64,000 nucleotides of DNA from Candidatus Bathyarchaeota archaeon. Its GTDB lineage: Archaea; Thermoproteota; Bathyarchaeia; Bathyarchaeales; Bathycorpusculaceae. The notes below the pieces were generated by a model. That model was not told the DNA's origin, ran no database searches, and saw only the letters and a list, made by a program, of their open reading frames with translations. Below, piece by piece: positions 1 to 64,000 of the stretch; the first letter of the stretch is position 1; each line of letters starts with the position of its first letter. The translations under genes were made by a program, and so were the position numbers. The DNA lies in assembly GCA_963772455.1 (NCBI GenBank), contig CAVYXJ010000012.1:96001-160000 (forward strand). Reading direction: 5' to 3'.

Positions 1-987
1 GCTTATTGTCATCACATTTCCTTAAATCATTCTTGTTACAAAACTCAAAAAAGGATTTTTTATTCGCAACTTAAAACAGGAAATAGACGAAGCAAGAAAT
101 CAAATCCATAAGTGGATGCGCCCTACATTGAAGAGTTAAAAAAAGAAACTGCTTTATTGGAAGGTGGAAAAAAAAGCAAAATAGAAGACGGCAAATCTTG
201 GGCAGATTTGCTCAAGACACTTAATGTTGACTATTCATCGAAGCTTCTTGATCATGAAAGAGATGATGCAAGAAAGGCTGAAGCGACACACAAAGTCCTT
301 TAAAAAAGTTTCAATGCAGTTCCCAATGAAATTGTGCAAACTGCAAAAGAGCGATTATTGTTAGATGAACATTTGAAAGCAACTTTGGTTGGGATGGATT
401 TGAGCCTGAATTTCATTGGGTAACATATTCCCTTCCTTATGATCGCAACGGAAAAGTGGAATTCTGGGAAGTGGGAAGTGACGGCAAAGTAGAAGGTACG
501 CTGTTGGAGCTGGTAGCGGTTGGGAGGACTAACATTCAACGAGCGTAAAATGTTGGTTTTGGTACTACATATCAGGAGAATTTGCAAAGCACCCAGGAAC
601 ATCGTATACTGACCTTACTTTGATTTGCATGGCAACCACTGGGTCAGATCAAACGATGGATACTTTACATCAAAGGAAGCATCCATAAGACTATCAATAA
701 CAACAAGAGTTTTCAGGACCTACTACAGTTATTCGACTTTTTTCGCTTGGAACGTTCTCAACAAAGGTAATGATAACATTGATGAAAATGGAAGAGTTGA
801 TTTCACAGGATGGAATAATACTACAAAAGGCGAAAGCCAAGTTGAGGTTGGTGAACCATTAACCGTCGAAGTTATCGCGGAGCTTCGGAGCTATGTTGAA
901 GGCAGTGACTCACACGCTTTACTTGATTTCCAAACAGGAGAAAATAACAACATAAGGATCCCTTTTATCAGAGTGTGGATGCCTTGA
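1..987 (+). pseudogene. Hypothetical protein broken into several frames (frameshifted CDS or pseudogene; 5' end uncertain)
   Basis: ORFs 112..303 and 625..987 are linked by protein-like stretches in shifting frames (WDGFEPEFHWVTYSLPYDRNGKVEFWEVG; CWFWYYISGEF). Confidence 0.45.
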
Positions 988-1123
988 AATAACCCCTAAA
1001 TTCCTTTTTATGTTAATTTTTTTGTGAGAAAAGGACTGCAATATTTATGCTAAGTTAACCTCTTTTTTTAAACCAATTAAGTAGATAAATTTCCTAGGCT
1101 TCTATTCAAAATTCTCTTGATAT

Positions 1124-2666
1124 TTAAGTTTTGAAGATGAAGTTATCTTTACCGTTCAAGTTTTTGATTGGAATTGTTAACAATATTTTTGCTCCTTCAC
1201 CAGGTTTACTTATTTCTTGGATTTGCCAACCGTAAATATCAATCATCTTTTTCGACAGATGCAAGCCAAACCCCGTGCTTCCTCCGGTACTGAAGCCTTC
1301 TTTGAAAAGATTTTCCTTATTCTGTTCCGTGATGCCAACACCATCATCTTCAAAGAACAATCTCAATTCACCCAACTTAGAAATCTCATTGTAGACTTTT
1401 ATTTCAGTAGTTTTTTTGCCGTATTTTCTTGTATTATCAATAAAATTATAGAACAGCTGCCTTAGAAATGAATCAGCTAACAAACTCAAGCTAGGGCAAT
1501 CGACTTTTACTTTAAAGTTTAAACCGGAAAAAAGAGCTACCGCCTCATTTAGTGTCTGTTCAACTTCAATGTATTTTAATTTTTCAACACCCAGCTGATC
1601 GTAAATTCTAGCAAACTCAAAAATCTTCACCGATTCCTTTACGGCATTCTCAATTCTATCCAATCCATCAATTAAATCAGTTTGATCGGCATATTTTTTC
1701 TTTAGCAAATATGTGTTTGCTGTTACTGAGGATAATTTATTTCTAATGTCATGTCTTATCAAGGCTCCGACAACATTTAATTTTTCATTCATTAATTCAA
1801 GATTGCGATGATTTTCTTGCAAGCTTAATTCTGCTTTCTTTCGGTTAGTAATATCTAATACAACAGCCATCGTTCCAACATTTCTTCCTTCATTATCTCT
1901 TATGATTGAAGTTGAAAACAATACATTGATCAGTTCTCCATCTTTTCTAATAAACTCAAATTCAAATTCCCCTGGAACGCCTTCTTTACAAAAATTCAAA
2001 TAATATTGAGCATGTGCAACTCCTATTTCGGGTATGAAAGAGAATAGACTTTTTCCAATTATTTCACTTTCTTGAAATCCTAGGATTTCAGACATATGTG
2101 GATTTGCAAAGACTATGTCTTCTTCAGAATTAAGCGCTATTATTCCTTCGTGAGCAATTGAAACCAACTGACGATTTTTCTCCTCGCTCTCTTTTAATTC
2201 AGCCTCCGCTTTTTTATTTGTTACAACAAGTTTTACGCCATGAACCAACTCTCCATAGACTGTTTCAGGTGAACCTTGCTTGTTAAAGTACCCATCTGCT
2301 CCAAGATTCAGAGCCTTTATTGCTACTTCTTCTCGACCCTTTCCCGTAAACAATATGAATGGAGTTACATTCTTCTCTTCTCGCAACTCCTTCAAAAACT
2401 CAAGACCAGTTTTTTGGGGCATTTCATAATCAGAAATAATAATATCGTATTGACCAGTTTTCAATTTCTTAATAGCTTCATCAACACAGATAGCGTTGTG
2501 AATTTCAAAGTCTCCCTCTAGCATTAGAATCTGCTTTGAGACTTCTAGCAAAGCTCTGTCGTCGTCAACGTGTAAGACCCGAATAATGTTCTTTTTGGTT
2601 GAGGGCGTAATATCAATCGACCCACAGAATATTGAATTATCGAGATTTTGAGTTTGAATTTATCAT
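1124..2666 (-). CDS. REC-PAS histidine kinase (probable indel near the start)
   Basis: Frame extends upstream through IIRVLHVDDD; SDYEMP and FTGKGREE receiver motifs; PAS; RHDIRN H-box; DDGVG and GTGFGL ATPase boxes; ATG at 2666 is one base out of frame. Confidence 0.9.
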
Positions 2667-2807
2667 ACCAGCAGAAATTAGCTTGTAAATTTATGATATA
2701 TCGTTTATGACGTTGAAATATTGAGCACTGATTAAATAATGGAGATAGCGATAGATTACTAAGGCGTTTCGATTTGATTATTGCTCGATTTTACATATTG
2801 AATTGAG

Positions 2808-5114
2808 CTAATAGTTCTCGGGAGAACAATGATTAAAGAGGTTATTGTTCTCATATCCTCTAATAGAATCGTGAACTTTTTTTATGGAGTAATTGGAGAA
2901 ACTTAGAAGACTTGCCGCGGAAGCATATAGAAGCTGCAGATATTTTCGTGTATCAGGGTTCACACCTTTATCTAATAATTGTTCAGCTTTAACTCGACGT
3001 TCAAACCGCTTGTTAGTTGAATCAGTAAATACGAAATGTACGCTTTTTCCTGCATGAACTTCGCTGCCCTCCCTCATTAATTGCTCAGCAGCAATAACTT
3101 GGCTCACATGTTGCTTGTAGTGCTTGGGATTTTTAGATAAATGCTTGGATATAATCAAATCCTCGATGGGCGCTTCACCGTCGATTAGTTTTAGCCTATA
3201 AGCCTTTATCACGTTTAATGCTTCAGGAATTTTCTGCATAAATTCTGCAGAGGTATTGGCTGCCGAAAATACGTTGATCATTTCCATTTGTGCATTATAA
3301 ACAAACATAGGCGTGTCGTGTTTCCGTACTTCTATACCCCTAATTTTTAATTTTCCGCTCTCCATTACCCCATAGTAACGATTTAAGACGCCAATGTTTG
3401 GATGCATTTTTGAAGGCAAGAAAACAATCCATTTGTATCTCCCTTCAAAGTTCAACGGAACCTCAATATCGTTACTTACTTTTTTGCATAAATCGCCATA
3501 GTCTTCCAGGGTTGCATCATCCTTTTTCAGCCATAAGGAATCAACTATTCCATGAAGAACCTCAAATCCTCTGCTCTCAGATATACGAGCAGCCCTAAGA
3601 AATGCATCTCTACCAAACGCACAAACTCCAATATGCCCATCAACAGTCCCAAACTTTGCATTCCTATAACCCAAATAACCAAAACAGGTTACTAGAATCC
3701 ATTTCAAAGCAATCTGACGGTTATCATACATCTCCTTGAGTTTGGAACTTATTACCTCATCTCGCAATTGCTTATACTTCAACCTTTTATTTACAACAAG
3801 TTTCAAGGCTTTTGGAACAACACCTTCCCGTTTCTCACAAATGTTGTAGTTTAATTCTGGGATTCGCAAATGTGAATCTGGACAGCATTTACAGAGCACC
3901 GTTTCGGCTGAAATATTGTTGTTAACCATTAGACTTGGATACATCGATGAAAAATCTACTTCACCTATGTTGTCGTGTATACCTACTTTTGGTTCATAGA
4001 CAAAGCCGCCTCTATCTGCCACGAGAAGTTCGTAGGCTGATTTGAAGGCTTCAGGTATGCTTTTGTTTCGGGGGATCAGCATTTCTTGTTTAAAGGCTTG
4101 GTAGAACTGAAGAGAAGACATACTGGTACCTATAGATGAACGGGATGAAGTGTGCAGGGGTGCCCGACAGATTCTGGCTATTTCAAATAGACCCTGAAAA
4201 CTACTTTCGTTTAGAATGAATGTGTTGCCAGCGTCTATATGGACTCTTCCATAAAGACGAATAGTTGGGGCTTTGTAGAATGTGCGACCATATGAAAAGA
4301 AGGTTTTTCCCTGTTGTGCTTTGGGAACAAATGGAATTTCATCTCGGCTTAGTATAAACTTGTCAGAAACTTCACTGACGATTGCTCGATGAAGCAAGTA
4401 TGAAAAAAAGTAGGAATCTCCTCCATTAGTAACTATTATGTCTGGATCAAGTTCCTTCACCATCTTACTTAACTGAAGGAGCTTTTCTGATTCATGATCT
4501 GTGTCAATAATAATTCGCTTTTCTTCTTGCTCTATGCTAATGTTAGCTATTGGGTCTTGAAGACTCGCTATTTTACTGGTTTTAGCTATTTCGATTTTTA
4601 GATGCATGATTCTCAAGGGGGGAAGAGCATAATCGACGCTTTCTACAGAATCCAGAAGAGTATACCTTAACCCTTCTTTGAGGTTTTCAACCTCTAAGAA
4701 CGCAAGAGGAAACAAATCGTGCGTAAAAAAATAAGTTCTATCGCCGCGTAAATCGCAATTATGAACTTCAAGGCGCATGTAATCACCCATTTTCAGTATT
4801 TGATTGGTTAAGGATGACACTTTTCTGCAATCCTTGAGGGTAATCTCTAAAACTCTTGATTTTTCTGAATCCGTCGGTTGTACGAATTTGTAGACAAAAT
4901 TCCAGTTTGCAATATCTGAGTTTGAATAGATTTTGCCGACCAGTTTTTCTTGATCTTCTTTTATTCCCGATACGTAAATCTTAGGTTGAAATTTATCGGT
5001 TAACCTGATTCTTTGGCCGTTTTCACTTATGATCCATACTGCCATCTCGCCAATGTTAGATGGATAAACGTCGAATATCCAGCCGCGAATTTTAGGGCTG
5101 GCGTTTGATTGCAT
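2808..5114 (-). CDS. polB2: Family B DNA polymerase, PolB2 (Dpo2) group
   Basis: DFSSMYPS motif A, KWILVTCFGYLGY motif B, altered motif C (HGIVDS instead of YGDTDS), degenerate exonuclease domain. Confidence 0.9.
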   Translation of the reverse strand: MQSNASPKIRGWIFDVYPSNIGEMAVWIISENGQRIRLTDKFQPKIYVSGIKEDQEKLVGKIYSNSDIANWNFVYKFVQPTDSEKSRVLEITLKDCRKVSSLTNQILKMGDYMRLEVHNCDLRGDRTYFFTHDLFPLAFLEVENLKEGLRYTLLDSVESVDYALPPLRIMHLKIEIAKTSKIASLQDPIANISIEQEEKRIIIDTDHESEKLLQLSKMVKELDPDIIVTNGGDSYFFSYLLHRAIVSEVSDKFILSRDEIPFVPKAQQGKTFFSYGRTFYKAPTIRLYGRVHIDAGNTFILNESSFQGLFEIARICRAPLHTSSRSSIGTSMSSLQFYQAFKQEMLIPRNKSIPEAFKSAYELLVADRGGFVYEPKVGIHDNIGEVDFSSMYPSLMVNNNISAETVLCKCCPDSHLRIPELNYNICEKREGVVPKALKLVVNKRLKYKQLRDEVISSKLKEMYDNRQIALKWILVTCFGYLGYRNAKFGTVDGHIGVCAFGRDAFLRAARISESRGFEVLHGIVDSLWLKKDDATLEDYGDLCKKVSNDIEVPLNFEGRYKWIVFLPSKMHPNIGVLNRYYGVMESGKLKIRGIEVRKHDTPMFVYNAQMEMINVFSAANTSAEFMQKIPEALNVIKAYRLKLIDGEAPIEDLIISKHLSKNPKHYKQHVSQVIAAEQLMREGSEVHAGKSVHFVFTDSTNKRFERRVKAEQLLDKGVNPDTRKYLQLLYASAASLLSFSNYSIKKVHDSIRGYENNNLFNHCSPENY

Positions 5115-5352
5115 CTAAAGCCTTCTCTAATTGACTAATTTTCTTTTGCTGCGATACCAGAATTGAGATTACCATGGGTTCGAAGAGTATAGGTTGGGTA
5201 GCATTGCTTCCAGCCGATGCAAAATTTCTGCAAGCATCCATTAGCGCATCAAATGCTGCCTTATCCTCAATTCTCAAGGCTTTTCCAAATCCAGACCACC
5301 GACTTATTTCGTCTTCCAACGCCATTCGGTAGGATTCAACTGTTTTTCCCAT
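5092..5352 (-). CDS. Small alpha-helical PolB2-associated protein (arCOG07300-like)
   Basis: MGKTVESYRMALE..W..F.KALR.EDK..FD pattern; overlaps polB2 start. Confidence 0.8.
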   Translation of the reverse strand: MGKTVESYRMALEDEISRWSGFGKALRIEDKAAFDALMDACRNFASAGSNATQPILFEPMVISILVSQQKKISQLEKALDAIKRQP

Positions 5353-6080
5353 TAGGCGTTAGCCTCCACAAAATCAGCTAATGTTGTATCTTCCAAGGGG
5401 ACTTCAGATACACCTGTGGATAGGTAAGGATGTTTTTCTAAAAGAAATTGTCTTGCGAAACTTGTTTTCCTCAGGGATAAAACAACGTTTGCTCGGGTAC
5501 ATGTTTGGGTTTGGAGAAAGTTGTTTCTTGATGAGTCTGCATGTTGTGGGTAGGTTGCAATCACTATTGTTTGTGTTTTTCTGGCAAAATTGGAAAGATA
5601 AGTAGTTAGTTGGCTGAAGATTCTTTGAGCTTCATAATCTGGAATATCTTTATCTAAGAAGAATCCCGCTATATCCGAAATTATCACCAGTTTAGCACTG
5701 TATTTTCTGATGGTTTCTCCAAGATGGTGCATGACAAGCGAAGTTGCTTGGTAAGCTGTGAAGGCTCTAGAAATGTAAATGTTATCTAAAACTTGCTTGG
5801 GACTAAGATTATGAATCCGCGCTAATTCTGCTATGTAATACAGTCTAAAAGTGTTGCCTCCATCAATAAAGATGACATTGCTTTGAAGTCCGCCTAGTTG
5901 AGCGGGTAATTGTGCTGTTACACATAACAAAGAAGCTAAAGATAGAACAGACGAACCTTGAAGAACTGCGAAATCGCCCAATGCAAAACCTGGAAAAATC
6001 TCGTTAACGCGTCTAATGTTCAATGGAAAAATCGGTTGAGATAACGCAGGCTTAACAATTAAATTTTGATTCATTCTCAC
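5352..6080 (-). CDS. Inactivated RadA/Rad51-like paralog of the PolB2 operon
   Basis: QLPAQLGGL, VIFIDGGNTF and ISRAFT RadA motifs; Walker A degenerate. Confidence 0.85.
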   Translation of the reverse strand: MRMNQNLIVKPALSQPIFPLNIRRVNEIFPGFALGDFAVLQGSSVLSLASLLCVTAQLPAQLGGLQSNVIFIDGGNTFRLYYIAELARIHNLSPKQVLDNIYISRAFTAYQATSLVMHHLGETIRKYSAKLVIISDIAGFFLDKDIPDYEAQRIFSQLTTYLSNFARKTQTIVIATYPQHADSSRNNFLQTQTCTRANVVLSLRKTSFARQFLLEKHPYLSTGVSEVPLEDTTLADFVEANA

Positions 6081-6281
6081 AAATCTCCCTTTTATCGAAG
6101 GATAGCAAAGGGCAGTTTCTCGTTTTTAAATGGTGACTTTAAACTACTATTTTGAAAAGCAGGGTCCTAATTGAAAGTGAAGTAAGAAAATGAAAGAGCA
6201 CAAAACTATAGAATCTAAGCGCAAGGCAAAATAAGCATAAAAGCAACTATACCTAACTAACGAAATTAACAAATAACTAAA

Positions 6282-6794
6282 GTGAAAAATGTGGTGCAAG
6301 AAACAGAACTTCAAAAGTCTGCAACCGAGTCTGCATTTGAAGCCATTCAACTAGAGAAAGAAGGCAAAAACGATGAAGCGATAGCATTATTCGAGAAAGC
6401 AATTAAATGTCTCTTTCAATTAGTTGAACTTCATCCAGATTCTAACTTGAACAAAGTTTACCTTAAGCAAGCAGACGCTTACCAAGACCGGACAAAAGCA
6501 TTAAAAGAAGTTAAATCGACAATTCCCCAAAATAAGCCGATAACACCTTGTGAGATTTCCCAAACATGTGGAGACAAGATAATAGACGCCTCTTCAAGCC
6601 CAATAATTTCAGAAGTTAATAACAAAACTGATAGTGAACTTGCGGATGAAGTTAAAAATTTGAAGACCGAAGTCAACGACCTCAAAAACGAAGTAACCAC
6701 ACTTAAAAGTCTTGTATCATCCTTGAATGATGAAATAGCAGATCTAAAAACCAAAATAAACATAGTTAAAGAAAACAAGTACTACTTACCTTAG
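6282..6794 (+). CDS. MIT-domain protein with C-terminal coiled coil
   Basis: A..AIQLEKEG..DEAIALFEKAI..L...Y..R three-helix MIT pattern; heptad repeat EVKNLKTEVNDLKNEVTTLK. Confidence 0.75.
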   Translation: MKNVVQETELQKSATESAFEAIQLEKEGKNDEAIALFEKAIKCLFQLVELHPDSNLNKVYLKQADAYQDRTKALKEVKSTIPQNKPITPCEISQTCGDKIIDASSSPIISEVNNKTDSELADEVKNLKTEVNDLKNEVTTLKSLVSSLNDEIADLKTKINIVKENKYYLP

Positions 6795-6888
6795 CCAAAT
6801 CAATTAGAAAAAAGTAAAAAAGCCTCCAAAAATTAAGAAACATACAAGTATAAGAAGTGCTTAGAATGTGGAATTGCGAACGCTAAAT

Positions 6889-6965
6889 GCGGTAATAGTA
6901 CAGCTTGGTTAGTACATAGGCTTGCCAAGTCTAGGACCCGGGTTCAAATCCCGGTTACCGCACCA
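6889..6965 (+). tRNA. tRNA-Gly(GCC), intronless, CCA encoded
   Basis: Acceptor stem GCGGTAA/TTACCGC, anticodon arm TAGGC-TTGCCAA-GTCTA, T-loop GGTTCAAATCC, 3' ACCA. Confidence 0.97.
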
Positions 6966-7144
6966 TGTTCCAGTTTATGTTTTATCTACCCAAACTGGTT
7001 GTAGCTTTTTTAACAAATTAATTCAAGAATAACAACGAAATAAAAACAGTTAAGCTGCATCATTTAGAGGTTCGTGGGTTTAATTCGATTCCTTGAGTAA
7101 AAAGCCGGGGTTGGAGTTCCACTCCCGTTGAACTGCTCAAAATT

Positions 7145-7200
7145 CTTGTTAAGAATCCTTGACTAATTTTAGTCAAGTAACCTGTACGAGAATGCTTTTA
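7145..7200 (+). promoter_or_regulatory. Tandem 9-4-9 palindromic site plus BRE/TATA, copy 1
   Basis: CTTGTTAAG-aatc-CTTGACTAA-tt-TTAGTCAAG-taac-CTGTACGAG-AATGCTTTTA, about 30 bp before the ATG at 7228. Confidence 0.7.
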
Positions 7201-7227
7201 AAACAAACTACTTCACAATAAGTAAAT

Positions 7228-9642
7228 ATGAACTGTGTGGGCAAAACCTTAGCATATATTCTTGTCATTGTCTGCTTGGCATCATTATGCCTTACATTCG
7301 TTGAACCTTCAAAAGCCCAATCCTCCACTAACGATTGGCCAATGTTCCGCCATGACCCAAACCACAGCGGCTACACCTCCAGTAACGATTCAATGAATTA
7401 TGCCAAGCTCTTATGGAATTTCACAACTGGTGGGGGTGTAGTATCTTCTCCTGCAGTGGCAAATGGATTTCTTATCGTAGGCTCCAAAGATTGCTATGTA
7501 TATTGTATAGATGTTTCAAATGGACATTTAGTATGGAAATTTCCAACAGGAAACATAGTGGATTCTTCGCCTGCGATTGTTAATCAAAGAGTCTACATAA
7601 GCTCGCAGGATGGTTGGGTTTATTGCCTAGACTTCATAACGGGAAAGCCTTTGTGGATATCGATGGTTGGGGGATTTGCGCAATCTTCACCAACAGTTGT
7701 GGATGGCAGAGTCTTTGTGGGTTCAGGAAACCCGGAACTATTTTGCTTTAACGCTTCAGATGGCTCCCTGATTTGGAGACATCCAACACCAGATAAAGTT
7801 GAGTCTTCACCTGCAGTTTCAGAAGGCATTGTATACGTTGCTACGAACAACTACCATGTTTACGCTTTCAACGCCTCTACAGGCGGCGAATTATGGCGCA
7901 CTCATACAGGAAGCACCTTCACCTCCCCATGCATAAACAATGGATGTATCTACATTGGTTCATACGACGGCTATATCTGCTGTTTGAATTCTTCCACAGG
8001 CACAAAAATTTGGCAATATCAAACGGACGATACGGTGGCTTCTTCTCCAACTATTGCTTATGGCTACGTTTATGTAGGCTCCCAAGACAACGGAGTTTAT
8101 TGCCTCAACATTACCAGCGGAGAGAAAATATGGAAGTATCCAACGGGATATTGGGTTTGGTCTTCGCCTGCTATTGCTGACGGCAAATTATACGTTGGTT
8201 CTGAGGACTATAATGTTTACTGTTTTGATGCTTTCACCGGGGCAGTAAAATGGAGTTATGCAACGGGGAGTTCTGTGGATTCTTCTCCCGCAATCGTGAA
8301 TAACATGCTCTACTTTGGATCAAACGATCACAATGTATACGCTTTAGCTCTAACCAATTCAACCACAGAAAAAGAACCCTTGCAAACAGCCAATTCTTTA
8401 GCTTGGACTACCGTTGCCTTCAATTTGATTACATGCGCCGTGGCTGCAGCGATTCTGTTTACAATCTTTGTCTTTGCTTATTCAAACAGACAAACCAAAC
8501 AAAACTCTCCACCAATCACTGTTTCTAGCCGAAAGATAAAATGGTTTTCAGCACACTTCGATGCTCTTTGCATTTTGGCGATTCTGGCTTTCTCAACGAT
8601 ATTCTTCATAAATCTTGGCAATGGACCACTTTGGGCTGCTGACGAGCAAACGTACTCGCAGTGGGCATATCACATGGTTAAAAGTGGAGACTACCTTAAC
8701 CCGTGGGCTTTCGGAGACGTTGCACTTTGGATTGGCAAACCTCCGCTTAATATGTGGCTTATGTCCCTTTCCTACCAAATCTTGGGTGTTAGTAACTTTA
8801 GTTCAAGACTTGTAAGCGCCATGTTCGGCAGTTTATCGTTAGTTCTTATCTTCTATCTGGGGAAGAAACTGTATAATGGATATGTTGGTTTATTGTCAGC
8901 GTTTGTTTTAGGCACTTTCACAACTTTTTATATGTTTGCGAGACGGGCAATGACTGATGTGCCTTTGGTTTTCTTTATCATAGCAAGTCTTTACTTTTTA
9001 GTTTTAAGCGAGAAACCCCAGAAATCTAATCGATACTTAGCATTAAGCGGTTTATTTTTTGGTTTAGCCCTAATGACAAAGCAGGTTGGAGCTTTGCTGA
9101 TTCCTATAATTATCCTTGCTTATCTAACTGTAACAAGTAGAAGCATCAGGTTTGTTTTCACTAAACGGTTTGCTCTTTTTTGGGGAGTTGGGCTTCTAAT
9201 TATTTCTCCTTGGTTAACTTATATGGCATCTTCTTTTTCTGCGGAGTTTTGGCAATCGTATATTATGTATAGCGGGTTTAATCGAACATTTAGCCCTCTG
9301 GAAGGTCACCAAGAAGGATACCTATTCTACTTTAGCTACTTAGCTATTAACGAAAAATTGTGGGTATTATTGCTGCCTTTTGCGGTGGGACTTTGCGCTT
9401 TCAAGGCTGTTGTTAAGAAAGCAAAAGCGGACACTCTACTCATTTTATGGATTGCAGTTGTCTTTTTGATTTTCACTTTTGTTCAAACAAAACTTTTTTG
9501 GTATATTCTGCCAGTTTTTCCAGCTTTTGCAATCTCCATAAGTAGTCTGCTTTATCAGTTACTAAATAAAATCCAATATTCTATAAGAAACTCTTCTTCG
9601 TGGGGAAGCGCACACAAAAAACACAAAACAAAAACAGTTTAA
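7228..9642 (+). CDS. Secreted PQQ/BamB-like beta-propeller fused to an ArnT/PMT-family (GT-C) glycosyltransferase
   Basis: Signal peptide, WPMFRHD, repeated SSPA.....VYVGS.D..VYC.....G...W blades; then DE, KPPL, R..SA.FG, TD and A.MTK GT-C motifs with many TM helices. Confidence 0.85.
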   Translation: MNCVGKTLAYILVIVCLASLCLTFVEPSKAQSSTNDWPMFRHDPNHSGYTSSNDSMNYAKLLWNFTTGGGVVSSPAVANGFLIVGSKDCYVYCIDVSNGHLVWKFPTGNIVDSSPAIVNQRVYISSQDGWVYCLDFITGKPLWISMVGGFAQSSPTVVDGRVFVGSGNPELFCFNASDGSLIWRHPTPDKVESSPAVSEGIVYVATNNYHVYAFNASTGGELWRTHTGSTFTSPCINNGCIYIGSYDGYICCLNSSTGTKIWQYQTDDTVASSPTIAYGYVYVGSQDNGVYCLNITSGEKIWKYPTGYWVWSSPAIADGKLYVGSEDYNVYCFDAFTGAVKWSYATGSSVDSSPAIVNNMLYFGSNDHNVYALALTNSTTEKEPLQTANSLAWTTVAFNLITCAVAAAILFTIFVFAYSNRQTKQNSPPITVSSRKIKWFSAHFDALCILAILAFSTIFFINLGNGPLWAADEQTYSQWAYHMVKSGDYLNPWAFGDVALWIGKPPLNMWLMSLSYQILGVSNFSSRLVSAMFGSLSLVLIFYLGKKLYNGYVGLLSAFVLGTFTTFYMFARRAMTDVPLVFFIIASLYFLVLSEKPQKSNRYLALSGLFFGLALMTKQVGALLIPIIILAYLTVTSRSIRFVFTKRFALFWGVGLLIISPWLTYMASSFSAEFWQSYIMYSGFNRTFSPLEGHQEGYLFYFSYLAINEKLWVLLLPFAVGLCAFKAVVKKAKADTLLILWIAVVFLIFTFVQTKLFWYILPVFPAFAISISSLLYQLLNKIQYSIRNSSSWGSAHKKHKTKTV

Positions 9643-9703
9643 CCCATTCAATTGTTATTCTAAAAATTTTTTAAGCAAGTTTATGATTAAGAAGTTGATA
9701 CGT

Positions 9704-9985
9704 ATGCCAATAATTATTAAGATTGGACCCAACATCATCGGAATTTTTTGGGCATTAGTCACCTTATTAGGTGTCATATTAGCAATAAATGGATTCTTTT
9801 ATGCTGTCAGTAGTTTAACGACTTTCGGTGAAATAGCTCCAACCAACACAGCGGTTCTTTCGAATGTAAGCGGTGGGATTGGTATTTTTATTCTCGGATT
9901 AGTTGCGACAGGAATAGGTTATCTTGGAATTCGAGGAAGAATAATAATCACAACAAATGAGAACACAAAACAGACCCTTTCTTAG
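9704..9985 (+). CDS. Small two-TM membrane protein
   Basis: Two hydrophobic segments; TATA-like element upstream. Confidence 0.6.
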   Translation: MPIIIKIGPNIIGIFWALVTLLGVILAINGFFYAVSSLTTFGEIAPTNTAVLSNVSGGIGIFILGLVATGIGYLGIRGRIIITTNENTKQTLS

Positions 9986-10036
9986 TTTGAAATAATCTTT
10001 TAAGTAAGGTCAAAACAAATACAATTTGGTGATTGA

Positions 10037-10246
10037 GTGAGAGTAGAATTGGGTTTGTTGGGTGCTTTTGCTTTTGCGTTTGGCGCAACAATAGTATTTT
10101 TGTTAGGTTTCTGGTTTTTAAAATATTCTAGTGCCCTGAATTCGCCGTTATACCTTTTCGTTTTCTTAGGTTTTCTTTCGCTTGGTTTAGGTCTATGGTT
10201 AATTGCTCTAAGCGTAAAACCTGATACAAAACAGAACCCTTCTTAG
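10037..10246 (+). CDS. Small two-TM membrane protein
   Basis: GGTGA Shine-Dalgarno before GTG; two hydrophobic helices. Confidence 0.65.
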   Translation: MRVELGLLGAFAFAFGATIVFLLGFWFLKYSSALNSPLYLFVFLGFLSLGLGLWLIALSVKPDTKQNPS

Positions 10247-10266
10247 AAATCCTATAAACAATATTC

Positions 10267-10323
10267 TTAGTCAAGAATTCTTAACTGCTCTTAGTCAAGA
10301 GTCTTATACGAGAAGTCTTTTAT
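10267..10323 (+). promoter_or_regulatory. Tandem 9-4-9 palindromic site plus BRE/TATA, copy 2
   Basis: TTAGTCAAG-aatt-CTTAACTGC-tc-TTAGTCAAG-agtc-TTATACGAG-AAGTCTTTTAT before the ATG at 10349. Confidence 0.75.
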
Positions 10324-10348
10324 CTCCAAACCAAACCTAACAATAAGC

Positions 10349-11158
10349 ATGGGATGTATAAACAAGGGTTTCTCTTTACTTCTTGTCGTTATCTTAGCGG
10401 TCTCAAGCCTAATGATGGTTGAATCTGCGTTTGCTCAGTCAATACCTAAACCATCCGTACCAGAATTTACTGTAAAAGTTATTGATCGCTCTTACGATGA
10501 ACCAATAAGTTACTACACCGACCCATATACTGGAAAAACCAAAACTTATCAAGGCTATCACGTAGAGAACAAAACAATTGAAATTAAAATAAAAAACCAA
10601 CAATTCAACAATTATGATAGTGCAAGTGGAAAAACTCTAAGCCTATACTACAATATAAGTGCAAAAGGACACTTTGGCGATGATTGGATGTACTACCCTA
10701 AAAATAATCAAGCTTATTCAGCTTCTGGCTCGCCTTACACAACCCTTACTTTTCTTACTAGGGGGTCTTCAAATGGCGGTGACCTTATACCTGCACCATG
10801 GGGCGGTGATATAGACGTCCAAGTACAAGCTTTGATAGGCTATTATTACACCGAGTTTGTCCCAGACAAATTCTTTGGAAGCTATGTTACAAAGTTTGTT
10901 GGTCAAAAAAGCGAATGGAGTAATATACAAACAATAACCATACCTACTAGCTCTGTTTCTAACTCTACACCAAACCCGACATCATCAACGAATCCAACAA
11001 CAGCTCCAACTTCAACCCCAACTACAACTAACTTAACAGGCAATCCAATTTCTGTACCTTTGAATACATTAATCGTGGTTATTGCAATCTTTCTAGCGAT
11101 TATTGTTGTTTTGTCATTGCTGCTTTTCAGAAAGCATCAAAAAAACCCTCCAAAATAA
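10349..11158 (+). CDS. Secreted, C-terminally anchored surface protein (PKPSVPEFTVK type)
   Basis: Signal peptide, beta-rich domain, P/T/S linker, TM helix and RKH tail. Confidence 0.85.
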   Translation: MGCINKGFSLLLVVILAVSSLMMVESAFAQSIPKPSVPEFTVKVIDRSYDEPISYYTDPYTGKTKTYQGYHVENKTIEIKIKNQQFNNYDSASGKTLSLYYNISAKGHFGDDWMYYPKNNQAYSASGSPYTTLTFLTRGSSNGGDLIPAPWGGDIDVQVQALIGYYYTEFVPDKFFGSYVTKFVGQKSEWSNIQTITIPTSSVSNSTPNPTSSTNPTTAPTSTPTTTNLTGNPISVPLNTLIVVIAIFLAIIVVLSLLLFRKHQKNPPK

Positions 11159-11367
11159 ATCCTATGTTTTAAGAAGAAAGCATAAACTAAATTTGTAATG
11201 GAAACCTCGATAGACTTAACAATATTGCGAATATTCTTTCGCATAACAGCCTTATATTTTGCGAATTCTGTTTCACTAATAGCGTTGATGGCCTTCTCAA
11301 AAACGAATAAAGACCTTACAGTAACATCTCTAAACAACCCTAAAAAAAACATTGAGGTCAATTAAAA

Positions 11368-12318
11368 ATGCAAATAAGATCTTTCATCAAATCTCACCCA
11401 ATATCATTTATGATGATAGCTGCAACAATCGCAGTCGCTATTGCTTTACTTGCCGCACCGGCAGACTCAGCTTCTACAAATCTATGTAGTCCATGCCATC
11501 CAGGTTTGTTATCAACCACCTACAATCAGCAATTAGACATAGTTGAAGGAAACAGCCAAAACCAAATACCTACTAACATTCAAGTAGGCCAAACCCAAAC
11601 CGTCACAGTAGCTATCCAAAACATCAATGACGCTGCCAAGTACAATCAACTAACGAGTGTCGCGCTAACACTAAGTTCACAAAACGGACACTTTTCAGTA
11701 AATACACCAACCTTCAACATTGCCACCCTATCAACTGGCACATCAATAGCAACTTGGCAAATAACCGGAGTTTCAGCAGGACCAGATTCACTCTTAATTT
11801 CTGCATCGGCTTCAAATACTCACAACAACCTAAAGTTCTCAGACAGCTACTCGCCAAATCCATCCATAACTATTGTTTCAGCCCCAACTCCAACGCCAGT
11901 TCCAACCGCACTCCCAACAGCTACACCAACTCCTCAAATAACACCAAGCCCAACCCCAATACCTTCAGCAACTGATTCACCTACCCCAACTCCAACAGCC
12001 TCTTCAACTCAAACCCCAAACGCAACTCCAACTCCCTCAACAACAATGACACCTACACCCAGCCAAAACACAAATCCCACACCTACTCCAACCCCAAAAG
12101 CATCTCAAACAACTAGCTCAACCCCCGACCCCACACCAAAAACTCAGTCTGAATCAGATGACGAAACACAACCAAATAAAGAACAAGTTCCAAACCCTTC
12201 AACCCCAAAATCCCCCAGCCACTCAAAGCCCTGGGGCGATTTCCATCACCGATTCTACTTCTTCAATCATATGCATACATTATTCAGATGGTTTCCACAT
12301 TGGGGAGTTGGCTATTAA
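11368..12318 (+). CDS. Secreted protein with CxxCH heme-c motif, Ig-like domain and long PT linker
   Basis: Signal peptide, CSPCH, beta-rich domain, PT repeats, aromatic/His-rich tail. Confidence 0.75.
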   Translation: MQIRSFIKSHPISFMMIAATIAVAIALLAAPADSASTNLCSPCHPGLLSTTYNQQLDIVEGNSQNQIPTNIQVGQTQTVTVAIQNINDAAKYNQLTSVALTLSSQNGHFSVNTPTFNIATLSTGTSIATWQITGVSAGPDSLLISASASNTHNNLKFSDSYSPNPSITIVSAPTPTPVPTALPTATPTPQITPSPTPIPSATDSPTPTPTASSTQTPNATPTPSTTMTPTPSQNTNPTPTPTPKASQTTSSTPDPTPKTQSESDDETQPNKEQVPNPSTPKSPSHSKPWGDFHHRFYFFNHMHTLFRWFPHWGVGY

Positions 12319-12393
12319 CAACCCTTATTTTCTTTTAGATAAATGAAAAAAAGTTTCTACTTAATAAGAAATGAGAAGGAACTCTGGTTATTA

Positions 12394-12627
12394 TCAATCC
12401 TGTATTACCATAAGAGTCAGGGAGCTATTTACGCCAGCTATGGATTTAATTTGTGATCTAGTTATTTCCTTAATTTGGTCTATTGATCGAGCTTTAATTT
12501 TGATTAAAAGATCGTAAACCCCTAAGAGGGCGTGTGCTTCTTCAACACCATCTACAAGTTTTAGGCTTTCTAATATTTTATCTTGGGTACCTGAATCAGT
12601 ATTTAATAAAACAACTGCAGAAATCAT
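12394..12627 (-). CDS. Stand-alone Lrp/AsnC ligand-binding (RAM) domain protein
   Basis: GVEEAHALLGVYDLLIKI and I.GV..SLTL motifs; no HTH. Confidence 0.85.
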   Translation of the reverse strand: MISAVVLLNTDSGTQDKILESLKLVDGVEEAHALLGVYDLLIKIKARSIDQIKEITRSQIKSIAGVNSSLTLMVIQD

Positions 12628-12739
12628 ATCTTAATCCTCGCTATTTCGAGATTATCTTGAAACGGAATAATTAAGATGTGTTGTTGCGCAGGTGAAACCA
12701 CAAAGCGTTAACTATGCCAAAAAAAAGAAAAGATGTATT

Positions 12740-12913
12740 TTAGAGAGGTTCTGGTGCGCATAGGTTTTCTGCTTTGGCAGCTGTTCGCATGCAACCTTTG
12801 CAGATGTATTTCGCATCTTTAACAAGTGGCTTTATCTTTTCTATGGGTACTTTTTCCTCTACCATTTTGCAGAGGTGTTTTGCATGACCTGGATGAGGTT
12901 GATCTTTCGACAA
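12740..12913 (-). CDS. 57-aa Cys/His-rich metal-binding protein (not in the ORF track)
   Basis: Manual translation from TTG: MSKDQPHPGHAKHLCKMVEEKVPIEKIKPLVKDAKYICKGCMRTAAKAENLCAPEPL; AGGTG SD upstream. Confidence 0.75.
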   Translation of the reverse strand: MSKDQPHPGHAKHLCKMVEEKVPIEKIKPLVKDAKYICKGCMRTAAKAENLCAPEPL

Positions 12914-13043
12914 AATTTACACCTAAACAAATAGAGCAGCAATACTACATATAGAGATGTGATTGCCCAGTCACACCCACAGGAATTTTGTAGGAATCTG
13001 TTTTTTCCTTAGAAGGGAAATCTTTCGAAATGTTATAGGTGAA

Positions 13044-13313
13044 TTACTTTAGAATTAGGTGACCTGTGTGGTTTGATTTAGGCTTGTAAACTATAATTTG
13101 ATTTTGTTCTTCCACTACCGCTAAATCATGTTTCTTTGTAATTCCTTTAATGTATTGCCTGCAATCATTGTCCATAATTGCTTTTATTCTAATTTTGTAG
13201 CCAGTCGATAGCGCATCTTCGGGGATTGGCTCCAATAGAATAAATGAATTTGAATCTAATTTGCATTCAGATAATAATGTCTTAAGGAACGTGCTTGCTT
13301 CTTGTTTGTTCAT
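13044..13313 (-). CDS. Hypothetical protein
   Basis: 89-aa ORF with protein-like composition. Confidence 0.6.
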   Translation of the reverse strand: MNKQEASTFLKTLLSECKLDSNSFILLEPIPEDALSTGYKIRIKAIMDNDCRQYIKGITKKHDLAVVEEQNQIIVYKPKSNHTGHLILK

Positions 13314-13815
13314 TAGAAAACGCTCAAAGTCAATAGTAGCGATAATAACTTAAAGATTTGGGATGTAAACCTGCGCGGAATAAAATTTATGACTTGACAG
13401 ATTAGAACGGACTTCCTTGACCGCAAGGTAAAACACAAAAAATAGAACTATAACTCCCAACCTACATCCCATCCTGCATCCAGAAATTAAAGAAATAATC
13501 TGCAACAAAAGAAAAGAAGGCTGGAATGTGTATTCGCTGGATACCACAAGAATTGTTAGAGTCCTATGTTCTTTTGACTGTAATAACAATATTTTCAGCG
13601 TCATCTTTTCTTGTAGAAGGTTTGCGATTAAGAAAAAAGATGAAGAACTAAACCTTTTTTGGTTAAACATAGTCTGATAAGCCAAGTAATTTCATTAATT
13701 CCTCTTCTGTAGCTGTCTGAAGAAAAGTATCTATGTTTTTTTGTCTAACGTGTTAGCGCTTGAGTATAACTTAAAACAATGTTGTCTTAAAATGAAGCAA
13801 CAAGCTTATGTAAAA

Positions 13816-14340
13816 TTAAATTATCTTAAATCCATGCAGAACATGTATCAAAATGATAAGATAAAACACCATAACCAAACTCGCGTGAATAAATTTTACA
13901 GTCTTTAAACTAATCGTTCTATCGCCTATTTTTCTTTGAGATGCAAATCGTTGAGTAAAACCAAAGGCTATTTGCAGGCTCATAGCGCCAAACATTGCAA
14001 GACCAGTGCCTAAATCTGGAAGGGTGGACCTTGATATTTGAGAGGAAAAATGATAAACTATTAAGGTAAAGAAGACTAGATTGCCAATAATGTGGAAACG
14101 TATAATTTTCGTCCAAGAAGCAGGATAAGAACGTTTCATCACAGTAAACAGAGGAGTCGCTACTGCAATTCCAATTGTTCCAATAATTGAGAGCATATGC
14201 GAAAAACGCATGTTTAAAATGACCATGTTGACTATAAGAGTATGATTATAAATTATAGCTGACAAAGCGATTGCAACTATTATAATTGATAAAGCACTCA
14301 AAAAATCGATATGCTTACCAATATTCATAAAACTCTCCAA
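13816..14340 (-). CDS. Multi-TM His-containing membrane protein, cytochrome b-like
   Basis: About 5 TM helices with His in the helices (FSH, RFH, YH, IH, HVLH). Confidence 0.6.
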   Translation of the reverse strand: MESFMNIGKHIDFLSALSIIIVAIALSAIIYNHTLIVNMVILNMRFSHMLSIIGTIGIAVATPLFTVMKRSYPASWTKIIRFHIIGNLVFFTLIVYHFSSQISRSTLPDLGTGLAMFGAMSLQIAFGFTQRFASQRKIGDRTISLKTVKFIHASLVMVFYLIILIHVLHGFKII

Positions 14341-14513
14341 ATATTGATAACCTGACTAGCTATTTAAAACAATGTTATAATTGCTTGTGCCAGTCGTTTA
14401 CCAATGAGCCATGCAGCCCCAACATGATCAATTTGTTTGACAATTACGGAAAAAATTCATTAGAAACTCTATGTTAACTTAATGTTTAGAAGCTATTTTC
14501 AGAAGGTTAGAAA

Positions 14514-15254
14514 ATGAGTGAAACTATTGGAGACGATTATCAAACAAAGACAAAATACTTACGCAACAAAAGCCTTGGAGGCAACCTCGACTGGACAAAT
14601 AAGCCTGAAATCTACAAAAACTACCCTTCCAGCAAAACCATACTGCTATCAAGTCAATTCCAAGAATCAACTATTAGCTTTGCTCAAATTCTCAAAAAAC
14701 GAAAAAGCATACGAACCTTCTCAGCGAAACCTTTAAGCAAAGTTGATTTAGCTTTTCTTCTTTGGACCTCAACTGGCATCCAAAGAACCGAACATGGCTA
14801 CGAGTTTCGTACCTCCCCGTCAGCTGGCGCATTATACCCAATTGAAACCTACATAGCTGCGAATAATGTAGAAGATATCGAGAAAGGACTTTATCACTAC
14901 AATATAAAGAACCATTTGTTGGAAGAAATAGAACTTGGAAACTTTGGCGACAAATTAGCTCACGCAGCCTTGGACCAACAGATGTGTGCAGACGCATCAG
15001 TTATCTTTATTTGGACAGCTATTTTTAGAAGATCAAAATGGAAATATTCACAAAGAGCCTACAGATACATCTACTTAGATGCTGGACACATAGCACAAAA
15101 CCTATCCTTGGCTGCAACAACCAACAACTTAGGATCCTGTGAATGCGGAGCTTTTTTCGATGAAGAACTAAATTCAATCATAGGTATAGATGGAACTAAC
15201 GAGAGCACAATTTGTCTTAGCGTAGTTGGACACCCAAAATTCCCTCAAGAATGA
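14514..15254 (+). CDS. SagB/ThcOx-type nitroreductase family protein
   Basis: RKSIR, RTSPSAGALYPIE, RAYRYIYLDAGHIAQN. Confidence 0.92.
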   Translation: MSETIGDDYQTKTKYLRNKSLGGNLDWTNKPEIYKNYPSSKTILLSSQFQESTISFAQILKKRKSIRTFSAKPLSKVDLAFLLWTSTGIQRTEHGYEFRTSPSAGALYPIETYIAANNVEDIEKGLYHYNIKNHLLEEIELGNFGDKLAHAALDQQMCADASVIFIWTAIFRRSKWKYSQRAYRYIYLDAGHIAQNLSLAATTNNLGSCECGAFFDEELNSIIGIDGTNESTICLSVVGHPKFPQE

Positions 15255-15298
15255 CATTTCAATATTTTCTGATGTTTTTACTACGTAGAGGAATTTCC

Positions 15299-15508
15299 TT
15301 AAGAATCAAAATTCATACGTAGAAACCTATGTTTGCATTTATTGTCTTTACAGCCAAATAATAGTAAGTTAGGATTTCCAAGGTTGGTTGTCAAGATTTC
15401 AGTTTTTGAATTACAGTTTTCACATCGTTCGGCTCGAACTTGATCGTTTGATAATTTGCCTTTGAGTAGTAAAACACTCCAAGATTTCTCTTTGAACGAA
15501 TTATACAA
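15299..15508 (-). CDS. Small putative Zn-finger protein
   Basis: CENC and CKDNKC. Confidence 0.45.
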   Translation of the reverse strand: MYNSFKEKSWSVLLLKGKLSNDQVRAERCENCNSKTEILTTNLGNPNLLLFGCKDNKCKHRFLRMNFDS

Positions 15509-15823
15509 AATAAATTATCCTTCTGGAAAAATTTACCAATTTAGAACGTATTTTTCCAATTCAAAATAAACGTTTGCTACTTAAATTTATTTGTGATTGT
15601 ATACAATCAACAACAATTAATGGGAATATAATTCATCAAGTAAGCGGTAACTGTATCAAATAATCATATGTGACCTTAAAACCGTTATTGATTATATTAA
15701 ATATTAAATTTTAAAAGGCAAGGTTCTGTTTTCAAGTATTTATTTTAGATAAGTAGGTTGCTTTCATAAGTTAGTTAAATACCATCAGCCTTCTGGTTTG
15801 TCAATGAATTGGGAGGAAAATGT

Positions 15824-16003
15824 ATGAAACAATTTGCCGAAAAAGATAGAAAAGAATTAGAAGCAAAATTAGCAAACGTTTTTGATGACGAAATCAATAG
15901 TTTGTCGACAGAATTGCGTGAAATACTCCTAGATGACATGGTTACAGCCCTCGAAAATAGATTAAATGTGTTAAACAAAGCTACAAGAAAGAGCGCCAAT
16001 TAA
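15824..16003 (+). CDS. Small helical hypothetical protein
   Basis: GGAGG SD before ATG 15824; amphipathic helices. Confidence 0.65.
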   Translation: MKQFAEKDRKELEAKLANVFDDEINSLSTELREILLDDMVTALENRLNVLNKATRKSAN

Positions 16004-16091
16004 TGGCTAACATGGTCAAAACCGCTAATTATCAATACATAAATCATTTATAATAAAACGAATCATTTACACAAAAAAGAGGAATACAAAA

Positions 16092-16385
16092 GTGCGTCGG
16101 TCAAAACTTGAAATGTATGTCGATATCTTAACAGTGCTTTCCCATCGAGGACCTCTTAAGTTGACTCATATTATGTATAAAGCAAATGTTAACTGCAGCG
16201 TCCTCAAAGAATACTTAGAGTTTCTTATAAAACAAAGCTTGGTTGAAGAACGCACCGTTGGAAAGGCTCGCGTGGTTTTCGCGGTTACGCAACGCGGCAT
16301 TACGGTATTAAAGTACTTCAAGGAATTAAAAGAAGTCTTGCCTATTGTAGAGGAAGCAAGAAACCAAACTCCAATTCTCTACTAA
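16092..16385 (+). CDS. Winged helix-turn-helix transcription regulator
   Basis: RRSKLE...DIL, THIMYKAN and T.RG motifs. Confidence 0.88.
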   Translation: MRRSKLEMYVDILTVLSHRGPLKLTHIMYKANVNCSVLKEYLEFLIKQSLVEERTVGKARVVFAVTQRGITVLKYFKELKEVLPIVEEARNQTPILY

Positions 16386-16579
16386 CCCAGGTTTAATTTT
16401 TTTAAACCTCATTATTCTTTAATCAAATATTTTTTTTCTTTTATTGTATTTAGGTTTTGTTCAGTTTGTACGTTTTTAGTTAGTTAGCCAAAATCAGTAC
16501 TGCAATGTCGCAAGACTTAATAAACTCACGAGCTTAAATTAACGAAGTGTACACACGAAATACAACTCGGGGATAACGA

Positions 16580-16975
16580 TTGATTAAAAACGAACATTCA
16601 AATAAAAAACCTTCAACGATTTTAGAAAAAATAGAAGAAACCCTCGAGAGGCTCAATGACAAAGTGGAAATAATGATCGAAATCCAAAAAAACGGCAACG
16701 GAAACTCCAACTATCAAAAAACATCCCTTCCATCATTACCTGAAGCATCACTAGACGTAATGACACTTCTATCCATGCCTGACCACTTACGAAAAACAGC
16801 AATGTCAATTTGCAGATGCACCCGAGCAACTGCTGAAGAGATCTCTGAACAAACTAAACGAGCTCGAGCTGTGGAAAGTGCATATCTTAATCAATTAGTT
16901 ACAATGGGATACTTAAAGAAAGAACGAAAAGGTAGGAAAGCATACTTTTTTATAGAAAGGGAAATTCAGAGTTGA
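16580..16975 (+). CDS. Coiled-coil plus winged-HTH DNA-binding protein
   Basis: ATAEEIS..TKRARAVESAYLNQLV.MGYL..ERKGRK.YF. Confidence 0.8.
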   Translation: MIKNEHSNKKPSTILEKIEETLERLNDKVEIMIEIQKNGNGNSNYQKTSLPSLPEASLDVMTLLSMPDHLRKTAMSICRCTRATAEEISEQTKRARAVESAYLNQLVTMGYLKKERKGRKAYFFIEREIQS

Positions 16976-16979
16976 AAAT

Positions 16980-17759
16980 ATGAGCAAAATTGTTGCAGTT
17001 CATTCATACAAAGGTGGAACGGGAAAAACCCTACTCTCAGTCAATTTGGCAGCTACATTTGCTAAGATGGGCAAAAAAGTTTGCATCTTTGACCTTGACT
17101 TTCGAGCTCCAAGCTTATTTGCAATCCTCAAAACCCCTAACACTGATTTCTGGTTCAATGATTACTTAAATAACACATGCGAAATCGACAAAACTCTAAT
17201 AGATTTAAGTAACAGGGTACCTGGAAACGGCAAATTCTTCACTGGGTTAGCAAATCCTTCAACAGAAGCAATACGAGACATATCATCAAAAGATCGCAAA
17301 TGGGAAATGCGTGCTTTAGGCCGCCTCCTAGCGCTTAGAGAATCAATGCTCAAAGAACAGAAATTTGACTACTTATTCTTTGATACAAGTCCTGGTCTAC
17401 AGTATTCATCAATTAACGCCATTGTAGCAGCTGACTTCGTGGTCGTGGCAACAACGGGAGATAGATCAGACGTTGACGGAACAAAACGCATGCTAGCTGA
17501 ACTATACAACTTATTCGAAAAGAAGACAGGCTTAGTCTTAAACAAAGTACTTGACACCTCCTTAGCTGCAAAGAAAACTGAAATGCAAAACAAAATTAAA
17601 AATGATTATCAAGTACCAATGCTTGGAATGGTGCCATGCTTCTGCGAAATTCTTAGAGCAGAAGGAAACCTGATTTTCGTCCAAGATAAACCAGACCATC
17701 CATTCACCAAGATTTTAGCTGAAATGGCTAGAAAAATAGACGATAACGAAGTAAACTAG
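16980..17759 (+). CDS. MinD/ParA family ATPase
   Basis: Deviant Walker A KGGTGKT, DLD, DTSPG, LVLNK. Confidence 0.92.
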   Translation: MSKIVAVHSYKGGTGKTLLSVNLAATFAKMGKKVCIFDLDFRAPSLFAILKTPNTDFWFNDYLNNTCEIDKTLIDLSNRVPGNGKFFTGLANPSTEAIRDISSKDRKWEMRALGRLLALRESMLKEQKFDYLFFDTSPGLQYSSINAIVAADFVVVATTGDRSDVDGTKRMLAELYNLFEKKTGLVLNKVLDTSLAAKKTEMQNKIKNDYQVPMLGMVPCFCEILRAEGNLIFVQDKPDHPFTKILAEMARKIDDNEVN

Positions 17760-17838
17760 CCTAATCATTTTATTTTTTTTACGAAAAAGCTTAAACTATA
17801 CGGCACGTGCTAGAATTTTGTAATTGGAGTTGAATTAA

Positions 17839-18498
17839 TTGAATAGATCAGCGATTATTTTGGCAAACGGTTCTTCAAAAGGATTCACAAGCGATAAAGG
17901 CATTTTAGAATTGGAAGGAAAACCTTTGCTTAACCATGTAATTGATGCTGTTGAAGGGCTTGTTGAAGAAATAATCGTTGTTACAAGTTCTCAAGACCAA
18001 GCAGATTCTTATTCAAACTTGGTTTCTTCTAACAAAGTCAAGTACGTCGTTAATGTTTCCAAACCCCAAGGAGCTTTAGTTGGTGCGTTAACAGGTTTTG
18101 AAGCGGCTAGTGGCGAATACTCTGCGCTATTAAGGTTTGATAATCCGTATATTTCCTCAGAAATCTTGTCTTTGCTTTTGGATTGTTGCATTGGGAAAGC
18201 AGCGGCTGTTCCAAGATGGACAGACCAAGAGATTGAACCCTTACACGCTGTTTATAACACAAAACAAGCAATTCAAGCGACAAAAGAAGCGTTGGCTGAA
18301 GATGGATCTGATATGCAAACTATGGTGGAGAAGTTGCGTGGAGTCCGCTATATTTCCACGATGGTGATTGAACAATTGGATCCTGATTTTAAGACCTTCT
18401 TTTACATAAACACACCTTTGGATCTTAGGAAGGCGGCTGTAATGGGTAAACCAAGAAAAACTTCAAAGACAAAGCAAACCAACATCAAAAAACGATAA
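17839..18498 (+). CDS. mobA: MobA-like molybdenum cofactor guanylyltransferase (divergent)
   Basis: ILA.G.S...DKG.L, EPLHAVY, INTP.DL. Confidence 0.8.
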   Translation: MNRSAIILANGSSKGFTSDKGILELEGKPLLNHVIDAVEGLVEEIIVVTSSQDQADSYSNLVSSNKVKYVVNVSKPQGALVGALTGFEAASGEYSALLRFDNPYISSEILSLLLDCCIGKAAAVPRWTDQEIEPLHAVYNTKQAIQATKEALAEDGSDMQTMVEKLRGVRYISTMVIEQLDPDFKTFFYINTPLDLRKAAVMGKPRKTSKTKQTNIKKR

Positions 18499-18803
18499 AC
18501 TTTTAAAGACTTTTCAAGATGGAGCATTAACTACATCTGCTTTCTCAATGAGACTTTACAGGTCAACAGCGATCTTCAATGGGGCTTTGCCTTTTAGAAA
18601 TGGCGTATAAAGTATAAACAAAAGAAATAAGAGAACGGTTAAAATTAACGCTGCCTAAGTCAAGCCTACTTTCACTTACAAAACTTCATATCGCCATTTG
18701 TAATTATTTTGTTGCAACTAACGTCGCATTTTAGCTTTATTGCTTCTGACATTTCTTTTAACCTTTATAACTTGTTTCCTGATCTATTTTAGACAATTTA
18801 AAC

Positions 18804-19715
18804 TTGGAAAGATCGAGAATGGTCACCTTAATTGGTTTAATTAGAACATTTATCGTATTGAATAATCCCTTTGCAGGCTTGCCGTATGAAAATAGGAAAG
18901 TACTAAAATTTAGAAGTGGCTGGCAACTGAACCTAACATATTCACAGTTCAGAGACTTTAGAGACAGCTATAGTGCTCTTAAAAATTATCGCGTTGAACA
19001 GGTGAACGAAAATCATTTTCAAGTCGATTTTAAGGTTTTCAAAATTATCAAGCAATCAAAAATCATTTGTTCAATCGCTGATCTATTAAAAAAACATCAA
19101 ATCAGCCAGATTGAAGAAGATGTATTTAGAATTAAAGGTGACAAGTTTGAACTAGAAGGCACATCTTACATGTTTCTTGTATTAGCAGAACAACTAAAAG
19201 GAGACTACAAGGGCAATTATAACGACAAAGTAGTATTGGATGTTGGCGGTTTTCAAGGAGAAACAGCTGTTCTATTTTCATTAGCAGGAGCAAAAAAAGT
19301 CATTATTTACGAGCCAGTACCAGAAAATCATAGATTCATTAAAAAAAATGTTGAGCTAAACCATGTTAATGCAGAAATCCATGAAGCAGGGATAGGCTGT
19401 GAAGATACTATCATTAAGGTAAACCCTGAACAAGCCGACGATAACTTTGGATTTTCCCCAACGAACCAAAAATTTGACATGAAAATAAATAGCATATCTC
19501 AGATTATATCTTCAAGCGAAGCCGATGTAGCTAAAATTGATTGTGAAGGTGCAGAAATATGTTTAAAGACTGTAACAAAAGAAGTTTTAGAAAAGATTCC
19601 ATGCTACATTATTGAACTTCATGGAGAAGAGGTTAGAAATGAACTGACTGAAAAATTTCTTTCAGCAGGATTTAGAATCACAAACACAAAAAATAGCAGT
19701 TTAATTTGTCAGTAA
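18804..19715 (+). CDS. FkbM family methyltransferase
   Basis: VLDVGGFQGE, YEP, KIDCEGAE, IIELH. Confidence 0.88.
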   Translation: MERSRMVTLIGLIRTFIVLNNPFAGLPYENRKVLKFRSGWQLNLTYSQFRDFRDSYSALKNYRVEQVNENHFQVDFKVFKIIKQSKIICSIADLLKKHQISQIEEDVFRIKGDKFELEGTSYMFLVLAEQLKGDYKGNYNDKVVLDVGGFQGETAVLFSLAGAKKVIIYEPVPENHRFIKKNVELNHVNAEIHEAGIGCEDTIIKVNPEQADDNFGFSPTNQKFDMKINSISQIISSSEADVAKIDCEGAEICLKTVTKEVLEKIPCYIIELHGEEVRNELTEKFLSAGFRITNTKNSSLICQ

Positions 19716-19776
19716 TTACTTTTCTAAAACAAGGAGACAAAACATAACTTATTAAAAACAACATAAATACGAGAAA

Positions 19777-20793
19777 TTAGATAGGTGGCTTAGCGATTTT
19801 TTTGTTTTTTAACGTTTTAATCCACACCTTGAACTCAGCAGACGGCGGATGGTCGCGGTAAAGCTGTTTTCTCTTAGATTCCAAAAACATATTTTCCTTG
19901 CCAACATATTCAGCAGCGGTTAAAATTCTGTGCTCTGACCTTGAAGCTTTCTGGAAAACAGATTCAATTTTTTGTTTCCATCCTTCATCCCGAAGGGCAT
20001 GATGTTCCAAAATAACCAAGGGCACCTCTTGAACAACCTGTTCTAGATTCCGAAGTCCCTGCTCTATTTGCGCCATTTCCACGCGAAAACCTCCAAGATA
20101 AAGCGGTGGACCACCTATCATAATAACAGTAGGCTTGGCAGCTAAAATCAACTCCAAGGTATGCTTGGACATCGGTCCTTGAATGTCGGGAGCAAACATA
20201 AATCGTTCTTCATCGTGCTCAACTAACGTCATTATTACCCAGCCTAATGTCGAATCCTCAGTTCCATGAACTACAGCTTCAGAGAAACGCAAAGAGGTCT
20301 TTCCATAATTGAAGATTCGATTGTCTGCCATTTCCAGTACTTTGGCATGTTTGCCTCCTGTTTTCTGAAACATCCAAGCTCGTTTACGCTGATTTGCATC
20401 AATTTTTTCCTTTGAATTCTTAGCGAGAACGATTTTGTCTTGGTAGATTTGACGTGCGGTTTCACTATCTTCAGTCCAATTTACAACCCAGTCCTCGAAA
20501 GAGGGAGTGTGATGGTCGAAGTGGTAGTGGCTAATTGTTGTAATTGAGGCTTTATCGGCGGCTTCTGCAATTTTTTTTCGTAGAAAAGCGATTGTTTGGA
20601 ACTCGATTGGATGAGGTGGCAGGTTGAAGCGATACGGTGAAAGCGAGATGCCAGCATCCAAAAGTAAAGTTACATCTGGGGTTTCAACCAGAGTACACAT
20701 TGAGCGAACCCCGAAACTTTCTGAAGCCAACGGCGTAATTTGAATTGAGTTTAACAGATTCTTACGGTCGGTTTTTTCTGGTTCATGCGTCAC
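19777..20793 (-). CDS. Metallo-beta-lactamase fold hydrolase (UPF0282-like)
   Basis: ASESFGVRSM, SHYHFDHH, DIQGP, EHHALRD. Confidence 0.88.
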   Translation of the reverse strand: MTHEPEKTDRKNLLNSIQITPLASESFGVRSMCTLVETPDVTLLLDAGISLSPYRFNLPPHPIEFQTIAFLRKKIAEAADKASITTISHYHFDHHTPSFEDWVVNWTEDSETARQIYQDKIVLAKNSKEKIDANQRKRAWMFQKTGGKHAKVLEMADNRIFNYGKTSLRFSEAVVHGTEDSTLGWVIMTLVEHDEERFMFAPDIQGPMSKHTLELILAAKPTVIMIGGPPLYLGGFRVEMAQIEQGLRNLEQVVQEVPLVILEHHALRDEGWKQKIESVFQKASRSEHRILTAAEYVGKENMFLESKRKQLYRDHPPSAEFKVWIKTLKNKKIAKPPI

Positions 20794-20922
20794 TTTGAGG
20801 AAACCTTGTTATTTTGTAATACTTAGCTGGTAAAATGGATTCCGTTGCAAGTTATTGTGTGATGACAGCCACAAACAATTAAGTTCTCAAAACAACAAGA
20901 ATAGTTTGTGTAGGCTGTTTTT

Positions 20923-21489
20923 ATGAGTCAATCAACAATTGAAAATAAGAATTTAGATATCGCAACATTAGCCGGTGGCTGTTTCTGGTGTACCGAAGCG
21001 GCATTTAGCATCATAAAGGGTGTTGAAAGAATAGAACCTGGATACACAGGCGGCAATATTGATAACCCAACATATGAGCAAGTTTCAACAGGAACAACCG
21101 GTCATGCAGAGGCTGCACAAATTTTCTTTGATCCTAAAGTGATTAGTTACCGTGAGATTTTGGAGATATTCTTCACCATGCATGACCCCACAACGCTCAA
21201 TCGCCAAGGAGCAGACATTGGAACACAATACCGCTCAGCCATCTTTTATAGCACCCCAGAACAAAGAACCACTGCAGAAAAACTAATTGAAGAATTTACC
21301 AAGGAAGAAATCTGGAACAAACCAATCGTAACAAAAGTTGAACCCCTAAAAGTGTTCTATAACGCAGAAACTTATCACAAAGATTACTTCAAAAAACACC
21401 CAAAAGAACCCTATTGCCAGGCTGTTATTGCCCCGAAAATCGCGAAGATACAAGCTCATTTTATCGATAAAATAAAGGTTCCTTTATGA
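20923..21489 (+). CDS. msrA: Peptide-methionine (S)-S-oxide reductase
   Basis: GGCFWC, HDPTTLNRQG.D.GTQYRS, AE.YH. Confidence 0.96.
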   Translation: MSQSTIENKNLDIATLAGGCFWCTEAAFSIIKGVERIEPGYTGGNIDNPTYEQVSTGTTGHAEAAQIFFDPKVISYREILEIFFTMHDPTTLNRQGADIGTQYRSAIFYSTPEQRTTAEKLIEEFTKEEIWNKPIVTKVEPLKVFYNAETYHKDYFKKHPKEPYCQAVIAPKIAKIQAHFIDKIKVPL

Positions 21490-22056
21490 CAACCCAAACT
21501 GGAATAAGCAGTGCAGATAAGGTTTTGAGGGCGATTGAAGCGGCTTCTGAGAAGAATTTTCTGCCAATCATAGGACCACACAAGGGCAAGTTTTTGGAGG
21601 AGGAAATTCGGAAAGCCAAACCCAAACACGTGTTAGAAGTAGGCACATTGATTGGTTACTCAACGATTCTCATGGGCAAAGAAATGGAAAAAAAATCTGA
21701 GATTATAACCATTGAAATCCACCGTGATGAAGCAGAGTTAGCAGGAAAAAACATCGTTCAAGCAAATATTCCGCCAAATGTCAAGATTGTCACAGGTGAC
21801 GCTTTAGAAGTGATTCCCACTTTGGAGGGGACAGTTTGATTTTGCATTCATCGATGCCGAGAAAAATGAATATTTCCAATACCTTAAGTTAGTTGAGGAT
21901 AAACTTCAGAGTGGCTCAGTTGTTTTTGCGGATAACGCGGGAGTTTTTGCAGATCAGATGGGTGACTACTTGGAGTATGTTCGCAACTCTGGCAAATACA
22001 GTAGCCGTTACATTCAAGTTGGCGGAGACGGAGTAGAAATAAGCATTAAAATATAG
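21486..22056 (+). CDS. O-methyltransferase (frameshift in G run near 21828)
   Basis: LEVGTLIGYS; continues in another frame as FDFAFIDAEK...VFADN to TAG 22056. Confidence 0.85.
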
Positions 22057-22111
22057 TCTGTCCTATTAGAGAATTGTTAAATGCATATAAAAGAGAAATT
22101 ACAATATATAC

Positions 22112-22456
22112 ATGGTGAATCTTTTGGTTTTAGCCAGAATGAGTGTTTGGCATTTTAAGGAAGGCAAAAGCGAAAAAGGTTTTTCTGAACTAGATTTGTT
22201 ACTAAATACTTTGGCACATCAAACTGAGGGTTTTCGCGGCGCCATTTCATTGCTCGATGTAGACGACCCAAACGAGGTAACAATCCTAACTTTATGGATA
22301 GATGAAGAGGCGTTACAAAAATCTGAAAAAGGTGTTTTTGCTCAAGCTATAAAAAGAGTCGAAGATTCAATTGAAAGCCCTCCAAAAATTAAGAATTACC
22401 GAGTATTTTCAACAGAACTATTTCAACGTTCACAGTGGCCGTTTCGTTGGGCTTAA
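22112..22456 (+). CDS. Antibiotic-biosynthesis-monooxygenase-like (dimeric alpha/beta barrel) protein
   Basis: EGFRG...L.....TLW..EEA pattern. Confidence 0.7.
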   Translation: MVNLLVLARMSVWHFKEGKSEKGFSELDLLLNTLAHQTEGFRGAISLLDVDDPNEVTILTLWIDEEALQKSEKGVFAQAIKRVEDSIESPPKIKNYRVFSTELFQRSQWPFRWA

Positions 22457-22846
22457 CAATTCAAGCTAAGACTGATAAAAAAAACGATTCCTGTAAAAAG
22501 GCAAATAAATCAACTTTGTAATTTTTTTTCTTTTTAACCCAAAGTTTTAATGACTGATGGGCTGTGTCTTGTTCTGGGTGGGCGATGACGACTCTGGCCC
22601 CGAAGACGTAAGGATGATGAGGATCTTGAGTGTGGATAAGCATTTATGATAACTTTAAAAGTTGCATAAGAAGAGCTTACAAGAGCCCACCTACTGAAAG
22701 ACCAAAAGAATAAACTCTTAGTCTTTCCAAGCAGTTTTGGGGTTAAGACTAATTGGGGCTAATTGGGAAACTCTTTTTTTGATTTAGATTTAAAAAGAAA
22801 AACAAAACAAACGTTTGGACAATTCTCTTTCTGCCTAAATGGACGG

Positions 22847-23041
22847 TCATTTTGGTATTTCCTCCTTAACCTCTATCTTAACTGTCAACGGCTTGACCTC
22901 GTAAAGCTCATATTTCTCGAAGTCCTTTGAACCGTTGTTCAGCCAATCTTCAAGGTCCTTCCGCTGCTTGAACCGGCGTAATATAGTTTCCGAATCGCTT
23001 TCCTCAATCGCTAAAAACTTTGTATCCTTGTTATCTTTCAC
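22847..23041 (-). CDS. Small hypothetical protein
   Basis: 64-aa ORF with SD-like AGGGTG. Confidence 0.55.
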   Translation of the reverse strand: MKDNKDTKFLAIEESDSETILRRFKQRKDLEDWLNNGSKDFEKYELYEVKPLTVKIEVKEEIPK

Positions 23042-23417
23042 CCTACTTCACCACCTTGTTTCTGAGAACACGCTCAACGCTCTACCTTCAAATATTAAAT
23101 ATTATAGGATTTAAAACTTATCTTAGCCCTTGCTCGGAGCCTCCACTTTCTGTTTGGTTTTTTTTTCAAGATCGAATTGTCTTTTTTTCCTTTAATCATG
23201 CTAATCCCTTACTCCATAATCGTTTTTCCAGTTCAACAAGGCGAGCTAGCAAGGTTTCGATTTCAAGTCTAGAAACGTTTTCCAGTTGGGCATGAGCTCT
23301 TTACTTGATTGCGTTTCATTCATTTGATTTTCAGGTGAATGCCTAAGAGCCAACCTTAAGATTGCGACTACAAGTGAAGAAATAATTAAAATTTGATTTT
23401 TGAAATAAAAAAATAAA

Positions 23418-23915
23418 TTAAGTAATTTTTTCTACAACTTTTTGTATATCTTCATAACTCGGCGCTGTATTTGAATTATTTGAAATCCATTTGTAACGCA
23501 CAACACCTTTTCCATCAAGAATGAAGATAGAACGTTTTACAATCGGGTAACAACCCGTTCCAAAGCAACATTCATTATCATCGCAAGGTGAGAATTGCAA
23601 TCCATATTTTTCAAATGCTTCGTGGTTTTTATCGCTTAGAACGGGGAATGGTAGCCTATTTTTTTCGGCAAAACGTTTACTGGTGAAGGGTGCAGTCAGA
23701 TCTATTCCAATTACTTGTGCCTTTAAATCAACCATTCGAGACATTGAATCTCGAAACTCACAAACCTCTTTAGTGCACGTCATTGTGAAGGCGCCAACAA
23801 AGAAAGCTAATACTACTTTTTTACCCAGAAAATCCTTTAGGCTTATTTGGTTCATGTGTTCATCTGGGAGAGTGAAATCCGGTGCTTGGTCTCCAACTTT
23901 TATTTCGGGTGACAT
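23418..23915 (-). CDS. Peroxiredoxin (AhpC/TSA, BCP-like)
   Basis: [28 protein letters not shown]. Confidence 0.9.
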
Positions 23916-24041
23916 AAAAACTAGTCCTTGATTAAAAATAAGAAAGCGCTTGTATAAATGGCTAATGCATTTTACATATGAAAAGAGAAAAAAGATTTAG
24001 CTTATGGTTATTTTTTCTTTAAAATAAGACAATGAAAAAAA

Positions 24042-24620
24042 TTATTTGTCTTCTGGCTTCTTTTCCCATAGCTCTAGCTTTTGCTTCTTTAGTTCTGTGC
24101 GTTTCTTCTGTAGGTAATTGTAAACTGTGTGATGTTGGCAGCCTTCAATAACCATTTGAACAGCGTTACGTGCGGCATCTGCTTCTTCAAAACTGCCGAT
24201 AATACCTATTGTATGACCGTAAACAACTACATCGGCTTCGGTTAGTTCTTCAATAAGCTTTCGAGTTTTACCTTCGGTTCCTATTATTCGCCCTTTCACA
24301 CGTATTATATCGGATTCGGAGCGCCCAAAAATCAAACGTAAATCTATCATGTCAAAAATATCGTCTTCGTTGCGGAGTAAGCGAAAAGCTGTTTCAGGAG
24401 TGAATCCTCGCCCGATGGCGGTCACTATATCTTTTGCTCGTAGAAAAACTGATGGATCAGGTATATTTTCCGGAAGTTTTATGCAGACACTGCCTTCTTT
24501 ATCAATATCTAGCTTAACGTTTAGTTTTGTTTCTATTTCCTGTTTAACTTTACCTTCAGGACCAATTAGTATGCCCACGCGTTCTTTTGGAATCTTAACA
24601 AAAGTCTCTTGACCTGACAT
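24042..24620 (-). CDS. KH-domain pre-rRNA processing protein (Dim2/Pno1-like)
   Basis: RVGILIG..G, AIGRGF, RIIG.EGKTR; next to RIO1. Confidence 0.92.
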   Translation of the reverse strand: MSGQETFVKIPKERVGILIGPEGKVKQEIETKLNVKLDIDKEGSVCIKLPENIPDPSVFLRAKDIVTAIGRGFTPETAFRLLRNEDDIFDMIDLRLIFGRSESDIIRVKGRIIGTEGKTRKLIEELTEADVVVYGHTIGIIGSFEEADAARNAVQMVIEGCQHHTVYNYLQKKRTELKKQKLELWEKKPEDK

Positions 24621-25405
24621 TATTTAGCAACAACCATTTTGTATAATTCTTCGTCTGAAAATACTTCAACGCCTAACCGACTAAAGAACCTATTCACGTT
24701 TGCAATATCACGTTTTATCATAAAATCTGCAAGTGGATGCTGAATTGATACAGATTGGGAAACATCAAAGACAACTGGTCGTCCTTTCCACATCATTATG
24801 TTGTATTCGCTCAAGTCACCGTGAACAATTTTGGCTTTTTGATAGAGGCGTTTCAGATATGTTACTATGATTTTGTAGACTTTTTCGGGGTTAGCTGGGT
24901 TTTGTTCTTTGAGTGAGGGTGCGCTAACGCCTTTTTTGCCAATGAACTCCATAATTACAACGTTGCTTTTAACAGCTATTGGTTTTGGAACCCGCACTTT
25001 TGCTGCGTCAGCTTCTCCTAAATTACGAAACTCTTTTTGTGCCCAAACAGCTATCAAAGAACGTGTATCGTGTTTAACATCTTTGAAGCGTGGATCACCT
25101 TCAATGTATTTGTGCATGCCACGTTTGAATTCAGCTGAAGAAGTTAAGTAAATCTTCACTGCCAAATCAACACCCTCTTTAGTTGTACCCCAATAAACCC
25201 GCGCTTCCTTTCCTGAACTCACAACACCATTGAGTTCATAGAGTTTACCACTATTCATTAAATCAAAAACAATCATGCGCGTGGCTTGGTCAAAAACCTC
25301 TTCTACTGTAGCACGTTCTTTGGATTTGTCGTGATTTAGCATTTTGTCTCTTCGTTCGATTCTTCTTTCGGTGTGAGCTATTCGCTCTTGAGTTTTTCCA
25401 GACAT
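24620..25405 (-). CDS. rio1: RIO1 serine kinase
   Basis: SGKEA.VY, AVKIY, WA.KEFRNL, HGDLSEYN. Confidence 0.95.
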   Translation of the reverse strand: MSGKTQERIAHTERRIERRDKMLNHDKSKERATVEEVFDQATRMIVFDLMNSGKLYELNGVVSSGKEARVYWGTTKEGVDLAVKIYLTSSAEFKRGMHKYIEGDPRFKDVKHDTRSLIAVWAQKEFRNLGEADAAKVRVPKPIAVKSNVVIMEFIGKKGVSAPSLKEQNPANPEKVYKIIVTYLKRLYQKAKIVHGDLSEYNIMMWKGRPVVFDVSQSVSIQHPLADFMIKRDIANVNRFFSRLGVEVFSDEELYKMVVAK

Positions 25406-25480
25406 AATATCAACGATATTAACGGCTTTATGGTATTAAAACAAGTCGAATCAATAGAAAAAAAAGAAATGTTAAAAAAA

Positions 25481-25786
25481 TTAAAGGGTTAAAATGCCTT
25501 TACGTCTAAGGGTATCTGCTTGCGAATGCGTATAACGCCAAACAACATCGCCGCGTTCGGCCGTTTGGAAATCCCAAGGTGAAACAATTACTATGTCCCC
25601 TTCACGAATCCAAACACGACGTTTCATTTTGCCACGGATTCTGCATAAACGTTCAGCGCCATCTTGGCATTTAACAAGAATACGGTCGAAACCAAGCAAT
25701 TTAATTACTACGCCTAAAACTTCGCCTTGTCCAGGATAAACTAATTCGCCAATTGCGCCTTCGCTTAACACTTTTTTCTTTCCCAA
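25481..25786 (-). CDS. eif1a: Translation initiation factor aIF-1A
   Basis: CRIRGKMKRRVWIREGD.VIVSPWDFQ. Confidence 0.96.
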   Translation of the reverse strand: MGKKKVLSEGAIGELVYPGQGEVLGVVIKLLGFDRILVKCQDGAERLCRIRGKMKRRVWIREGDIVIVSPWDFQTAERGDVVWRYTHSQADTLRRKGILTL

Positions 25787-25962
25787 ACACTAAACCTCAT
25801 TTTCGACTTGAAAAAAATATGTACAGGTTGCTTAAAAGCCTGTTCATCGAACAAGAAAACTTCAACACACAAAAAAAACAAAATGTTGCATCGCCACAAA
25901 TTTCTTGTGATGTAAGTTTAAATCTCTACTCTAAATATTACTCAATATTGGAGCATCACCAA

Positions 25963-26775
25963 GTGTCCTATATCTTTAACATACCTTACCGCAGCAATCC
26001 AAAACTTAAAGCAGTAATGGAAAAAGTAAAAGATGACAAAAAACTAAAAACATACTGGCGATGCGCCAATGTTATGGCGATAGAACGAATGGGCTACACA
26101 GACCATGGACCTACCCACGTTAAAATCGTTGCCAATCTCTCACTCAAACTTCTGCGAATTCTGGTCGAAAAAAAATTCATAGTACCAAGCATAGTGGAAA
26201 ATTATGATATGAAAAACGAAGACGCCGAAGTTGTAGTGGTTTTAGGTTCAATTTTCCATGATCTAGGTATGATAGTCCAGAGAAATAACCATGAAAAATA
26301 CAGCGCATTCCTCGCTTTAGAATTCTTCGAGAAATTCCTAACGCCGACTTACAGTGAAGAAGAAAAAGCGATTATCACCTCAGAAGTCCTTCACGCTATA
26401 GTTACGCATGAAGAGCCTACGAATCACGAACCAACATGCAAAATTTTAACCAAAGAAGCCGGTATCGTAGGAATCGCAGACGCCTTAGACATGGAATCAG
26501 GAAGAGCACGAATTCCTTTCCAATCTGGAAAAGTAGACATTCATGCTGTTTCCGCTTTATCAATAGAAAAAGTTGACATTGAACTTGCAGAAGGCGGCGT
26601 TGGAGTTAAACCTATCAACATAAAAATTAAAATGTCAAATTCCGCTGGTGTTTTCCAAATCGATGAGCTTTTAAAACCAAGGATCGTTAACTCTGGACTT
26701 GAACAGTTTTTCCATGTTATAGCGGAAATTACAGGTGAAAAAGAAAACAAAATAATTGATAAATTCGAAATATAA
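25963..26775 (+). CDS. HD-domain phosphohydrolase
   Basis: DHGPTH, FHDLG, ADALDM; start moved to the in-frame GTG to avoid overlap with aIF-1A. Confidence 0.88.
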   Translation: MSYIFNIPYRSNPKLKAVMEKVKDDKKLKTYWRCANVMAIERMGYTDHGPTHVKIVANLSLKLLRILVEKKFIVPSIVENYDMKNEDAEVVVVLGSIFHDLGMIVQRNNHEKYSAFLALEFFEKFLTPTYSEEEKAIITSEVLHAIVTHEEPTNHEPTCKILTKEAGIVGIADALDMESGRARIPFQSGKVDIHAVSALSIEKVDIELAEGGVGVKPINIKIKMSNSAGVFQIDELLKPRIVNSGLEQFFHVIAEITGEKENKIIDKFEI

Positions 26776-26798
26776 GTCACTTATTTTGAGGGCAGTAC

Positions 26799-28524
26799 AT
26801 GATTCATGAATATGATGTTATAGTTATCGGAGGCGGAATTGCTGGGTTATACGCTGCATTGACTGCCTGCAGAAAGCGTCAAAGTCGCTGTGATCAGCAA
26901 AGTGCACGTGACACGTTCACATTCTGTTGCCGCCCAAGGCGGTATCGCTGCATGCCTTGGAAACGAGGAAGAAGATCATTGGGAATGGCATATGTACGAC
27001 ACTGTTAAAGGCAGCGACTACCTCGCCGACCAGAACGCAGTGGAGGTTTTAGCCAAAGAAGCCCCCAACGCTATCTACCAACTCGAACATATGGGAGTTC
27101 CATTCAGCAGAAATGAACAAGGAAAAATTGAACAACGACGATTCGGAGGACATACTAGAAACTTTGGCCAAGCACCAATCAAACGTGCCTGTTACTCCTC
27201 AGACCGCACTGGACGAGCAATCATGGACACACTCTACGATCGCTGTCTTCAAAAGGGAGTTAAATTTCATAATGAAATATTCATTCAACATTTGCTTTTC
27301 GCATTAAACAACTGCTGCGGAGCCACTGGATACGACTTAGCCACAAGCACACCTCAGGTTTTTCATTCGAAAGCTGTAGTTTTGGCAACCGGCGGAAGCG
27401 GCAAAATTTACAAAACCTCAAGCAACGGTTTTGCCTCAACGGGCGATGGGTTCGCTTTGGCACTTGATGCGCTTTTACCTTTAGAGGATATGGAGTTTGT
27501 CCAATTTCACCCAACAGGCATTTACGGTCTTGGAATTCTTATAAGCGAAGCTGCAAGAGCTGAAGGCGGCGTTTTGCGAAACGGTTTAGGCGAACGCTTT
27601 ATGGAACGTTATGCTCCTACTTTGAAAGATTTAGCGCCAAGAGATATTGTTTCAAGGGCAATCCTTAAAGAAATAAGCGAGGGAAGGGGTGTTGACGGCA
27701 AAGATCACGTTTACTTGGATCTGCGCGAGATTGGAAAGGAACGTTTGAACCAAAAACTCCCTGAAATCACCTCATTTATTAAAACTTACCTTGGAATTGA
27801 TCCAAACGAAAAGCAAATTCCTGTTGCTCCGACTTGCCACTATATTATGGGGGGTATCCCAACAGACATTGATGGACATGTCTTAGCAGATAAGGCGGGT
27901 AGCATTTTGCCCGGATTGTATGCAGCGGGAGAATGTGCTTGCGTTAGCGTTCACGGAGCTAACCGTCTTGGCTGCAACTCCCTAATTGACCTCGTTGTAT
28001 TTGGGAAAAGAACTGGATTAAGCATTTTAAAAGACATTAAAGTTCGAATTATTCAACCAATTCCATTACAAGCCGAAAAAGTTGTTGAGGAAAAAATCAA
28101 CAGTTTAATAGAATCCAAAGGTGGAGAATGCATCGCTATCTTAAGGGAAAACATGCAGCAGTTGATGACCGAACAATGTAGCGTCTATAGGAACGGACAA
28201 ACCCTTGAACTAACGCTATCAATGATTCGTCAATTAAAGAAACGCTTCCTAAATGTATGTTTAACTAACAAATCTAGAGTTTTTAATTACGAGTTGCAGG
28301 AAGCATTGGAACTAAATAATATGCTACGGATCGCAGAGGTTATCGTTTTTTCAGCACTTCAACGCAAGGAGAGCCGTGGAGCACACTTTCGAAGTGATTA
28401 CCCAGAACGAAACGATGAGGAATGGCTCAAACACACATTCGTAAACGAGTCACTTACTGGTTTGAAGGAAAGTTACAAACCTCTTGCTACAGGCAGGTTT
28501 GCGCTCGAACAAAGGAGGTACTAA
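26799..28524 (+). CDS. sdhA: Succinate dehydrogenase/fumarate reductase flavoprotein (frameshift near 26866)
   Basis: GGGIAG, RSHSVAAQGG, QFHPT, SVHGANRLG, ESRGAH. Confidence 0.93.
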
Positions 28525-28525
28525 C

Positions 28526-29242
28526 TTGAATGTAACTTTGAAAGTTTATCGGTTCAACCCAGAAATCGACAAAGAACCGCACTTTGATTCCTTTACGGTT
28601 GAATCTGAACCCAACGAGCGAATACTCGATTGTCTAAATAAAATAAGGTGGTCAAAGGACAGCACTCTTGCGTTTCGAATGTCATGTGCACATGGAATCT
28701 GCGGTTCTGACGGTTTAACAATTAACCACCAATCTGCTTTGGCATGCCAGAAACTTGTCAAAGATTACGATTATACAAAAGAGATTGTGATTGAACCTCT
28801 CAAATATTTTAAAGTTGTCAAGGATTTAATTGTTGATTTGAATCCTTTTTTTGAAAATATCAAATCGATAAACCCTAAAGAAGTCTTAAATCCAACTATA
28901 GTTGAGCTAGAAAAGGAAAGAATCCAAACCATTGAAGAACGCAGTCGATTTGACGATGCCTTAAAATGTATTTTGTGCGGTTGTTGCTATGGGTCATGTC
29001 CAGTCTTAACCGAGCAAGACCAAGAGTTCATTGGACCTGCCGCTATACTAAGAGAGCAACGCTATGTATTTGATTCAAGAATAAAAGCAGTGAACGAACG
29101 TCTGCAAATTCTTAAGAAACCTCATGGCATATGGGGTTGTAAAAGCTATTACATGTGTACAGTTGTTTGTCCAAAGAACATTAAAGTCACTGAAGCAATA
29201 CTTAGAACTAAAAAGAAAATAATTAATGAATCATCAAAGTAG
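28526..29242 (+). CDS. sdhB: Succinate dehydrogenase/fumarate reductase Fe-S subunit
   Basis: SC..GICGSD, CILCGCC..SCP, C.....C...CP; GGAGG SD. Confidence 0.93.
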   Translation: MNVTLKVYRFNPEIDKEPHFDSFTVESEPNERILDCLNKIRWSKDSTLAFRMSCAHGICGSDGLTINHQSALACQKLVKDYDYTKEIVIEPLKYFKVVKDLIVDLNPFFENIKSINPKEVLNPTIVELEKERIQTIEERSRFDDALKCILCGCCYGSCPVLTEQDQEFIGPAAILREQRYVFDSRIKAVNERLQILKKPHGIWGCKSYYMCTVVCPKNIKVTEAILRTKKKIINESSK

Positions 29243-29262
29243 GGTAACAGGAGAGAAGACAG

Positions 29263-30649
29263 GTGGAAACTAGAAAAGAAATTGATCCATTAGGCGAGCG
29301 GACAATTCCAAAAGAAGCGTATTTTGGCATTCAAACCTTGAGGGCGACAGAGAATTTTCCAGTAAGCGGAATCAAAGCGCCAGTCCAATTTATCAAAGCC
29401 TATGTTCTTGTAAAGAAAGCTGCGGCTATGGCAAATTTTCAAGTCGGCTGGCTTGATTCAAAAATTGCAAATGCAATAACCGATGCATGTGACGAAATCC
29501 TCTCAGACAAACTCTTAGAACAATTCGTAGTTGATATTTTCCAAGCTGGCGCTGGAACCTCATTTAACATGAATGTTAACGAGGTATTAGCAAATCGGGC
29601 GCTTGAAATTCTTGGCAACCAAAAAGGAAATTACAAGATTATTAGCCCAAATGATCATGTAAATATGGGGCAATCTACCAACGACACTTTCCCAACGGCG
29701 CTCCATGTTTCCGTTCTTATGGCCCTGCAACCTTTGGAAACAGCACTTGATAACCTTGCAAAGGCTTTTGATGATTTGGGCATTAAAAATGCTCATGTTT
29801 TGAAGTCTGGTCGAACTCATTTGCAGGATGCAGTACCCGTTACGGTTGGACAAGAGTTTAGCGCTTATGGATCAGCTATCGCAAATGCATGTGCTGAACT
29901 GCGTAAAAGAGAGGAGAATCTCTACTCAGTTGCCTTAGGCGGCACCGCAACAGGTACAGGCGCTAACACTCATCCAGATTACAAGAAAATTGCAGTTGCA
30001 AAGCTAGGCTAAGCTTACAGGTTTCCCTCTAAAGCCTGCAAAAAACAATTTTGAAGCATTACAAAGCCACCGAGCTGCACAATCAGTTTCAAGTGGGCTT
30101 AAAGAGTTGGCATTGGAACTAATCCGCATTGCAAATGACCTGCGGCTACTTGCTTCAGGTCCGACAACTGGCTTAAACGAGATTACACTTCCACCAGTTC
30201 AACCTGGCTCATCGATTATGCCTGGAAAAGTGAACCCTGTTATGGCTGAATGCCTTGACATGGTAGCTTACCAAGTAGTCGGAAATGATTTAGCAACATC
30301 TATGGCTGTGCAGGCAGGACAATTAGAACTCAACGTTATGACACCTACAATAATGTATAATCTCCTCTTCTCAATTCAAATCCTCGCAAACTACATCCCA
30401 ACCTTCACAAAAAAATGCGTTCAAGGTATAACTGTCAATGAGAATAAATGTGAACAATACCTTGAAAAAAATCCTTCTTTAGCCACACTATTAGCACCAA
30501 AAATAGGGTACCTGGAGGCTGCAAAAATAGCAAAGCAAGCACAGGCAGAAAACCGCTCTGTGAAAGAAATTGTACTTGAAAAAAAACTGTTAAAACCAGA
30601 GGAAATCGAAAGGATTTTCAACCGAAAGAATCTTCTAAACGAACAATAA
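29263..30649 (+). CDS. Class II fumarate hydratase / aspartate ammonia-lyase (frameshift near 30007)
   Basis: QTLRA.ENF, GRTHLQDA, GSSIMPGKVNP; the two ORFs join on removal of one G. Confidence 0.9.
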
Positions 30650-30698
30650 AGAAAATTCTCTTGAGAAGACTTCCCTATCTCATATTTCTACCCAAATT

Positions 30699-32057
30699 TT
30701 ATCCTGCAGTGCCATAACCACTAATGTTGATTGTTGCATCTGTTGAGCTTGAACTTGATTTAGCATCAGCCAGAATAGCCCAAATTATGCTCTGCGAAGG
30801 ATAGAGATTCATCATTTCTTCATCAGAAAGCCAAACCGAGCCACTCGTGGTGAAGGTTCGAACTGCTGAACTTGAGATTGCATTGTCGATATATTCTAAA
30901 CGAATTCTAACAGTAACTGTCTCGTCTTGGGATAAGCTCCCATCCACCGTAATCTGGGGTTTAAATGAAAAAATTTTAAGCGAACTTGCCCTGATACTCA
31001 CAGTCTCGCCATATTGATTGTTTAAACCCAAAGGAACGTTGACGTTTTGCCTTTGAAAAACCCCACCATCACCTACAATCCATTCACCAAATGGATTATG
31101 AATGCGAGCTGTCCAATTACCTAAGAAACTAACCCCACTATCAATAGTTGGCGATGAAGTACAGTTGTTGCCAAGGTCAATTCCAAAAAGGTATACTGGG
31201 TTAGGAGTGAAAGATTCGAAAACAACTCCAAAAAGAAGGGTTTGATCCATAGAACCATTTAATAAAATTGCAGTTTGATTTGCTCTGCTATAATCATTTT
31301 TCCCAAGCCAGAACCTAACATTCTGAATTTGACTATCAGAAAACTCCGCCAAAGGTTCAACGTTTATGCCCACTGAGAAATCTCTAAGATTAAAAGAGCA
31401 ACGATTGATTTGTGAGCTAGAATAGGAACCTGTACCGTTGCCAACTGGGGTCCGAAAAGCTATTCCTTCAGTGGCGTTGTTAAATTGACAATTTTCGATT
31501 TTGTTGTATTCACTCCAAGTGTTCGTGTTTGCTAACTCAATACCTATAGAGGTGTTTTCAAAAATGCTGTTTTGGATAGTTGTTCCAAACGAATTTTCAA
31601 CTCGAATGGTTGCATTTAACAAAGTCAAGCCCGAGATCAACGAATTTTTCGAAGTTGAATAGTCATCACCGTAGATAATTATTTTGTGTCCATTACCAAT
31701 GATTGTTGCGTCGTCACTAACGATTTTGGCATTCACCTTGTTTGAAATTACTATGTCATCTGTTAAAACGTAGGTTCCATTATTGAGATAAACTGATTTG
31801 CCAGACATTAAAGCGGAATTAATTGCAGAAGAAGCGCTTCCTTGCAATTCTGAAATGTAGCCAGTAAACATATTTTTTAATTTGTAGTTGTCTCCGTCTT
31901 GAGATAGAACATAATCATAATTTACCGCGTTGGAAGCCAATGAAGAACGAGTGTTTTCAAAAATCAAATAAGTGTTAAATGCGGTCAACAACATCAAAGC
32001 TGCAAGAATTACTATTATGAAACGTATAGAAACGAGTTTTTTCAGGGAAGCTTCCAT
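30699..32057 (-). CDS. Membrane-anchored right-handed beta-helix (pectin lyase-like) protein
   Basis: N-terminal TM helix, AINSAL..G..VYL..GTY, repeated I.N..F.N....GI units. Confidence 0.7.
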   Translation of the reverse strand: MEASLKKLVSIRFIIVILAALMLLTAFNTYLIFENTRSSLASNAVNYDYVLSQDGDNYKLKNMFTGYISELQGSASSAINSALMSGKSVYLNNGTYVLTDDIVISNKVNAKIVSDDATIIGNGHKIIIYGDDYSTSKNSLISGLTLLNATIRVENSFGTTIQNSIFENTSIGIELANTNTWSEYNKIENCQFNNATEGIAFRTPVGNGTGSYSSSQINRCSFNLRDFSVGINVEPLAEFSDSQIQNVRFWLGKNDYSRANQTAILLNGSMDQTLLFGVVFESFTPNPVYLFGIDLGNNCTSSPTIDSGVSFLGNWTARIHNPFGEWIVGDGGVFQRQNVNVPLGLNNQYGETVSIRASSLKIFSFKPQITVDGSLSQDETVTVRIRLEYIDNAISSSAVRTFTTSGSVWLSDEEMMNLYPSQSIIWAILADAKSSSSSTDATINISGYGTAG

Positions 32058-32319
32058 TTTGAAGGATCAACAGGTAGAAGTACCATGTAAGATGCATTAT
32101 TATTTAATTTTATTGATAATCACTAACTTCTTTGTTAAAAGATACGTCAGCTTTTTCGTGGAATCAATAGAATTGTAAAAATTAAACAAGGAAAAAAATT
32201 CCGTTTACAAGTGAATGACGAAAATTCTTCGTTCTGGACTTAAAGAAACCAACATCGTCATTATTCATAACAATTTTAGCCTAACTCAAATTATTTAAGC
32301 ATATTTGAAAAATAGCATT

Positions 32320-32631
32320 TTACAATTTCATGATTTGAGCGTGAGGCACGCCTTCAATTTTTATCACTGCTTCAGGATGAACGTATCCTTGGGCAATGGC
32401 GGTTTCAACACAGTTCTTGCCAACAAGGTTTACAATTGTTGAATTGTTAATCAAGCCAACCGCCTCATCAACGGTTGCTTTTCGTCCATTATAGAACTCT
32501 TCTTTTATTTTAAAAACAATTTTTCCCTCTCGAAGAGTTCGACCAAGCAAATCGCAATCGCAAACTGCTAAGAGAACGTTTTTGCCCGCTTTTTTGATGT
32601 TAAGATAGACTTCCAATATTAATTCGCTCAT
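32320..32631 (-). CDS. DUF424 family protein
   Basis: LAVCD..LLG, FY.G, NLVG..CV..A, GVPHAQ. Confidence 0.9.
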   Translation of the reverse strand: MSELILEVYLNIKKAGKNVLLAVCDCDLLGRTLREGKIVFKIKEEFYNGRKATVDEAVGLINNSTIVNLVGKNCVETAIAQGYVHPEAVIKIEGVPHAQIMKL

Positions 32632-33038
32632 AACTGCTTAATACTTGATTTAGCACCGCAGGCATTACATACAAGGAAAGATAACCGTTTTTCCTTAACT
32701 ATTCTAGTGTCGGGACGTTTACAAACTGGACATATAACATAACCCTCTAAATATCGCTGCAGCAATCGTTCAAAGCTGTCTCTTTGGAATTTGCCTTGAA
32801 ATATTGCACGTGAATCATGGAAGGTGGCTGCTGTAGCCATTTCTCGAGTTAAAAACTTTATTACATGTTGTGGATCACGGTCTAATGCATCTGATATTTC
32901 CTTGAAGTTGGATATTATAGTGCGCATACCTACTGTGTTCATGAATATTCGGGGAAGTTCTAGACGTTCGCGTTTTTCAGAGACTTGAGGCATTTGAGCG
33001 CAGGCTCGCTTAAGCAGATCATCATAATTGAAAGTCAT
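32628..33038 (-). CDS. eif2b: Translation initiation factor aIF-2 beta
   Basis: Y..LL.RA, TII.NF, CPVC..PDT, CNACGA. Confidence 0.95.
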   Translation of the reverse strand: MTFNYDDLLKRACAQMPQVSEKRERLELPRIFMNTVGMRTIISNFKEISDALDRDPQHVIKFLTREMATAATFHDSRAIFQGKFQRDSFERLLQRYLEGYVICPVCKRPDTRIVKEKRLSFLVCNACGAKSSIKQL

Positions 33039-33125
33039 GTTTCTATCTCACCCAATCAAGGTATTAGCACATATTTAAAATTTTAACATGCAAAAACAAC
33101 ATTACAAGGGCAATGCGGACTTTCC

Positions 33126-33163
33126 TAAAGTAAATCAATATAAGTTAAAGTAAATCAATATAA
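33126..33163. repeat. Perfect 18-bp direct repeat, 20-bp period
   Basis: TAAAGTAAATCAATATAA at 33126 and 33146. Confidence 0.9.
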
Positions 33164-33218
33164 ATTCCGATAGCAAGCTAAGTATGAACTCGCAACATAA
33201 CTTTACAGAGGCTAACGC

Positions 33219-34169
33219 GTGACAGAGAATCAAAAAACAAGCCAAGATGGAAACATAAATCTACAAATTGACAAAATAAAAAAGCAAATTGGTGAAGCTA
33301 ACAACCAAATTAAGAAGTACGTTGAGAAACGAAACCAATTGCATGAGCAGGTACGCAAGTCTCGCGACGAAATTAATCAAATGAAAATTGAAAGAGATAC
33401 CTTGAATGAGAAGGTAAGGTTGCTTAAGGAACAAAGAGATCTTATCAGAGTCAAAGCAACCCCAATTATGGAAGAAGTAAAGGTTATAGATGAAAAAATC
33501 GCGGAACTCAAAAAAACCGTGCCACATGTGAATCAACGTGCATTGCAAGAAGAGCTCGATGCGGTTGAATGGAAAATTTCTACCACTTCAGTTGACCTTC
33601 AAGAAGAGAAAAGGTTGGTTGGTGAAGTGAAAGAACTTGAAATTCAGTTAAAAGGTTACAAAAAAATAGATAAAAAACATCAAAAAATTAAAGAATTAAT
33701 TTCTCAACGCAAAGTTTTTGATGCGCAGGCAGATGTATTTCATAAAGAATTAACAGATTTAGCCCAGAAGAGCCAAGAATTGCACACTAAAATGATTGAA
33801 AAAATAACCGCTTTGAAAAAGGATAAGGCTGAAGCTGATAGCTTGCATCAAGCGTTTGTTAAAGCAAAGGATCAAAACGCTCTTTGGTATGAACAAATTA
33901 AGCAGTTGATTGATCAAAATAGAGGGTTGAGGGTTGCAGTTAGAGAATTTGATTTAACTAAGAGAAAAGAAGAGGACGCTAAAAGACAAATAGAACAAGC
34001 TAAGTGGAGAGAAGAACAAGCCAAAAGAGCAGTTAAAGAAAAAGAAATTAAAGAAAAAATAGGGTCTGAAGCTCGCGAAAAACTGCAACGAGGCGAGAAA
34101 GTCAATTGGGAAGAGTTCCAATTCATGTTGGGCGATGAAGAAGAGGACGAAACAAAAGCACAAGATTAA
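33219..34169 (+). CDS. Archaeal coiled-coil protein (COG1340-like)
   Basis: Long coiled coil, EW..ST..V....EK.LV and K..RGEK..WEE; upstream of DUF373 and uppS. Confidence 0.85.
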   Translation: MTENQKTSQDGNINLQIDKIKKQIGEANNQIKKYVEKRNQLHEQVRKSRDEINQMKIERDTLNEKVRLLKEQRDLIRVKATPIMEEVKVIDEKIAELKKTVPHVNQRALQEELDAVEWKISTTSVDLQEEKRLVGEVKELEIQLKGYKKIDKKHQKIKELISQRKVFDAQADVFHKELTDLAQKSQELHTKMIEKITALKKDKAEADSLHQAFVKAKDQNALWYEQIKQLIDQNRGLRVAVREFDLTKRKEEDAKRQIEQAKWREEQAKRAVKEKEIKEKIGSEAREKLQRGEKVNWEEFQFMLGDEEEDETKAQD

Positions 34170-34207
34170 AGTCAACTAGCAGCATTAAAATGGGTTAGAG
34201 ATTCGAG

Positions 34208-35440
34208 ATGGCTAAACGGGAAACGCAACAGCAGACGCAAAAGCGTATCCTAATTTTATGTGTTGATAGAGATGGAGATCTGGAAGTTAAAGCTGCTGTT
34301 AAGACCCCTTTGCTTGGAAGATCCTCTAACCTCGATGGTGCAGTTGCATTAGCTCTCAAAGACCCTGAAGAACCAGACGCTAATGCTATGTTTGAAGCAG
34401 TTAGACTTTTTGACCGGTTGCAAGATGAGAGGCAACCAGATGAAACCTTTGAAGTAGCAACTATTTCTGGAAACGATTTAGGCGGTGTAAGTGCAGATCG
34501 AAAACTAGTTTCAGAGCTGAATAGTTTGCTTGGTTCTTTTAACGCTAATGAAGTTATTCTGGTAACTGACGGATATTCAGATGAGGCGGTTTTGCCGCTA
34601 GTAGAATCTAGGGTGCCAGTTTCTTCTGTTAGACGCATAGTAATAAAACATAGTGAGTCAATCGAAGAAACTGCAGCGGTCTTCACAAAATATATTCGTT
34701 TACTTGTAGATAATCCAAGATATGCTCGAATGGCTCTCGGATTACCCGGTATTTTGGTTTTAATTTTCGGTATTTTGTGGGCGATTGATAATTTTCTCTA
34801 TAAAGGTGCAATTTACTATTTCGGCATTGCCTTTGTAATAGTTCTTGGCGGCTTCCTTTTGCTCAAAGGTTTTGGAGTTGATAGAGCAACTAAAGATGCC
34901 TACAAATGGGCAAAAGACTACACACCCCCAGCACTTCCGATACAATTTTCTAACTACACAATTATTGCGGGAATACTTTGCATTGCTGTAAGTGTTTATT
35001 TGGGGATAGTAAACGTTAACATCAGCGCAGCACCGTTTCCCAGCGACTTAGGTGGCTGGTTGGGTGCTACACCAAAAATAGCCACGTTCTTCATTAAAGG
35101 ACTCGATACTTTGCTAGTTGTGGGTATAGCCATAATTCTCATTGGAAGAAGCATACGATTATACTTTGAAAAGGATTCAAGATTATTGCGAAATGCTGCC
35201 TTAATCGTTTCAGTTGCTTGGTCATATTGGGTTCTAGAAGGAACAGCGAACGTAATAATTCATTATTATCAAGATTCATCAGCAGTTGTTGGTTTAAATG
35301 ATCCAATTTTCGCGAGTTTTCTATTTACAATTATTGTTGGCATACTAATTGGTGTAGCTTCTGTGCTCCTGATTTACATAGTTAACAGGTCAGCAAAAGG
35401 TTTCTTTAAGAAAAGAGAAGAAATAACAGAAGAACTGTAG
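34208..35440 (+). CDS. DUF373 family membrane protein
   Basis: LCVDRD.D, DPEE.DAN, VTDG..DE, multi-TM C-terminus. Confidence 0.9.
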   Translation: MAKRETQQQTQKRILILCVDRDGDLEVKAAVKTPLLGRSSNLDGAVALALKDPEEPDANAMFEAVRLFDRLQDERQPDETFEVATISGNDLGGVSADRKLVSELNSLLGSFNANEVILVTDGYSDEAVLPLVESRVPVSSVRRIVIKHSESIEETAAVFTKYIRLLVDNPRYARMALGLPGILVLIFGILWAIDNFLYKGAIYYFGIAFVIVLGGFLLLKGFGVDRATKDAYKWAKDYTPPALPIQFSNYTIIAGILCIAVSVYLGIVNVNISAAPFPSDLGGWLGATPKIATFFIKGLDTLLVVGIAIILIGRSIRLYFEKDSRLLRNAALIVSVAWSYWVLEGTANVIIHYYQDSSAVVGLNDPIFASFLFTIIVGILIGVASVLLIYIVNRSAKGFFKKREEITEEL

Positions 35441-35560
35441 ATTCTCTCACAAGTCTGATAATATTTTTTAGGATAAGCTTTAATTGAAACAATAAAGGTT
35501 TTAGATAGAGTGCACGACCAAAATGCATTGCAAATCCTTTAGACAAAAGAGGTTCAACTA

Positions 35561-36356
35561 GTGCTTCAAAGAGTTCTTTCTGTTATTGGCGCCTATAAGA
35601 TTTACGAGAAATGGCTATGGCTTCAGGTCAAAAACGGAATTAAACCCGAACACATAGCTATAATTCTTGATGGAAATAGACGATGGGCAAACGATCAGGA
35701 AAATAACCCTTGGCTAGTGGATAAGTGGGGACACAAACAAGGCGCTGACACAGTTGAACAGCTTTTAGATTGGTGCCAAATGTTCGGGCTCAAATATGTC
35801 ACATTATACACGTTTTCTACAGAGAATTTTACCCGCAACCCAGAAGAAATAGCTAAAATAATGCAGATTGCTGAAGAAAGATTCCGTAAACTGTTAACTG
35901 ATGAGCGTGTACACAGAAATAAGGTTCATGTAAAGATTATCGGCAGAGTTAACCTTTTACCAGCCAGCTTGCAGAAGGCAATTGAAGATGTTGAGAAGGC
36001 TACAGAGAATTATGATTGTTACTTTTGGAATTTTGCTTTTGCATATGGTGGAAGAGCAGAAATTGTGGATGCTGCAAAAACTATAGCAAGAAAAGTAAAG
36101 AGTGGTGAATTAGACGTCGATGAAGTCAACGAAACTACGTTTGAAAAATATCTCTATACATCGCATATGACCAAACAGGATCCTGATATGATTATTCGTA
36201 CTTCTGGGAGAAGAAAGATTAAGTGGGTTCCTGCTTTGGCAAGCTGCTTATAGTGAACTTCTTTTCCTGGATGTTTACTGGCCTGACTTCCGCTTAATCG
36301 ACTTGTTAAGGGCGATCAGGGTGTTTCAGCACCGCAAACGCCGTTTCGGAACATAA
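35561..36356 (+). CDS. uppS: cis-prenyltransferase (frameshift in G run near 36207)
   Basis: [27 protein letters not shown] then [16 protein letters not shown] in a shifted frame. Confidence 0.93.
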
Positions 36357-36361
36357 AAAAT

Positions 36362-36406
36362 TTATGCACGTTTTTATGCGCTCACAATGCTAATGATGTC
36401 ACGGTC
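36362..36406 (-). pseudogene. 45-bp relic of a ychF 3' end
   Basis: Translates DRDIISIVSA*KRA*, versus DRDVISIISAKKRS* at 37322..37366. Confidence 0.8.
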
Positions 36407-36415
36407 AATTAACCA

Positions 36416-37054
36416 TTAATATTTGTGGTATTTGCGCCGCTTTTTGCTTTTAGGTTTTCTAAGTTGTTCACCGCATTTGGCGCAGTATGCTTTTCCTTTA
36501 GATACTGGAAGAACTCTGCCTGCTCTCCAGAAATGGCCGTTCGGACAGCTAAGGTCAAAGTTGAAAGCTTGTGTTTCGTAGTCTAGCGGATTGGTTATGA
36601 CATCTTCTTCGGTTGAGAGGTTGTTTTTTATGATTTCATGCGGGGCAGAGACCACGGCTGGGATAATTAGTTTTGACGGAAAATATGGTTCTTCTTGTAC
36701 TTTGACTTTGGTTTCGGCGGTCTTTTTTAATTCAACCTTTTTTGATGAGCGGAAAATTGATGTTTTAGCCAGCTTAGCTATCACGTCTTTATGTTTCAGA
36801 TAAACCGTCGCGGCGGTGACTGGCTTGGCCGCTTTAGCTTGGAGAACGGTCTTGACTGGTTTTGCGGAAGAAAAAACTTTGGTTGAAACAGGGACGGTGG
36901 CTTGCGCTGCCCAGTCTGGGGCGTCAGCTTTAGCCTTCTTTTTGGGTGAGGCTTTCTTGATTCTTATCAGTGTAGCAGTTGTTGAGGTCTTGCATTCGGG
37001 GCAGTTTTCACTGTATTCTTTGAGTCGTCGTCCACATTTTCGGCAAAAAGGCAT
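36416..37054 (-). CDS. Basic protein with N- and C-terminal zinc ribbons
   Basis: MPFCRKCG..CPEC; CPNGH...CAKCG; K/A/P-rich linker. Confidence 0.8.
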   Translation of the reverse strand: MPFCRKCGRRLKEYSENCPECKTSTTATLIRIKKASPKKKAKADAPDWAAQATVPVSTKVFSSAKPVKTVLQAKAAKPVTAATVYLKHKDVIAKLAKTSIFRSSKKVELKKTAETKVKVQEEPYFPSKLIIPAVVSAPHEIIKNNLSTEEDVITNPLDYETQAFNFDLSCPNGHFWRAGRVLPVSKGKAYCAKCGEQLRKPKSKKRRKYHKY

Positions 37055-37321
37055 AAGCTCACTTTGAATTTTAGAAAAAGTGTGCTGCTCCCTTTAAACT
37101 TTAACATATCAAGCGAATATTGTTGCATGCATTAGGACACCGGTAACTATTATGCCGCCCTCGAAAATTAATAAGGAATCCAAAATTTATTACAACACTC
37201 TTAAGAGAAAACTGTGTGGATTCACGGTTTTATAGGATTGTCTTCGCCGATTTGCGTTGTCTCTAGCTTGGATGTGGGGCAGGTTTCAATTAAAAAAAAT
37301 AAAATATTTTTGGTTTAGACT

Positions 37322-38546
37322 TTACGATCGTTTTTTGGCGCTAATAATCGAAATTACGTCTCGGTCTTTTAGGATGGCGTCTTCGCCGATTCTACGTTTG
37401 TCGCGGGCATCAATGGCGTATAGGAAGTTTTCTCCGAGTTCAGTGTGGATTATGTAAGCGAATAGGTGTGCTGTTGTGCCTTTTGGGATGAGGTATGCGT
37501 CGGGTAGGATGCGTCCGTTGTGGTCGGTAAAGTGTTCTAAGTCTTCAACTGGATAAACAGTTATCATGTCGAGTAGTTTGAAGTATGCGGTGTTTATGGC
37601 TTCTTGCACTCCAGTAGACCCGTTTGTAGCTAAGATCTTTATCTTTTATTGCCTCAAGCCCTTTAATTTGGCCAGCCGACAACTTTTCAGGTTGCGTTAT
37701 CTTGAAAGTGTTGTCGCCAGGTTTATAATCGACCAACTGTTTCTCTGCGGCACGTCTAAGACCCAATTCGGCCTCAGCGCTACATGAAATCACGACATAG
37801 TCAAGTTTTTTTAAGCGTTCAATGTTTGCTTGCGCTGTGGGCAAATCAATTTTATTTGCAACAATCAACATCGGTTTAGCTATTCGCCGTAAGTTGTCTA
37901 CGAAACGGTAAAAGTCATCATCCGTCCAAGATACAGGTCTATCAAGGTTCAAGTTGGCTCTTCGAACTGCCTCAGCTACGTATTGACGCTTAATGCTTAA
38001 ACCTGCTAAGCGGTCTTCCAGATGGTGAATGAGACCTTTTTTGTCCGTTTCCGCTGTTCTAGAGATTTTGGACCAGTCTTTTTTGAGAATGGTGAGCATC
38101 CACATGTTAATTTCTTTTTCCAGAAACTGTACGTCTTCGATTGGATCATGTTCGCCTGGTTTGCAGCTTTTGCCTTCGCAGTCGGTTCCGCCTGAAGCAT
38201 CAACTACGTGGATGAGGGCGTCTGCTCGGCGGATTTCGTCTAGGAACTGGTTTCCTAAGCCGCGTCCTTCCCAAGCACCCGGCACGATACCTGCTATATC
38301 CACAATTTCTACGGGAACAAGGCGTGCGCCGTCAAGGCAGACTGAGTTTCGCGGGTTGTCTTTGACTTTGAAGTCTTCGTGGACACATTTGGTTCGAACG
38401 TATCCGACGCCGCGGTTGGGTTTTATGGTGGTAAAGGGGTAATTGGCTATTTCAGCCGCCACTAAAGTTGCTGCGCTAAAGAAAGTTGATTTTCCAGTAT
38501 TTGGTTTTCCAACTACTCCAAGTAAACGCGAGTAAGATCTTTGCAT
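37322..38546 (-). CDS. ychF: OBG-family translation-associated GTPase/ATPase (frameshift near 37640)
   Basis: GKPNTGKST, YPFTT, DIAG, NKID; TGS domain IHTELG in the second ORF. Confidence 0.92.
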
Positions 38547-38698
38547 AAGTATTCCTGTTTTATTGTTGCGTTAAGGGCTATATTACTTGTGTTTTTAAAA
38601 AACAAAAAGCATTCTGCAAATATGCGAAGATTTGTTGTATAGATTTGAAAACCATCATCATAATAAATATGATACTCATAATTCAACCTGAATAGTAG

Positions 38699-41275
38699 AT
38701 GAAGTCCATTAGATCCGAAGATTTTCTTCGTTTAAGTAATAAATTTTTTGTCTTCATGTTCATTTCATTAATTATCATTGGTTTTGTTGCTCAAAATGAA
38801 ACTCAAAAAGAATCTGATAAACCAACTCAACAATGGGTTGCGCATCCAATGTATATTTCGCCTTTTGCAGGAACCCCCAATCCGACGGGTTATTCGCCGA
38901 ATCAAATAAGAACAGCCTATAATTTGCCTTCTTCAGGAGGCGCAGGAAGCACAATTGCAATAATAGATGCTTACCATACTCCCAACATCTTGAGTTATTA
39001 CAACTATTTTTCTAGTCAATATAATCTTCCAGACAATACCACAGGCAACTTTATTGTTCACTCAATGGCTCAAAATATGCAAACAAACAGCGAATGGGCA
39101 ATGGAAACTTGTCTAGATGTCGAATGGGCTCATGCAATAGCTCCAGACGCAAAAATATTGTTAGTTGAAGCCGTTTCACCTGATGACACAGATCTTCTAT
39201 CAGCCATTGATTATGCAACAAGTCAACCAGGAGTTGTTGCCGTTTCTATGAGTTGGGGTGGTAATGAATTTGCAGCCGAAGTATACAATAGTGTTAATAA
39301 TCATTTTATTAGACCTGGCATAACTTTTTTTGCTTCTTCAGGTGATGATGGCACAAGTACCATGTGGCCTGCTGTCTCCCCAAATGTTGTTAGTGTAGGA
39401 GGAACCACTCTTCTTCTGGCTGCAAATGGAAGAGTAAATGCTGAGACTGCTTGGAATTTTAGCAGTGGTGGGTTAAGTGAATATTTCATTAAACCCTCTT
39501 TCCAAACAAATTACGGATTACCTTATTCTGCTCGAGCTGTACCTGATGTTTCTTATAATGGAAACCCTGCCACTGGAGTTGCTGTGTACAATGGTACATG
39601 GTGGAAGGTGGGAGGAACAAGTGCTGGAGCACCTCAATGGGCAGCTATCCACGCGTTAGGACTCTCAGCAACGAACATCAACCTCTACCAAAGGGCGAAA
39701 TCAGCTTATTCAACTTATTTTAGAGATATTACTGTCGGCTCAAGCGGATCCTACTCAGCAGAGATAGGTTATGATTGTGTTACTGGTTTAGGCAGCCCGT
39801 TAACTTTCAAGTTCGCAACAACTCTTGAAGTTTCCCCAACCTTAGGTCCTCCCAACGGGGCAATTAGTCTTAATGGATTTGGCTTCACAGCCGGCAGTTC
39901 CGTAAATATTTCTTATTTGAATCCAATAACTTCCAAATGGGTTTCAATAATCAACAACTCTGCGACCGATTCTGGAAATTTCACTTATAGCATGAACGCT
40001 CCTGATTTAGCTCAAAATAGCACTGCAGGAGACCATCAAGCACAATTCGACAACATTATTTTCAGAGCCCAAGACAACAGCAATAGCCGCTCTTACTACA
40101 CGACTATTCCATATTCTCAGGGACGTAGAGGGTTAATTCAAATAGGCAATAATGAAGCAGCAGGATTATTTGGAAATAACACAAATTTAGCTTCAACTGT
40201 TTTTGTTCAAAATGGTCAATTTTTAGGAATTTCTGGAAGCTGGTTTAGTCCGGGATATGCATCTTTAGTATTTGATGAATCATTAAACATAGGTTCAGTA
40301 AGTATCGATGAAACCGGAGGTTTTAATGCAAACATCCAGATACCAATCATAGCGCCGGGGCAACATAGACTTTCAATAAACGATGGCATCAATTCTTTCT
40401 GCATCAATTTTACTCGTTTACCTAAAATCTCCAACGATTACGTGGATGGTTGGAACTCACAGGATATTACAATTAACCTTACACCTGACTACCCCATGAA
40501 TGAAACCTTTTATCGAATAAACGACGGCCCCGTCTATAACATTTCAAGCATTGGAAGCCCCATTATAACAACTGAAAGCAGCAACAACACTTTGGAATAT
40601 TGGAGTACTTGGAATGTTTACGGAACAACCCTAAGTGAAATCCCTCATATGACAATATCAGGAATTAAACTTGATAAGACCCCACCAACAGGATCCTTAA
40701 CATTTGAATCATCCACTTCTCAAACAACTTCAGTGATTCTGTCTTTATCCGCGACCGATGATACATCTGGAGTTGCTCAAATGCGTTTTTCCAATGACAA
40801 CTTTACTTGGTCTGTTTGGGAACCTTATCAAACAATTAAGACATGGACTCTTTTAGATGGCGAGGGATTGAAAACCGTGTTTGTTCAATTCAATAATAAC
40901 GCAGGTCTAACGTCAACGTACAGTAATACTTTAACTCTCGAAATTCCACTTCCCTCTGCAACCCCAAATCCAACCAACATACCCATTGCTACCCCAGCTG
41001 TTATCCCATCTGAAACTCCTGAAACAACAAATAGCCCGATTTCAACATTATCTCCAACGTCAACTCCCCATCAGTCACCAATACTTACAACTTCACCAAC
41101 TCAAAGATCAAATCCAACTTTGAACCCCGACTTGAATAATGATATTTTACCAAGTAATTCACAAACGCCACCAGCCTTACCTGAAATTCCACTATGGACT
41201 CTTACAATTTTTGTCTTATTGTCACTATTAATTGCGCCAGTAATTAAGAAAAAGACGAAACTAAACCATAAGTAA
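38699..41275 (+). CDS. Secreted S53 (sedolisin) peptidase with Ig-like domains and C-terminal anchor
   Basis: ETCLDVE, SMSWG, SSGD, GGTSAGAP, YD.VTGLG; PT linker, PEIP, TM helix, KKK. Confidence 0.9.
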   Translation: MKSIRSEDFLRLSNKFFVFMFISLIIIGFVAQNETQKESDKPTQQWVAHPMYISPFAGTPNPTGYSPNQIRTAYNLPSSGGAGSTIAIIDAYHTPNILSYYNYFSSQYNLPDNTTGNFIVHSMAQNMQTNSEWAMETCLDVEWAHAIAPDAKILLVEAVSPDDTDLLSAIDYATSQPGVVAVSMSWGGNEFAAEVYNSVNNHFIRPGITFFASSGDDGTSTMWPAVSPNVVSVGGTTLLLAANGRVNAETAWNFSSGGLSEYFIKPSFQTNYGLPYSARAVPDVSYNGNPATGVAVYNGTWWKVGGTSAGAPQWAAIHALGLSATNINLYQRAKSAYSTYFRDITVGSSGSYSAEIGYDCVTGLGSPLTFKFATTLEVSPTLGPPNGAISLNGFGFTAGSSVNISYLNPITSKWVSIINNSATDSGNFTYSMNAPDLAQNSTAGDHQAQFDNIIFRAQDNSNSRSYYTTIPYSQGRRGLIQIGNNEAAGLFGNNTNLASTVFVQNGQFLGISGSWFSPGYASLVFDESLNIGSVSIDETGGFNANIQIPIIAPGQHRLSINDGINSFCINFTRLPKISNDYVDGWNSQDITINLTPDYPMNETFYRINDGPVYNISSIGSPIITTESSNNTLEYWSTWNVYGTTLSEIPHMTISGIKLDKTPPTGSLTFESSTSQTTSVILSLSATDDTSGVAQMRFSNDNFTWSVWEPYQTIKTWTLLDGEGLKTVFVQFNNNAGLTSTYSNTLTLEIPLPSATPNPTNIPIATPAVIPSETPETTNSPISTLSPTSTPHQSPILTTSPTQRSNPTLNPDLNNDILPSNSQTPPALPEIPLWTLTIFVLLSLLIAPVIKKKTKLNHK

Positions 41276-41295
41276 ACATTGTTCAAATTTTTTAA

Positions 41296-42106
41296 TTAAA
41301 ATAAATCAGGTTCAGATTCCTTTGAAGGTTCTTGAGAAACTTTAGGTTGTACTAGTTTCTTCAAAGTTTTGTGGCATTTGCTGCATTCAAACATCTCATT
41401 GCCGCATGACGGACAGAATATTTCTTGCTTTATCATGCGATCTAAAAGCTCGAGCAATTCTGCTTTATTCTTTACCTCGCGTGGAGATTCTTCCCGCACA
41501 AAATCATTAGCCGCCTTTTCTGGTTGTGGGTTTTCATTGGTGACTATTTCTTGATATACCTTTGAGATGCTGGTTTTTCCTTCCCTTAGCTTTTGTTTTT
41601 CATCTTCACTAGCTTTTTCCATTATTTTTTTACCGCGTTCAAGGGTTCGGGTAGAAACACCTGCTTTTTTGGCCACAATATCAGTTGCTTTTGCCTTTAA
41701 CTCAGGCGTAGCGTCATCTGACGCTATCCCCAATTGCATATCTCGACCATCTTTGCCTCCTTTGGATTGTCTTGACTTTGCAAGAGCTTTTTCAATTTCA
41801 AGCAGAGGAACAGCTAATTCAACAAGCTGGAAGTTGTTGAGGTGGCGACGTCTTAGGTTTGCTTCAATAACGAATTTCTTTTCATGAAGTTTGTCATCGA
41901 ATTTGCGAACTTCAAAATCTGGTTCGATACCAAGTGCCATACAAGCTCGAAAGCGGTGGTGTCCATCTAAAACTTCTAGGTCTTCATTAACGATTATTGG
42001 GTAGTGTTGGCCTTCGGTTTGTATTGAAGCTTTGAGTTCCTGCGAATTCTTCATCGGACATTCTTGGAAGTAGTTTGTCGTATTCGGGGTTTAAACGTAA
42101 ACTCAT
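41296..42106 (-). CDS. ParB/Srx N-domain protein with HTH and C-terminal Zn ribbon (frameshift near 42043)
   Basis: MSLRLNPEY..LLP.MS.EEF then LKASI..EG...PIIV....VLDGHHRFRA, NL.RRHL, AKKAGVS.RT, CPSC..CSKC. Confidence 0.85.
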
Positions 42107-42370
42107 GGATACCGCCTTCTTCTTTGTTTGAATTATTATTTAAGGTGAAGGGTCAAAGAAGTGTGCCAAAGTTGAAATTTTTAAATAAACAACAACTTCT
42201 TGCTTGTTGACTTTGCTTGAAGCAATCTTTGCGCCAAATAATATATTTGAGAGAAGAAGAAGAGAAAAAAATTTGCATTCTTCTTCTCTTCTACAAAAAT
42301 TTAGTTCATACCCTTTTACAACTGGGGATATTGCGGTGTCTTATTACGCTTTTCAGTTAGAAAAGGTGCC

Positions 42371-42395
42371 TTTTCGTCAAACTTTCTTTACTAAG
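42371..42395. repeat. Palindromic site overlapping the stop of 42391..43377; direct-repeat partner of 43430..43454
   Basis: TTTTCGTCAAACTTTCTTTACTAAG, 21/25 identical to TTTTCGTCAAGGTTTCTGGACTAAG. Confidence 0.75.
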
Positions 42396-43377
42396 TTGTG
42401 TTTGTGTGTTTTTTGTGGTAGACCAACAAACCAGCAGCCACTACAATTATTGTTATAACTGAAATAATTGCAACAGTCACGGTTAGAAATGGCTGTATTA
42501 TGCTAAAGTAGATTGTTTTTGAAGCAACCCTATTTCCGTAAGTGTCATTGGCGTAGATTGTAAGGTTATGTTCTCCAAGAGGGAGTCCGGAAATAGTTGT
42601 ATTTCCAGTTAGAGTTGTGTTTAGTTGCTGGTCAATGCTGTAGCCTAGCCAAGTAGCAGGGTTATCGACATTGAAAGTTAATTGAACATTAGAGTTAGTA
42701 TATGTTTTATTCAGCGGAGATAGAATACTGATTTTGGGTGGAACTGCTATAGTAAAATTGATTGTTTGTGAAGCGCCAATGTTTCCCAACGGGTCATTAG
42801 CGTAGACTAATACATTATGTAAACCATTTGTTAATTCAGTTATAGTTCTGTTTCCAGTTACGGTGACGTTTTGTTTCCCATCAAGGCTATAAGCCGTCCA
42901 ATTAGAAGTTTTGTCTGTTGAGAATACTAAGGGCACGCTTGATTCATTGTAAGTTTGATTTTGTGGCGACGATAACGTTATTTTTGGTGCAATTGATTGG
43001 AAAACGGCTTGCACGGTGCATCTATAACCGAAACTTGTACTGTAGGGATAACCGACTGCAATAGTTGCGGGATTATCATAAAGTGTAGTGGTTTTGGTTG
43101 CGTTTGAGATTCTCCAATATAGAAATTCAAAACCTCTATCAGGGGACGCTGTTAACTGAACATGAACTTCATAAACATAATCGACAAGAATAATCTGGTT
43201 TCCAGCAGGAGGATCTGTTTTTCCGCCTGTTGAGGTTAAAACCGTAAGTATAGCAGATGGTTCCATCTGTTCCATCTGTGCTTTTACAATATTAAGATTC
43301 ATTGCACCGAGTATAAGGGTTGATGCTATTAGAATCAAAACTGAAACCTGCAAGTGCCTCTTAGATTTTAGCAACAA
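42391..43377 (-). CDS. Surface protein with repeated Ig-like domains and C-terminal TM anchor
   Basis: Signal peptide; twice P.I..LSP.N.TY....V.L.F......W..YS.D...N.T..GN.TI..L..G.H....YAND..GN; TM helix then HKKH. Confidence 0.88.
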   Translation of the reverse strand: MLLKSKRHLQVSVLILIASTLILGAMNLNIVKAQMEQMEPSAILTVLTSTGGKTDPPAGNQIILVDYVYEVHVQLTASPDRGFEFLYWRISNATKTTTLYDNPATIAVGYPYSTSFGYRCTVQAVFQSIAPKITLSSPQNQTYNESSVPLVFSTDKTSNWTAYSLDGKQNVTVTGNRTITELTNGLHNVLVYANDPLGNIGASQTINFTIAVPPKISILSPLNKTYTNSNVQLTFNVDNPATWLGYSIDQQLNTTLTGNTTISGLPLGEHNLTIYANDTYGNRVASKTIYFSIIQPFLTVTVAIISVITIIVVAAGLLVYHKKHTNTT

Positions 43378-43420
43378 TCTTCTAACCTTGCTTGTCAGAT
43401 TAATCTTTTAAATTTAGGCG

Positions 43421-43486
43421 ATAAAAGGGTTTTCGTCAAGGTTTCTGGACTAAGCACAGATTTTTTAGTTAAGTTATCATGACTAA
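43421..43486 (-). promoter_or_regulatory. Two 9-4-9 palindromic sites plus BRE/TATA, copy 3
   Basis: Minus strand: TTAGTCATG-ataa-CTTAACTAA ... TTAGTCCAG-aaac-CTTGACGAA-AACCCTTTTAT. Confidence 0.75.
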
Positions 43487-43671
43487 TAATTTAGATTCCC
43501 AAGCCTTGAATATGTGTCGTTTTTCAAGCTTTTTGTCGGTAGAACCTTTTTTATGGGCGTGGTTTACTGCAGTCTCTTTCCTCTGAAAACCTGCCCTCAC
43601 TAAAGAACTAAGATGAACTTGATTTATCCCAAAATGATTTTTCCTGTTAATTTTTCTTGGAGGTGATTTGT

Positions 43672-43959
43672 TTGGTTGATGAGATAGAGGTATCTGAGAA
43701 TAAGGAAGCCCTGATTGTTTTGGCTGGTTCAGTTGCGGGCGCTGCCACTACGTTTATTGCTTCTTTGCCACTTCCGCTGGAGATTAAGGCTCCGGCAGCT
43801 GCGTTAGCATCCACTGTGACTGGTGCGATTCTGCTTTACTGGAAGAACAAAGTCAACAAAAGCAATAAGCATCCACACTCTTCTTTCTTTGGGGAATTTG
43901 GGCTTTCTTTTCAGAATACGTCTTTTTTCCATAATCAATCCTTTATAAAGTCTAAATAA
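43672..43959 (+). CDS. Small two-TM protein (3' end possibly extended by an indel)
   Basis: GGAGGTGA SD before TTG; two hydrophobic helices then a basic tail. Confidence 0.55.
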   Translation: MVDEIEVSENKEALIVLAGSVAGAATTFIASLPLPLEIKAPAAALASTVTGAILLYWKNKVNKSNKHPHSSFFGEFGLSFQNTSFFHNQSFIKSK

Positions 43960-45084
43960 CCAAGATACGCTTCTGGAGTTACTGCCCAAAACCCAAATTC
44001 AAACGGATCGTTCATATCGTAAATTATTAAGCCAATAAGGGCAATAGCGATAGATATTAGGGTCATAGCTAATGTTGAAAGGAATTGGTTTTCGAATGGA
44101 ACTATGTACATTCCTGAAACAATTCCAAAAGATAGAACTATCAGTAGAGCCCATAGTATTTTTGGGACTTTTGCAGCAAAGAGAGATTGTATGTTTGCTT
44201 TCTGTTCGGATGCTTTTCTTAATTCATCATTAAGGTTGGTAAAAATCTCTATGTCCTTTGGGTTGCTGAGGTCAAAATCTTTGATAGAACCAAAAAGGTT
44301 GTCGAATTTTGATTCTAAGTAATCCATTTGCTTTGTTTGTTTCCAATAAACATCGATAACAGTGCTGGCATAACTTGAAAGGTTCTTTCTTAAGGCTTCA
44401 ATTAAGACTGGAACCCTCAATTCCAGTCCCAAAAGGTAAATGTTTCTCAGACCTGTTGTTTCCTTCTTTGTAGCATTAATTAATGCCATGTACTTATTCC
44501 AAACGTTAGCTATCATAAAACCTGTTATTATGGCATAGATTGTTCCAACTACTCCAATGAACATTGAGAGCAAGTTTTGATCTCTTTGCAAGAGCAGCGT
44601 TCGGGGTGCAAAAAAGGATGCTGAGAATCCAAGCCCTATTATCGTTGCAGTAATTGCATATGTCTTGAAGTTAATTCGTCTCCACGAAATTTTTGCTCTT
44701 CCTGAAGCTGCTGCTAATCGGGTTAGCCTTGAAAGCCTGATTGCGCTAACTATGCTGAGGGCTCTTAAAGCTGGTGCTGTAGCAAACAACTCTGATATTG
44801 GTTCAAGAATTGGTGAAAGAATAATTATCAGACTTATTGCTGTAAAGAGCTTGTTTGTTTTAATAAAATCTCGTTTATTTTTAGCACCTAAACCTTAAGT
44901 ATGAACTCAGCAAAGAACAGAGAATAAATTATCCAAGATAAGGCAGAAAAAACCAGGTTCTGGGTGGCGGTTAAATCAAAAAGATATTCACCGACTACGA
45001 TTGGAATAATCAGTAGAGCTAAAAAAACCATCAACGTATCAGAAAAAATGAGTATACTGAAGACCTTAGTTCGTCTCTATTCAC
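43935..45084 (-). CDS. Voltage-sensor-like domain fused to DUF4239/bestrophin-like domain (two T-run frameshifts)
   Basis: Reconstructed S1-S4 including FFAEFILK and RALSIVSAIRLSRLTRL; then GTIYAIITGFMIANVW, E...L, and LIIYDMNDPF. Confidence 0.7.
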
Positions 45085-45453
45085 AAGAGCAACTATTAGC
45101 TTTTGAAGAAATTAACTTTTTGGGAGAGTTAGCTCGACACAGTATGTACTATGAATCGAATAGGTCTTTAGTGCGCTATCTTGACCCGAAAGTAAGTTTT
45201 GAAGAAGCGCGGGCTAACGAGCCTTCATTTCTCAAGATAAATTTTCAATTTAGAGACAAACCAGCGCGCAGGGATAATGGAAAATGCTAAAAGGATAACT
45301 TGCTAAACCCCAATCGGGAAAACTGTAAGCAACAAAGTTGAGTATTGCTTGATTATTAAAAAGAAGTACCTTAACTTGATTCTATATGGATTGAGGTGGT
45401 GATTGTGGTTACACAGTCACAAAGCGTTAAGTGGCTATGGTTAGTGGATTAAA

Positions 45454-45651
45454 TGGTGAATAAACAAATGAGGTTTTGGCAATACAAAAAAAGTAGTTTA
45501 GCTAGTTTGCTTTCGTATGCTATTATAGCAATAATATCACGCGCATGCTACGAGTCAGTTATGCAAGTGGCGAATAAACAAATGAGTATTTGGCATAATA
45601 AAAAAGGTGGTTTAGCTGGATGGCTCTGGTATGCTATTATAGTGGTAGTAT
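45454..45651 (+). repeat. Imperfect tandem duplication (114-bp period) of a small-peptide gene start
   Basis: GAATAAACAAATGAG...TTTGGCA...AAAAA...TTTAGCT...GTATGCTATTATAG occurs twice. Confidence 0.85.
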
Positions 45652-45701
45652 TGATAATAGTTCTAATTCTTGCTCTGAGATTTCTTTTTGGCATAATATA
45701 A
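45582..45701 (+). CDS. 39-aa hydrophobic peptide with class III-like signal (KKG)
   Basis: MSIWHNKKGGLAGWLWYAIIVVVLIIVLILALRFLFGII; intact second copy of the repeat. Confidence 0.55.
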   Translation: MSIWHNKKGGLAGWLWYAIIVVVLIIVLILALRFLFGII

Positions 45702-46228
45702 GGCAAACTTGAAAAGCAGGAAGAAAGAGCTAAAGGTTTTTTTTACTATTCTCCCTGTCTTAACAGTTGGTTTGTGCGGTTAATTCGCCCGCGCGCACTC
45801 CTTTTTTTAATCTTTTATTTTTTTGGCTTAGCGGCAGCTTTGCCTGCTTTTTTATTATAATCTGGTTCTATAGTTGCAGAGATGTCAAAGTTTTTCGCTC
45901 TAAGTCGCCATCTGTAAGCAGATCCTCTTGGGAATAAGGATGGGAAAGATATTTTATAGTCAGTTTGTCTTCATCGCCTGCACCAACGCCTACCGTTCCA
46001 GAGTTATCATTGTTAATAGTTGCACCTTTGATAGTTGGGACGGTATCTATTGTTGTGATAATTAGGCATCGAAAATGCGCTTTATTTAGTAAGTAGACTT
46101 TTTTCCAAGTCATTGGGGCGTCGCTGATTATTCTCGGCTCCGGTTTCATTATAGTGCTTTCTGCTTTTGTAAATCAAAAAAATAAGTTTACGTTATTGCA
46201 GTCACAGTAAGATATCGAAAAAACCCTA

Positions 46229-46999
46229 TCAGCGAGTAGTAGAGATAATCCTAAGCAGTGTAATCCTTTGAAAGCGACCTGCTCCTCCTCCACCTGAGCC
46301 CCCTCCACCGAAGCCTCCTCCTCCACCACCACTACGTCCACCTGAGTAACCACCGCGGTAGCCTCCTCCTCCGCGCGTGCGTCCTGCAACTAATGCAATA
46401 ATTACGATCACTGCAATGACTACAAAGATTATGAGATCTGTGTCGAATTGTTCATTGTAGTCTTCTGTTGCAATAGCTGATGTTCCAATTGCTGTTTCAG
46501 CAATGGCTTTAACTCCGTCTATTGCCGCTCCAGAATAGTCTCCTTCTCTGAGCGCTGGCATAACGTAGTTGTCAAGGATGCGTCCACTTCGTCCATCTGT
46601 AAGGTTTCCTTCAAGTCCGTAACCAACTTCTATACCGCTGTGTGGTTTACCGTCTGAACCTGCAACTACAAGTACAAGAAGGACACCGTTGTCTTTTTCT
46701 TTGTCTCCTATTCCTTTAACTCCGCTTAGTGATTCATCATTGAATATTTTGTTTCTTGCAACTGATGTGTCAGAGCCTCCTCCGTAGCTATCCAAGTTTG
46801 TAAGTGTGACTACAACTATTTCTGCTGTTGAGTTACTGTCAACTACTTCACAGTAGTTGTTGATTATTGTCTCAGTTTGGGCATCAAGAATGTTTGCCCT
46901 GTCGTAGACATATGTTAGTCTAAGAGCTTGAACTTGAGCAATTGATGCTGATGCTACTAAAAGTAAAAAAATAGTGAGGATTAAGAGGTTCTTATTCAT
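46229..46999 (-). CDS. TPM-domain protein with Gly-rich tail
   Basis: VYDRANIL, AEIVVVT, G..EKDNGVLL, IEVGYGLEG.LTD, GGGGGFGGGGSGGGGA. Confidence 0.92.
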   Translation of the reverse strand: MNKNLLILTIFLLLVASASIAQVQALRLTYVYDRANILDAQTETIINNYCEVVDSNSTAEIVVVTLTNLDSYGGGSDTSVARNKIFNDESLSGVKGIGDKEKDNGVLLVLVVAGSDGKPHSGIEVGYGLEGNLTDGRSGRILDNYVMPALREGDYSGAAIDGVKAIAETAIGTSAIATEDYNEQFDTDLIIFVVIAVIVIIALVAGRTRGGGGYRGGYSGGRSGGGGGGFGGGGSGGGGAGRFQRITLLRIISTTR

Positions 47000-47583
47000 T
47001 AGAAGTCCACAACTGGTGGATTCTCGATTCCTTCATTGCCTTGGTAATACTCTTTTTTGGTATGTCCAAACATGCTACCTGGGAACGTTTGTACTGCTCT
47101 GTTGTAGTCTCCGATTGCTTCAATGTAGTTACCTCTCGCAACCGTAATACGATTTTGTGTTCCTGCAAGTTCATCCATTAATGTCTGGACAACTGTGACT
47201 GATTTCAGTTCAGGATAGCTTTCCATGGTTGCTAAGAACTGTCCTGTTGCTATGTTGAGGTTAACTCCTGCTGTATCTTGATTAAGTTCGGACTGTGCAA
47301 GTGAGTTTAGCCAAGCCGTTCTTGCGTTTGTAACGTTGGTTAAAACTCCTGCTTCAAATGTCATGTAGCCTTTTGCTGTTTCAACTAAATTTGGAATCAA
47401 GTCTGCTTGTCTCTGGTATTGGTTGCGCACTTCAGACCATTTCTGGTCTACTGTCACACCGAGACTGATGATGTTGTTGTTAATGGCAATAATGACTCCT
47501 GCAATGACTGCAATGATTGCAACAACTAAAATGACAATAATTAGTGCACCTATTCCTTTTTTGTTCTTTCTCAAGTTTTTCAT
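46999..47583 (-). CDS. lemA: LemA family protein
   Basis: W..V..QYQR.ADLIPNL, E.YPELKS, EL..T.NRI..AR..Y....YN.....FP. Confidence 0.93.
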   Translation of the reverse strand: MKNLRKNKKGIGALIIVILVVAIIAVIAGVIIAINNNIISLGVTVDQKWSEVRNQYQRQADLIPNLVETAKGYMTFEAGVLTNVTNARTAWLNSLAQSELNQDTAGVNLNIATGQFLATMESYPELKSVTVVQTLMDELAGTQNRITVARGNYIEAIGDYNRAVQTFPGSMFGHTKKEYYQGNEGIENPPVVDF

Positions 47584-47979
47584 CTAAATTCTTCCTTTTA
47601 TGTTGCTTGTGATTAATGCAACTGTGATTCTTCAGCACATACTAATGCATTGTTCTTGCTGTTTAGCGCGCTGTTTTGTCCATGAATCATTTTATAGGGA
47701 TTCTTGGAGCAGATTACTTACATTGTTTTGTGTTGTTAAGTTGAATGGATAAGAATCAAGAGGGTTGTACTTAAGATTTTTTCGTTATTTGCCATGAGTT
47801 CTTTTTTTTAATTTTGGGAATAGATTCGCGCTATCAAATACTTTGCAAACAATGTTCGTGCGCTAAAAATTACCTTCTATGTTTTGTTCGATTAACATAA
47901 AATGATGGCTGAACAAGATTTAAGACTGCAGGGTAAACTTTACATTATTGTTCCTTCTAATTTTAGGTAGGTGAAACAA

Positions 47980-48207
47980 ATGTCAGTTCCTTTCTATATG
48001 ATTCTTCGAACAGAGCCTAAAAGGTCTCAGTATGTTGCTTGTGAAACGCTTAAAATTGAAGGCGTTAAAGTTTCACATTCAGTTAAGGGAAATTATGATG
48101 TAATTCTCTATGCAGAAGGAAAAGACTTTGAGGATTTAAAACGTATCAGGTTGGCTGTGGAGAAAATTAAATTTTTAAAAGAAACTGAAACACTGATGCA
48201 TGCTTAA
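47980..48207 (+). CDS. Stand-alone Lrp/AsnC ligand-binding domain protein
   Basis: IEGVK.SH.V.G.YDVI and ETETL; AGGTGA SD. Confidence 0.82.
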   Translation: MSVPFYMILRTEPKRSQYVACETLKIEGVKVSHSVKGNYDVILYAEGKDFEDLKRIRLAVEKIKFLKETETLMHA

Positions 48208-48674
48208 TTTTTGCATAAAAATCAATCGTGTTACTGCATTTCGTCTTCTTTCAAGGGGTCTCTATGTTGTCTACGGTCACGCTCAGTATCACATACGCTA
48301 CGTGGAGCATGTTTTCCGGATATAATGTAATTCTGCTCTACAACATTAGGCGATTTCATGTTGTTTGTTGGATGAAGTTTGCTGAGATTTTTTATAACCA
48401 TTTTTAGAAGCACCTTTCTTTTTTTCTTTTAAATCAATTATAACAGTGTGATATGTGGTAGAATTAAACTTTCCCATCCATCACTCAATTTAAAATAATT
48501 ATTTCAAAAAGCAACATTTTTCATAGTAAACAATTACATTTTTTGTCATCTACTTTGAACCTTCGGACTTCTCTTAAGGAAAAAGACAATTGGCGGGGGT
48601 TAATAGTTCACTATCACTTTGATAGTTCAAAACATCTAAAAAATTTTGCCAACTTTTTCTTCAATTGAGTTGAT

Positions 48675-49451
48675 CTAGCGCAAATGACCAATTACTCTAG
48701 CTGGCTTATTCACTTGGCGCATTAGGTGTAAAACATTGCTTTCAGAAAGGCTCGCTAAAGCTACTGTTGCTGGACCTGCAGACTTGTTCACGTCCACCTC
48801 CTGCTGTTTAGCAATTGTGTAATTCAGCCTAGAACCCTGGGCGAGTGTCTTAAGCTCATGTGCTATCCCCGTTGATCCCACAGGAATCACTTCATGAACA
48901 TAGGTCAATTCTCTGATCTTCAGGATATCCGTTGAATCTACTATGTTTCTCGCCTTCTCGGCTCGAAGAACTTCGTTCCCAACTGAGGGGTTACCAATAG
49001 CTACAACAACGTCACCTGGAAGAGAGGTGCCAATTTTCAGTTTCACTCTACTGCAAGTTCCAATAACAGTGACACCGATACCTGTCTGCTCTACAATTAT
49101 GTTTTTTTCTGTGCTACCTGTCACTGCAAGTTTAGGATCCAAGCCTGCTTTTTTGGCTTCAGATCTAATTCCACGGAGAATAGCTGCACCAATCGGATTA
49201 GGCGCTACACCCAAAGCATCTACAATGCAGATTGGCATAGCGTTGACAGAGAGGACTTCCATGAGGGCTGTTCTGGCTGTAAATTTTCCGAGAGTGAAAC
49301 CACTAACCTTGATTTTGTCAAGAGGATTTGGTCCTATGCCACCAGCGGAGTCGCAACCGATGACAAGGATTTCATCGTGTGCTAACTGAAAAAGAAGGAC
49401 ATCCCTGTTAGTTTTTATTTGAGAAAGGACTGAGAAGGAGTTTTTGGTCAA
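48675..49451 (-). CDS. cblS: Alpha-ribazole kinase-like protein (AIR synthase fold)
   Basis: RD...........CDS.GGIG....D, R.ALME, GSTE.N....QTG.GVT, PVGS.GI..E, KSAGPAT; downstream of cblT-like gene. Confidence 0.75.
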   Translation of the reverse strand: MTKNSFSVLSQIKTNRDVLLFQLAHDEILVIGCDSAGGIGPNPLDKIKVSGFTLGKFTARTALMEVLSVNAMPICIVDALGVAPNPIGAAILRGIRSEAKKAGLDPKLAVTGSTEKNIIVEQTGIGVTVIGTCSRVKLKIGTSLPGDVVVAIGNPSVGNEVLRAEKARNIVDSTDILKIRELTYVHEVIPVGSTGIAHELKTLAQGSRLNYTIAKQQEVDVNKSAGPATVALASLSESNVLHLMRQVNKPARVIGHLR

Positions 49452-49993
49452 GTCTTCAGTTTCCTTCTAACGGCAAGATAGATGATGCCTGCGACAACAG
49501 CATTTAACGTTGCTGCAACCACTAGAAACGGTGCGTAGCCGAATGCGATTAGCCAGCCAACGTTTATGTCCTCAGCTAACCAAGGTACGAGAGGAAAAAC
49601 TAAAGCAGTGTTAATTGCAACACCTGAAACAAGTGCAGGTATAACTCCCAACGACTTATGCGTTTTGTTTAACAAGCCAATTGCCGCCGCCGCTAAAGCC
49701 ATGCCGATGGCTATTGGAATATGCAGTATACCCAAAGGAAAACCACTTGTTGCGGCTGTCGCTAAGTGTCCTATCCCGCTTACAAGGGCACCTTCGGCGG
49801 GTCCAAAGAGCAATGCGACAAAGAAACCTGGAAATGAGTCAAAGGCAAGGCTTCCAACTGGGCTTGGGATCTTAATAAGTGAGCCAACTACACTAAGAGC
49901 TGAGAATATGGCTAATCGTGCGGTCCGAATAGCGGGGGAAGTTTTGAGTATTGATGCCGTTTGGGTTTCTGGATTTGTTGGTTTGGGTATCAT
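49448..49993 (-). CDS. cblT: ECF transporter S component, alpha-ribazole transporter-like
   Basis: ALS.VG..IKIPSP.GS.AFDS.PGF, GHL.TA..SGFPL...H..IA..M. Confidence 0.75.
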   Translation of the reverse strand: MIPKPTNPETQTASILKTSPAIRTARLAIFSALSVVGSLIKIPSPVGSLAFDSFPGFFVALLFGPAEGALVSGIGHLATAATSGFPLGILHIPIAIGMALAAAAIGLLNKTHKSLGVIPALVSGVAINTALVFPLVPWLAEDINVGWLIAFGYAPFLVVAATLNAVVAGIIYLAVRRKLKT

Positions 49994-50385
49994 TATTTCA
50001 CCTTTTTAGTTTTAATTGAAAATGAATGGGATAAAAGCATTTTCGTGTGTATTACATATGTAGTGTGGCATTTTTTTGTTATAGTAGTTTTGTTTTTTGT
50101 TTGTCTTCGTTGTATTGATTGGGTTGTTGGTTGTTAGTTGCGTTAATTTATTTGTTTGTTTTTGGGTCTTGTTGTTTTTTGGGTGTTGTTTATCGGTAGA
50201 ATCTTTTTTATGGGCAAGCTGGGCTGCTGCTCTCTTCATACATGAAAATTGAATCCTGAATCCTAATATTAAGGTCTTTCTTGCGACATTTCTTCTATCA
50301 AGGCTTCAACTTTGCTGAAGAAAGCTAAATGTTAACAGAAAAAGTTATATCTTCTAAGAATTAGACATTAAAAGGGATTTTTTAA

Positions 50386-50970
50386 ATGAATAAAAAAACA
50401 TTAGCTATTATTGCAGTTGTTGTTGTAGTGATTGCAGTTGTGGCGGTTGGGGTTTACTTGGCTACTCAAGGCGGTTCAGGAGATAATTCGCCAAACACAA
50501 GTCCCACACCTACTGTAACACCAACACCCACAGGTACTAGCACTGCTACACCCACACCTACACCAAGTGGCACTGGAGGCAACATTGCAGAAGCAACAAG
50601 TTTGAAGTACAGCGTAAGCGTCACCGAAGGAGGACAAACACAAGGATACACCTACCAAGCTAAAAACCCCGGATCAGCCAACATAATGCTGCGAATAGAT
50701 TTCACAGACTCTTCAGGTGAGAAAACCATTTACGTTATAAATGGGGTGGAAAATAAGGCATGGACATTCTCTAATGGTGCCTGGGAAGACGTTTCTGCTG
50801 CATACCAAACACAATTCACCATATGGAATTCACTGTATCAAGGATACGTAAATAACCTCTCAACTTGGACTGGCGGAGACTGGACCTACACCGCGGAAGG
50901 CGCAACAGTAAGAATCTACGATATCAGTGTTAATCCATCAATACCAGATTCGGTCTTCCAACCTACCTAA
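50386..50970 (+). CDS. N-anchored secreted protein with PT linker
   Basis: N-terminal TM helix, TP repeats, beta-rich domain ending PDSVF.P. Confidence 0.8.
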   Translation: MNKKTLAIIAVVVVVIAVVAVGVYLATQGGSGDNSPNTSPTPTVTPTPTGTSTATPTPTPSGTGGNIAEATSLKYSVSVTEGGQTQGYTYQAKNPGSANIMLRIDFTDSSGEKTIYVINGVENKAWTFSNGAWEDVSAAYQTQFTIWNSLYQGYVNNLSTWTGGDWTYTAEGATVRIYDISVNPSIPDSVFQPT

Positions 50971-51080
50971 AACAAAACTCGAAAACAAAACAAAGCCTCA
51001 CTTTTTTTACTCCAATTGTCATCTGAATCTAACCCTTATTTTATTGATTAAAAAAGCAGTAAGAAACTTTAAAGCTCTGG

Positions 51081-51428
51081 CTACAATTCGGGCAAGTATA
51101 AGTGTTTACTTTTCCTGTAAATAAGGATAAATCCAATCAGAATAAGCAAAGCTGGCACTATGTAGAAAGCTGTGTAGGAAAGATACCAACCTATCCATGG
51201 CCAAACACTGTAGGTTGCCCCTAACAAATCCAGTTCCCTGATTGAATACAGGGTTAAAGTGGGCACCGATAACCATCCAATTGTAAGAAATATAAAGCCT
51301 ATACTGATTGCCAAGTACCCATTCTCTTTTGTTCTCCGAAAATGTAGAATCAAAACACCGCAAATCAGTACAAATATAATGACAGGAAGGAAATAACGGA
51401 ATAAATCAAGCAGTTGAAGTTCCCACAT
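51081..51428 (-). CDS. Three-TM membrane protein
   Basis: Hydrophobic helices. Confidence 0.6.
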   Translation of the reverse strand: MWELQLLDLFRYFLPVIIFVLICGVLILHFRRTKENGYLAISIGFIFLTIGWLSVPTLTLYSIRELDLLGATYSVWPWIGWYLSYTAFYIVPALLILIGFILIYRKSKHLYLPEL

Positions 51429-51634
51429 CGGCTTTCACTAATTTGCATTTCAAATGTTCACATATAATAATTTTTTAACAGTTGTTTCCTTGCCTTGTTT
51501 ATAGTGGTTGCAAGACAGAGCTCTTGCTTGCGAGGGCGACTTTTAGGGAGGGGTACTCGCTGCCTGGTTTTTTGTTGTCTTTATTGATTTACTTGTTTTT
51601 TCTTTGTTGTTTTCTTTTCGTTATTCTGTTTTAA

Positions 51635-51733
51635 GTGTTTTGGCATGGATTTCTTGCAGTTTTTGCAGCTGGAGGCCTTATTGCCGGTTTAGCATTAACG
51701 TACTTTGCTGTAAAAAAGCTAAAACGACGGTAG
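51635..51733 (+). CDS. 32-aa single-TM peptide or gene remnant
   Basis: GTG start: MFWHGFLAVFAAGGLIAGLALTYFAVKKLKRR. Confidence 0.4.
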   Translation: MFWHGFLAVFAAGGLIAGLALTYFAVKKLKRR

Positions 51734-51976
51734 GTTTTGTTCTGTATTTTTGTACTCTAAAATTTTGTTAAATTGAGAGACATTCGTTTTGGGCTAAAAA
51801 GACAACTATTATAATGCAATTAATAGCGATAGCAAAACTTCCATAGCTCATATACTCAGGTCACCTATGCATTCCAATGGTTATCTCTTAAGTTAAGTTT
51901 AGCTATTCTATGATTAGAAAAATGAAAAAGTTCAAAAAGTTAAAGATAAATTGGGGTTTGTTGATGTCTTTTACTT

Positions 51977-52330
51977 TCATTGTTCCTGAAGTGGTTTTTT
52001 GTTCAATGTTTTTTGCATAGCCTCGGCAACGATGAATAAGCCAACTAGCACGATCACTGTTGGAATGAATGGCATTGCAAATCCAACTATTCCGGCACCG
52101 CTTAATGATAGGGCAAGTAGGCCTATGAAGAGACTGAATTTGCTTACGCTGATTCCTGTGGTCCATCTGGCAAAGTTTAGAACTATCAATATCAAGCCAG
52201 CTCCAAGTGCAATGTAAATTCCAGTGTCAATTTGGTAGTAAGTGGATGTTATCCATCCAGCGCCAAGTAGGACAATGAATACTCCCCATGCTATTGGATC
52301 AAAGATTTTGTTTTTTGCTGATTTTTCCAT
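51977..52330 (-). CDS. Four-TM membrane protein
   Basis: GAGGTGA SD; WG...L.G and G.GLILI.LN..R pattern. Confidence 0.75.
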   Translation of the reverse strand: MEKSAKNKIFDPIAWGVFIVLLGAGWITSTYYQIDTGIYIALGAGLILIVLNFARWTTGISVSKFSLFIGLLALSLSGAGIVGFAMPFIPTVIVLVGLFIVAEAMQKTLNKKPLQEQ

Positions 52331-52372
52331 TCTTTTTCACCTCCTCATCATTATATTTTTTTTTAATTTTTA

Positions 52373-52618
52373 TCAAGTGCATCCGCAGGAGTTCTTGGAT
52401 TCTCCGTCGGCGTCAATTTCTGCTATGCCTGAGGCAAATCTGTCTATTTGAGTTATGGCGTTTTTTCGAACGACTTTTGCAACTCCGATTGCTTCTGCGA
52501 TTTCTTTTTTGTCGGCTCCGCTGTCGAGGGCTTTTTTGATTATGGTTCTAAGGCATGGTTGGCAGTTTGCGACTACGGCTGCTCCGACTGCTATTAGCAA
52601 TTTTGTTTTGGTTTCCAT
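52373..52618 (-). CDS. Carboxymuconolactone decarboxylase/AhpD-like protein
   Basis: LIAVGAAV.ANC.PCL....KA...GA...EI.EAI. Confidence 0.88.
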   Translation of the reverse strand: METKTKLLIAVGAAVVANCQPCLRTIIKKALDSGADKKEIAEAIGVAKVVRKNAITQIDRFASGIAEIDADGESKNSCGCT

Positions 52619-52716
52619 CTTATTCCTCTGTTAGTTTTCTTCTACTTCCTTTTATGGTGGAGAAAACTATATAACAATTCTCTGACAACTCCTTACCAGA
52701 AGAGAGGAGAAAAACT

Positions 52717-53472
52717 ATGACTATCTCGAAAACCACTTCCAGAGACAGAATGATAGCGCAATTAAAGGAATTGGAACTTTCAACGTACGAAGCCACAGTT
52801 TACGCTGCATTAATCACTCACCCGTCAATGACTGCGAGCGCACTCTGCAAAGAAACAGGCATCCCAGACACAAAAATTTACTACGCGTTAGAGGGACTGA
52901 GCGAAAAAGGAATGCTTACAGTCCGAATAGGCAATCCAAAGATCTACCGTCCTGTACCTCCGAAAGAGGCAATTGCTAACCTTAAACAACGGTTAACAGA
53001 GAGGCTAAATGAGAAACTAAAAGAAGCAGATGTCCTAGTCGACATGATATCGCCCATATTTGAAAGCGCAGAAAAACCCGATGAGTTAGAAGTTGCATAC
53101 ATCATCCGGGGACAAAACAACCTCATAAACCGTATGAAAGCATTAATTGAAACAGCACATAGAGAAGTCACTTTGTTTGTTTCCTATCCAACCCTTTTCC
53201 AAGACCTTAAAATGTCACTTCAGCAAGCACAAGAAAAGCGCAGAATCAAACTTAACATAGCTATGACTGAAGAAATGTTAAAGACTGAAGACTTCAAGGG
53301 TTTAGGTGATGTGCGTCAGCTTTGCTGTCCTGTTACGCTTCTTATCTCAGATCTGAAGACTTTGATAACGGTCTCTGACTGGGTTGAGGAATCTGCTATG
53401 CTTTCGCAAGACCAGAACCTGATTCGAGTAGCAAGAGACTACTATGAAAATTCGATGTGCTATGCTCCTTAG
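52717..53472 (+). CDS. TrmB family transcription regulator
   Basis: LS.YEA.VY.AL, GIP..KIY..L..L..KG, P..Y.P..P. Confidence 0.9.
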   Translation: MTISKTTSRDRMIAQLKELELSTYEATVYAALITHPSMTASALCKETGIPDTKIYYALEGLSEKGMLTVRIGNPKIYRPVPPKEAIANLKQRLTERLNEKLKEADVLVDMISPIFESAEKPDELEVAYIIRGQNNLINRMKALIETAHREVTLFVSYPTLFQDLKMSLQQAQEKRRIKLNIAMTEEMLKTEDFKGLGDVRQLCCPVTLLISDLKTLITVSDWVEESAMLSQDQNLIRVARDYYENSMCYAP

Positions 53473-53564
53473 AAAACGATTGTGAAGCATGTTTCTTTTC
53501 AGTTGCTGTTAATGCTATATTGCATTAATTTTATATATGTAGAGTTACAAACTTAGCAAAACGT

Positions 53565-54020
53565 ATGTTGTCAAATAAAGAATTGGTTCAAAAAGCAGTC
53601 AATGACTTCCAAAGTGGATTCAATTGTACTCAAAGCATACTCCTAACGTTATATGGAAATATGCTGCCAGAGGGAAAAAGCGATCTGATTCCAAAAATAG
53701 CCAGTGGGTTTGGGGGCGGCATGGGACTCTGTGGATCGGTTTGCGGGTCGTTAACTGGAACTATTATGGCGATTGGAATCAAATATGGTTCTAACGAAAA
53801 AGGTGAGGAAAAAAACATGCCAGCTTATGCCAAGGCTAACGCGCTTTATCGGTTGTTTGAAAAGCAACATGGCACTGTTCTTTGTCGTGAGCTAATCAAA
53901 TATGACCTTACCAAGCCTGAAGAGTTGGAAAAGGCAAGACAAGAAGGCGTTTTTAATAGAGTATGCACAAATTTGGTCAGAACTGCTGTGGAAAATTATC
54001 TTGAATTGGAAAATAAATAG
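53565..54020 (+). CDS. C_GCAxxG_C_C family redox protein
   Basis: FNCTQS, GFGGG....SVCG.LTG, CREL and C-terminal Cys. Confidence 0.88.
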   Translation: MLSNKELVQKAVNDFQSGFNCTQSILLTLYGNMLPEGKSDLIPKIASGFGGGMGLCGSVCGSLTGTIMAIGIKYGSNEKGEEKNMPAYAKANALYRLFEKQHGTVLCRELIKYDLTKPEELEKARQEGVFNRVCTNLVRTAVENYLELENK

Positions 54021-54119
54021 CTTTGAGATTTGCATTATAATAGAGGGGCTGGGAGTTAATTTTTAATGTGCGCATATTATTAATATTGTAACAGCCTAAC
54101 CTTACTGGTGTGAGCACCT

Positions 54120-54449
54120 TTGCTCTTTGGACATAAAAACAGATTCCAAGTAGACTTTGGCGATTTACAAAACGAAAAAGAAGGCTTATCAAACTTTTTG
54201 CAATCAAACCTCAAAGTATCCGTTGCCTCAGATGAAAACAAATTGATTGTGAATTCAGAAAAGTTGTCTGTGCTGGAATTGCAGCAAGCAGTGGCAAAAT
54301 ATGTTTATCGCCATAACTTGAGCAGGACTCACTGGGTCTCTGTGCAAGATAAAACCGTTAAAATCAATAGGTTCAAAGGCGCTAAGAAAAAAGAAAAACC
54401 CAAGAAAAGCACACCTCATCAAAACGTTACACAAAGCTGGGGACTATAA
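54120..54449 (+). CDS. Hypothetical protein, possible ribosomal eL22-like fold
   Basis: F.VD, L.NFL, ..V.SE..S...L....KY.....L pattern; basic tail. Confidence 0.5.
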   Translation: MLFGHKNRFQVDFGDLQNEKEGLSNFLQSNLKVSVASDENKLIVNSEKLSVLELQQAVAKYVYRHNLSRTHWVSVQDKTVKINRFKGAKKKEKPKKSTPHQNVTQSWGL

Positions 54450-54473
54450 AATGCATCGTTAAGTAAGCAAAGA

Positions 54474-55025
54474 TTATTTGTGGTTTGTCGGTGGCTTTTC
54501 GCTTAATTCAAGGAACTTTTCCATTGAGTATTCTACGATTTCCCGAGCCACTTGAGCATCTTTCCATTCTCTAACCTTAACCCATTTATGGGGCTCAAGT
54601 CGTTTGTAAGTTTCAAAGAATTCTTGAATCTCTATTAATCGGTGTTTGTTGACATCGGTTATGTCATGGTAGCCTTCGAATCGAACATCGTTAACCAGTA
54701 CGGATAGAATTTTGGCGTCTAGCCCTTCTTCATCTTCGATTATTAGGGCACCTATAACTCGGACTTTAACAATGCAACCGACTGTAAGAGGTGCGTAGCT
54801 GAGTAGCATAATATCTAAGGGGTCCTCATCATCAGACCATGTCTGTGGAACAAACCCGTACTCAACTGGAAACACCACTGATGAAGGAATAATTCTATCC
54901 AGTATGAAGGCTTCCCATTTTATGCCGTATTCGTATTTATCTCGCGAGCCACTTGCAACTTCAATAACCATATTTAAAAGCCCAGGTGGATTATCTCCCG
55001 CTGGGATATCTCTCCAAAAATTCAT
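54474..55025 (-). CDS. ppa: Family I inorganic pyrophosphatase
   Basis: KYEY, LDR, YGFVPQT..DD.DPLD, D.KI, FFETYK.LE. Confidence 0.95.
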   Translation of the reverse strand: MNFWRDIPAGDNPPGLLNMVIEVASGSRDKYEYGIKWEAFILDRIIPSSVVFPVEYGFVPQTWSDDEDPLDIMLLSYAPLTVGCIVKVRVIGALIIEDEEGLDAKILSVLVNDVRFEGYHDITDVNKHRLIEIQEFFETYKRLEPHKWVKVREWKDAQVAREIVEYSMEKFLELSEKPPTNHK

Positions 55026-55296
55026 AACTTGTCAACCTTTTATTAGGCAACGCTGTCAACGATTTAAATTTTCGCCGATTTTCTTTAACTTTAATGGTGA
55101 TCTCAAAGAATAAAGGAAGTTAAGATTACTAAAAATATTTTTCAATTAGACAATGCCGTCAATTAATCGTGAGATAAGAGAACTCTTGAATAGAGGGTGA
55201 TGGGGATGTTGTTGGATTAACTGTTGGTTGGTTGGATTGAATTTTAATCCTTCACCTGTCCACCTTAATCTTATATGCTAAGCAGTCAATAATAAA

Positions 55297-55848
55297 TTGG
55301 CGACAAAATTGCTTAAATCAAAAGCAATAAGCAAGAAGCACATTATTGCCGTTATCTCAATTGCAATTGTTCTTGCAACAATCTTATCTGTTTTTGCAAT
55401 TGAACAACTTGCAAGCCAAGGTCAAGTTACAAATCAAAACAACATCTTACAACCAGATGCATTAAGTCCTTTAAATGAGACTCCTGCAGCTACCGAGGAA
55501 CCTACACCAACTCCGACACCCTCGGCTATTCCGACGCCAACGCCTATACCCATTCCAGTTGATTTCACAATTAACGATTCCTCTCACATACTCACTGTCA
55601 ATATTGACTTGAACGATGGAATGAATAGGGAAGAAGCTATAGTGGTAGCCCAGCAACTGTTTTCTTACGCACATTCACATTCTACTTATGAGCTTAAATC
55701 AGCAGAAGTTAATGAAGCAGGGGTTTGGAGTGTTAGTCTTCCATGGGGAATAGTTTGGGCTGATGGCACTCAAGAGAGCCACAGTCACTTCTTTATCGCC
55801 ACAATAGACCCAACGACTCTAACCGTCGAATACGCCACATGCGAATGA
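55297..55848 (+). CDS. Membrane-anchored protein with PT linker and PepSY-like domain
   Basis: TM helix, PT repeats, REEAI..A, W.V, IDP.T. Confidence 0.7.
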   Translation: MATKLLKSKAISKKHIIAVISIAIVLATILSVFAIEQLASQGQVTNQNNILQPDALSPLNETPAATEEPTPTPTPSAIPTPTPIPIPVDFTINDSSHILTVNIDLNDGMNREEAIVVAQQLFSYAHSHSTYELKSAEVNEAGVWSVSLPWGIVWADGTQESHSHFFIATIDPTTLTVEYATCE

Positions 55849-55916
55849 GATTAAACGTACCCTTCACCAAGTAAATTAGCCTTCACTTGTCCACTAAATT
55901 ATTTTTCACAAAAAAA

Positions 55917-56066
55917 TTATTCTGTTTTATTTTTAGATTCCAATTTATTATTCGAAGGTACTTTGTTTTCTGGTATTAGAGCATCTGGATTCTTAGCTTT
56001 TCTTTTCAAATAAGCCGCATACTGTTCAGGCGTAAAGTCTTTCCTAAACTCATGGTCTTTACCCAA
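55917..56066 (-). CDS. 49-aa hypothetical protein (not in the ORF track)
   Basis: AGGTGA SD, TTG start: MGKDHEFRKDFTPEQYAAYLKRKAKNPDALIPENK... Confidence 0.5.
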   Translation of the reverse strand: MGKDHEFRKDFTPEQYAAYLKRKAKNPDALIPENKVPSNNKLESKNKTE

Positions 56067-56256
56067 ATTTTTTCACCTATTTCTATTCGCTAATTTTTCA
56101 GGGAGATGATGGATTAAATTTTAATTTAGCCTGCGAAGTTACGGGTTTACGAAATTTCAGTTTAACCCTAACTAATTAAGAATAAGTTGTAAGAACATAA
56201 ATGACCTTCGGGATTCCAGCCCCATTTGTGAGATTCACCAAGGTAATGTTATTTGC

Positions 56257-59200
56257 CTAAGAAACGATTTGATAATTTTCTTTTCCATTCTTGTTAAGTT
56301 TAGGAATAGACATTACAAATTTTACTCCTTTGCCTGGTTCTCCCTCTTCAGTTATGTTCCAACCGTAGATATCTATCATTTTTTTGGTCAGGAATAATCC
56401 AAAGCCCGTGCTGCCACCAGTGCTAAATCCCTCAGAGAAAAGCTTCAACTTATTCTCCGCTGAGATGCCTACACCGTCATCTTCATAAGTCAACATCAAG
56501 TTGCCCTGGTCAGTTTTTTTGTAGTGTACTTTTATTGTGGTGGTTTTTTGTCCATATTTTCTTGTGTTATCAATAAAATTGTAGAACATTTGCCTCAGAA
56601 AAGAATCAGCCAACACTATTAATCCATGGCATTCATTTTTTATCTTTGGACATGAACCCGAGAAGAGCGTGGCTGCTTCGTTTAGCTTTGCCTCAACATT
56701 CATGTAGGATAATTCTTCTGCTCCTAGTTGTTCGTACATTTTTGCGAAATCAAAGATTCTAACAGTTTCCTTAACGGCTTGCTCCATCTTGTTAAGTCCC
56801 TCAACAACATCTGCTTGGTCGAGATGCTTTTTCTTTAGCATATAGGCATATCCTGTAATTGTTGAAAGTTTATTGCGAACATCATGTCTAGTTAAACTGC
56901 CAACGACGCTCAACTTTTCGTTAACCAAAACCAACTGATCCATTGTCTGGTCCAATTTTTCTTCAGCTTTTTTGCGGTCAGTGACATCTTGAATGGTTGT
57001 TCGCAGAAAACTCTTTGTCCCAATCTTAAATTTTGATACATTCAAAATAACGTCTACAACAATGTTGTTTTTGTCTTTAAAACGAGTAAAGAATTCAGAG
57101 ACAATACCGTCTCGTTTGAGGGCTTCAAGCAGCGTTTTTCTATCTTGAGGGTTTTCATATAGATTAACAGAAGAAGTCTTGTTCAACTCTTCAAAAGAGT
57201 AGCCAGTAAGGGTTTGCATAGCCCTGTTCGCATCAACTATGGATCCTTCTAAGGTTGTTATGGCAACAGGGAGGGGCGCTTGTTCAAAGAGCGATCGATA
57301 ACGCTCTTCACTCTCCTGCAATTCCAGTTTAGTTTTCTTCTGTTCAGTAATATCTGTATTGTAACCGCTCCAAAGAATGCTGCCGTCTTCTAATCTTTCT
57401 GGAGTAGACTGCCCCCACATCCAACGTATTTCTTGACCTGGAAGTTGTACACGATATTCACACCGCCAAACAGTCATGTTTGCTGCAGAATACTCAATGG
57501 AACGAACAACTAGGTCTAAATCTTCTGAGACTATTGCTTTGGCAATTGGGGAAAAATCGTTTTGAACATCTTGTGGAGAACAACCAAAAATGTGGTTTAT
57601 TCCATCAGATGTTAATGGAACACAGTATGTTCCGTTTGGTCGTTTCAAAAATTGAAAAAGCATTCCTGGAGTTTGAGAGGCAAGTTTTGTAAATCGAAAG
57701 TCTTTTTCTCGTAACGCATCTTCATTTTTCTTACGTTCTGAGACGTCTTGAACCATTGAAAGGACACCAATTACTGTGCCGTCTTCTTTTTTGAGTGGAG
57801 TGTTTGACCATTCGCATAAGATGGTCCGGCCGTTTTTAGTTAAATTTTCGTTAGCACTATTTGCAGTTACGTCCCCTTTGATTAATCTACTCCAAATCCC
57901 GTCAACTTGGGGTTGGGCTTGTTTTGGTACAATCAAGTCGTAGGGATGTTTTCCGACTGCTTCTTGTTGCGTGAAACCAAATATTCTCTCGGCTGAAGGA
58001 TTCCATGTTTTAACGCGAAACTCACTGTCCCAAACAATTAATCCAACAGGCATCCGATCAATTTGCAATTGGAGATATTCTTGGAGCTTGCTGACTTGGT
58101 CTTTATTTTGTCTGCAGGATTCTGTTGGTTTCTTTGTCTCTGTAATACTTCTTGAGATATGGGTTGCTTGAATTATTTTGCCTTCAACGTTTCTAATTGG
58201 GTACACCGAAACTTCAACTAATAATTCATTGTTATTTTTGTCAAAGTGTTTGTGTTCAACCTTGACTGGTTTACCGGTTTCTAGCATTTCATGAACAGGG
58301 CAAATATCATTCGGAGGTAGACAAGGAACGGATTTATGATGCGTCATTGCGTAGCATGTTTTCCCAGTCAATTCTACTTTACTAAAGCCTGTTTGTTTCA
58401 ATGCCGCAACATTGGCATCGACTATCCTGAAATCATTAACATCAATTACAAAAAGCACCTCACCTACCGAGTTAATTACGCTCTCACTAAACTCCTTCGA
58501 AAACTTCAAATCATCTTCGGCTTTTTTGCGTTCAGTTACATCTCTGACGAGAGCAATAACCAATTTTTCTTTATCAAAAGATATAGTGCTCAAAGTTACC
58601 TCTATTGGAAATCTGCTTTTGTCCTTACGTATTTGGGTACTCTGCAGATTGATAGTGTTCCCTGCAAGCACTTTAGACCATATGTCACCCACAAGTTTTT
58701 GATCTTCTGCCCTAACGGATATGTCTTTAATACTTCTTGCGAGCAGCTCTTCTCTTGTGTACTGTAAATTTTTGCATGCTTGCTGATTTACATCTAATAT
58801 TTTGCCTTTTTCATCGTGGATAAAAATTGCTTCGGCTGCCTGATTCATAAGCGTAAAATAACGTTTTTCACTCGCCTCTAAGGCTGATTTTGCTTTTGTT
58901 TTTTCTGTGATCAAGTTAATACCGTGTACGAGTTCTCCATAGACGGTTTCGGGTGAGCCTTGCTTGTGGAAGTAACCCTCTGCGCCCAGATTGAGCGCAG
59001 TTACAGCTACATCTTCTCTGCCTTTGCCAGTAAACAAAATAAATGGAACCATGTTTTTGCGTTTTCTAAGTTCCCGTAGAAAATCTAATCCGTTCTTCAT
59101 GGGCATATCATAATCAGAAACTACCAAATCATAGTGCCCATCTGCTAATTTGCCAAGACCCTCATCTACACAGCTAGCCTGATCGATCTCCAAGCTACCG

Positions 59201-59364
59201 TTCAAATCCAGAAGCATTAACTTTGTTATCTCTTGGATCGATGGGTCATCGTCAACATGTAATAATCTAATAATGCTTTTTTTGTTTGAAGCAGTTAACT
59301 CAGGTACTTCTACAACTATTTCATTCTGGGTGAGAGTTTGTATTAACAATGCCCCGCAACTCAA
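56257..59364 (-). CDS. REC plus five-PAS histidine kinase, paralog of 1124..2666
   Basis: LLHVDDD, SDYDMP, five PAS/PAC units, RHDVRN, EGFSTGGSTGFGL. Confidence 0.93.
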   Translation of the reverse strand: MSCGALLIQTLTQNEIVVEVPELTASNKKSIIRLLHVDDDPSIQEITKLMLLDLNGSLEIDQASCVDEGLGKLADGHYDLVVSDYDMPMKNGLDFLRELRKRKNMVPFILFTGKGREDVAVTALNLGAEGYFHKQGSPETVYGELVHGINLITEKTKAKSALEASEKRYFTLMNQAAEAIFIHDEKGKILDVNQQACKNLQYTREELLARSIKDISVRAEDQKLVGDIWSKVLAGNTINLQSTQIRKDKSRFPIEVTLSTISFDKEKLVIALVRDVTERKKAEDDLKFSKEFSESVINSVGEVLFVIDVNDFRIVDANVAALKQTGFSKVELTGKTCYAMTHHKSVPCLPPNDICPVHEMLETGKPVKVEHKHFDKNNNELLVEVSVYPIRNVEGKIIQATHISRSITETKKPTESCRQNKDQVSKLQEYLQLQIDRMPVGLIVWDSEFRVKTWNPSAERIFGFTQQEAVGKHPYDLIVPKQAQPQVDGIWSRLIKGDVTANSANENLTKNGRTILCEWSNTPLKKEDGTVIGVLSMVQDVSERKKNEDALREKDFRFTKLASQTPGMLFQFLKRPNGTYCVPLTSDGINHIFGCSPQDVQNDFSPIAKAIVSEDLDLVVRSIEYSAANMTVWRCEYRVQLPGQEIRWMWGQSTPERLEDGSILWSGYNTDITEQKKTKLELQESEERYRSLFEQAPLPVAITTLEGSIVDANRAMQTLTGYSFEELNKTSSVNLYENPQDRKTLLEALKRDGIVSEFFTRFKDKNNIVVDVILNVSKFKIGTKSFLRTTIQDVTDRKKAEEKLDQTMDQLVLVNEKLSVVGSLTRHDVRNKLSTITGYAYMLKKKHLDQADVVEGLNKMEQAVKETVRIFDFAKMYEQLGAEELSYMNVEAKLNEAATLFSGSCPKIKNECHGLIVLADSFLRQMFYNFIDNTRKYGQKTTTIKVHYKKTDQGNLMLTYEDDGVGISAENKLKLFSEGFSTGGSTGFGLFLTKKMIDIYGWNITEEGEPGKGVKFVMSIPKLNKNGKENYQIVS

Positions 59365-59817
59365 ACAAATGTTGTAATTAATAATAAATCAATTATGAAT
59401 CCAAAATACTGAGCATTATATGCTAAAAATATAATGATGTGAAAAGGGATAGTCTTGATGAATATCACTACCTCTGATGCATCACAACTATTGCAGTGTA
59501 CCTGTCCCTCGAGAGAGTCGGATAATTTACCTATTCCCCCAAGTGGGACTTTGGTTTTAATATATTTCTCCACGGAAGTAAGGTTTAATTTCATTTAGTT
59601 TACCGAAGAAGAATGGGCTTCGGTAGATTAACAATGACTTCAGAATCACTCTCTGCACCTTTTAGTTTTCTAAGAAAATAAACCCGTCTTTTTGCTGGTT
59701 GAATTTTAATCCACCACCACCACTTCAACGTGAGGTAGCAGTTAGAACAAAGGAGGTATAAGCGTTCATACCTACATTGTTTAGCCCCAAACACGACTTA
59801 GACAAAAGGCATAGAGG

Positions 59818-59873
59818 TTAGTCAAGAAACTTTGTCCAGCTTAGATGAGGAATATGTACAAGAAGCCTTTTAT
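59818..59873 (+). promoter_or_regulatory. Tandem 9-4-9 site plus BRE/TATA, copy 4 (more degenerate)
   Basis: TTAGTCAAG-aaac-TTTGTCCAG-c-TTAGATGAG-gaat-ATGTACAAG-AAGCCTTTTAT before the ATG at 59898. Confidence 0.65.
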
Positions 59874-59897
59874 TGAAACTCTTTCTAAGATTCACTT

Positions 59898-60758
59898 ATG
59901 GGTAGCTTAGGTAAAAATTACCCTTTAATGCTTGTCTTCTTATTCCTAATTAATTTGTTGCTGTTACCTTTTGTGGTTCCTAATGTGGAATGTCAAACTG
60001 ATTTTCCGATTGTTCAGACATCAGCCCATCTTATCGATTATAACCTAACTCTGCGTAATCCAAAACCCAATGCTACATTCACAAACGTTATACCATTAGA
60101 CTATAGCTTGAAAATCAACTCCAACGTTTCTCTCTTAGGGAATCCATTAGGTTTGTCAGTATCTTACAGAGTAGATAACAACTCAGAAATCATTCTAATT
60201 GGAGGAGACCAGTATATTTATGAATTCATTGATGTTACCTATCTAAAAAATGGCATACATCAACTAACACTTTTAGCTCAGTTTAATTATTTATACAATA
60301 ACACTATTTTCCACAATAAACAAGAACTAACAACTACCTATTTTTCAATCTTCAACAAACCAGCAACAATCCATATTCTAAGTCCTCAAAACAACATCTA
60401 TTTCACTAATAATATTCCCTTAACATTTGAGATCGGAAATCCCTCAAGCTATGGATATCAACATTATCCATTGTATAGGCAAGGCTACAGTTTAGATGGC
60501 GGAAATAATGAACCACAAAATGTAAACGATACTTTGACAGGATTAGCTGATGGTTTTCACACCATAACATTTTATGTTGAAATTGGAAACGCTACTCGCA
60601 GTTCTACTACAGTATCTTTTTTGGTAGGTGCCACTCCATTTAGTTTAATTCTAATAATTACAGCAATTGCATTAGTGGCATCTATAGTGCTTATTCCATT
60701 ACTGCTTTACAGAAGGCATCGAAAGCCCGCATCATTGAATAAAGTAGCCATAAACTAA
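59898..60758 (+). CDS. Surface protein with Ig-like domains and C-terminal TM anchor
   Basis: Signal peptide, ILSPQN..Y....IPL.F, YSLDG, TL.GL.DG.H, TM helix then RRHRK. Confidence 0.85.
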   Translation: MGSLGKNYPLMLVFLFLINLLLLPFVVPNVECQTDFPIVQTSAHLIDYNLTLRNPKPNATFTNVIPLDYSLKINSNVSLLGNPLGLSVSYRVDNNSEIILIGGDQYIYEFIDVTYLKNGIHQLTLLAQFNYLYNNTIFHNKQELTTTYFSIFNKPATIHILSPQNNIYFTNNIPLTFEIGNPSSYGYQHYPLYRQGYSLDGGNNEPQNVNDTLTGLADGFHTITFYVEIGNATRSSTTVSFLVGATPFSLILIITAIALVASIVLIPLLLYRRHRKPASLNKVAIN

Positions 60759-60808
60759 AATCTAAATGAAAAGCTTGATAAACTTAACTTTATGCGTTTT
60801 TTACGAAT

Positions 60809-61192
60809 AGGCTATTGAATTGACTTTTTGTTTTTAAGAAACCTCTTAGCGTAATAGTTAGCCTCTTTTTCTTCTGTACTCAGAGGCATCTCTGAGCTCT
60901 TAATTCAACAAGGTGAGGGTACAGTTCATGCAAAACTATCTGCTTTCTTAACGTTCTTTTTGAAGCATGCGGTATTTCTTAGGTAGGAACCCCCAAGGAA
61001 TTTTGCCTACTTTTTTGCCATTCAAAACTATCTTCATTTTCCTAACTTCATAATGATCCGTCAGAAAATTAACGGCTTTTTGACACCCTTCAAGTTCGTA
61101 TATAATTAGAAATCTTTCTCGCACTTTCAGTGAGGGAAGCTTCAGGCTTAGCGGAATCGAAGAATACTTTTGAGCCTTTTTTATGTTTTCAT
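60809..61192 (-). pseudogene. Multiply frameshifted gene with HELY-type metalloprotease-like motif (bounds approximate)
   Basis: Fragments PSLKVRERFLIIYELEGCQKAVNFLTDHY, IVLHELYPHL, EEKEANYYAKRF. Confidence 0.45.
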
Positions 61193-61413
61193 TTATCCAC
61201 TCTTATTGTTCCCTGTGGCTTTCCTGATTTGTATGAATACCATCCATATACGAATAAGAAAAGTGCTACAATCAAAATTCCTATTCCCAATGGAACATTA
61301 TAGCTTGTTGAAACAAAATTTAAGAATCCTAAAAGGATTACAATTCCAAAAATAGCTAAAAGAACTGCTAAAATTTCAAGCAATGCGCCGCCAATGAATC
61401 TTCCAAAACCCAA
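61189..61413 (-). CDS. Small two-TM membrane protein
   Basis: GGTGA SD, TTG start, two hydrophobic helices. Confidence 0.7.
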   Translation of the reverse strand: MGFGRFIGGALLEILAVLLAIFGIVILLGFLNFVSTSYNVPLGIGILIVALFLFVYGWYSYKSGKPQGTIRVDK

Positions 61414-61726
61414 ACCTTTTCACCGATAACTCTAGCTATTTATCTCTTTAAATTGTTTGCTGTTTTGTCACAATATAATCTTTTCAAAATTGACGAGTCT
61501 AACGGAAATCGATATTTGAATATGTTAACCACCTAAAACTCTTCTAAAATAGATAAAAAAGAAGATACTCGAGATACATAGCCAAACTACAAAAGTTATA
61601 TTAAACACAATGCACCTAAATTCTGAATTAGTAACAAATTAAAATCTCATAATTTGCGAAAGAACTCGCAAAATGCGATTAACATAATCAATTAAATTTA
61701 AACTTACAAATAGGAAGTGCATATTT

Positions 61727-62911
61727 ACGGGAACATCCCAAACATTTACGATAAAGTACGTTGTACACGCTAGATTTGAAATTGAAGGTGTAGTTGAAAA
61801 ACCTGATGTTATTGGAGCAGTTTTTGGTCAAACCGAAGGACTTTTTGGACCAGAACTTGATTTACGTGAACTCCAAAAAACTGGGCGCATAGGCAGAATT
61901 GAAATTGACTTACACTCCAAAAATGATCGAACCACTGGTTCTATAACTATTCCAACAAGCTTAGATCGAGTTTCTACAGCCTTAATTGCAGCAAGCGTAG
62001 AGAGCATAAACCGCGTTGGACCATGCTCAGCCAAAGTAACTCTAGATAAAATCGAAGACATCAGAGAAGCACGACGAAAAATAATCATCGACCGAGCCAA
62101 AGAAATCCTGCACAAATGGAACATCGAATCTATGCCAAGCGTAGACGAAGTCTACAAAGAAATCTCAGATACAATGAAAGTTGGCAAAGTGGAAAAGTAT
62201 GGACCTGAAGATTTACCTGCTGGACCAGGATTAGAGGGAGCAAAAGAAATCTTTGTGGTAGAAGGTCGTGCGGACATTATCAATTTAATGCGATGTGGAA
62301 TCTTTAACACTGTAGCACTCGAAGGCGCAAAAGTTCCTGACTCAATAAGGAAGATTACAAAAGAAAAATTAGCCACAGCATTGCTTGACGGTGACCGAGG
62401 CGGAGACTTAATCTTAAAAGAGCTCATGCAAGTAACAAACGTAAAGTTTGTCGGTCGCGCACCAAGAGGCAAAGAAATTGAAGAATGCAACTGCAAAGAA
62501 ATCGCCGAAGCCATTGAAAACAAGTTGCCAATTGCAGAAGCTGCAGGAGTTCAAGTACCCAAACCAACACCAGCACCAAAAAAGATAGTTGTTCCAGAAC
62601 GTGTCAAAATTGAAGTCCCAGAAACCATAAGTCAAGCAGCAAAAGCATTAGTTGGAACATTAGAAGCGGTACTGCTCAACAGTAAACTCGAGTTAATCGA
62701 GCGTCTTCCAGTAAGTCAATTAGCCGAGAAGCTTTCGCAGATGACAGGTGTTGAAGCTGTAGTCTTTGATGGCATTATTACTCAGAGAATCGTTGACATT
62801 GCAGCTGACAAAAACATCAAACGAATTGTTGCCTCACGCGTCTCTGAAGCCGTTAAACCAGCTTTGAACGTTGAATTGATAACGTTCCAAGACGCTATTC
62901 CCCCAGCCTAA
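61727..62911 (+). CDS. dnaG: Archaeal DnaG-type protein (exosome-associated, TOPRIM); apparent ACG start
   Basis: Open frame from 61727: KY.....EIEGVVEKPDVIGAVFGQTEGL, LRELQKTGRIGRI, VVEGRAD, DGDRGG. Confidence 0.93.
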   Translation, partial: TGTSQTFTIKYVVHARFEIEGVVEKPDVIGAVFGQTEGLFGPELDLRELQKTGRIGRIEIDLHSKNDRTTGSITIPTSLDRVSTALIAASVESINRVGPCSAKVTLDKIEDIREARRKIIIDRAKEILHKWNIESMPSVDEVYKEISDTMKVGKVEKYGPEDLPAGPGLEGAKEIFVVEGRADIINLMRCGIFNTVALEGAKVPDSIRKITKEKLATALLDGDRGGDLILKELMQVTNVKFVGRAPRGKEIEECNCKEIAEAIENKLPIAEAAGVQVPKPTPAPKKIVVPERVKIEVPETISQAAKALVGTLEAVLLNSKLELIERLPVSQLAEKLSQMTGVEAVVFDGIITQRIVDIAADKNIKRIVASRVSEAVKPALNVELITFQDAIPPA

Positions 62912-64000
62912 ACGTAATCCATTAGGCTTCTAATTTCTTCTGTTTCTTTCCCTTCTTTTAGCAATTCTTCTTCTTTAACATCAAAGAATGAAAGTATTCT
63001 TGAGGCTGCAGGAATCACTTGATTGGTAATGTAGTAATCCATGTCTATTTCCTCGATTTTTGCGAAGATGTAAGGTTTAACTCGGCTGTATAGGCGTCCT
63101 TTTCCTTCAAGGATAACATAACCTACCTTGTCACCGCCAGCCAAACGCCACCCTTTTTCCTTAAGCATTTTTGCAGCCTCAACATGAGGCGCTCTATTGG
63201 CGTATTCGTCAGGAGATTTCGTGAGAGTTTTCCATATAATTAGTTCAGTAAACGGGACTTTTCGTTGTTTTAAGTCAGCAACAACTGAACGTACATAATC
63301 AGCTGCTTTTTTAGGAGACTGCTCCCGTAGGATTATTTCAAGAACATGTTCCTGCACATCTTTAGCAACTTTTGCCCAGTCCCCACGAATAACCTCCAAA
63401 CCCACAATGTCAAGACTGCCATCCTGCCGTAACCCTGCATACCGTTTCTTGGCTTCTGTGAAGAAAATACGCGTATAAACTTCCCCAATTTCAACTTCAA
63501 GTTTTAGTTCGCATTTGATTTCTTCTTCCAGCTTTGAAATCTTTGCTTTATCGTAGCTAAGAAATAGGCTGTCCGTGTCGCCATAAACTACTTGTATTCC
63601 TGCATATTCAGCCATTTTTGAAGCAGACAAAATAATGTGCCTACCCCAAGCTGATGCGGCTTCCGCAACTGGTTTAAGGTACCATCTTGCTCCAATCCAA
63701 CCAGCATATCCGTAAGCTGCGTTTGTGATGATTTTAACAGCCTTTTGACGTGCATCCAAAACGTGGTATTCAACAGTTTTTGGATCTGTAGTTTTCATTC
63801 TTTGCCGAATTGTTCCTCGCACTTTGATTAGGTATGTTATTGCTTCTTTGTAAAATCCCGGAGGTGCCTTGCGAAATTTATGACCTACCTCTGGAGCTGA
63901 ATAAACGCCGCCTATTGGCATTGGCTCATCAGGGGCAACATAAGTATCGGGCGACAGGTTGTAAGTTATCATGATGTTGGGGTACATCGATTTGAAATCT
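62908..64000 (-). CDS. polB: Family B DNA polymerase (PolB3-like), 5' truncated by the window edge
   Basis: DFKSMYP, K...NA.YGY, intact YGDTDS, KKRY. Confidence 0.93.
   Translation of the reverse strand, partial: DFKSMYPNIMITYNLSPDTYVAPDEPMPIGGVYSAPEVGHKFRKAPPGFYKEAITYLIKVRGTIRQRMKTTDPKTVEYHVLDARQKAVKIITNAAYGYAGWIGARWYLKPVAEAASAWGRHIILSASKMAEYAGIQVVYGDTDSLFLSYDKAKISKLEEEIKCELKLEVEIGEVYTRIFFTEAKKRYAGLRQDGSLDIVGLEVIRGDWAKVAKDVQEHVLEIILREQSPKKAADYVRSVVADLKQRKVPFTELIIWKTLTKSPDEYANRAPHVEAAKMLKEKGWRLAGGDKVGYVILEGKGRLYSRVKPYIFAKIEEIDMDYYITNQVIPAASRILSFFDVKEEELLKEGKETEEIRSLMDYV

Follow-up and report, generated by a model that had tools for sequence, protein, structure and literature searches.

What does a short palindrome that recurs in front of unrelated genes do? 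We addressed this question in a window of 64,000 nucleotides from Candidatus Bathyarchaeota archaeon (GCA_963772455.1, CAVYXJ010000012.1:96001–160000), in which pairs of such palindromes, each pair followed by a TATA box, precede four genes for putative surface proteins. An earlier, sequence-only reading had offered two explanations, a surface-protein regulon or portable cassettes moved by a recombinase; the first survived our analysis and the second did not. Very probably, the palindromes are operators at which a transcription factor controls the cell-surface proteome through a regulon of about 30 genes. We base this reading on their fixed register to the BRE and TATA box, their helical phasing, the enrichment of signal peptides and anchors among the downstream genes, their conservation in front of orthologues, and their nearly perfect co-occurrence with one candidate regulator gene.

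A paired palindrome in fixed register with the promoter

The palindrome is 22 bp long, TTAGTCAAG-N4-CTTGACTAA, with a 9-4-9 architecture, and sits in a fixed register 4 nt 5' of the TATA box (CTTTTAT). The right arm of the proximal palindrome (..TGTACGAG at promoter A) merges with the BRE (ACGARAA), and the module count matrix shows this arm deviating toward the BRE consensus.

At promoter A, on the plus strand, the distal palindrome spans 7145–7166 (3 of 18 positions mismatched) and the proximal one 7169–7190 (module score 39.6), followed by a TATA box, CTTTTAA, at 7195–7201. The ATG at 7228 lies 33 nt from the C at 7195 and opens a gene (7228–9642) for an 804 aa protein with a signal peptide, a PQQ-like beta-propeller and a PMT_2 glycosyltransferase domain. 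Promoter B, also on the plus strand, has its palindromes at 10267–10288 and 10291–10312 (module score 43.2) and its CTTTTAT at 10317–10323, with 32 nt from the C at 10317 to the ATG at 10349; its gene (10349–11158) encodes 269 aa with a signal peptide, a PKPSVPEF-family domain that had no match in Pfam, a C-terminal TM helix and an RKH tail. Promoter C lies on the minus strand, with the distal palindrome at 43465–43486, 33 nt start-to-start from the proximal one at 43432–43453 (module score 47.8), and a CTTTTAT at 43421–43427. Its gene (42391–43377, minus) begins with a TTG at 43377, 50 nt from the C at 43427, and encodes 328 aa with a signal peptide, Ig-like repeats, a C-terminal TM helix and an HKKH tail. 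Promoter D, on the plus strand, combines a distal palindrome at 59818–59839 (4 mismatches) with a degenerate proximal one at 59841–59862 (module score 23.9) and a CTTTTAT at 59867–59873; the ATG at 59898, 31 nt from the C at 59867, starts a gene (59898–60758) for 286 aa with a signal peptide, a Big_7 Ig-like domain, a C-terminal TM helix and an RRHRK tail.

Much of this agrees with the sequence-only reading, which had placed the four palindrome pairs at the coordinates that we recovered and had put the ATG 31–33 nt from the TATA C at the three plus-strand sites. It had also pointed to similar N-termini (MNCVGKTL, MGCINKGF and MGSLGKNY, each with a hydrophobic core) and to C-terminal TM anchors ending in RKH, RRH or KKH, all of which we saw in the translated proteins, and it had noticed no such motif before housekeeping genes; no module heads the 43 other window ORFs scanned. 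The lineage that the reading had assumed, Bathyarchaeia, fits the organisms named as sources of homologues. A fifth palindrome (42373–42394, minus; score 34.5) had gone unnoticed. It belongs to a decayed module lacking a TATA box and includes gene C's stop codon (TAG); probably it is left over from the promoter of the following gene in a tandem array.

The module is enriched genome-wide and its sites are helically phased

The sequence-only reading had suggested scanning the genome with a position weight matrix (PWM). A 35 nt PWM of the module gave 33 matches of at least 30 bits genome-wide and 0, 0 and 0 in three dinucleotide-simulated genomes, a count that is partly circular because the PWM was trained on the genome being scanned. 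Palindromes with at most 3 of 18 positions mismatched numbered 39 in the genome and 1, 1 and 1 in simulated ones, and a fixed IUPAC pattern had 27 genome matches, compared with 0 for the reversed pattern. The 9-mer allowed up to one mismatch was not enriched within the window (23 matches, 22.5 expected); its five exact copies there all fall inside three of the four palindrome-pair promoters.

A distal palindrome accompanies the proximal one in 24 of 32 modules of this genome and in 66 of 100 modules of relatives, compared with 0 of 132 shuffled upstream sequences. Start-to-start spacings from distal to proximal site cluster at 23–25 (n = 55), 32–36 (n = 29) and 43–46 (n = 6) nt. Spacings of 24, about 34 and about 45 bp indicate helical phasing, with both palindromes on the same face of the helix.

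Start codons mostly lie 26–34 nt past the TATA box. Measured from the TATA C, the distance is 21–50 nt in 22 of 27 module genes of this genome, with a mode of 31–32, and 17–54 nt in 85 of the 99 modules of relatives that have an ORF. Distances this short suggest that the transcripts are probably leaderless, with predicted start sites at or just 5' of the start codon.

Most module genes encode diverse, putatively secreted or anchored proteins

Enrichment before signal-peptide genes, a check that had been proposed for the motif, was clear: 18 of 27 module genes encode a hydrophobic N-terminus, compared with 448 of 2461 genome ORFs (Fisher p = 3e-8). C-terminal anchors were similarly overrepresented (12 of 27 versus 236 of 2461; p = 2e-6). 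The passenger domains between these ends are mutually unrelated and include a PQQ propeller with a PMT glycosyltransferase, a NosD beta-helix, and Kelch, Ig-like, lectin and collagen-like domains. The module also heads genes for an epimerase, a phosphodiesterase, a triple-wHTH regulator and a Zn-ribbon protein; the sites thus precede genes that are functionally related yet non-homologous.

Archaeosortase substrates carry C-terminal tripartite signals such as PEF-CTERM. Two genes of the exosortase/archaeosortase family are present in the genome, and two regulon proteins end in ..TPTVPEFP followed by a TM helix and basic residues; no CTERM model of NCBIfam matched any of the 20 proteins scanned.

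The module is conserved within a limited set of lineages

The module is present in 19 of 24 other genomes of the genus (reversed controls, 0). It is kept across this genus, and four others in the family have it as well, as does a single genus from a different family. In the order as a whole, 42 of 151 genomes contain the palindrome, and carriers of multiple sites are limited to genera g1, g21 (in part), g22, g23, g28 and g16, plus one g41 genome with 2 sites. Among 150 genomes outside the order, the module was not found, apart from single sites at chance level. In other genomes it lies upstream of orthologues of the triple-wHTH, Zn-ribbon, phosphodiesterase, PKPSVPEF, NosD-like and Fer4_5 operon genes.

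The palindromes do not behave as recombination sites

Short imperfect inverted repeats that recur beside unrelated genes also describe Xer/dif, pdif and integron attC sites, and the palindromes could in principle be sites at which an Xer-type tyrosine recombinase (pdif-like) or an integron-like system moves promoter-carrying cassettes. Module genes have the look of such cassettes, with conserved 5' and 3' ends around unrelated middles, and two stretches of the window, 6966–14500 beside a tRNA-Gly gene and 42154–61616, which is edged by two outward-facing module genes, are missing at the syntenic position of the closest genome, G001. The breaks in synteny, however, fall at ~6080–6280, 14500, 42154–42391 and 60758–61617, none of them at a promoter palindrome, in a detailed comparison with this one relative; breakpoints at the motif were what the sequence-only reading had suggested looking for. 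It had likewise proposed looking for the motif at the 3' ends of genes. Palindromes do at times occur there, but each of the 3' copies examined turned out to be the following gene's distal operator or the decayed remnant of one, leaving sites at 5' ends only.

The Xer/dif site is 28 bp long with an 11-6-11 layout, and integron cassettes are promoterless, end in attC and adjoin an integrase. The palindrome had been read as a possible 11-6-11 substrate, but conservation spans 9-4-9 only, with none in the column that precedes the left arm (counts 5/16/15/10). Each module gene, moreover, has its own BRE and TATA box, and the sites keep their register to the TATA box and start codon, with a proximal arm that leans to the BRE and a partner in helical phase. 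We found no integrase among 43 window ORFs and 23 ORFs of three arrays, apart from a weak integrase-like fragment in the C13 array (20.6 bits, below the cut-off), and the genome encodes one full-length tyrosine recombinase. In several genomes the module is also conserved 5' of orthologues of one regulator gene. Cassette movement of the Xer or integron kind is thus largely refuted by the 9-4-9 architecture, the 5'-only sites, the recombinase-free neighborhood and breakpoints that lie elsewhere, and we consider it scarcely credible.

The cassette-like look of module genes instead reflects junction blocks that are kept alike among paralogues. One such 'tail block' (42395–42441, minus), coding for ..GLLVYHKKH.. 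in gene C, shares 86–97% DNA identity with at least 10 other loci, whereas the TM region on its upstream side is divergent. In the next species, G001, this block is not conserved; together with the 86–97% identity of junction blocks between paralogues, this indicates concerted evolution. Many module copies also lie in tandem arrays (C13, 75–91 kb; C16; C24), and one could suppose that no dedicated factor is involved and that a strong promoter was copied with a paralogous family by tandem duplication and gene conversion, the copies being young. We judge this very improbable, since the module heads genes without detectable mutual homology, its half-sites and TATA box are conserved while the 4 nt spacer (seen in both orientations) and the linker between sites vary, and the palindrome is conserved over two families with its spacing staying in helical phase.

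A putatively membrane-anchored ArsR-type protein co-occurs with the palindromes

As the best candidate for the regulator we propose a single-copy 433 aa protein encoded outside the window (G000 contig C4:11187–12485). It consists of an N-terminal ArsR-type winged helix, one TM helix and a domain of ~300 aa that is predicted to lie outside the cell, a topology based on hydropathy alone; DNA-binding domain and predicted membrane anchor thus meet in one polypeptide. The winged helix matched the Pfam families HTH_20 (37.2 bits, cut-off 27) and HTH_5 (31.6 bits, cut-off 22), and its closest solved structure is 1y0u (E = 1.4e-5). All 21 of 21 orthologues have exactly one hydrophobic segment (KD19 2.3–3.0), at about residues 100–125 and preceded by K/R. 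Classical ArsR/SmtB proteins are soluble homodimeric repressors with metal-sensing sites; the candidate differs from classical ArsR by its TM helix and 300 aa C-terminal domain.

Across the 151 genomes of the order, 32 have both at least 2 palindromes and a full-length orthologue (E at most 1e-70), 2 have sites only, 9 the orthologue only and 108 neither, a table that overstates significance because the co-occurrence is phylogenetically clustered in about two independent clades. Among 201 genomes drawn from across the class, the candidate is encoded by all 16 that have at least 2 sites, and none of 178 lacking it has that many. G109 and G108 have 2 sites each without a full-length candidate; G109 is the only g16 genome in this position and has the lowest site count of its genus. 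Nine genomes (four g1, five g21) encode the candidate with 0–1 consensus palindromes, and the five from g21 contain 5, 4, 1, 1 and 0 core palindromes. Palindromes lie directly upstream of the candidate's own gene in 4 of 21 genomes, from four genera, and in none of 13 genomes of g1. It also counts against the candidate that a protein tethered to the membrane would need access to about 30 dispersed loci, unless proteolysis released it.

The regulon could instead be real and answer to another factor, the membrane protein merely co-occurring within the same envelope system. One choice would be the cytoplasmic triple-wHTH/4-Cys protein (C10:75486–76424), which has the module on its own promoter: the two-site arrangement is canonical in G000 and found at the orthologues in G011, G001 and G032, and in the palindrome-poor G006 and G017 the sole remaining site lies ~200 nt upstream of this gene. 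An AF2 model (pLDDT 82) contains three wHTH domains, four invariant cysteines and a long C-terminal helix. Its distribution, however, does not track the motif. The protein was not found, even by profile, in four g16 genomes with 17–27 palindromes each, nor in G005, which has 9 modules, and it is present in the palindrome-free genera g2, g6, g7, g8 and g15. A second control, an Sso10a-like protein, was ubiquitous and tracked the motif no better. That g1 and g16 have the same half-site core speaks for a DNA-binding domain common to both. We therefore regard the triple-wHTH protein, or some other factor, as an unlikely cognate regulator.

Comparison with known regulators

In bacteria, ToxR and CadC combine a cytoplasmic winged-helix DNA-binding domain of the OmpR type with a single TM helix and an extracytoplasmic sensor, and control envelope and surface genes. 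The ArsR-type candidate has the same predicted topology; its DNA-binding domain is of the ArsR type by Pfam (HTH_20/HTH_5), and the transcription machinery is archaeal (BRE/TATA, TFB/TBP). In archaea, ArnR and ArnR1 of Sulfolobus acidocaldarius are membrane-bound one-component activators of archaellum and type-IV-pili genes whose binding needs both inverted-repeat boxes, TCGAC-N5-GTCGA (PMC6396743). They share with the candidate a (here predicted) membrane anchor and an N-terminal HTH, and with its proposed regulon two-site target promoters and cell-surface targets. ArnR differs in its cytoplasmic HAMP/sensor domain and two C-terminal TM helices, compared with an ArsR-type wHTH directly followed by one TM helix and a large domain predicted outside; its targets are pili genes, unlike the roughly 30 promoters of diverse secreted and anchored proteins here, where the proximal site keeps a fixed register and overlaps the BRE. 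We would thus say that the candidate may work like ArnR or ToxR, not that it is a member of either group.

Ptr2, TrmBL1/Tgr, TFB-RF1 and Tar (TGGACA-N8-TGTCCA) are archaeal activators that bind palindromes upstream of the BRE/TATA (PMC4158304, PMC6737238). Their sites resemble ours in being dyad-symmetric and upstream of or beside the BRE/TATA, a position that predicts activation through TBP/TFB recruitment, and Ptr2 can likewise have two sites per promoter. The factors themselves are soluble and have metabolic regulons, in contrast to the rigid register, BRE-fused proximal site and surface proteome here. Since archaeal regulators bound upstream of the BRE/TATA are activators in these accounts, we lean modestly toward activation over repression. 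Two features, the overlap of proximal site and BRE and a BRE/TATA that looks strong on its own, fit repression as well as activation.

A possible mechanism and its meaning

In the mechanism that we propose, dimers of one regulator would bind the proximal and distal palindromes cooperatively, and the bound regulator would help or gate the recruitment of TFB and TBP. A membrane-tethered one-component system could thereby couple envelope conditions to the transcription of envelope proteins. The full picture is tentative, and we give it somewhat less than an even chance: a membrane-tethered ArsR-type one-component regulator, lineage-restricted in Bathyarchaeia, with its wHTH inside, just one TM helix and a large domain outside the cell, would directly read the state of the envelope. 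Through phased pairs of operators that are fused to the BRE, it would turn on some 30 surface-protein genes, most of them leaderless, and it would drive the triple-wHTH/4-Cys regulator as a cascade. The regulated genes share junction blocks that comprise the anchor tail, operators, TATA box and signal peptide, and the homogenized blocks would let homologous recombination shuffle the passenger domains between them. If this is true, these archaea would have a recombinase-free 'cassette' system for surface variation.

Paired palindromes mark a composite promoter module

The four palindrome pairs picked out by the sequence-only reading are present at 7145-7190, 10267-10312, 43432-43486 (minus strand) and 59818-59862, marking what we call promoters A to D. 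As that reading had it, the C of CTTTTA(T/A) lies 33, 32 and 31 nt from the ATG in the plus-strand promoters A, B and D; in these three, the first T of the proximal palindrome lies 26 nt before the same C. Promoter C, on the minus strand, keeps this register, with a TTG start 50 nt from the C. A fifth copy, which has decayed, lies at 42394-42373, across the stop codon of the gene at 42391-43377.

A count matrix gave the proximal site the consensus TTAGTCAAG-N4-YTTKWACGA, followed by RAA-NN-CTTTTAT. Its right arm departs from the ideal CTTGACTAA toward ACGARAA. The archaeal BRE sits immediately upstream of the TATA box, a geometry that would place ACGARAA at the position of the BRE. We refer to the proximal 9-4-9 palindrome, BRE and TATA box, often with a second, distal palindrome upstream, as the module. 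The 4-nt palindrome spacer is variable, and both AAAC and GTTT, that is, both orientations, were seen, as expected if a symmetric dimer binds.

The distal palindrome, which is nearer the ideal consensus, accompanies 24 of 32 modules in the source genome and 66 of 100 from ten relatives; a shuffled-upstream control produced none (0/132). Start-to-start distances between paired palindromes fell into three classes separated by one helical turn each: 23-25 bp (n=55), 32-36 bp (n=29) and 43-46 bp (n=6). Helical phasing of this kind is a signature of cooperative protein binding along one face of the DNA. In 22 of the 27 module genes of the source genome, the TATA C lies 21-50 nt from the start codon (mode 31-32). 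Because the centre of a TATA box lies ~26-27 nt upstream of the transcription start site (TSS), this distance suggests that most module mRNAs would be leaderless, with the TSS placed by the same geometry.

The composite module occurs far above chance in the source genome. The genome-wide PWM scan that the sequence-only reading had proposed, using a 35-nt module matrix trained on the same genome it was scanned against, returned 33 sites of at least 30 bits in 2.45 Mb and none in three dinucleotide-simulated genomes. Allowing at most 3 of 18 positions to mismatch, the palindrome was found in 39 copies, nearly all intergenic, compared with 1 per simulation, and a fixed IUPAC pattern of the module had 27 matches while its reverse had 0. 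The bare 9-mer with one mismatch was not enriched in the window (23 matches vs 22.5 expected).

No convincing ORF follows the best-scoring module of the genome (49.9 bits; contig C16:5882-5913) within ~600 nt, and its transcript may be a non-coding RNA or that of a decayed gene. Two near-duplicate regions (C12:174579 and C23:11569) carry a variant palindrome, TTAATCAAG-N4-CTTGATTAA, 60 nt ahead of a gene for a small membrane protein.

The module heads unrelated genes, mostly for predicted surface proteins

The passenger domains of module genes are not related to one another: a PQQ-like propeller fused to a PMT_2 glycosyltransferase, NosD-type beta-helices, Kelch propellers, Ig-like repeats, a lectin-like domain, a collagen-like protein and several families without a Pfam match. 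A nucleotide-sugar epimerase, an alkaline-phosphatase-type phosphodiesterase, a triple-wHTH protein and a 56-aa Zn-ribbon protein also stand behind the module; relatives contribute genes for a DegT aminotransferase, a MacB/FtsX permease and a Fer4_5 membrane protein. A signal-like N-terminus, judged crudely by hydropathy, occurs in 18/27 module genes vs 448/2461 genome ORFs (p = 3e-8), the enrichment that the sequence-only reading had wanted checked, and a C-terminal anchor with a basic tail in 12/27 vs 236/2461 (p = 2e-6). Among relatives, 85 of 99 ORFs downstream of modules have at least 9 of 12 hydrophobic residues. In the window the four module genes are surrounded by housekeeping genes, before which the motif is indeed lacking, including those for PolB, a Rad51-like ATPase, succinate dehydrogenase, fumarase, RIO kinase and others. 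No NCBIfam match to a CTERM sorting signal was found in the 20 proteins scanned.

The RING-like Zn-ribbon protein (56-60 aa) is a recurrent module target in the genus, at times in two copies (C10:419492-419662, or L007:4492-4662, in the source genome; loci L084 and L092 in genome G007; L115 and L120 in G005).

Of 24 other genomes of the genus, 19 have the module pattern, as does one genome from another family; the reversed control was 0 everywhere. With at most 2 mismatches allowed, 42 of 151 genomes of the order have the palindrome by itself. Among these, the multi-site carriers are 9/13 genomes of the source's own genus (g1), the genera g22, g23 and g28, one g21 genome and 19/19 genomes of g16, which belongs to another family; a single g41 genome carries 2 sites, and the rest of the order has chance-level singletons only. 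The half-site in g16 reads TTKGTCAAG, against TTAGTCAAG in g1, so that the two differ in their outer bases. The 150 genomes sampled from the rest of the class yielded six singletons and no second site in any of them, in line with the reversed-control rate. Individual targets recur as well: the module heads the triple-wHTH gene in the source genome, G011, G001 and G032, the Zn-ribbon gene in the source genome, G007 and G005, and a Fer4_5 operon in both the source genome and G040, a member of g16. The source names of homologues place the lineage in Candidatus Bathyarchaeia.

No support for the palindromes as cassette boundaries

The sequence-only reading had offered two explanations, a surface-protein regulon or portable cassettes moved by an Xer-type recombinase. 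Our results support the first; the second failed each test that could be run. The conserved site is 9-4-9 rather than the 11-6-11 of an Xer-type site, and sites are tied to TATA boxes at 5' ends only. Palindromes at the 3' ends of genes are the distal operators of the next gene, and in tandem arrays the upstream gene's stop codon lies inside the next gene's distal operator. No integrase was found in the window or the three arrays; a single full-length tyrosine recombinase is encoded in the genome, on contig C6. When orthologous loci were compared with G001, the closest genome (PolB 85% identical), breaks did not fall at promoter palindromes. The module genes of the window do sit in two regions that vary relative to G001, 6966-14500 (after tRNA-Gly) and 42154-61616.

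The first region looks like a variable island beside a tRNA gene. The tRNA-Gly(GCC) gene (6889-6965) lies 180 bp before promoter A; on contig C1 of G001 the same tRNA lies ~400 bp from a nitroreductase orthologue, and in the window 7.5 kb with module genes A and B intervene. Module genes C and D, facing outward, bound the second region, a 19.5-kb segment that the same G001 contig lacks at the syntenic place. The segment carries bestrophin-like, LemA/TPM, ECF-S, TrmB, pyrophosphatase and PAS-rich hybrid histidine kinase genes, and parts of it match other contigs of G001 and G011 at 82-91% identity. The largest surface-gene array contains, amid small ORFs with no Pfam match, a weak integrase-like fragment (C13:80960-81061, L001 ~7960-8061; 20.6 bits, below cut-off).

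The cassette-like look comes from concerted evolution of junction blocks. Across at least 10 loci, a ~45-nt block spanning the membrane-anchor end and the distal operator keeps 86-97% identity; the neighbouring TM-coding DNA has diverged, and the block is not conserved in G001 at the DNA level. We read this pattern as the mark of gene conversion or of unequal crossing-over between paralogues rather than of site-specific recombination. A second type of C-terminal tail (..R.H.K..SQNKPNV), encoded at 11120-11240 and 60749-60830, is followed by a conserved ~55-nt 3' block common to loci on C13, C5, C11 and C6.

The window has further features of its own. Two family-B DNA polymerase genes lie within 2808-6080 and 62908-63999; the former block (PolB, a small ORF and a Rad51-like ATPase) is present in three copies in G001, one broken by a stop, and may be a mobile element. 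A class-II fumarase is split into two ORFs (29263-30012 and 30107-30649) with ~30 profile positions missing between them, which may reflect a frameshift, a pseudogene or an assembly error. At 42236-42311 lies a short repeat that contains a ~15-bp purine-rich inverted repeat and has copies at 15 or more loci across many contigs; a terminator would be one reading, a MITE-like element another.

A probably membrane-tethered protein tracks the palindromes

We think it very likely that the palindromes are operators of a regulon. Of five candidates compared for its regulator, a 433-aa protein behaved unlike the other four. It is single-copy in the source genome (C4:11187-12485), directly upstream of a module gene, and its full-length orthologues are confined to g1, g21, g22, g23, g28 and g16. 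Scoring genomes of the order for at least two palindromes and for an orthologue (E ≤ 1e-70) gave counts of 32 / 2 / 9 / 108, a co-occurrence that is suggestive, in a table that gives no probability and whose genomes are kin, effectively two independent clades. In a draw from the class, the protein was present in 16/16 genomes with at least two sites, and 0/178 genomes without it had that many; it was absent from all 150 class genomes outside the order. Within g16, palindromes are fewest in the one genome that lacks a full-length copy. G005 has the protein. Palindromes lie immediately upstream of its gene in 4 of 21 genomes, representing four genera, in g28 in the canonical TATA register.

At its N-terminus the candidate carries a winged helix of ArsR type that is invariant (Pfam HTH_20 and HTH_5, both above cut-off), the only part matched in a PDB profile search (e.g. 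1y0u). Exactly one strongly hydrophobic segment, at ~residues 100-125 and preceded by K/R, occurs in 21/21 orthologues, and for the ~300-aa C-terminal domain neither Pfam nor PDB gave a match. The positive-inside rule would put the winged helix in the cytoplasm and the large domain outside. We regard this protein as a plausible, slightly favoured candidate for the specific regulator, and the whole as a palindromic double-operator regulon with a probable membrane-tethered one-component regulator.

In G040, a palindrome-driven 225-aa protein (L168:2007-2684) is a distant paralogue of the candidate's predicted extracellular C-terminal domain (24% identity over 206 aa), so the predicted sensor domain also exists as a regulated stand-alone protein.

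Three of the other candidates were set aside. The triple-wHTH protein was not found, even with a profile, in four palindrome-rich g16 genomes or G005, arguing against a universal factor. It also occurs in genera without the motif. It is a conserved target of the module: its gene (C10:75486-76424, or L004:3486-4424, minus strand; 5' UTR ~65 nt) is the most conserved target in the genus, and in the palindrome-poor G006 and G017 the last remaining site lies upstream of it. The 312-aa protein combines four invariant N-terminal cysteines with three wHTH domains in tandem and a long helix at the C-terminus (AF2 pLDDT 82); a Foldseek search with this model returned only generic MarR/HxlR/PadR-type wHTH matches (E > 0.01). 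It may be a second-tier regulator, possibly redox- or metal-sensing. The 56-aa Zn-ribbon protein was not found in g16, and a 97-aa Sso10a-like HTH_45 protein near palindromes in the source genome and G040 is not specific, with many paralogues in 145/151 genomes. The remaining candidate, a wHTH + DUF4443 protein (C10:216268-216894), lies near modules in the same two genomes. No regulator was found among genes downstream of G040 palindromes or near weaker palindrome-like sites elsewhere in the source genome.

A model for the regulon

We propose that dimers of the predicted membrane-tethered factor would bind phased operators whose centres lie ~45 and 69 (or 79, or 90) bp ahead of the TSS, and would touch TFB/TBP on the BRE/TATA next to them; the factor might act from the membrane or once freed by proteolysis. 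Several archaeal factors bound upstream of BRE/TATA (TrmBL1/Tgr, Ptr2, TFB-RF1 and Tar) are activators (PMC4158304 and PMC6737238). ArnR and ArnR1 of Sulfolobus are membrane-bound activators of a surface-structure promoter at which two inverted-repeat boxes are needed (PMC6396743). On these two parallels we lean toward the factor activating rather than repressing. Repression would be somewhat less likely: the operator overlaps the BRE, and BRE/TATA are consensus-like, both of which fit a repressor as well as an activator.

We found no earlier description of the motif or regulon in full-text searches of the literature. To our knowledge, gene regulation is essentially undescribed in Bathyarchaeia, which are abundant uncultured sediment archaea. 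The module is a clean, directly testable cis-element that delimits a surface proteome regulated as a unit, and it offers a ready marker by which to annotate leaderless starts and secreted or surface proteins in these genomes. The soluble N-terminal domain of the candidate can be produced and assayed with no need to grow the organism. Should the candidate hold up, it would be a second architecture of membrane-bound archaeal transcription factor, beside ArnR, and would tie envelope sensing to envelope gene expression.

Follow-up and report, generated by a model that had tools for sequence, protein, structure and literature searches.

We lean towards reading the two direct repeats that bracket the surface-protein gene at 42391..43377 as copies of one promoter operator module, of which the downstream one would be an orphan copy at the 3' end of the gene that is probably vestigial. 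The imperfect palindrome, or dyad, shared by these repeats is the signature of a predicted operator common to a cell-envelope regulon, and most likely it binds a dimeric transcription factor, judging from its arrangement in the 64-kb window (the whole stretch of DNA that was analysed).

Repeat pair around the surface-protein gene

The two copies, TTTTCGTCAAACTTTCTTTACTAAG at 42371-42395 and TTTTCGTCAAGGTTTCTGGACTAAG at 43430-43454, are 21/25 identical in direct orientation, with their starts 1059 bp apart, and direct comparison thus reproduced the same-orientation pair described in an earlier note on this DNA. A degenerate 25-mer pattern allowing up to three mismatches found two sites only in the 64 kb and none in 100 shuffles, while direct 25-mer pairs with at least 21/25 identities within 2 kb numbered five in the window and none in each of 10 block-shuffled windows. 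Chance is no explanation for a repeat pair of this kind. The two copies differ from each other at four positions, and either of them differs from any other dyad copy at six or more.

Both copies had also been described as palindromic. When divided into 9-nt half-sites with a 4-nt spacer, the upstream copy was self-complementary at 7/9 positions and the downstream copy at 6/9, against a mean of 2.3/9 across the window, where six or more pairs occurred at 1.3% of positions and seven or more at 0.2%. The dyad symmetry is thus above background, but in both copies it is imperfect. The TAG stop codon of the gene does lie inside the downstream copy, at 42391-42393, and the two copies do enclose a TATA box as well as the complete ORF, the TATA-like box at 43417-43429 being placed between them, both as previously noted.

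The same dyad in four promoters

The dyad consensus is TTAGTCAAG-N4-CTTGACnAnAA. A weight matrix was built from the seven other copies, with 42371-42395 left out, and assigned 22.8 bits to the copy that had been withheld. The window contains eight dyad copies scoring 22.8-32.5 bits, compared with a maximum of 16.0 bits in 20 shuffled windows, and the sole further independent match to the matrix in the window scored 13.3 bits. Looser matching had yielded the additional dyads at 7143-7167, 7168-7192, 10266-10290, 10290-10314, 43463-43487 and 59817-59841, and across all copies 4-7 of the 9 pairs are formed (background mean 2.3). Exact 9-nt half-sites are found at five places in the window, all of them within the four dyad promoters.

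Four genes have dyads upstream of them, which together account for seven of the eight copies, and every one is oriented toward its gene. Two dyads stand side by side in three of the four promoters, the second one 24-33 bp further upstream. In the promoters of the genes at 7228, 10349 and 43377, the proximal dyad is followed after a 2-nt gap by CTTTTA(T/A) and the distance from dyad to start codon is 34-35 nt. The upstream copy of the repeat pair, which reached 32.5 bits with the weight matrix, is one of these proximal dyads, with CTTTTAT placed 2 nt after it. The distal dyad of the same promoter, at 43463-43487, was absent from the list in the earlier note.

A transcription-factor site explains the dyad well, since copies directed at genes occur in four promoters, and paired dyads in three of them would be expected for cooperative dimers. 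The contention that the geometry is hard to explain by a transcription-factor site alone is therefore contradicted by the presence of the same dyad in four promoters. The gene at 7228..9642 encodes a secreted, membrane-bound protein that combines a PQQ propeller with a PMT_2 glycosyltransferase; that at 10349..11158 encodes a protein of 269 aa without a Pfam family, with a signal peptide and a C-terminal anchor; and that at 59898..60758 encodes an Ig-domain (Big_7) surface protein, 26% identical to the surface protein of 42391..43377. The products of all four dyad-driven genes begin with a signal peptide and are anchored in the membrane at the C-terminus, where they have a basic tail. A 3' dyad copy is absent from the other dyad-driven genes in the window, and no dyad of 15 bits or more was found in 13 related loci (about 255 kb; loci without any of the four target genes).

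Table 1. Positions of the dyads, the surface-protein gene and neighbouring features in the window
Feature	Position	Strand	Remarks
Two adjacent dyads upstream of gene 7228..9642	7143..7192	+	29.2 and 29.7 bits
Two adjacent dyads upstream of gene 10349..11158	10266..10314	+	25.5 and 29.5 bits
parB-like gene with conserved core promoter	41296..42153	-	promoter 42106-42153; true ATG 42105
Segment absent between parB and dnaG in relatives (19.4 kb)	42154..61589	.	surface-protein gene at one edge
Non-coding stretch between downstream copy and parB promoter	42154..42355	-	no ORF
GGCACCTTTTCTAAC after downstream copy	42356..42370	-	degenerate TATA-like box or 5' arm of small hairpin
Downstream copy	42371..42395	-	gene strand CTTAGTAAAGAAAGTTTGACGAAAA; 22.8 bits, 6/9 dyad pairs
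Surface-protein ORF	42391..43377	-	328 aa; TTG start, TAG stop
Frameshift relative to orthologs, within CACACAAAC	42400..42408	-	2 extra nt or 1 missing nt
TATA-like box CCCTTTTATCGCC	43417..43429	-	about 30 nt before the codon matching the orthologs' ATG
Upstream copy, promoter-proximal dyad of surface-protein gene	43430..43454	-	gene strand CTTAGTCCAGAAACCTTGACGAAAA
Distal dyad of surface-protein gene promoter (ATTAGTCATGATAACTTAACTAAAA)	43463..43487	-	25.2 bits, 7/9 pairs
Single dyad upstream of gene 59898..60758	59817..59841	+	25.3 bits

The 3' end of the surface-protein gene

The product of 42391..43377 has a signal peptide, Ig-like repeats and a C-terminal membrane anchor, with Big_13 and Ig_J matched below cut-off, and its close homologs are 97, 89, 86, 85 and 83% identical to it. 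Compared with the aligned homologs, both of its ends differ. At the amino terminus, the codon opposite the methionine of the orthologs is ACA in the window (43393-43395), and TTG at 43377 is thus the likely start. At the carboxy terminus the window protein ends in TNTT*, as against KHNSVKKV* in P0005 and KHNLVKEV* in P0006. The neighbouring frame of the 3' end reads ...HKHNLVKKV*, as in those two proteins, which points to a frameshift within 42400-42408; at this site the surface-protein gene has CACAAAAAACACACAAA and the gene at 7228..9642 has CACAAAAAACACAAA.

When followed in the frame of the orthologs, the ORF enters the downstream copy and stops at a TGA at 42377-42379, with 19 of the 25 nt coding. 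The downstream copy therefore holds both the present TAG and the ortholog-frame TGA, and provides a stop codon in either reading frame. By comparison with the orthologs, the TAG inside the repeat is partly the apparent product of the frameshift. Three frameshifts were found in the window, the others being a 1-nt insertion in the parB-like gene (an extra G at 42039/42040) and a split fumarase (30012-30107), with an 844-nt offset compared with 843 in three relatives; given these other shifts, the one at 42400-42408 may be an assembly error.

Tails of the type (N/T/G)(L/S)VK-x-x were carried by at least eight proteins among the 120 homologs listed, and the C-terminal 50 residues of P0006, used as a query, brought in seven new proteins, five of which carry the tail. 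Altogether, at least 13 tail-bearing proteins span at least five ectodomain types, all with signal peptides and with a near-identical membrane anchor and tail on very different ectodomains; the tail AGLLVYHKKHKHNLVKEV is identical in at least five proteins with unrelated ectodomains. The conserved block reaches upstream of the dyad, through HKKHKH and the membrane segment. For these other family members the tails were compared as protein sequences, not as DNA. Translated in the tail frame, the dyad variants of the window give LVKKP*, LVKNS*, LVKDS* and LVK*; of these, LVKNS is also found at the end of P0118, and LVKKLLRK, the read-through tail of P0107, is compatible with ...TTGACGAAAA. These correspondences suggest that family genes commonly carry the dyad at their 3' end.

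Among the orthologs with a complete C-terminus, the dyad-coded tail is missing from four of seven, among them P0002 (97% identical to the window protein). The 3' dyad copy is thus not a fixed feature of the gene. Remnants of tail-coding sequence (HKKHKHN) were sought before the seven promoter dyads and none was found, and no family-type tails were found in the 13 related loci. Identity of these proteins as PEF-CTERM proteins sorted by an archaeosortase was also considered, as a related lead, but found no support: the TIGR03024 model matched P0246 and P0248 at 14.1 and 14.5 bits, below its cut-off of 23, and did not match the window protein.

Sequence beyond the downstream copy

The local alignment of the two copies continues past the 25 nt through CCTTTT (GACGAAAA-CC-CTTTT compared with GACGAAAAGGCACCTTTT). 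Beyond the ortholog-frame stop codon, in non-coding sequence, CGAAAA is identical between the copies at 6/6 positions. Because the likeness persists in this non-coding flank, the downstream copy looks like a whole promoter module. The T-rich box that follows it is set at a 5-nt gap instead of 2 and is degenerate (TTTTCT), and in the minimum-energy fold the region 42356-42370 is paired with CAGTTGTAAAAGG.

No ORF was found in 42154-42365, the interval that separates the downstream copy from the parB promoter. The non-coding stretch 42154..42355 includes a purine/pyrimidine hairpin with a T7 loop at 42258-42292. The fold of 42154-42395 was no better than that of shuffled sequences (z = -1.47), and the one terminator-like hairpin in that interval is within shuffle expectation. 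A relic of a second gene at 42106-42365 was considered as a candidate and rejected, the only resemblance to the promoter and 5' end of the gene being ACAAGCAAG, with a score reached by 216 of 500 shuffles. A search of Rfam at gathering thresholds over the window and four of the loci returned a tRNA only.

The parB neighbourhood in related genomes

A genome scan with the parB-like gene, whose core promoter (42106-42153) is matched by a profile at E = 9.9e-14, retrieved 13 Bathyarchaeia loci at 63-90% identity, the window's own genome being absent from the set. The names attached to all 13 loci, and to homologs, place the organism of the window in the Bathyarchaeia as well. The synteny of parB, a gene for an 858-aa protein, a GTPase gene and a UPP synthase gene is maintained in most of the 13. 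In ten of them dnaG adjoins parB, with a spacer of 0.2-1.5 kb in nine and of about 3.8 kb in L004; of the remaining three, L008 runs out at the end of its contig, and the neighbours differ in L011 and L013. The window has its dnaG at 61.6-62.9 kb. Nucleotide homology stops at window position 42153 in all ten dnaG-parB loci, and on the dnaG side its limit falls at 61523-61617 in the nine loci where the query covered that side. The 19 ORFs located between 42391 and 60758 in the window all lack a match in the 13 loci.

A tree of five flanking proteins with 11 rows, from which L003, L011 and L013 were dropped for more than 35% gaps, placed the window as sister to L001 (98/97) within a clade with L004 and L012 (100/100). 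From this position the 19.4-kb segment would be a derived insertion or replacement. The breakpoints, at 42153/42154 and about 61590, are outside the motif, the nearer one being 217 nt from the downstream copy. Repeats were not detected at the segment junctions, the best direct and inverted matches being reached by 188 and 172 of 200 shuffles, respectively.

These relatives also provided a search for the empty site that a single integrated cassette would leave. Ten of the 13 loci are without 19.4 kb, not 1.06 kb, and no breakpoint falls within the motif. As the relatives differ by 19.4 kb with breakpoints outside the motif, the comparison counts against a 1.06-kb cassette. A Pfam scan of the 67 ORFs in the 64-kb window found no integrase, transposase, resolvase or site-specific recombinase, the sole recombination-type match being a Rad51-fold protein at 5352..6080. 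The proposal of a single integrated cassette thus found no support, with the dyad at promoter positions and no recombinase among the 67 ORFs. A role of the dyad as a cassette boundary was likewise not supported, seven of the eight copies being upstream of genes and three of them 2 nt before a TATA box.

Origin of the downstream copy

In the explanation that we favour, the upstream copy together with the second dyad 33 bp further up would form the operator of the surface-protein gene's own promoter. At the other end, the ortholog-frame ORF would read into the downstream copy as far as the TGA of the right half-site, so that the protein ends in ...KHNLVKKV*. This 3' arrangement may represent a junction block made up of a membrane anchor, a basic tail, a dyad and a T-rich box, which would once have linked a family gene with the promoter of its neighbour in a tandem array, and the surface-protein gene would have been inherited or have moved along with it. 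The downstream copy is probably vestigial, as no gene follows it in the window, and it may be partly preserved because it is coding sequence. Binding by a transcription factor, the tandem-array origin and the vestigial state of the downstream copy are the parts of this account that we infer. The fallback offered by the earlier note, the decayed promoter of a lost tandem paralog, comes nearest to this explanation, but no remnant of a paralog was detected. A tandem array of such surface-protein genes was not seen in the window.

An active role for the downstream copy is, in our view, unlikely, though it deserves a hearing. It could be a working operator, could act as a roadblock, or could drive a short non-coding transcript upstream of parB. 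In that case it would correspond to a hairpin-bearing element that is conserved in relatives at a like distance upstream of parB. The hairpin in question, in the dnaG-parB spacer of L002, L003, L006, L007 and L010, has 29 pairs, three of them compensatory, and has no Rfam match. In agreement with such a role, 42355-42393 matches the 5' part of the parB-upstream element of L007 at 31/39 positions, a score reached by none of 300 dinucleotide shuffles; the second-best window match of the profile of five relatives falls exactly at the downstream copy; TTGAC stands 266-277 nt from the parB ATG in these five relatives, and 275 nt from it in the window; and a smaller hairpin is possible at the place in the window that corresponds to the conserved one. 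However, the profile match has E = 1.5 over the whole window, six of seven pairwise comparisons with relatives are not significant, and a covariance model of the relatives' hairpin gave no match within 42300-42400, with E values up to 10 admitted. The top match of that model (E = 0.19, not significant) lies in the promoter region of gene 59898, where a dyad is present. Moreover, the nearest relatives, L001 and L012, have a short dnaG-parB spacer that cannot be aligned with the window spacer and bears no likeness to it, the overall fold is no better than that of shuffles, and the tails of paralogs elsewhere indicate that the module is not specific to parB. It is more doubtful that the downstream copy is kept solely as code for the tail HKKHKHNLVK[KE]V, for example as a sorting or retention signal, with the promoter dyads being fossils of duplicated gene ends that resemble it by common descent. 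The identity of the tail across unrelated ectodomains, the extension of the conserved block into HKKHKH and the membrane segment upstream of the dyad, and the 19 of 25 nt that are coding in the ortholog frame are all compatible with this, and a shared tail could reflect selection on the protein and not on the DNA. Against it, the likeness to a promoter module extends past the stop codon (CGAAAA, then CCTTTT), no HKKHKHN remnant precedes any of the seven promoter dyads, and these dyads are palindromic, paired and precisely spaced to the TATA box, none of which is needed in fossils; furthermore, the window protein loses the tail by frameshift and four of seven orthologs are without it.

That the two copies are recombination sites, with the 1.06-kb unit integrating and excising or being shuffled between dispersed dyads, appears very improbable. 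Direct, imperfect palindromes do flank a promoter and a complete ORF, one of them overlapping the stop codon, the protein tails suggest a dyad at the 3' end of many family genes, the two copies are closer to each other (4 mismatches) than to other copies (at least 6), and P0002, which is the closest ortholog, differs at its 3' end. These points are countered by the lack of a recombinase among the 67 ORFs of the 64 kb, by the fixed promoter positions of the other dyads and the lack of a 3' copy at the other motif-driven genes, by the 19.4 kb missing in relatives with breakpoints off the motif and repeat-free junctions, and by a site of just 25 bp with no further conserved flank. A broader and rather speculative proposal, to which we give little credence, is that the dyad serves both as operator and as code for the LVK-x-x-stop of many Bathyarchaeial surface proteins, and that recombination between dispersed copies swaps the units. 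If that were true, each surface-protein unit would be bounded by a palindrome of about 25 bp at its promoter and at its end, recombination at the dyads would provide a recombinase-free, cassette-like variation of the cell surface in which units are duplicated, deleted or swapped, and the different tail of P0002 and the position of the gene at the edge of the 19.4-kb segment would be traces of it.

Comparison with known systems and implications

In archaea, operator dyads beside BRE/TATA elements define regulons, as with the glycolytic motif of the TrmB family in Thermococcales and the ArnR boxes of Sulfolobus. The dyad of the window resembles such operators in being an imperfect palindrome fixed just upstream of the TATA box of related genes, often as two adjacent sites, and differs from them in that one copy lies on the stop codon at the 3' end of a gene. 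To our knowledge, its sequence matches no described site. Integron attC sites, which measure about 57-141 bp, are likewise imperfect palindromes that sit at the 3' terminus of an ORF, in some cases on its stop codon, and flank a single gene in direct orientation. In contrast to integron cassettes, however, the window has no integrase, its site measures 25 bp, the unit comes with a promoter of its own, three promoters have the site 2 nt ahead of the TATA box, and the empty sites break elsewhere. The family is also akin to multigene families of surface proteins whose 5' and 3' blocks are conserved, and in which variable ectodomains are combined with a near-identical anchor and tail.

We see no evidence at 42371-43454 of a novel type of mobile cassette. 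Bathyarchaeia are an abundant group with almost no cultured members, and we know of nothing that has been established about control of the cell envelope in this group. A dyad common to glycosyltransferase and surface-protein promoters provides a handle for the prediction of a regulon and the search for its regulator across genomes. Candidate regulators encoded in the window include a TrmB-type protein at 52717..53472 and winged-helix proteins at 16092..16975. The use of the same sequence as a dyad and as code for a C-terminal tail is unusual, and could bear on the expansion of the gene family.

A segment between parB and dnaG

The parB and dnaG genes were neighbours in ten of the 13 related Bathyarchaeia loci; in the window a 19.4-kb segment lies between them. 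Its gene content looked ordinary: bestrophin-like, TPM, LemA, ECF S-component, TrmB, pyrophosphatase and PAS histidine kinase, together with two surface proteins driven by the 25-bp palindromic motif. No integrase was found in this segment and no terminal repeats at its ends, and it could have arisen by translocation, by recombination import or by mis-assembly.

In five relatives, the dnaG-parB spacer contained a conserved element of ~110 nt that forms a long hairpin of 29 pairs, three of them compensatory, with no match in Rfam; a shorter form was present in L001 and L012, two further related loci. In the window this element could not be recognised as such. The best match there to the relatives' parB-upstream hairpin model, which was non-significant (E = 0.19), lay in the region of the promoter of gene 59898..60758, where a dyad is present.

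A purine/pyrimidine hairpin, its loop containing a T7 run, was observed between the surface-protein gene and parB and may be a transcription terminator. A direct repeat was also noted inside and immediately before a small ORF that received no family assignment.

Coordinates of features in the window and in related loci
Feature	Locus	Coordinates	Remark
Segment between parB and dnaG	window	42154-61589	
Best hairpin-model match	window	59771-59903	
Spacer hairpin element	L002	9650-9765	
Spacer hairpin element	L003	9650-9765	
Spacer hairpin element	L006	9660-9770	
Spacer hairpin element	L007	9660-9785	
Spacer hairpin element	L010	9660-9770	
Purine/pyrimidine hairpin	window	42258-42292	AGAAGAGAAGAAGAA ... 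TTCTCTTCTTCT
Direct repeat	window	45451-45475 / 45565-45589	22/25 identical, spacing 114 bp
Small ORF	window	45453..45701	
parB frameshift	window	42039-42040	additional G
Fumarase in two pieces	window	30012-30107	offset 844 nt (843 in relatives)
Frameshift, 3' end of surface-protein gene	window	42400-42408	
dnaG frame	window	61720-62911	open from ~61720

Frameshifts and start codons

Taken together, the three frameshifts relative to the relatives, in parB, fumarase and the surface-protein gene, suggest assembly indel errors. On alignment, the surface-protein ORF has ACA at 43393-43395 where its orthologs (MSKLTRLL...) have Met, and its sole possible start is a TTG at 43377, 18 nt 3' of that position. 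The open dnaG frame of the window contained no in-frame ATG, GTG or TTG upstream of 62132, so that the conserved N-terminal part (KYVVHARFEIEG...) is without an obvious start codon, as also appears to be the case in L001.

A shared C-terminal module

Among proteins carrying the C-terminal module AGLLVYHKKHKHNLVK(E/K)V, matches to the PEF-CTERM sorting-signal model were below cut-off only. This near-identical module, carried by P0006, P0242, P0243, P0245, P0246 and others among the database homologs, is common to Bathyarchaeial surface proteins with unrelated ectodomains.
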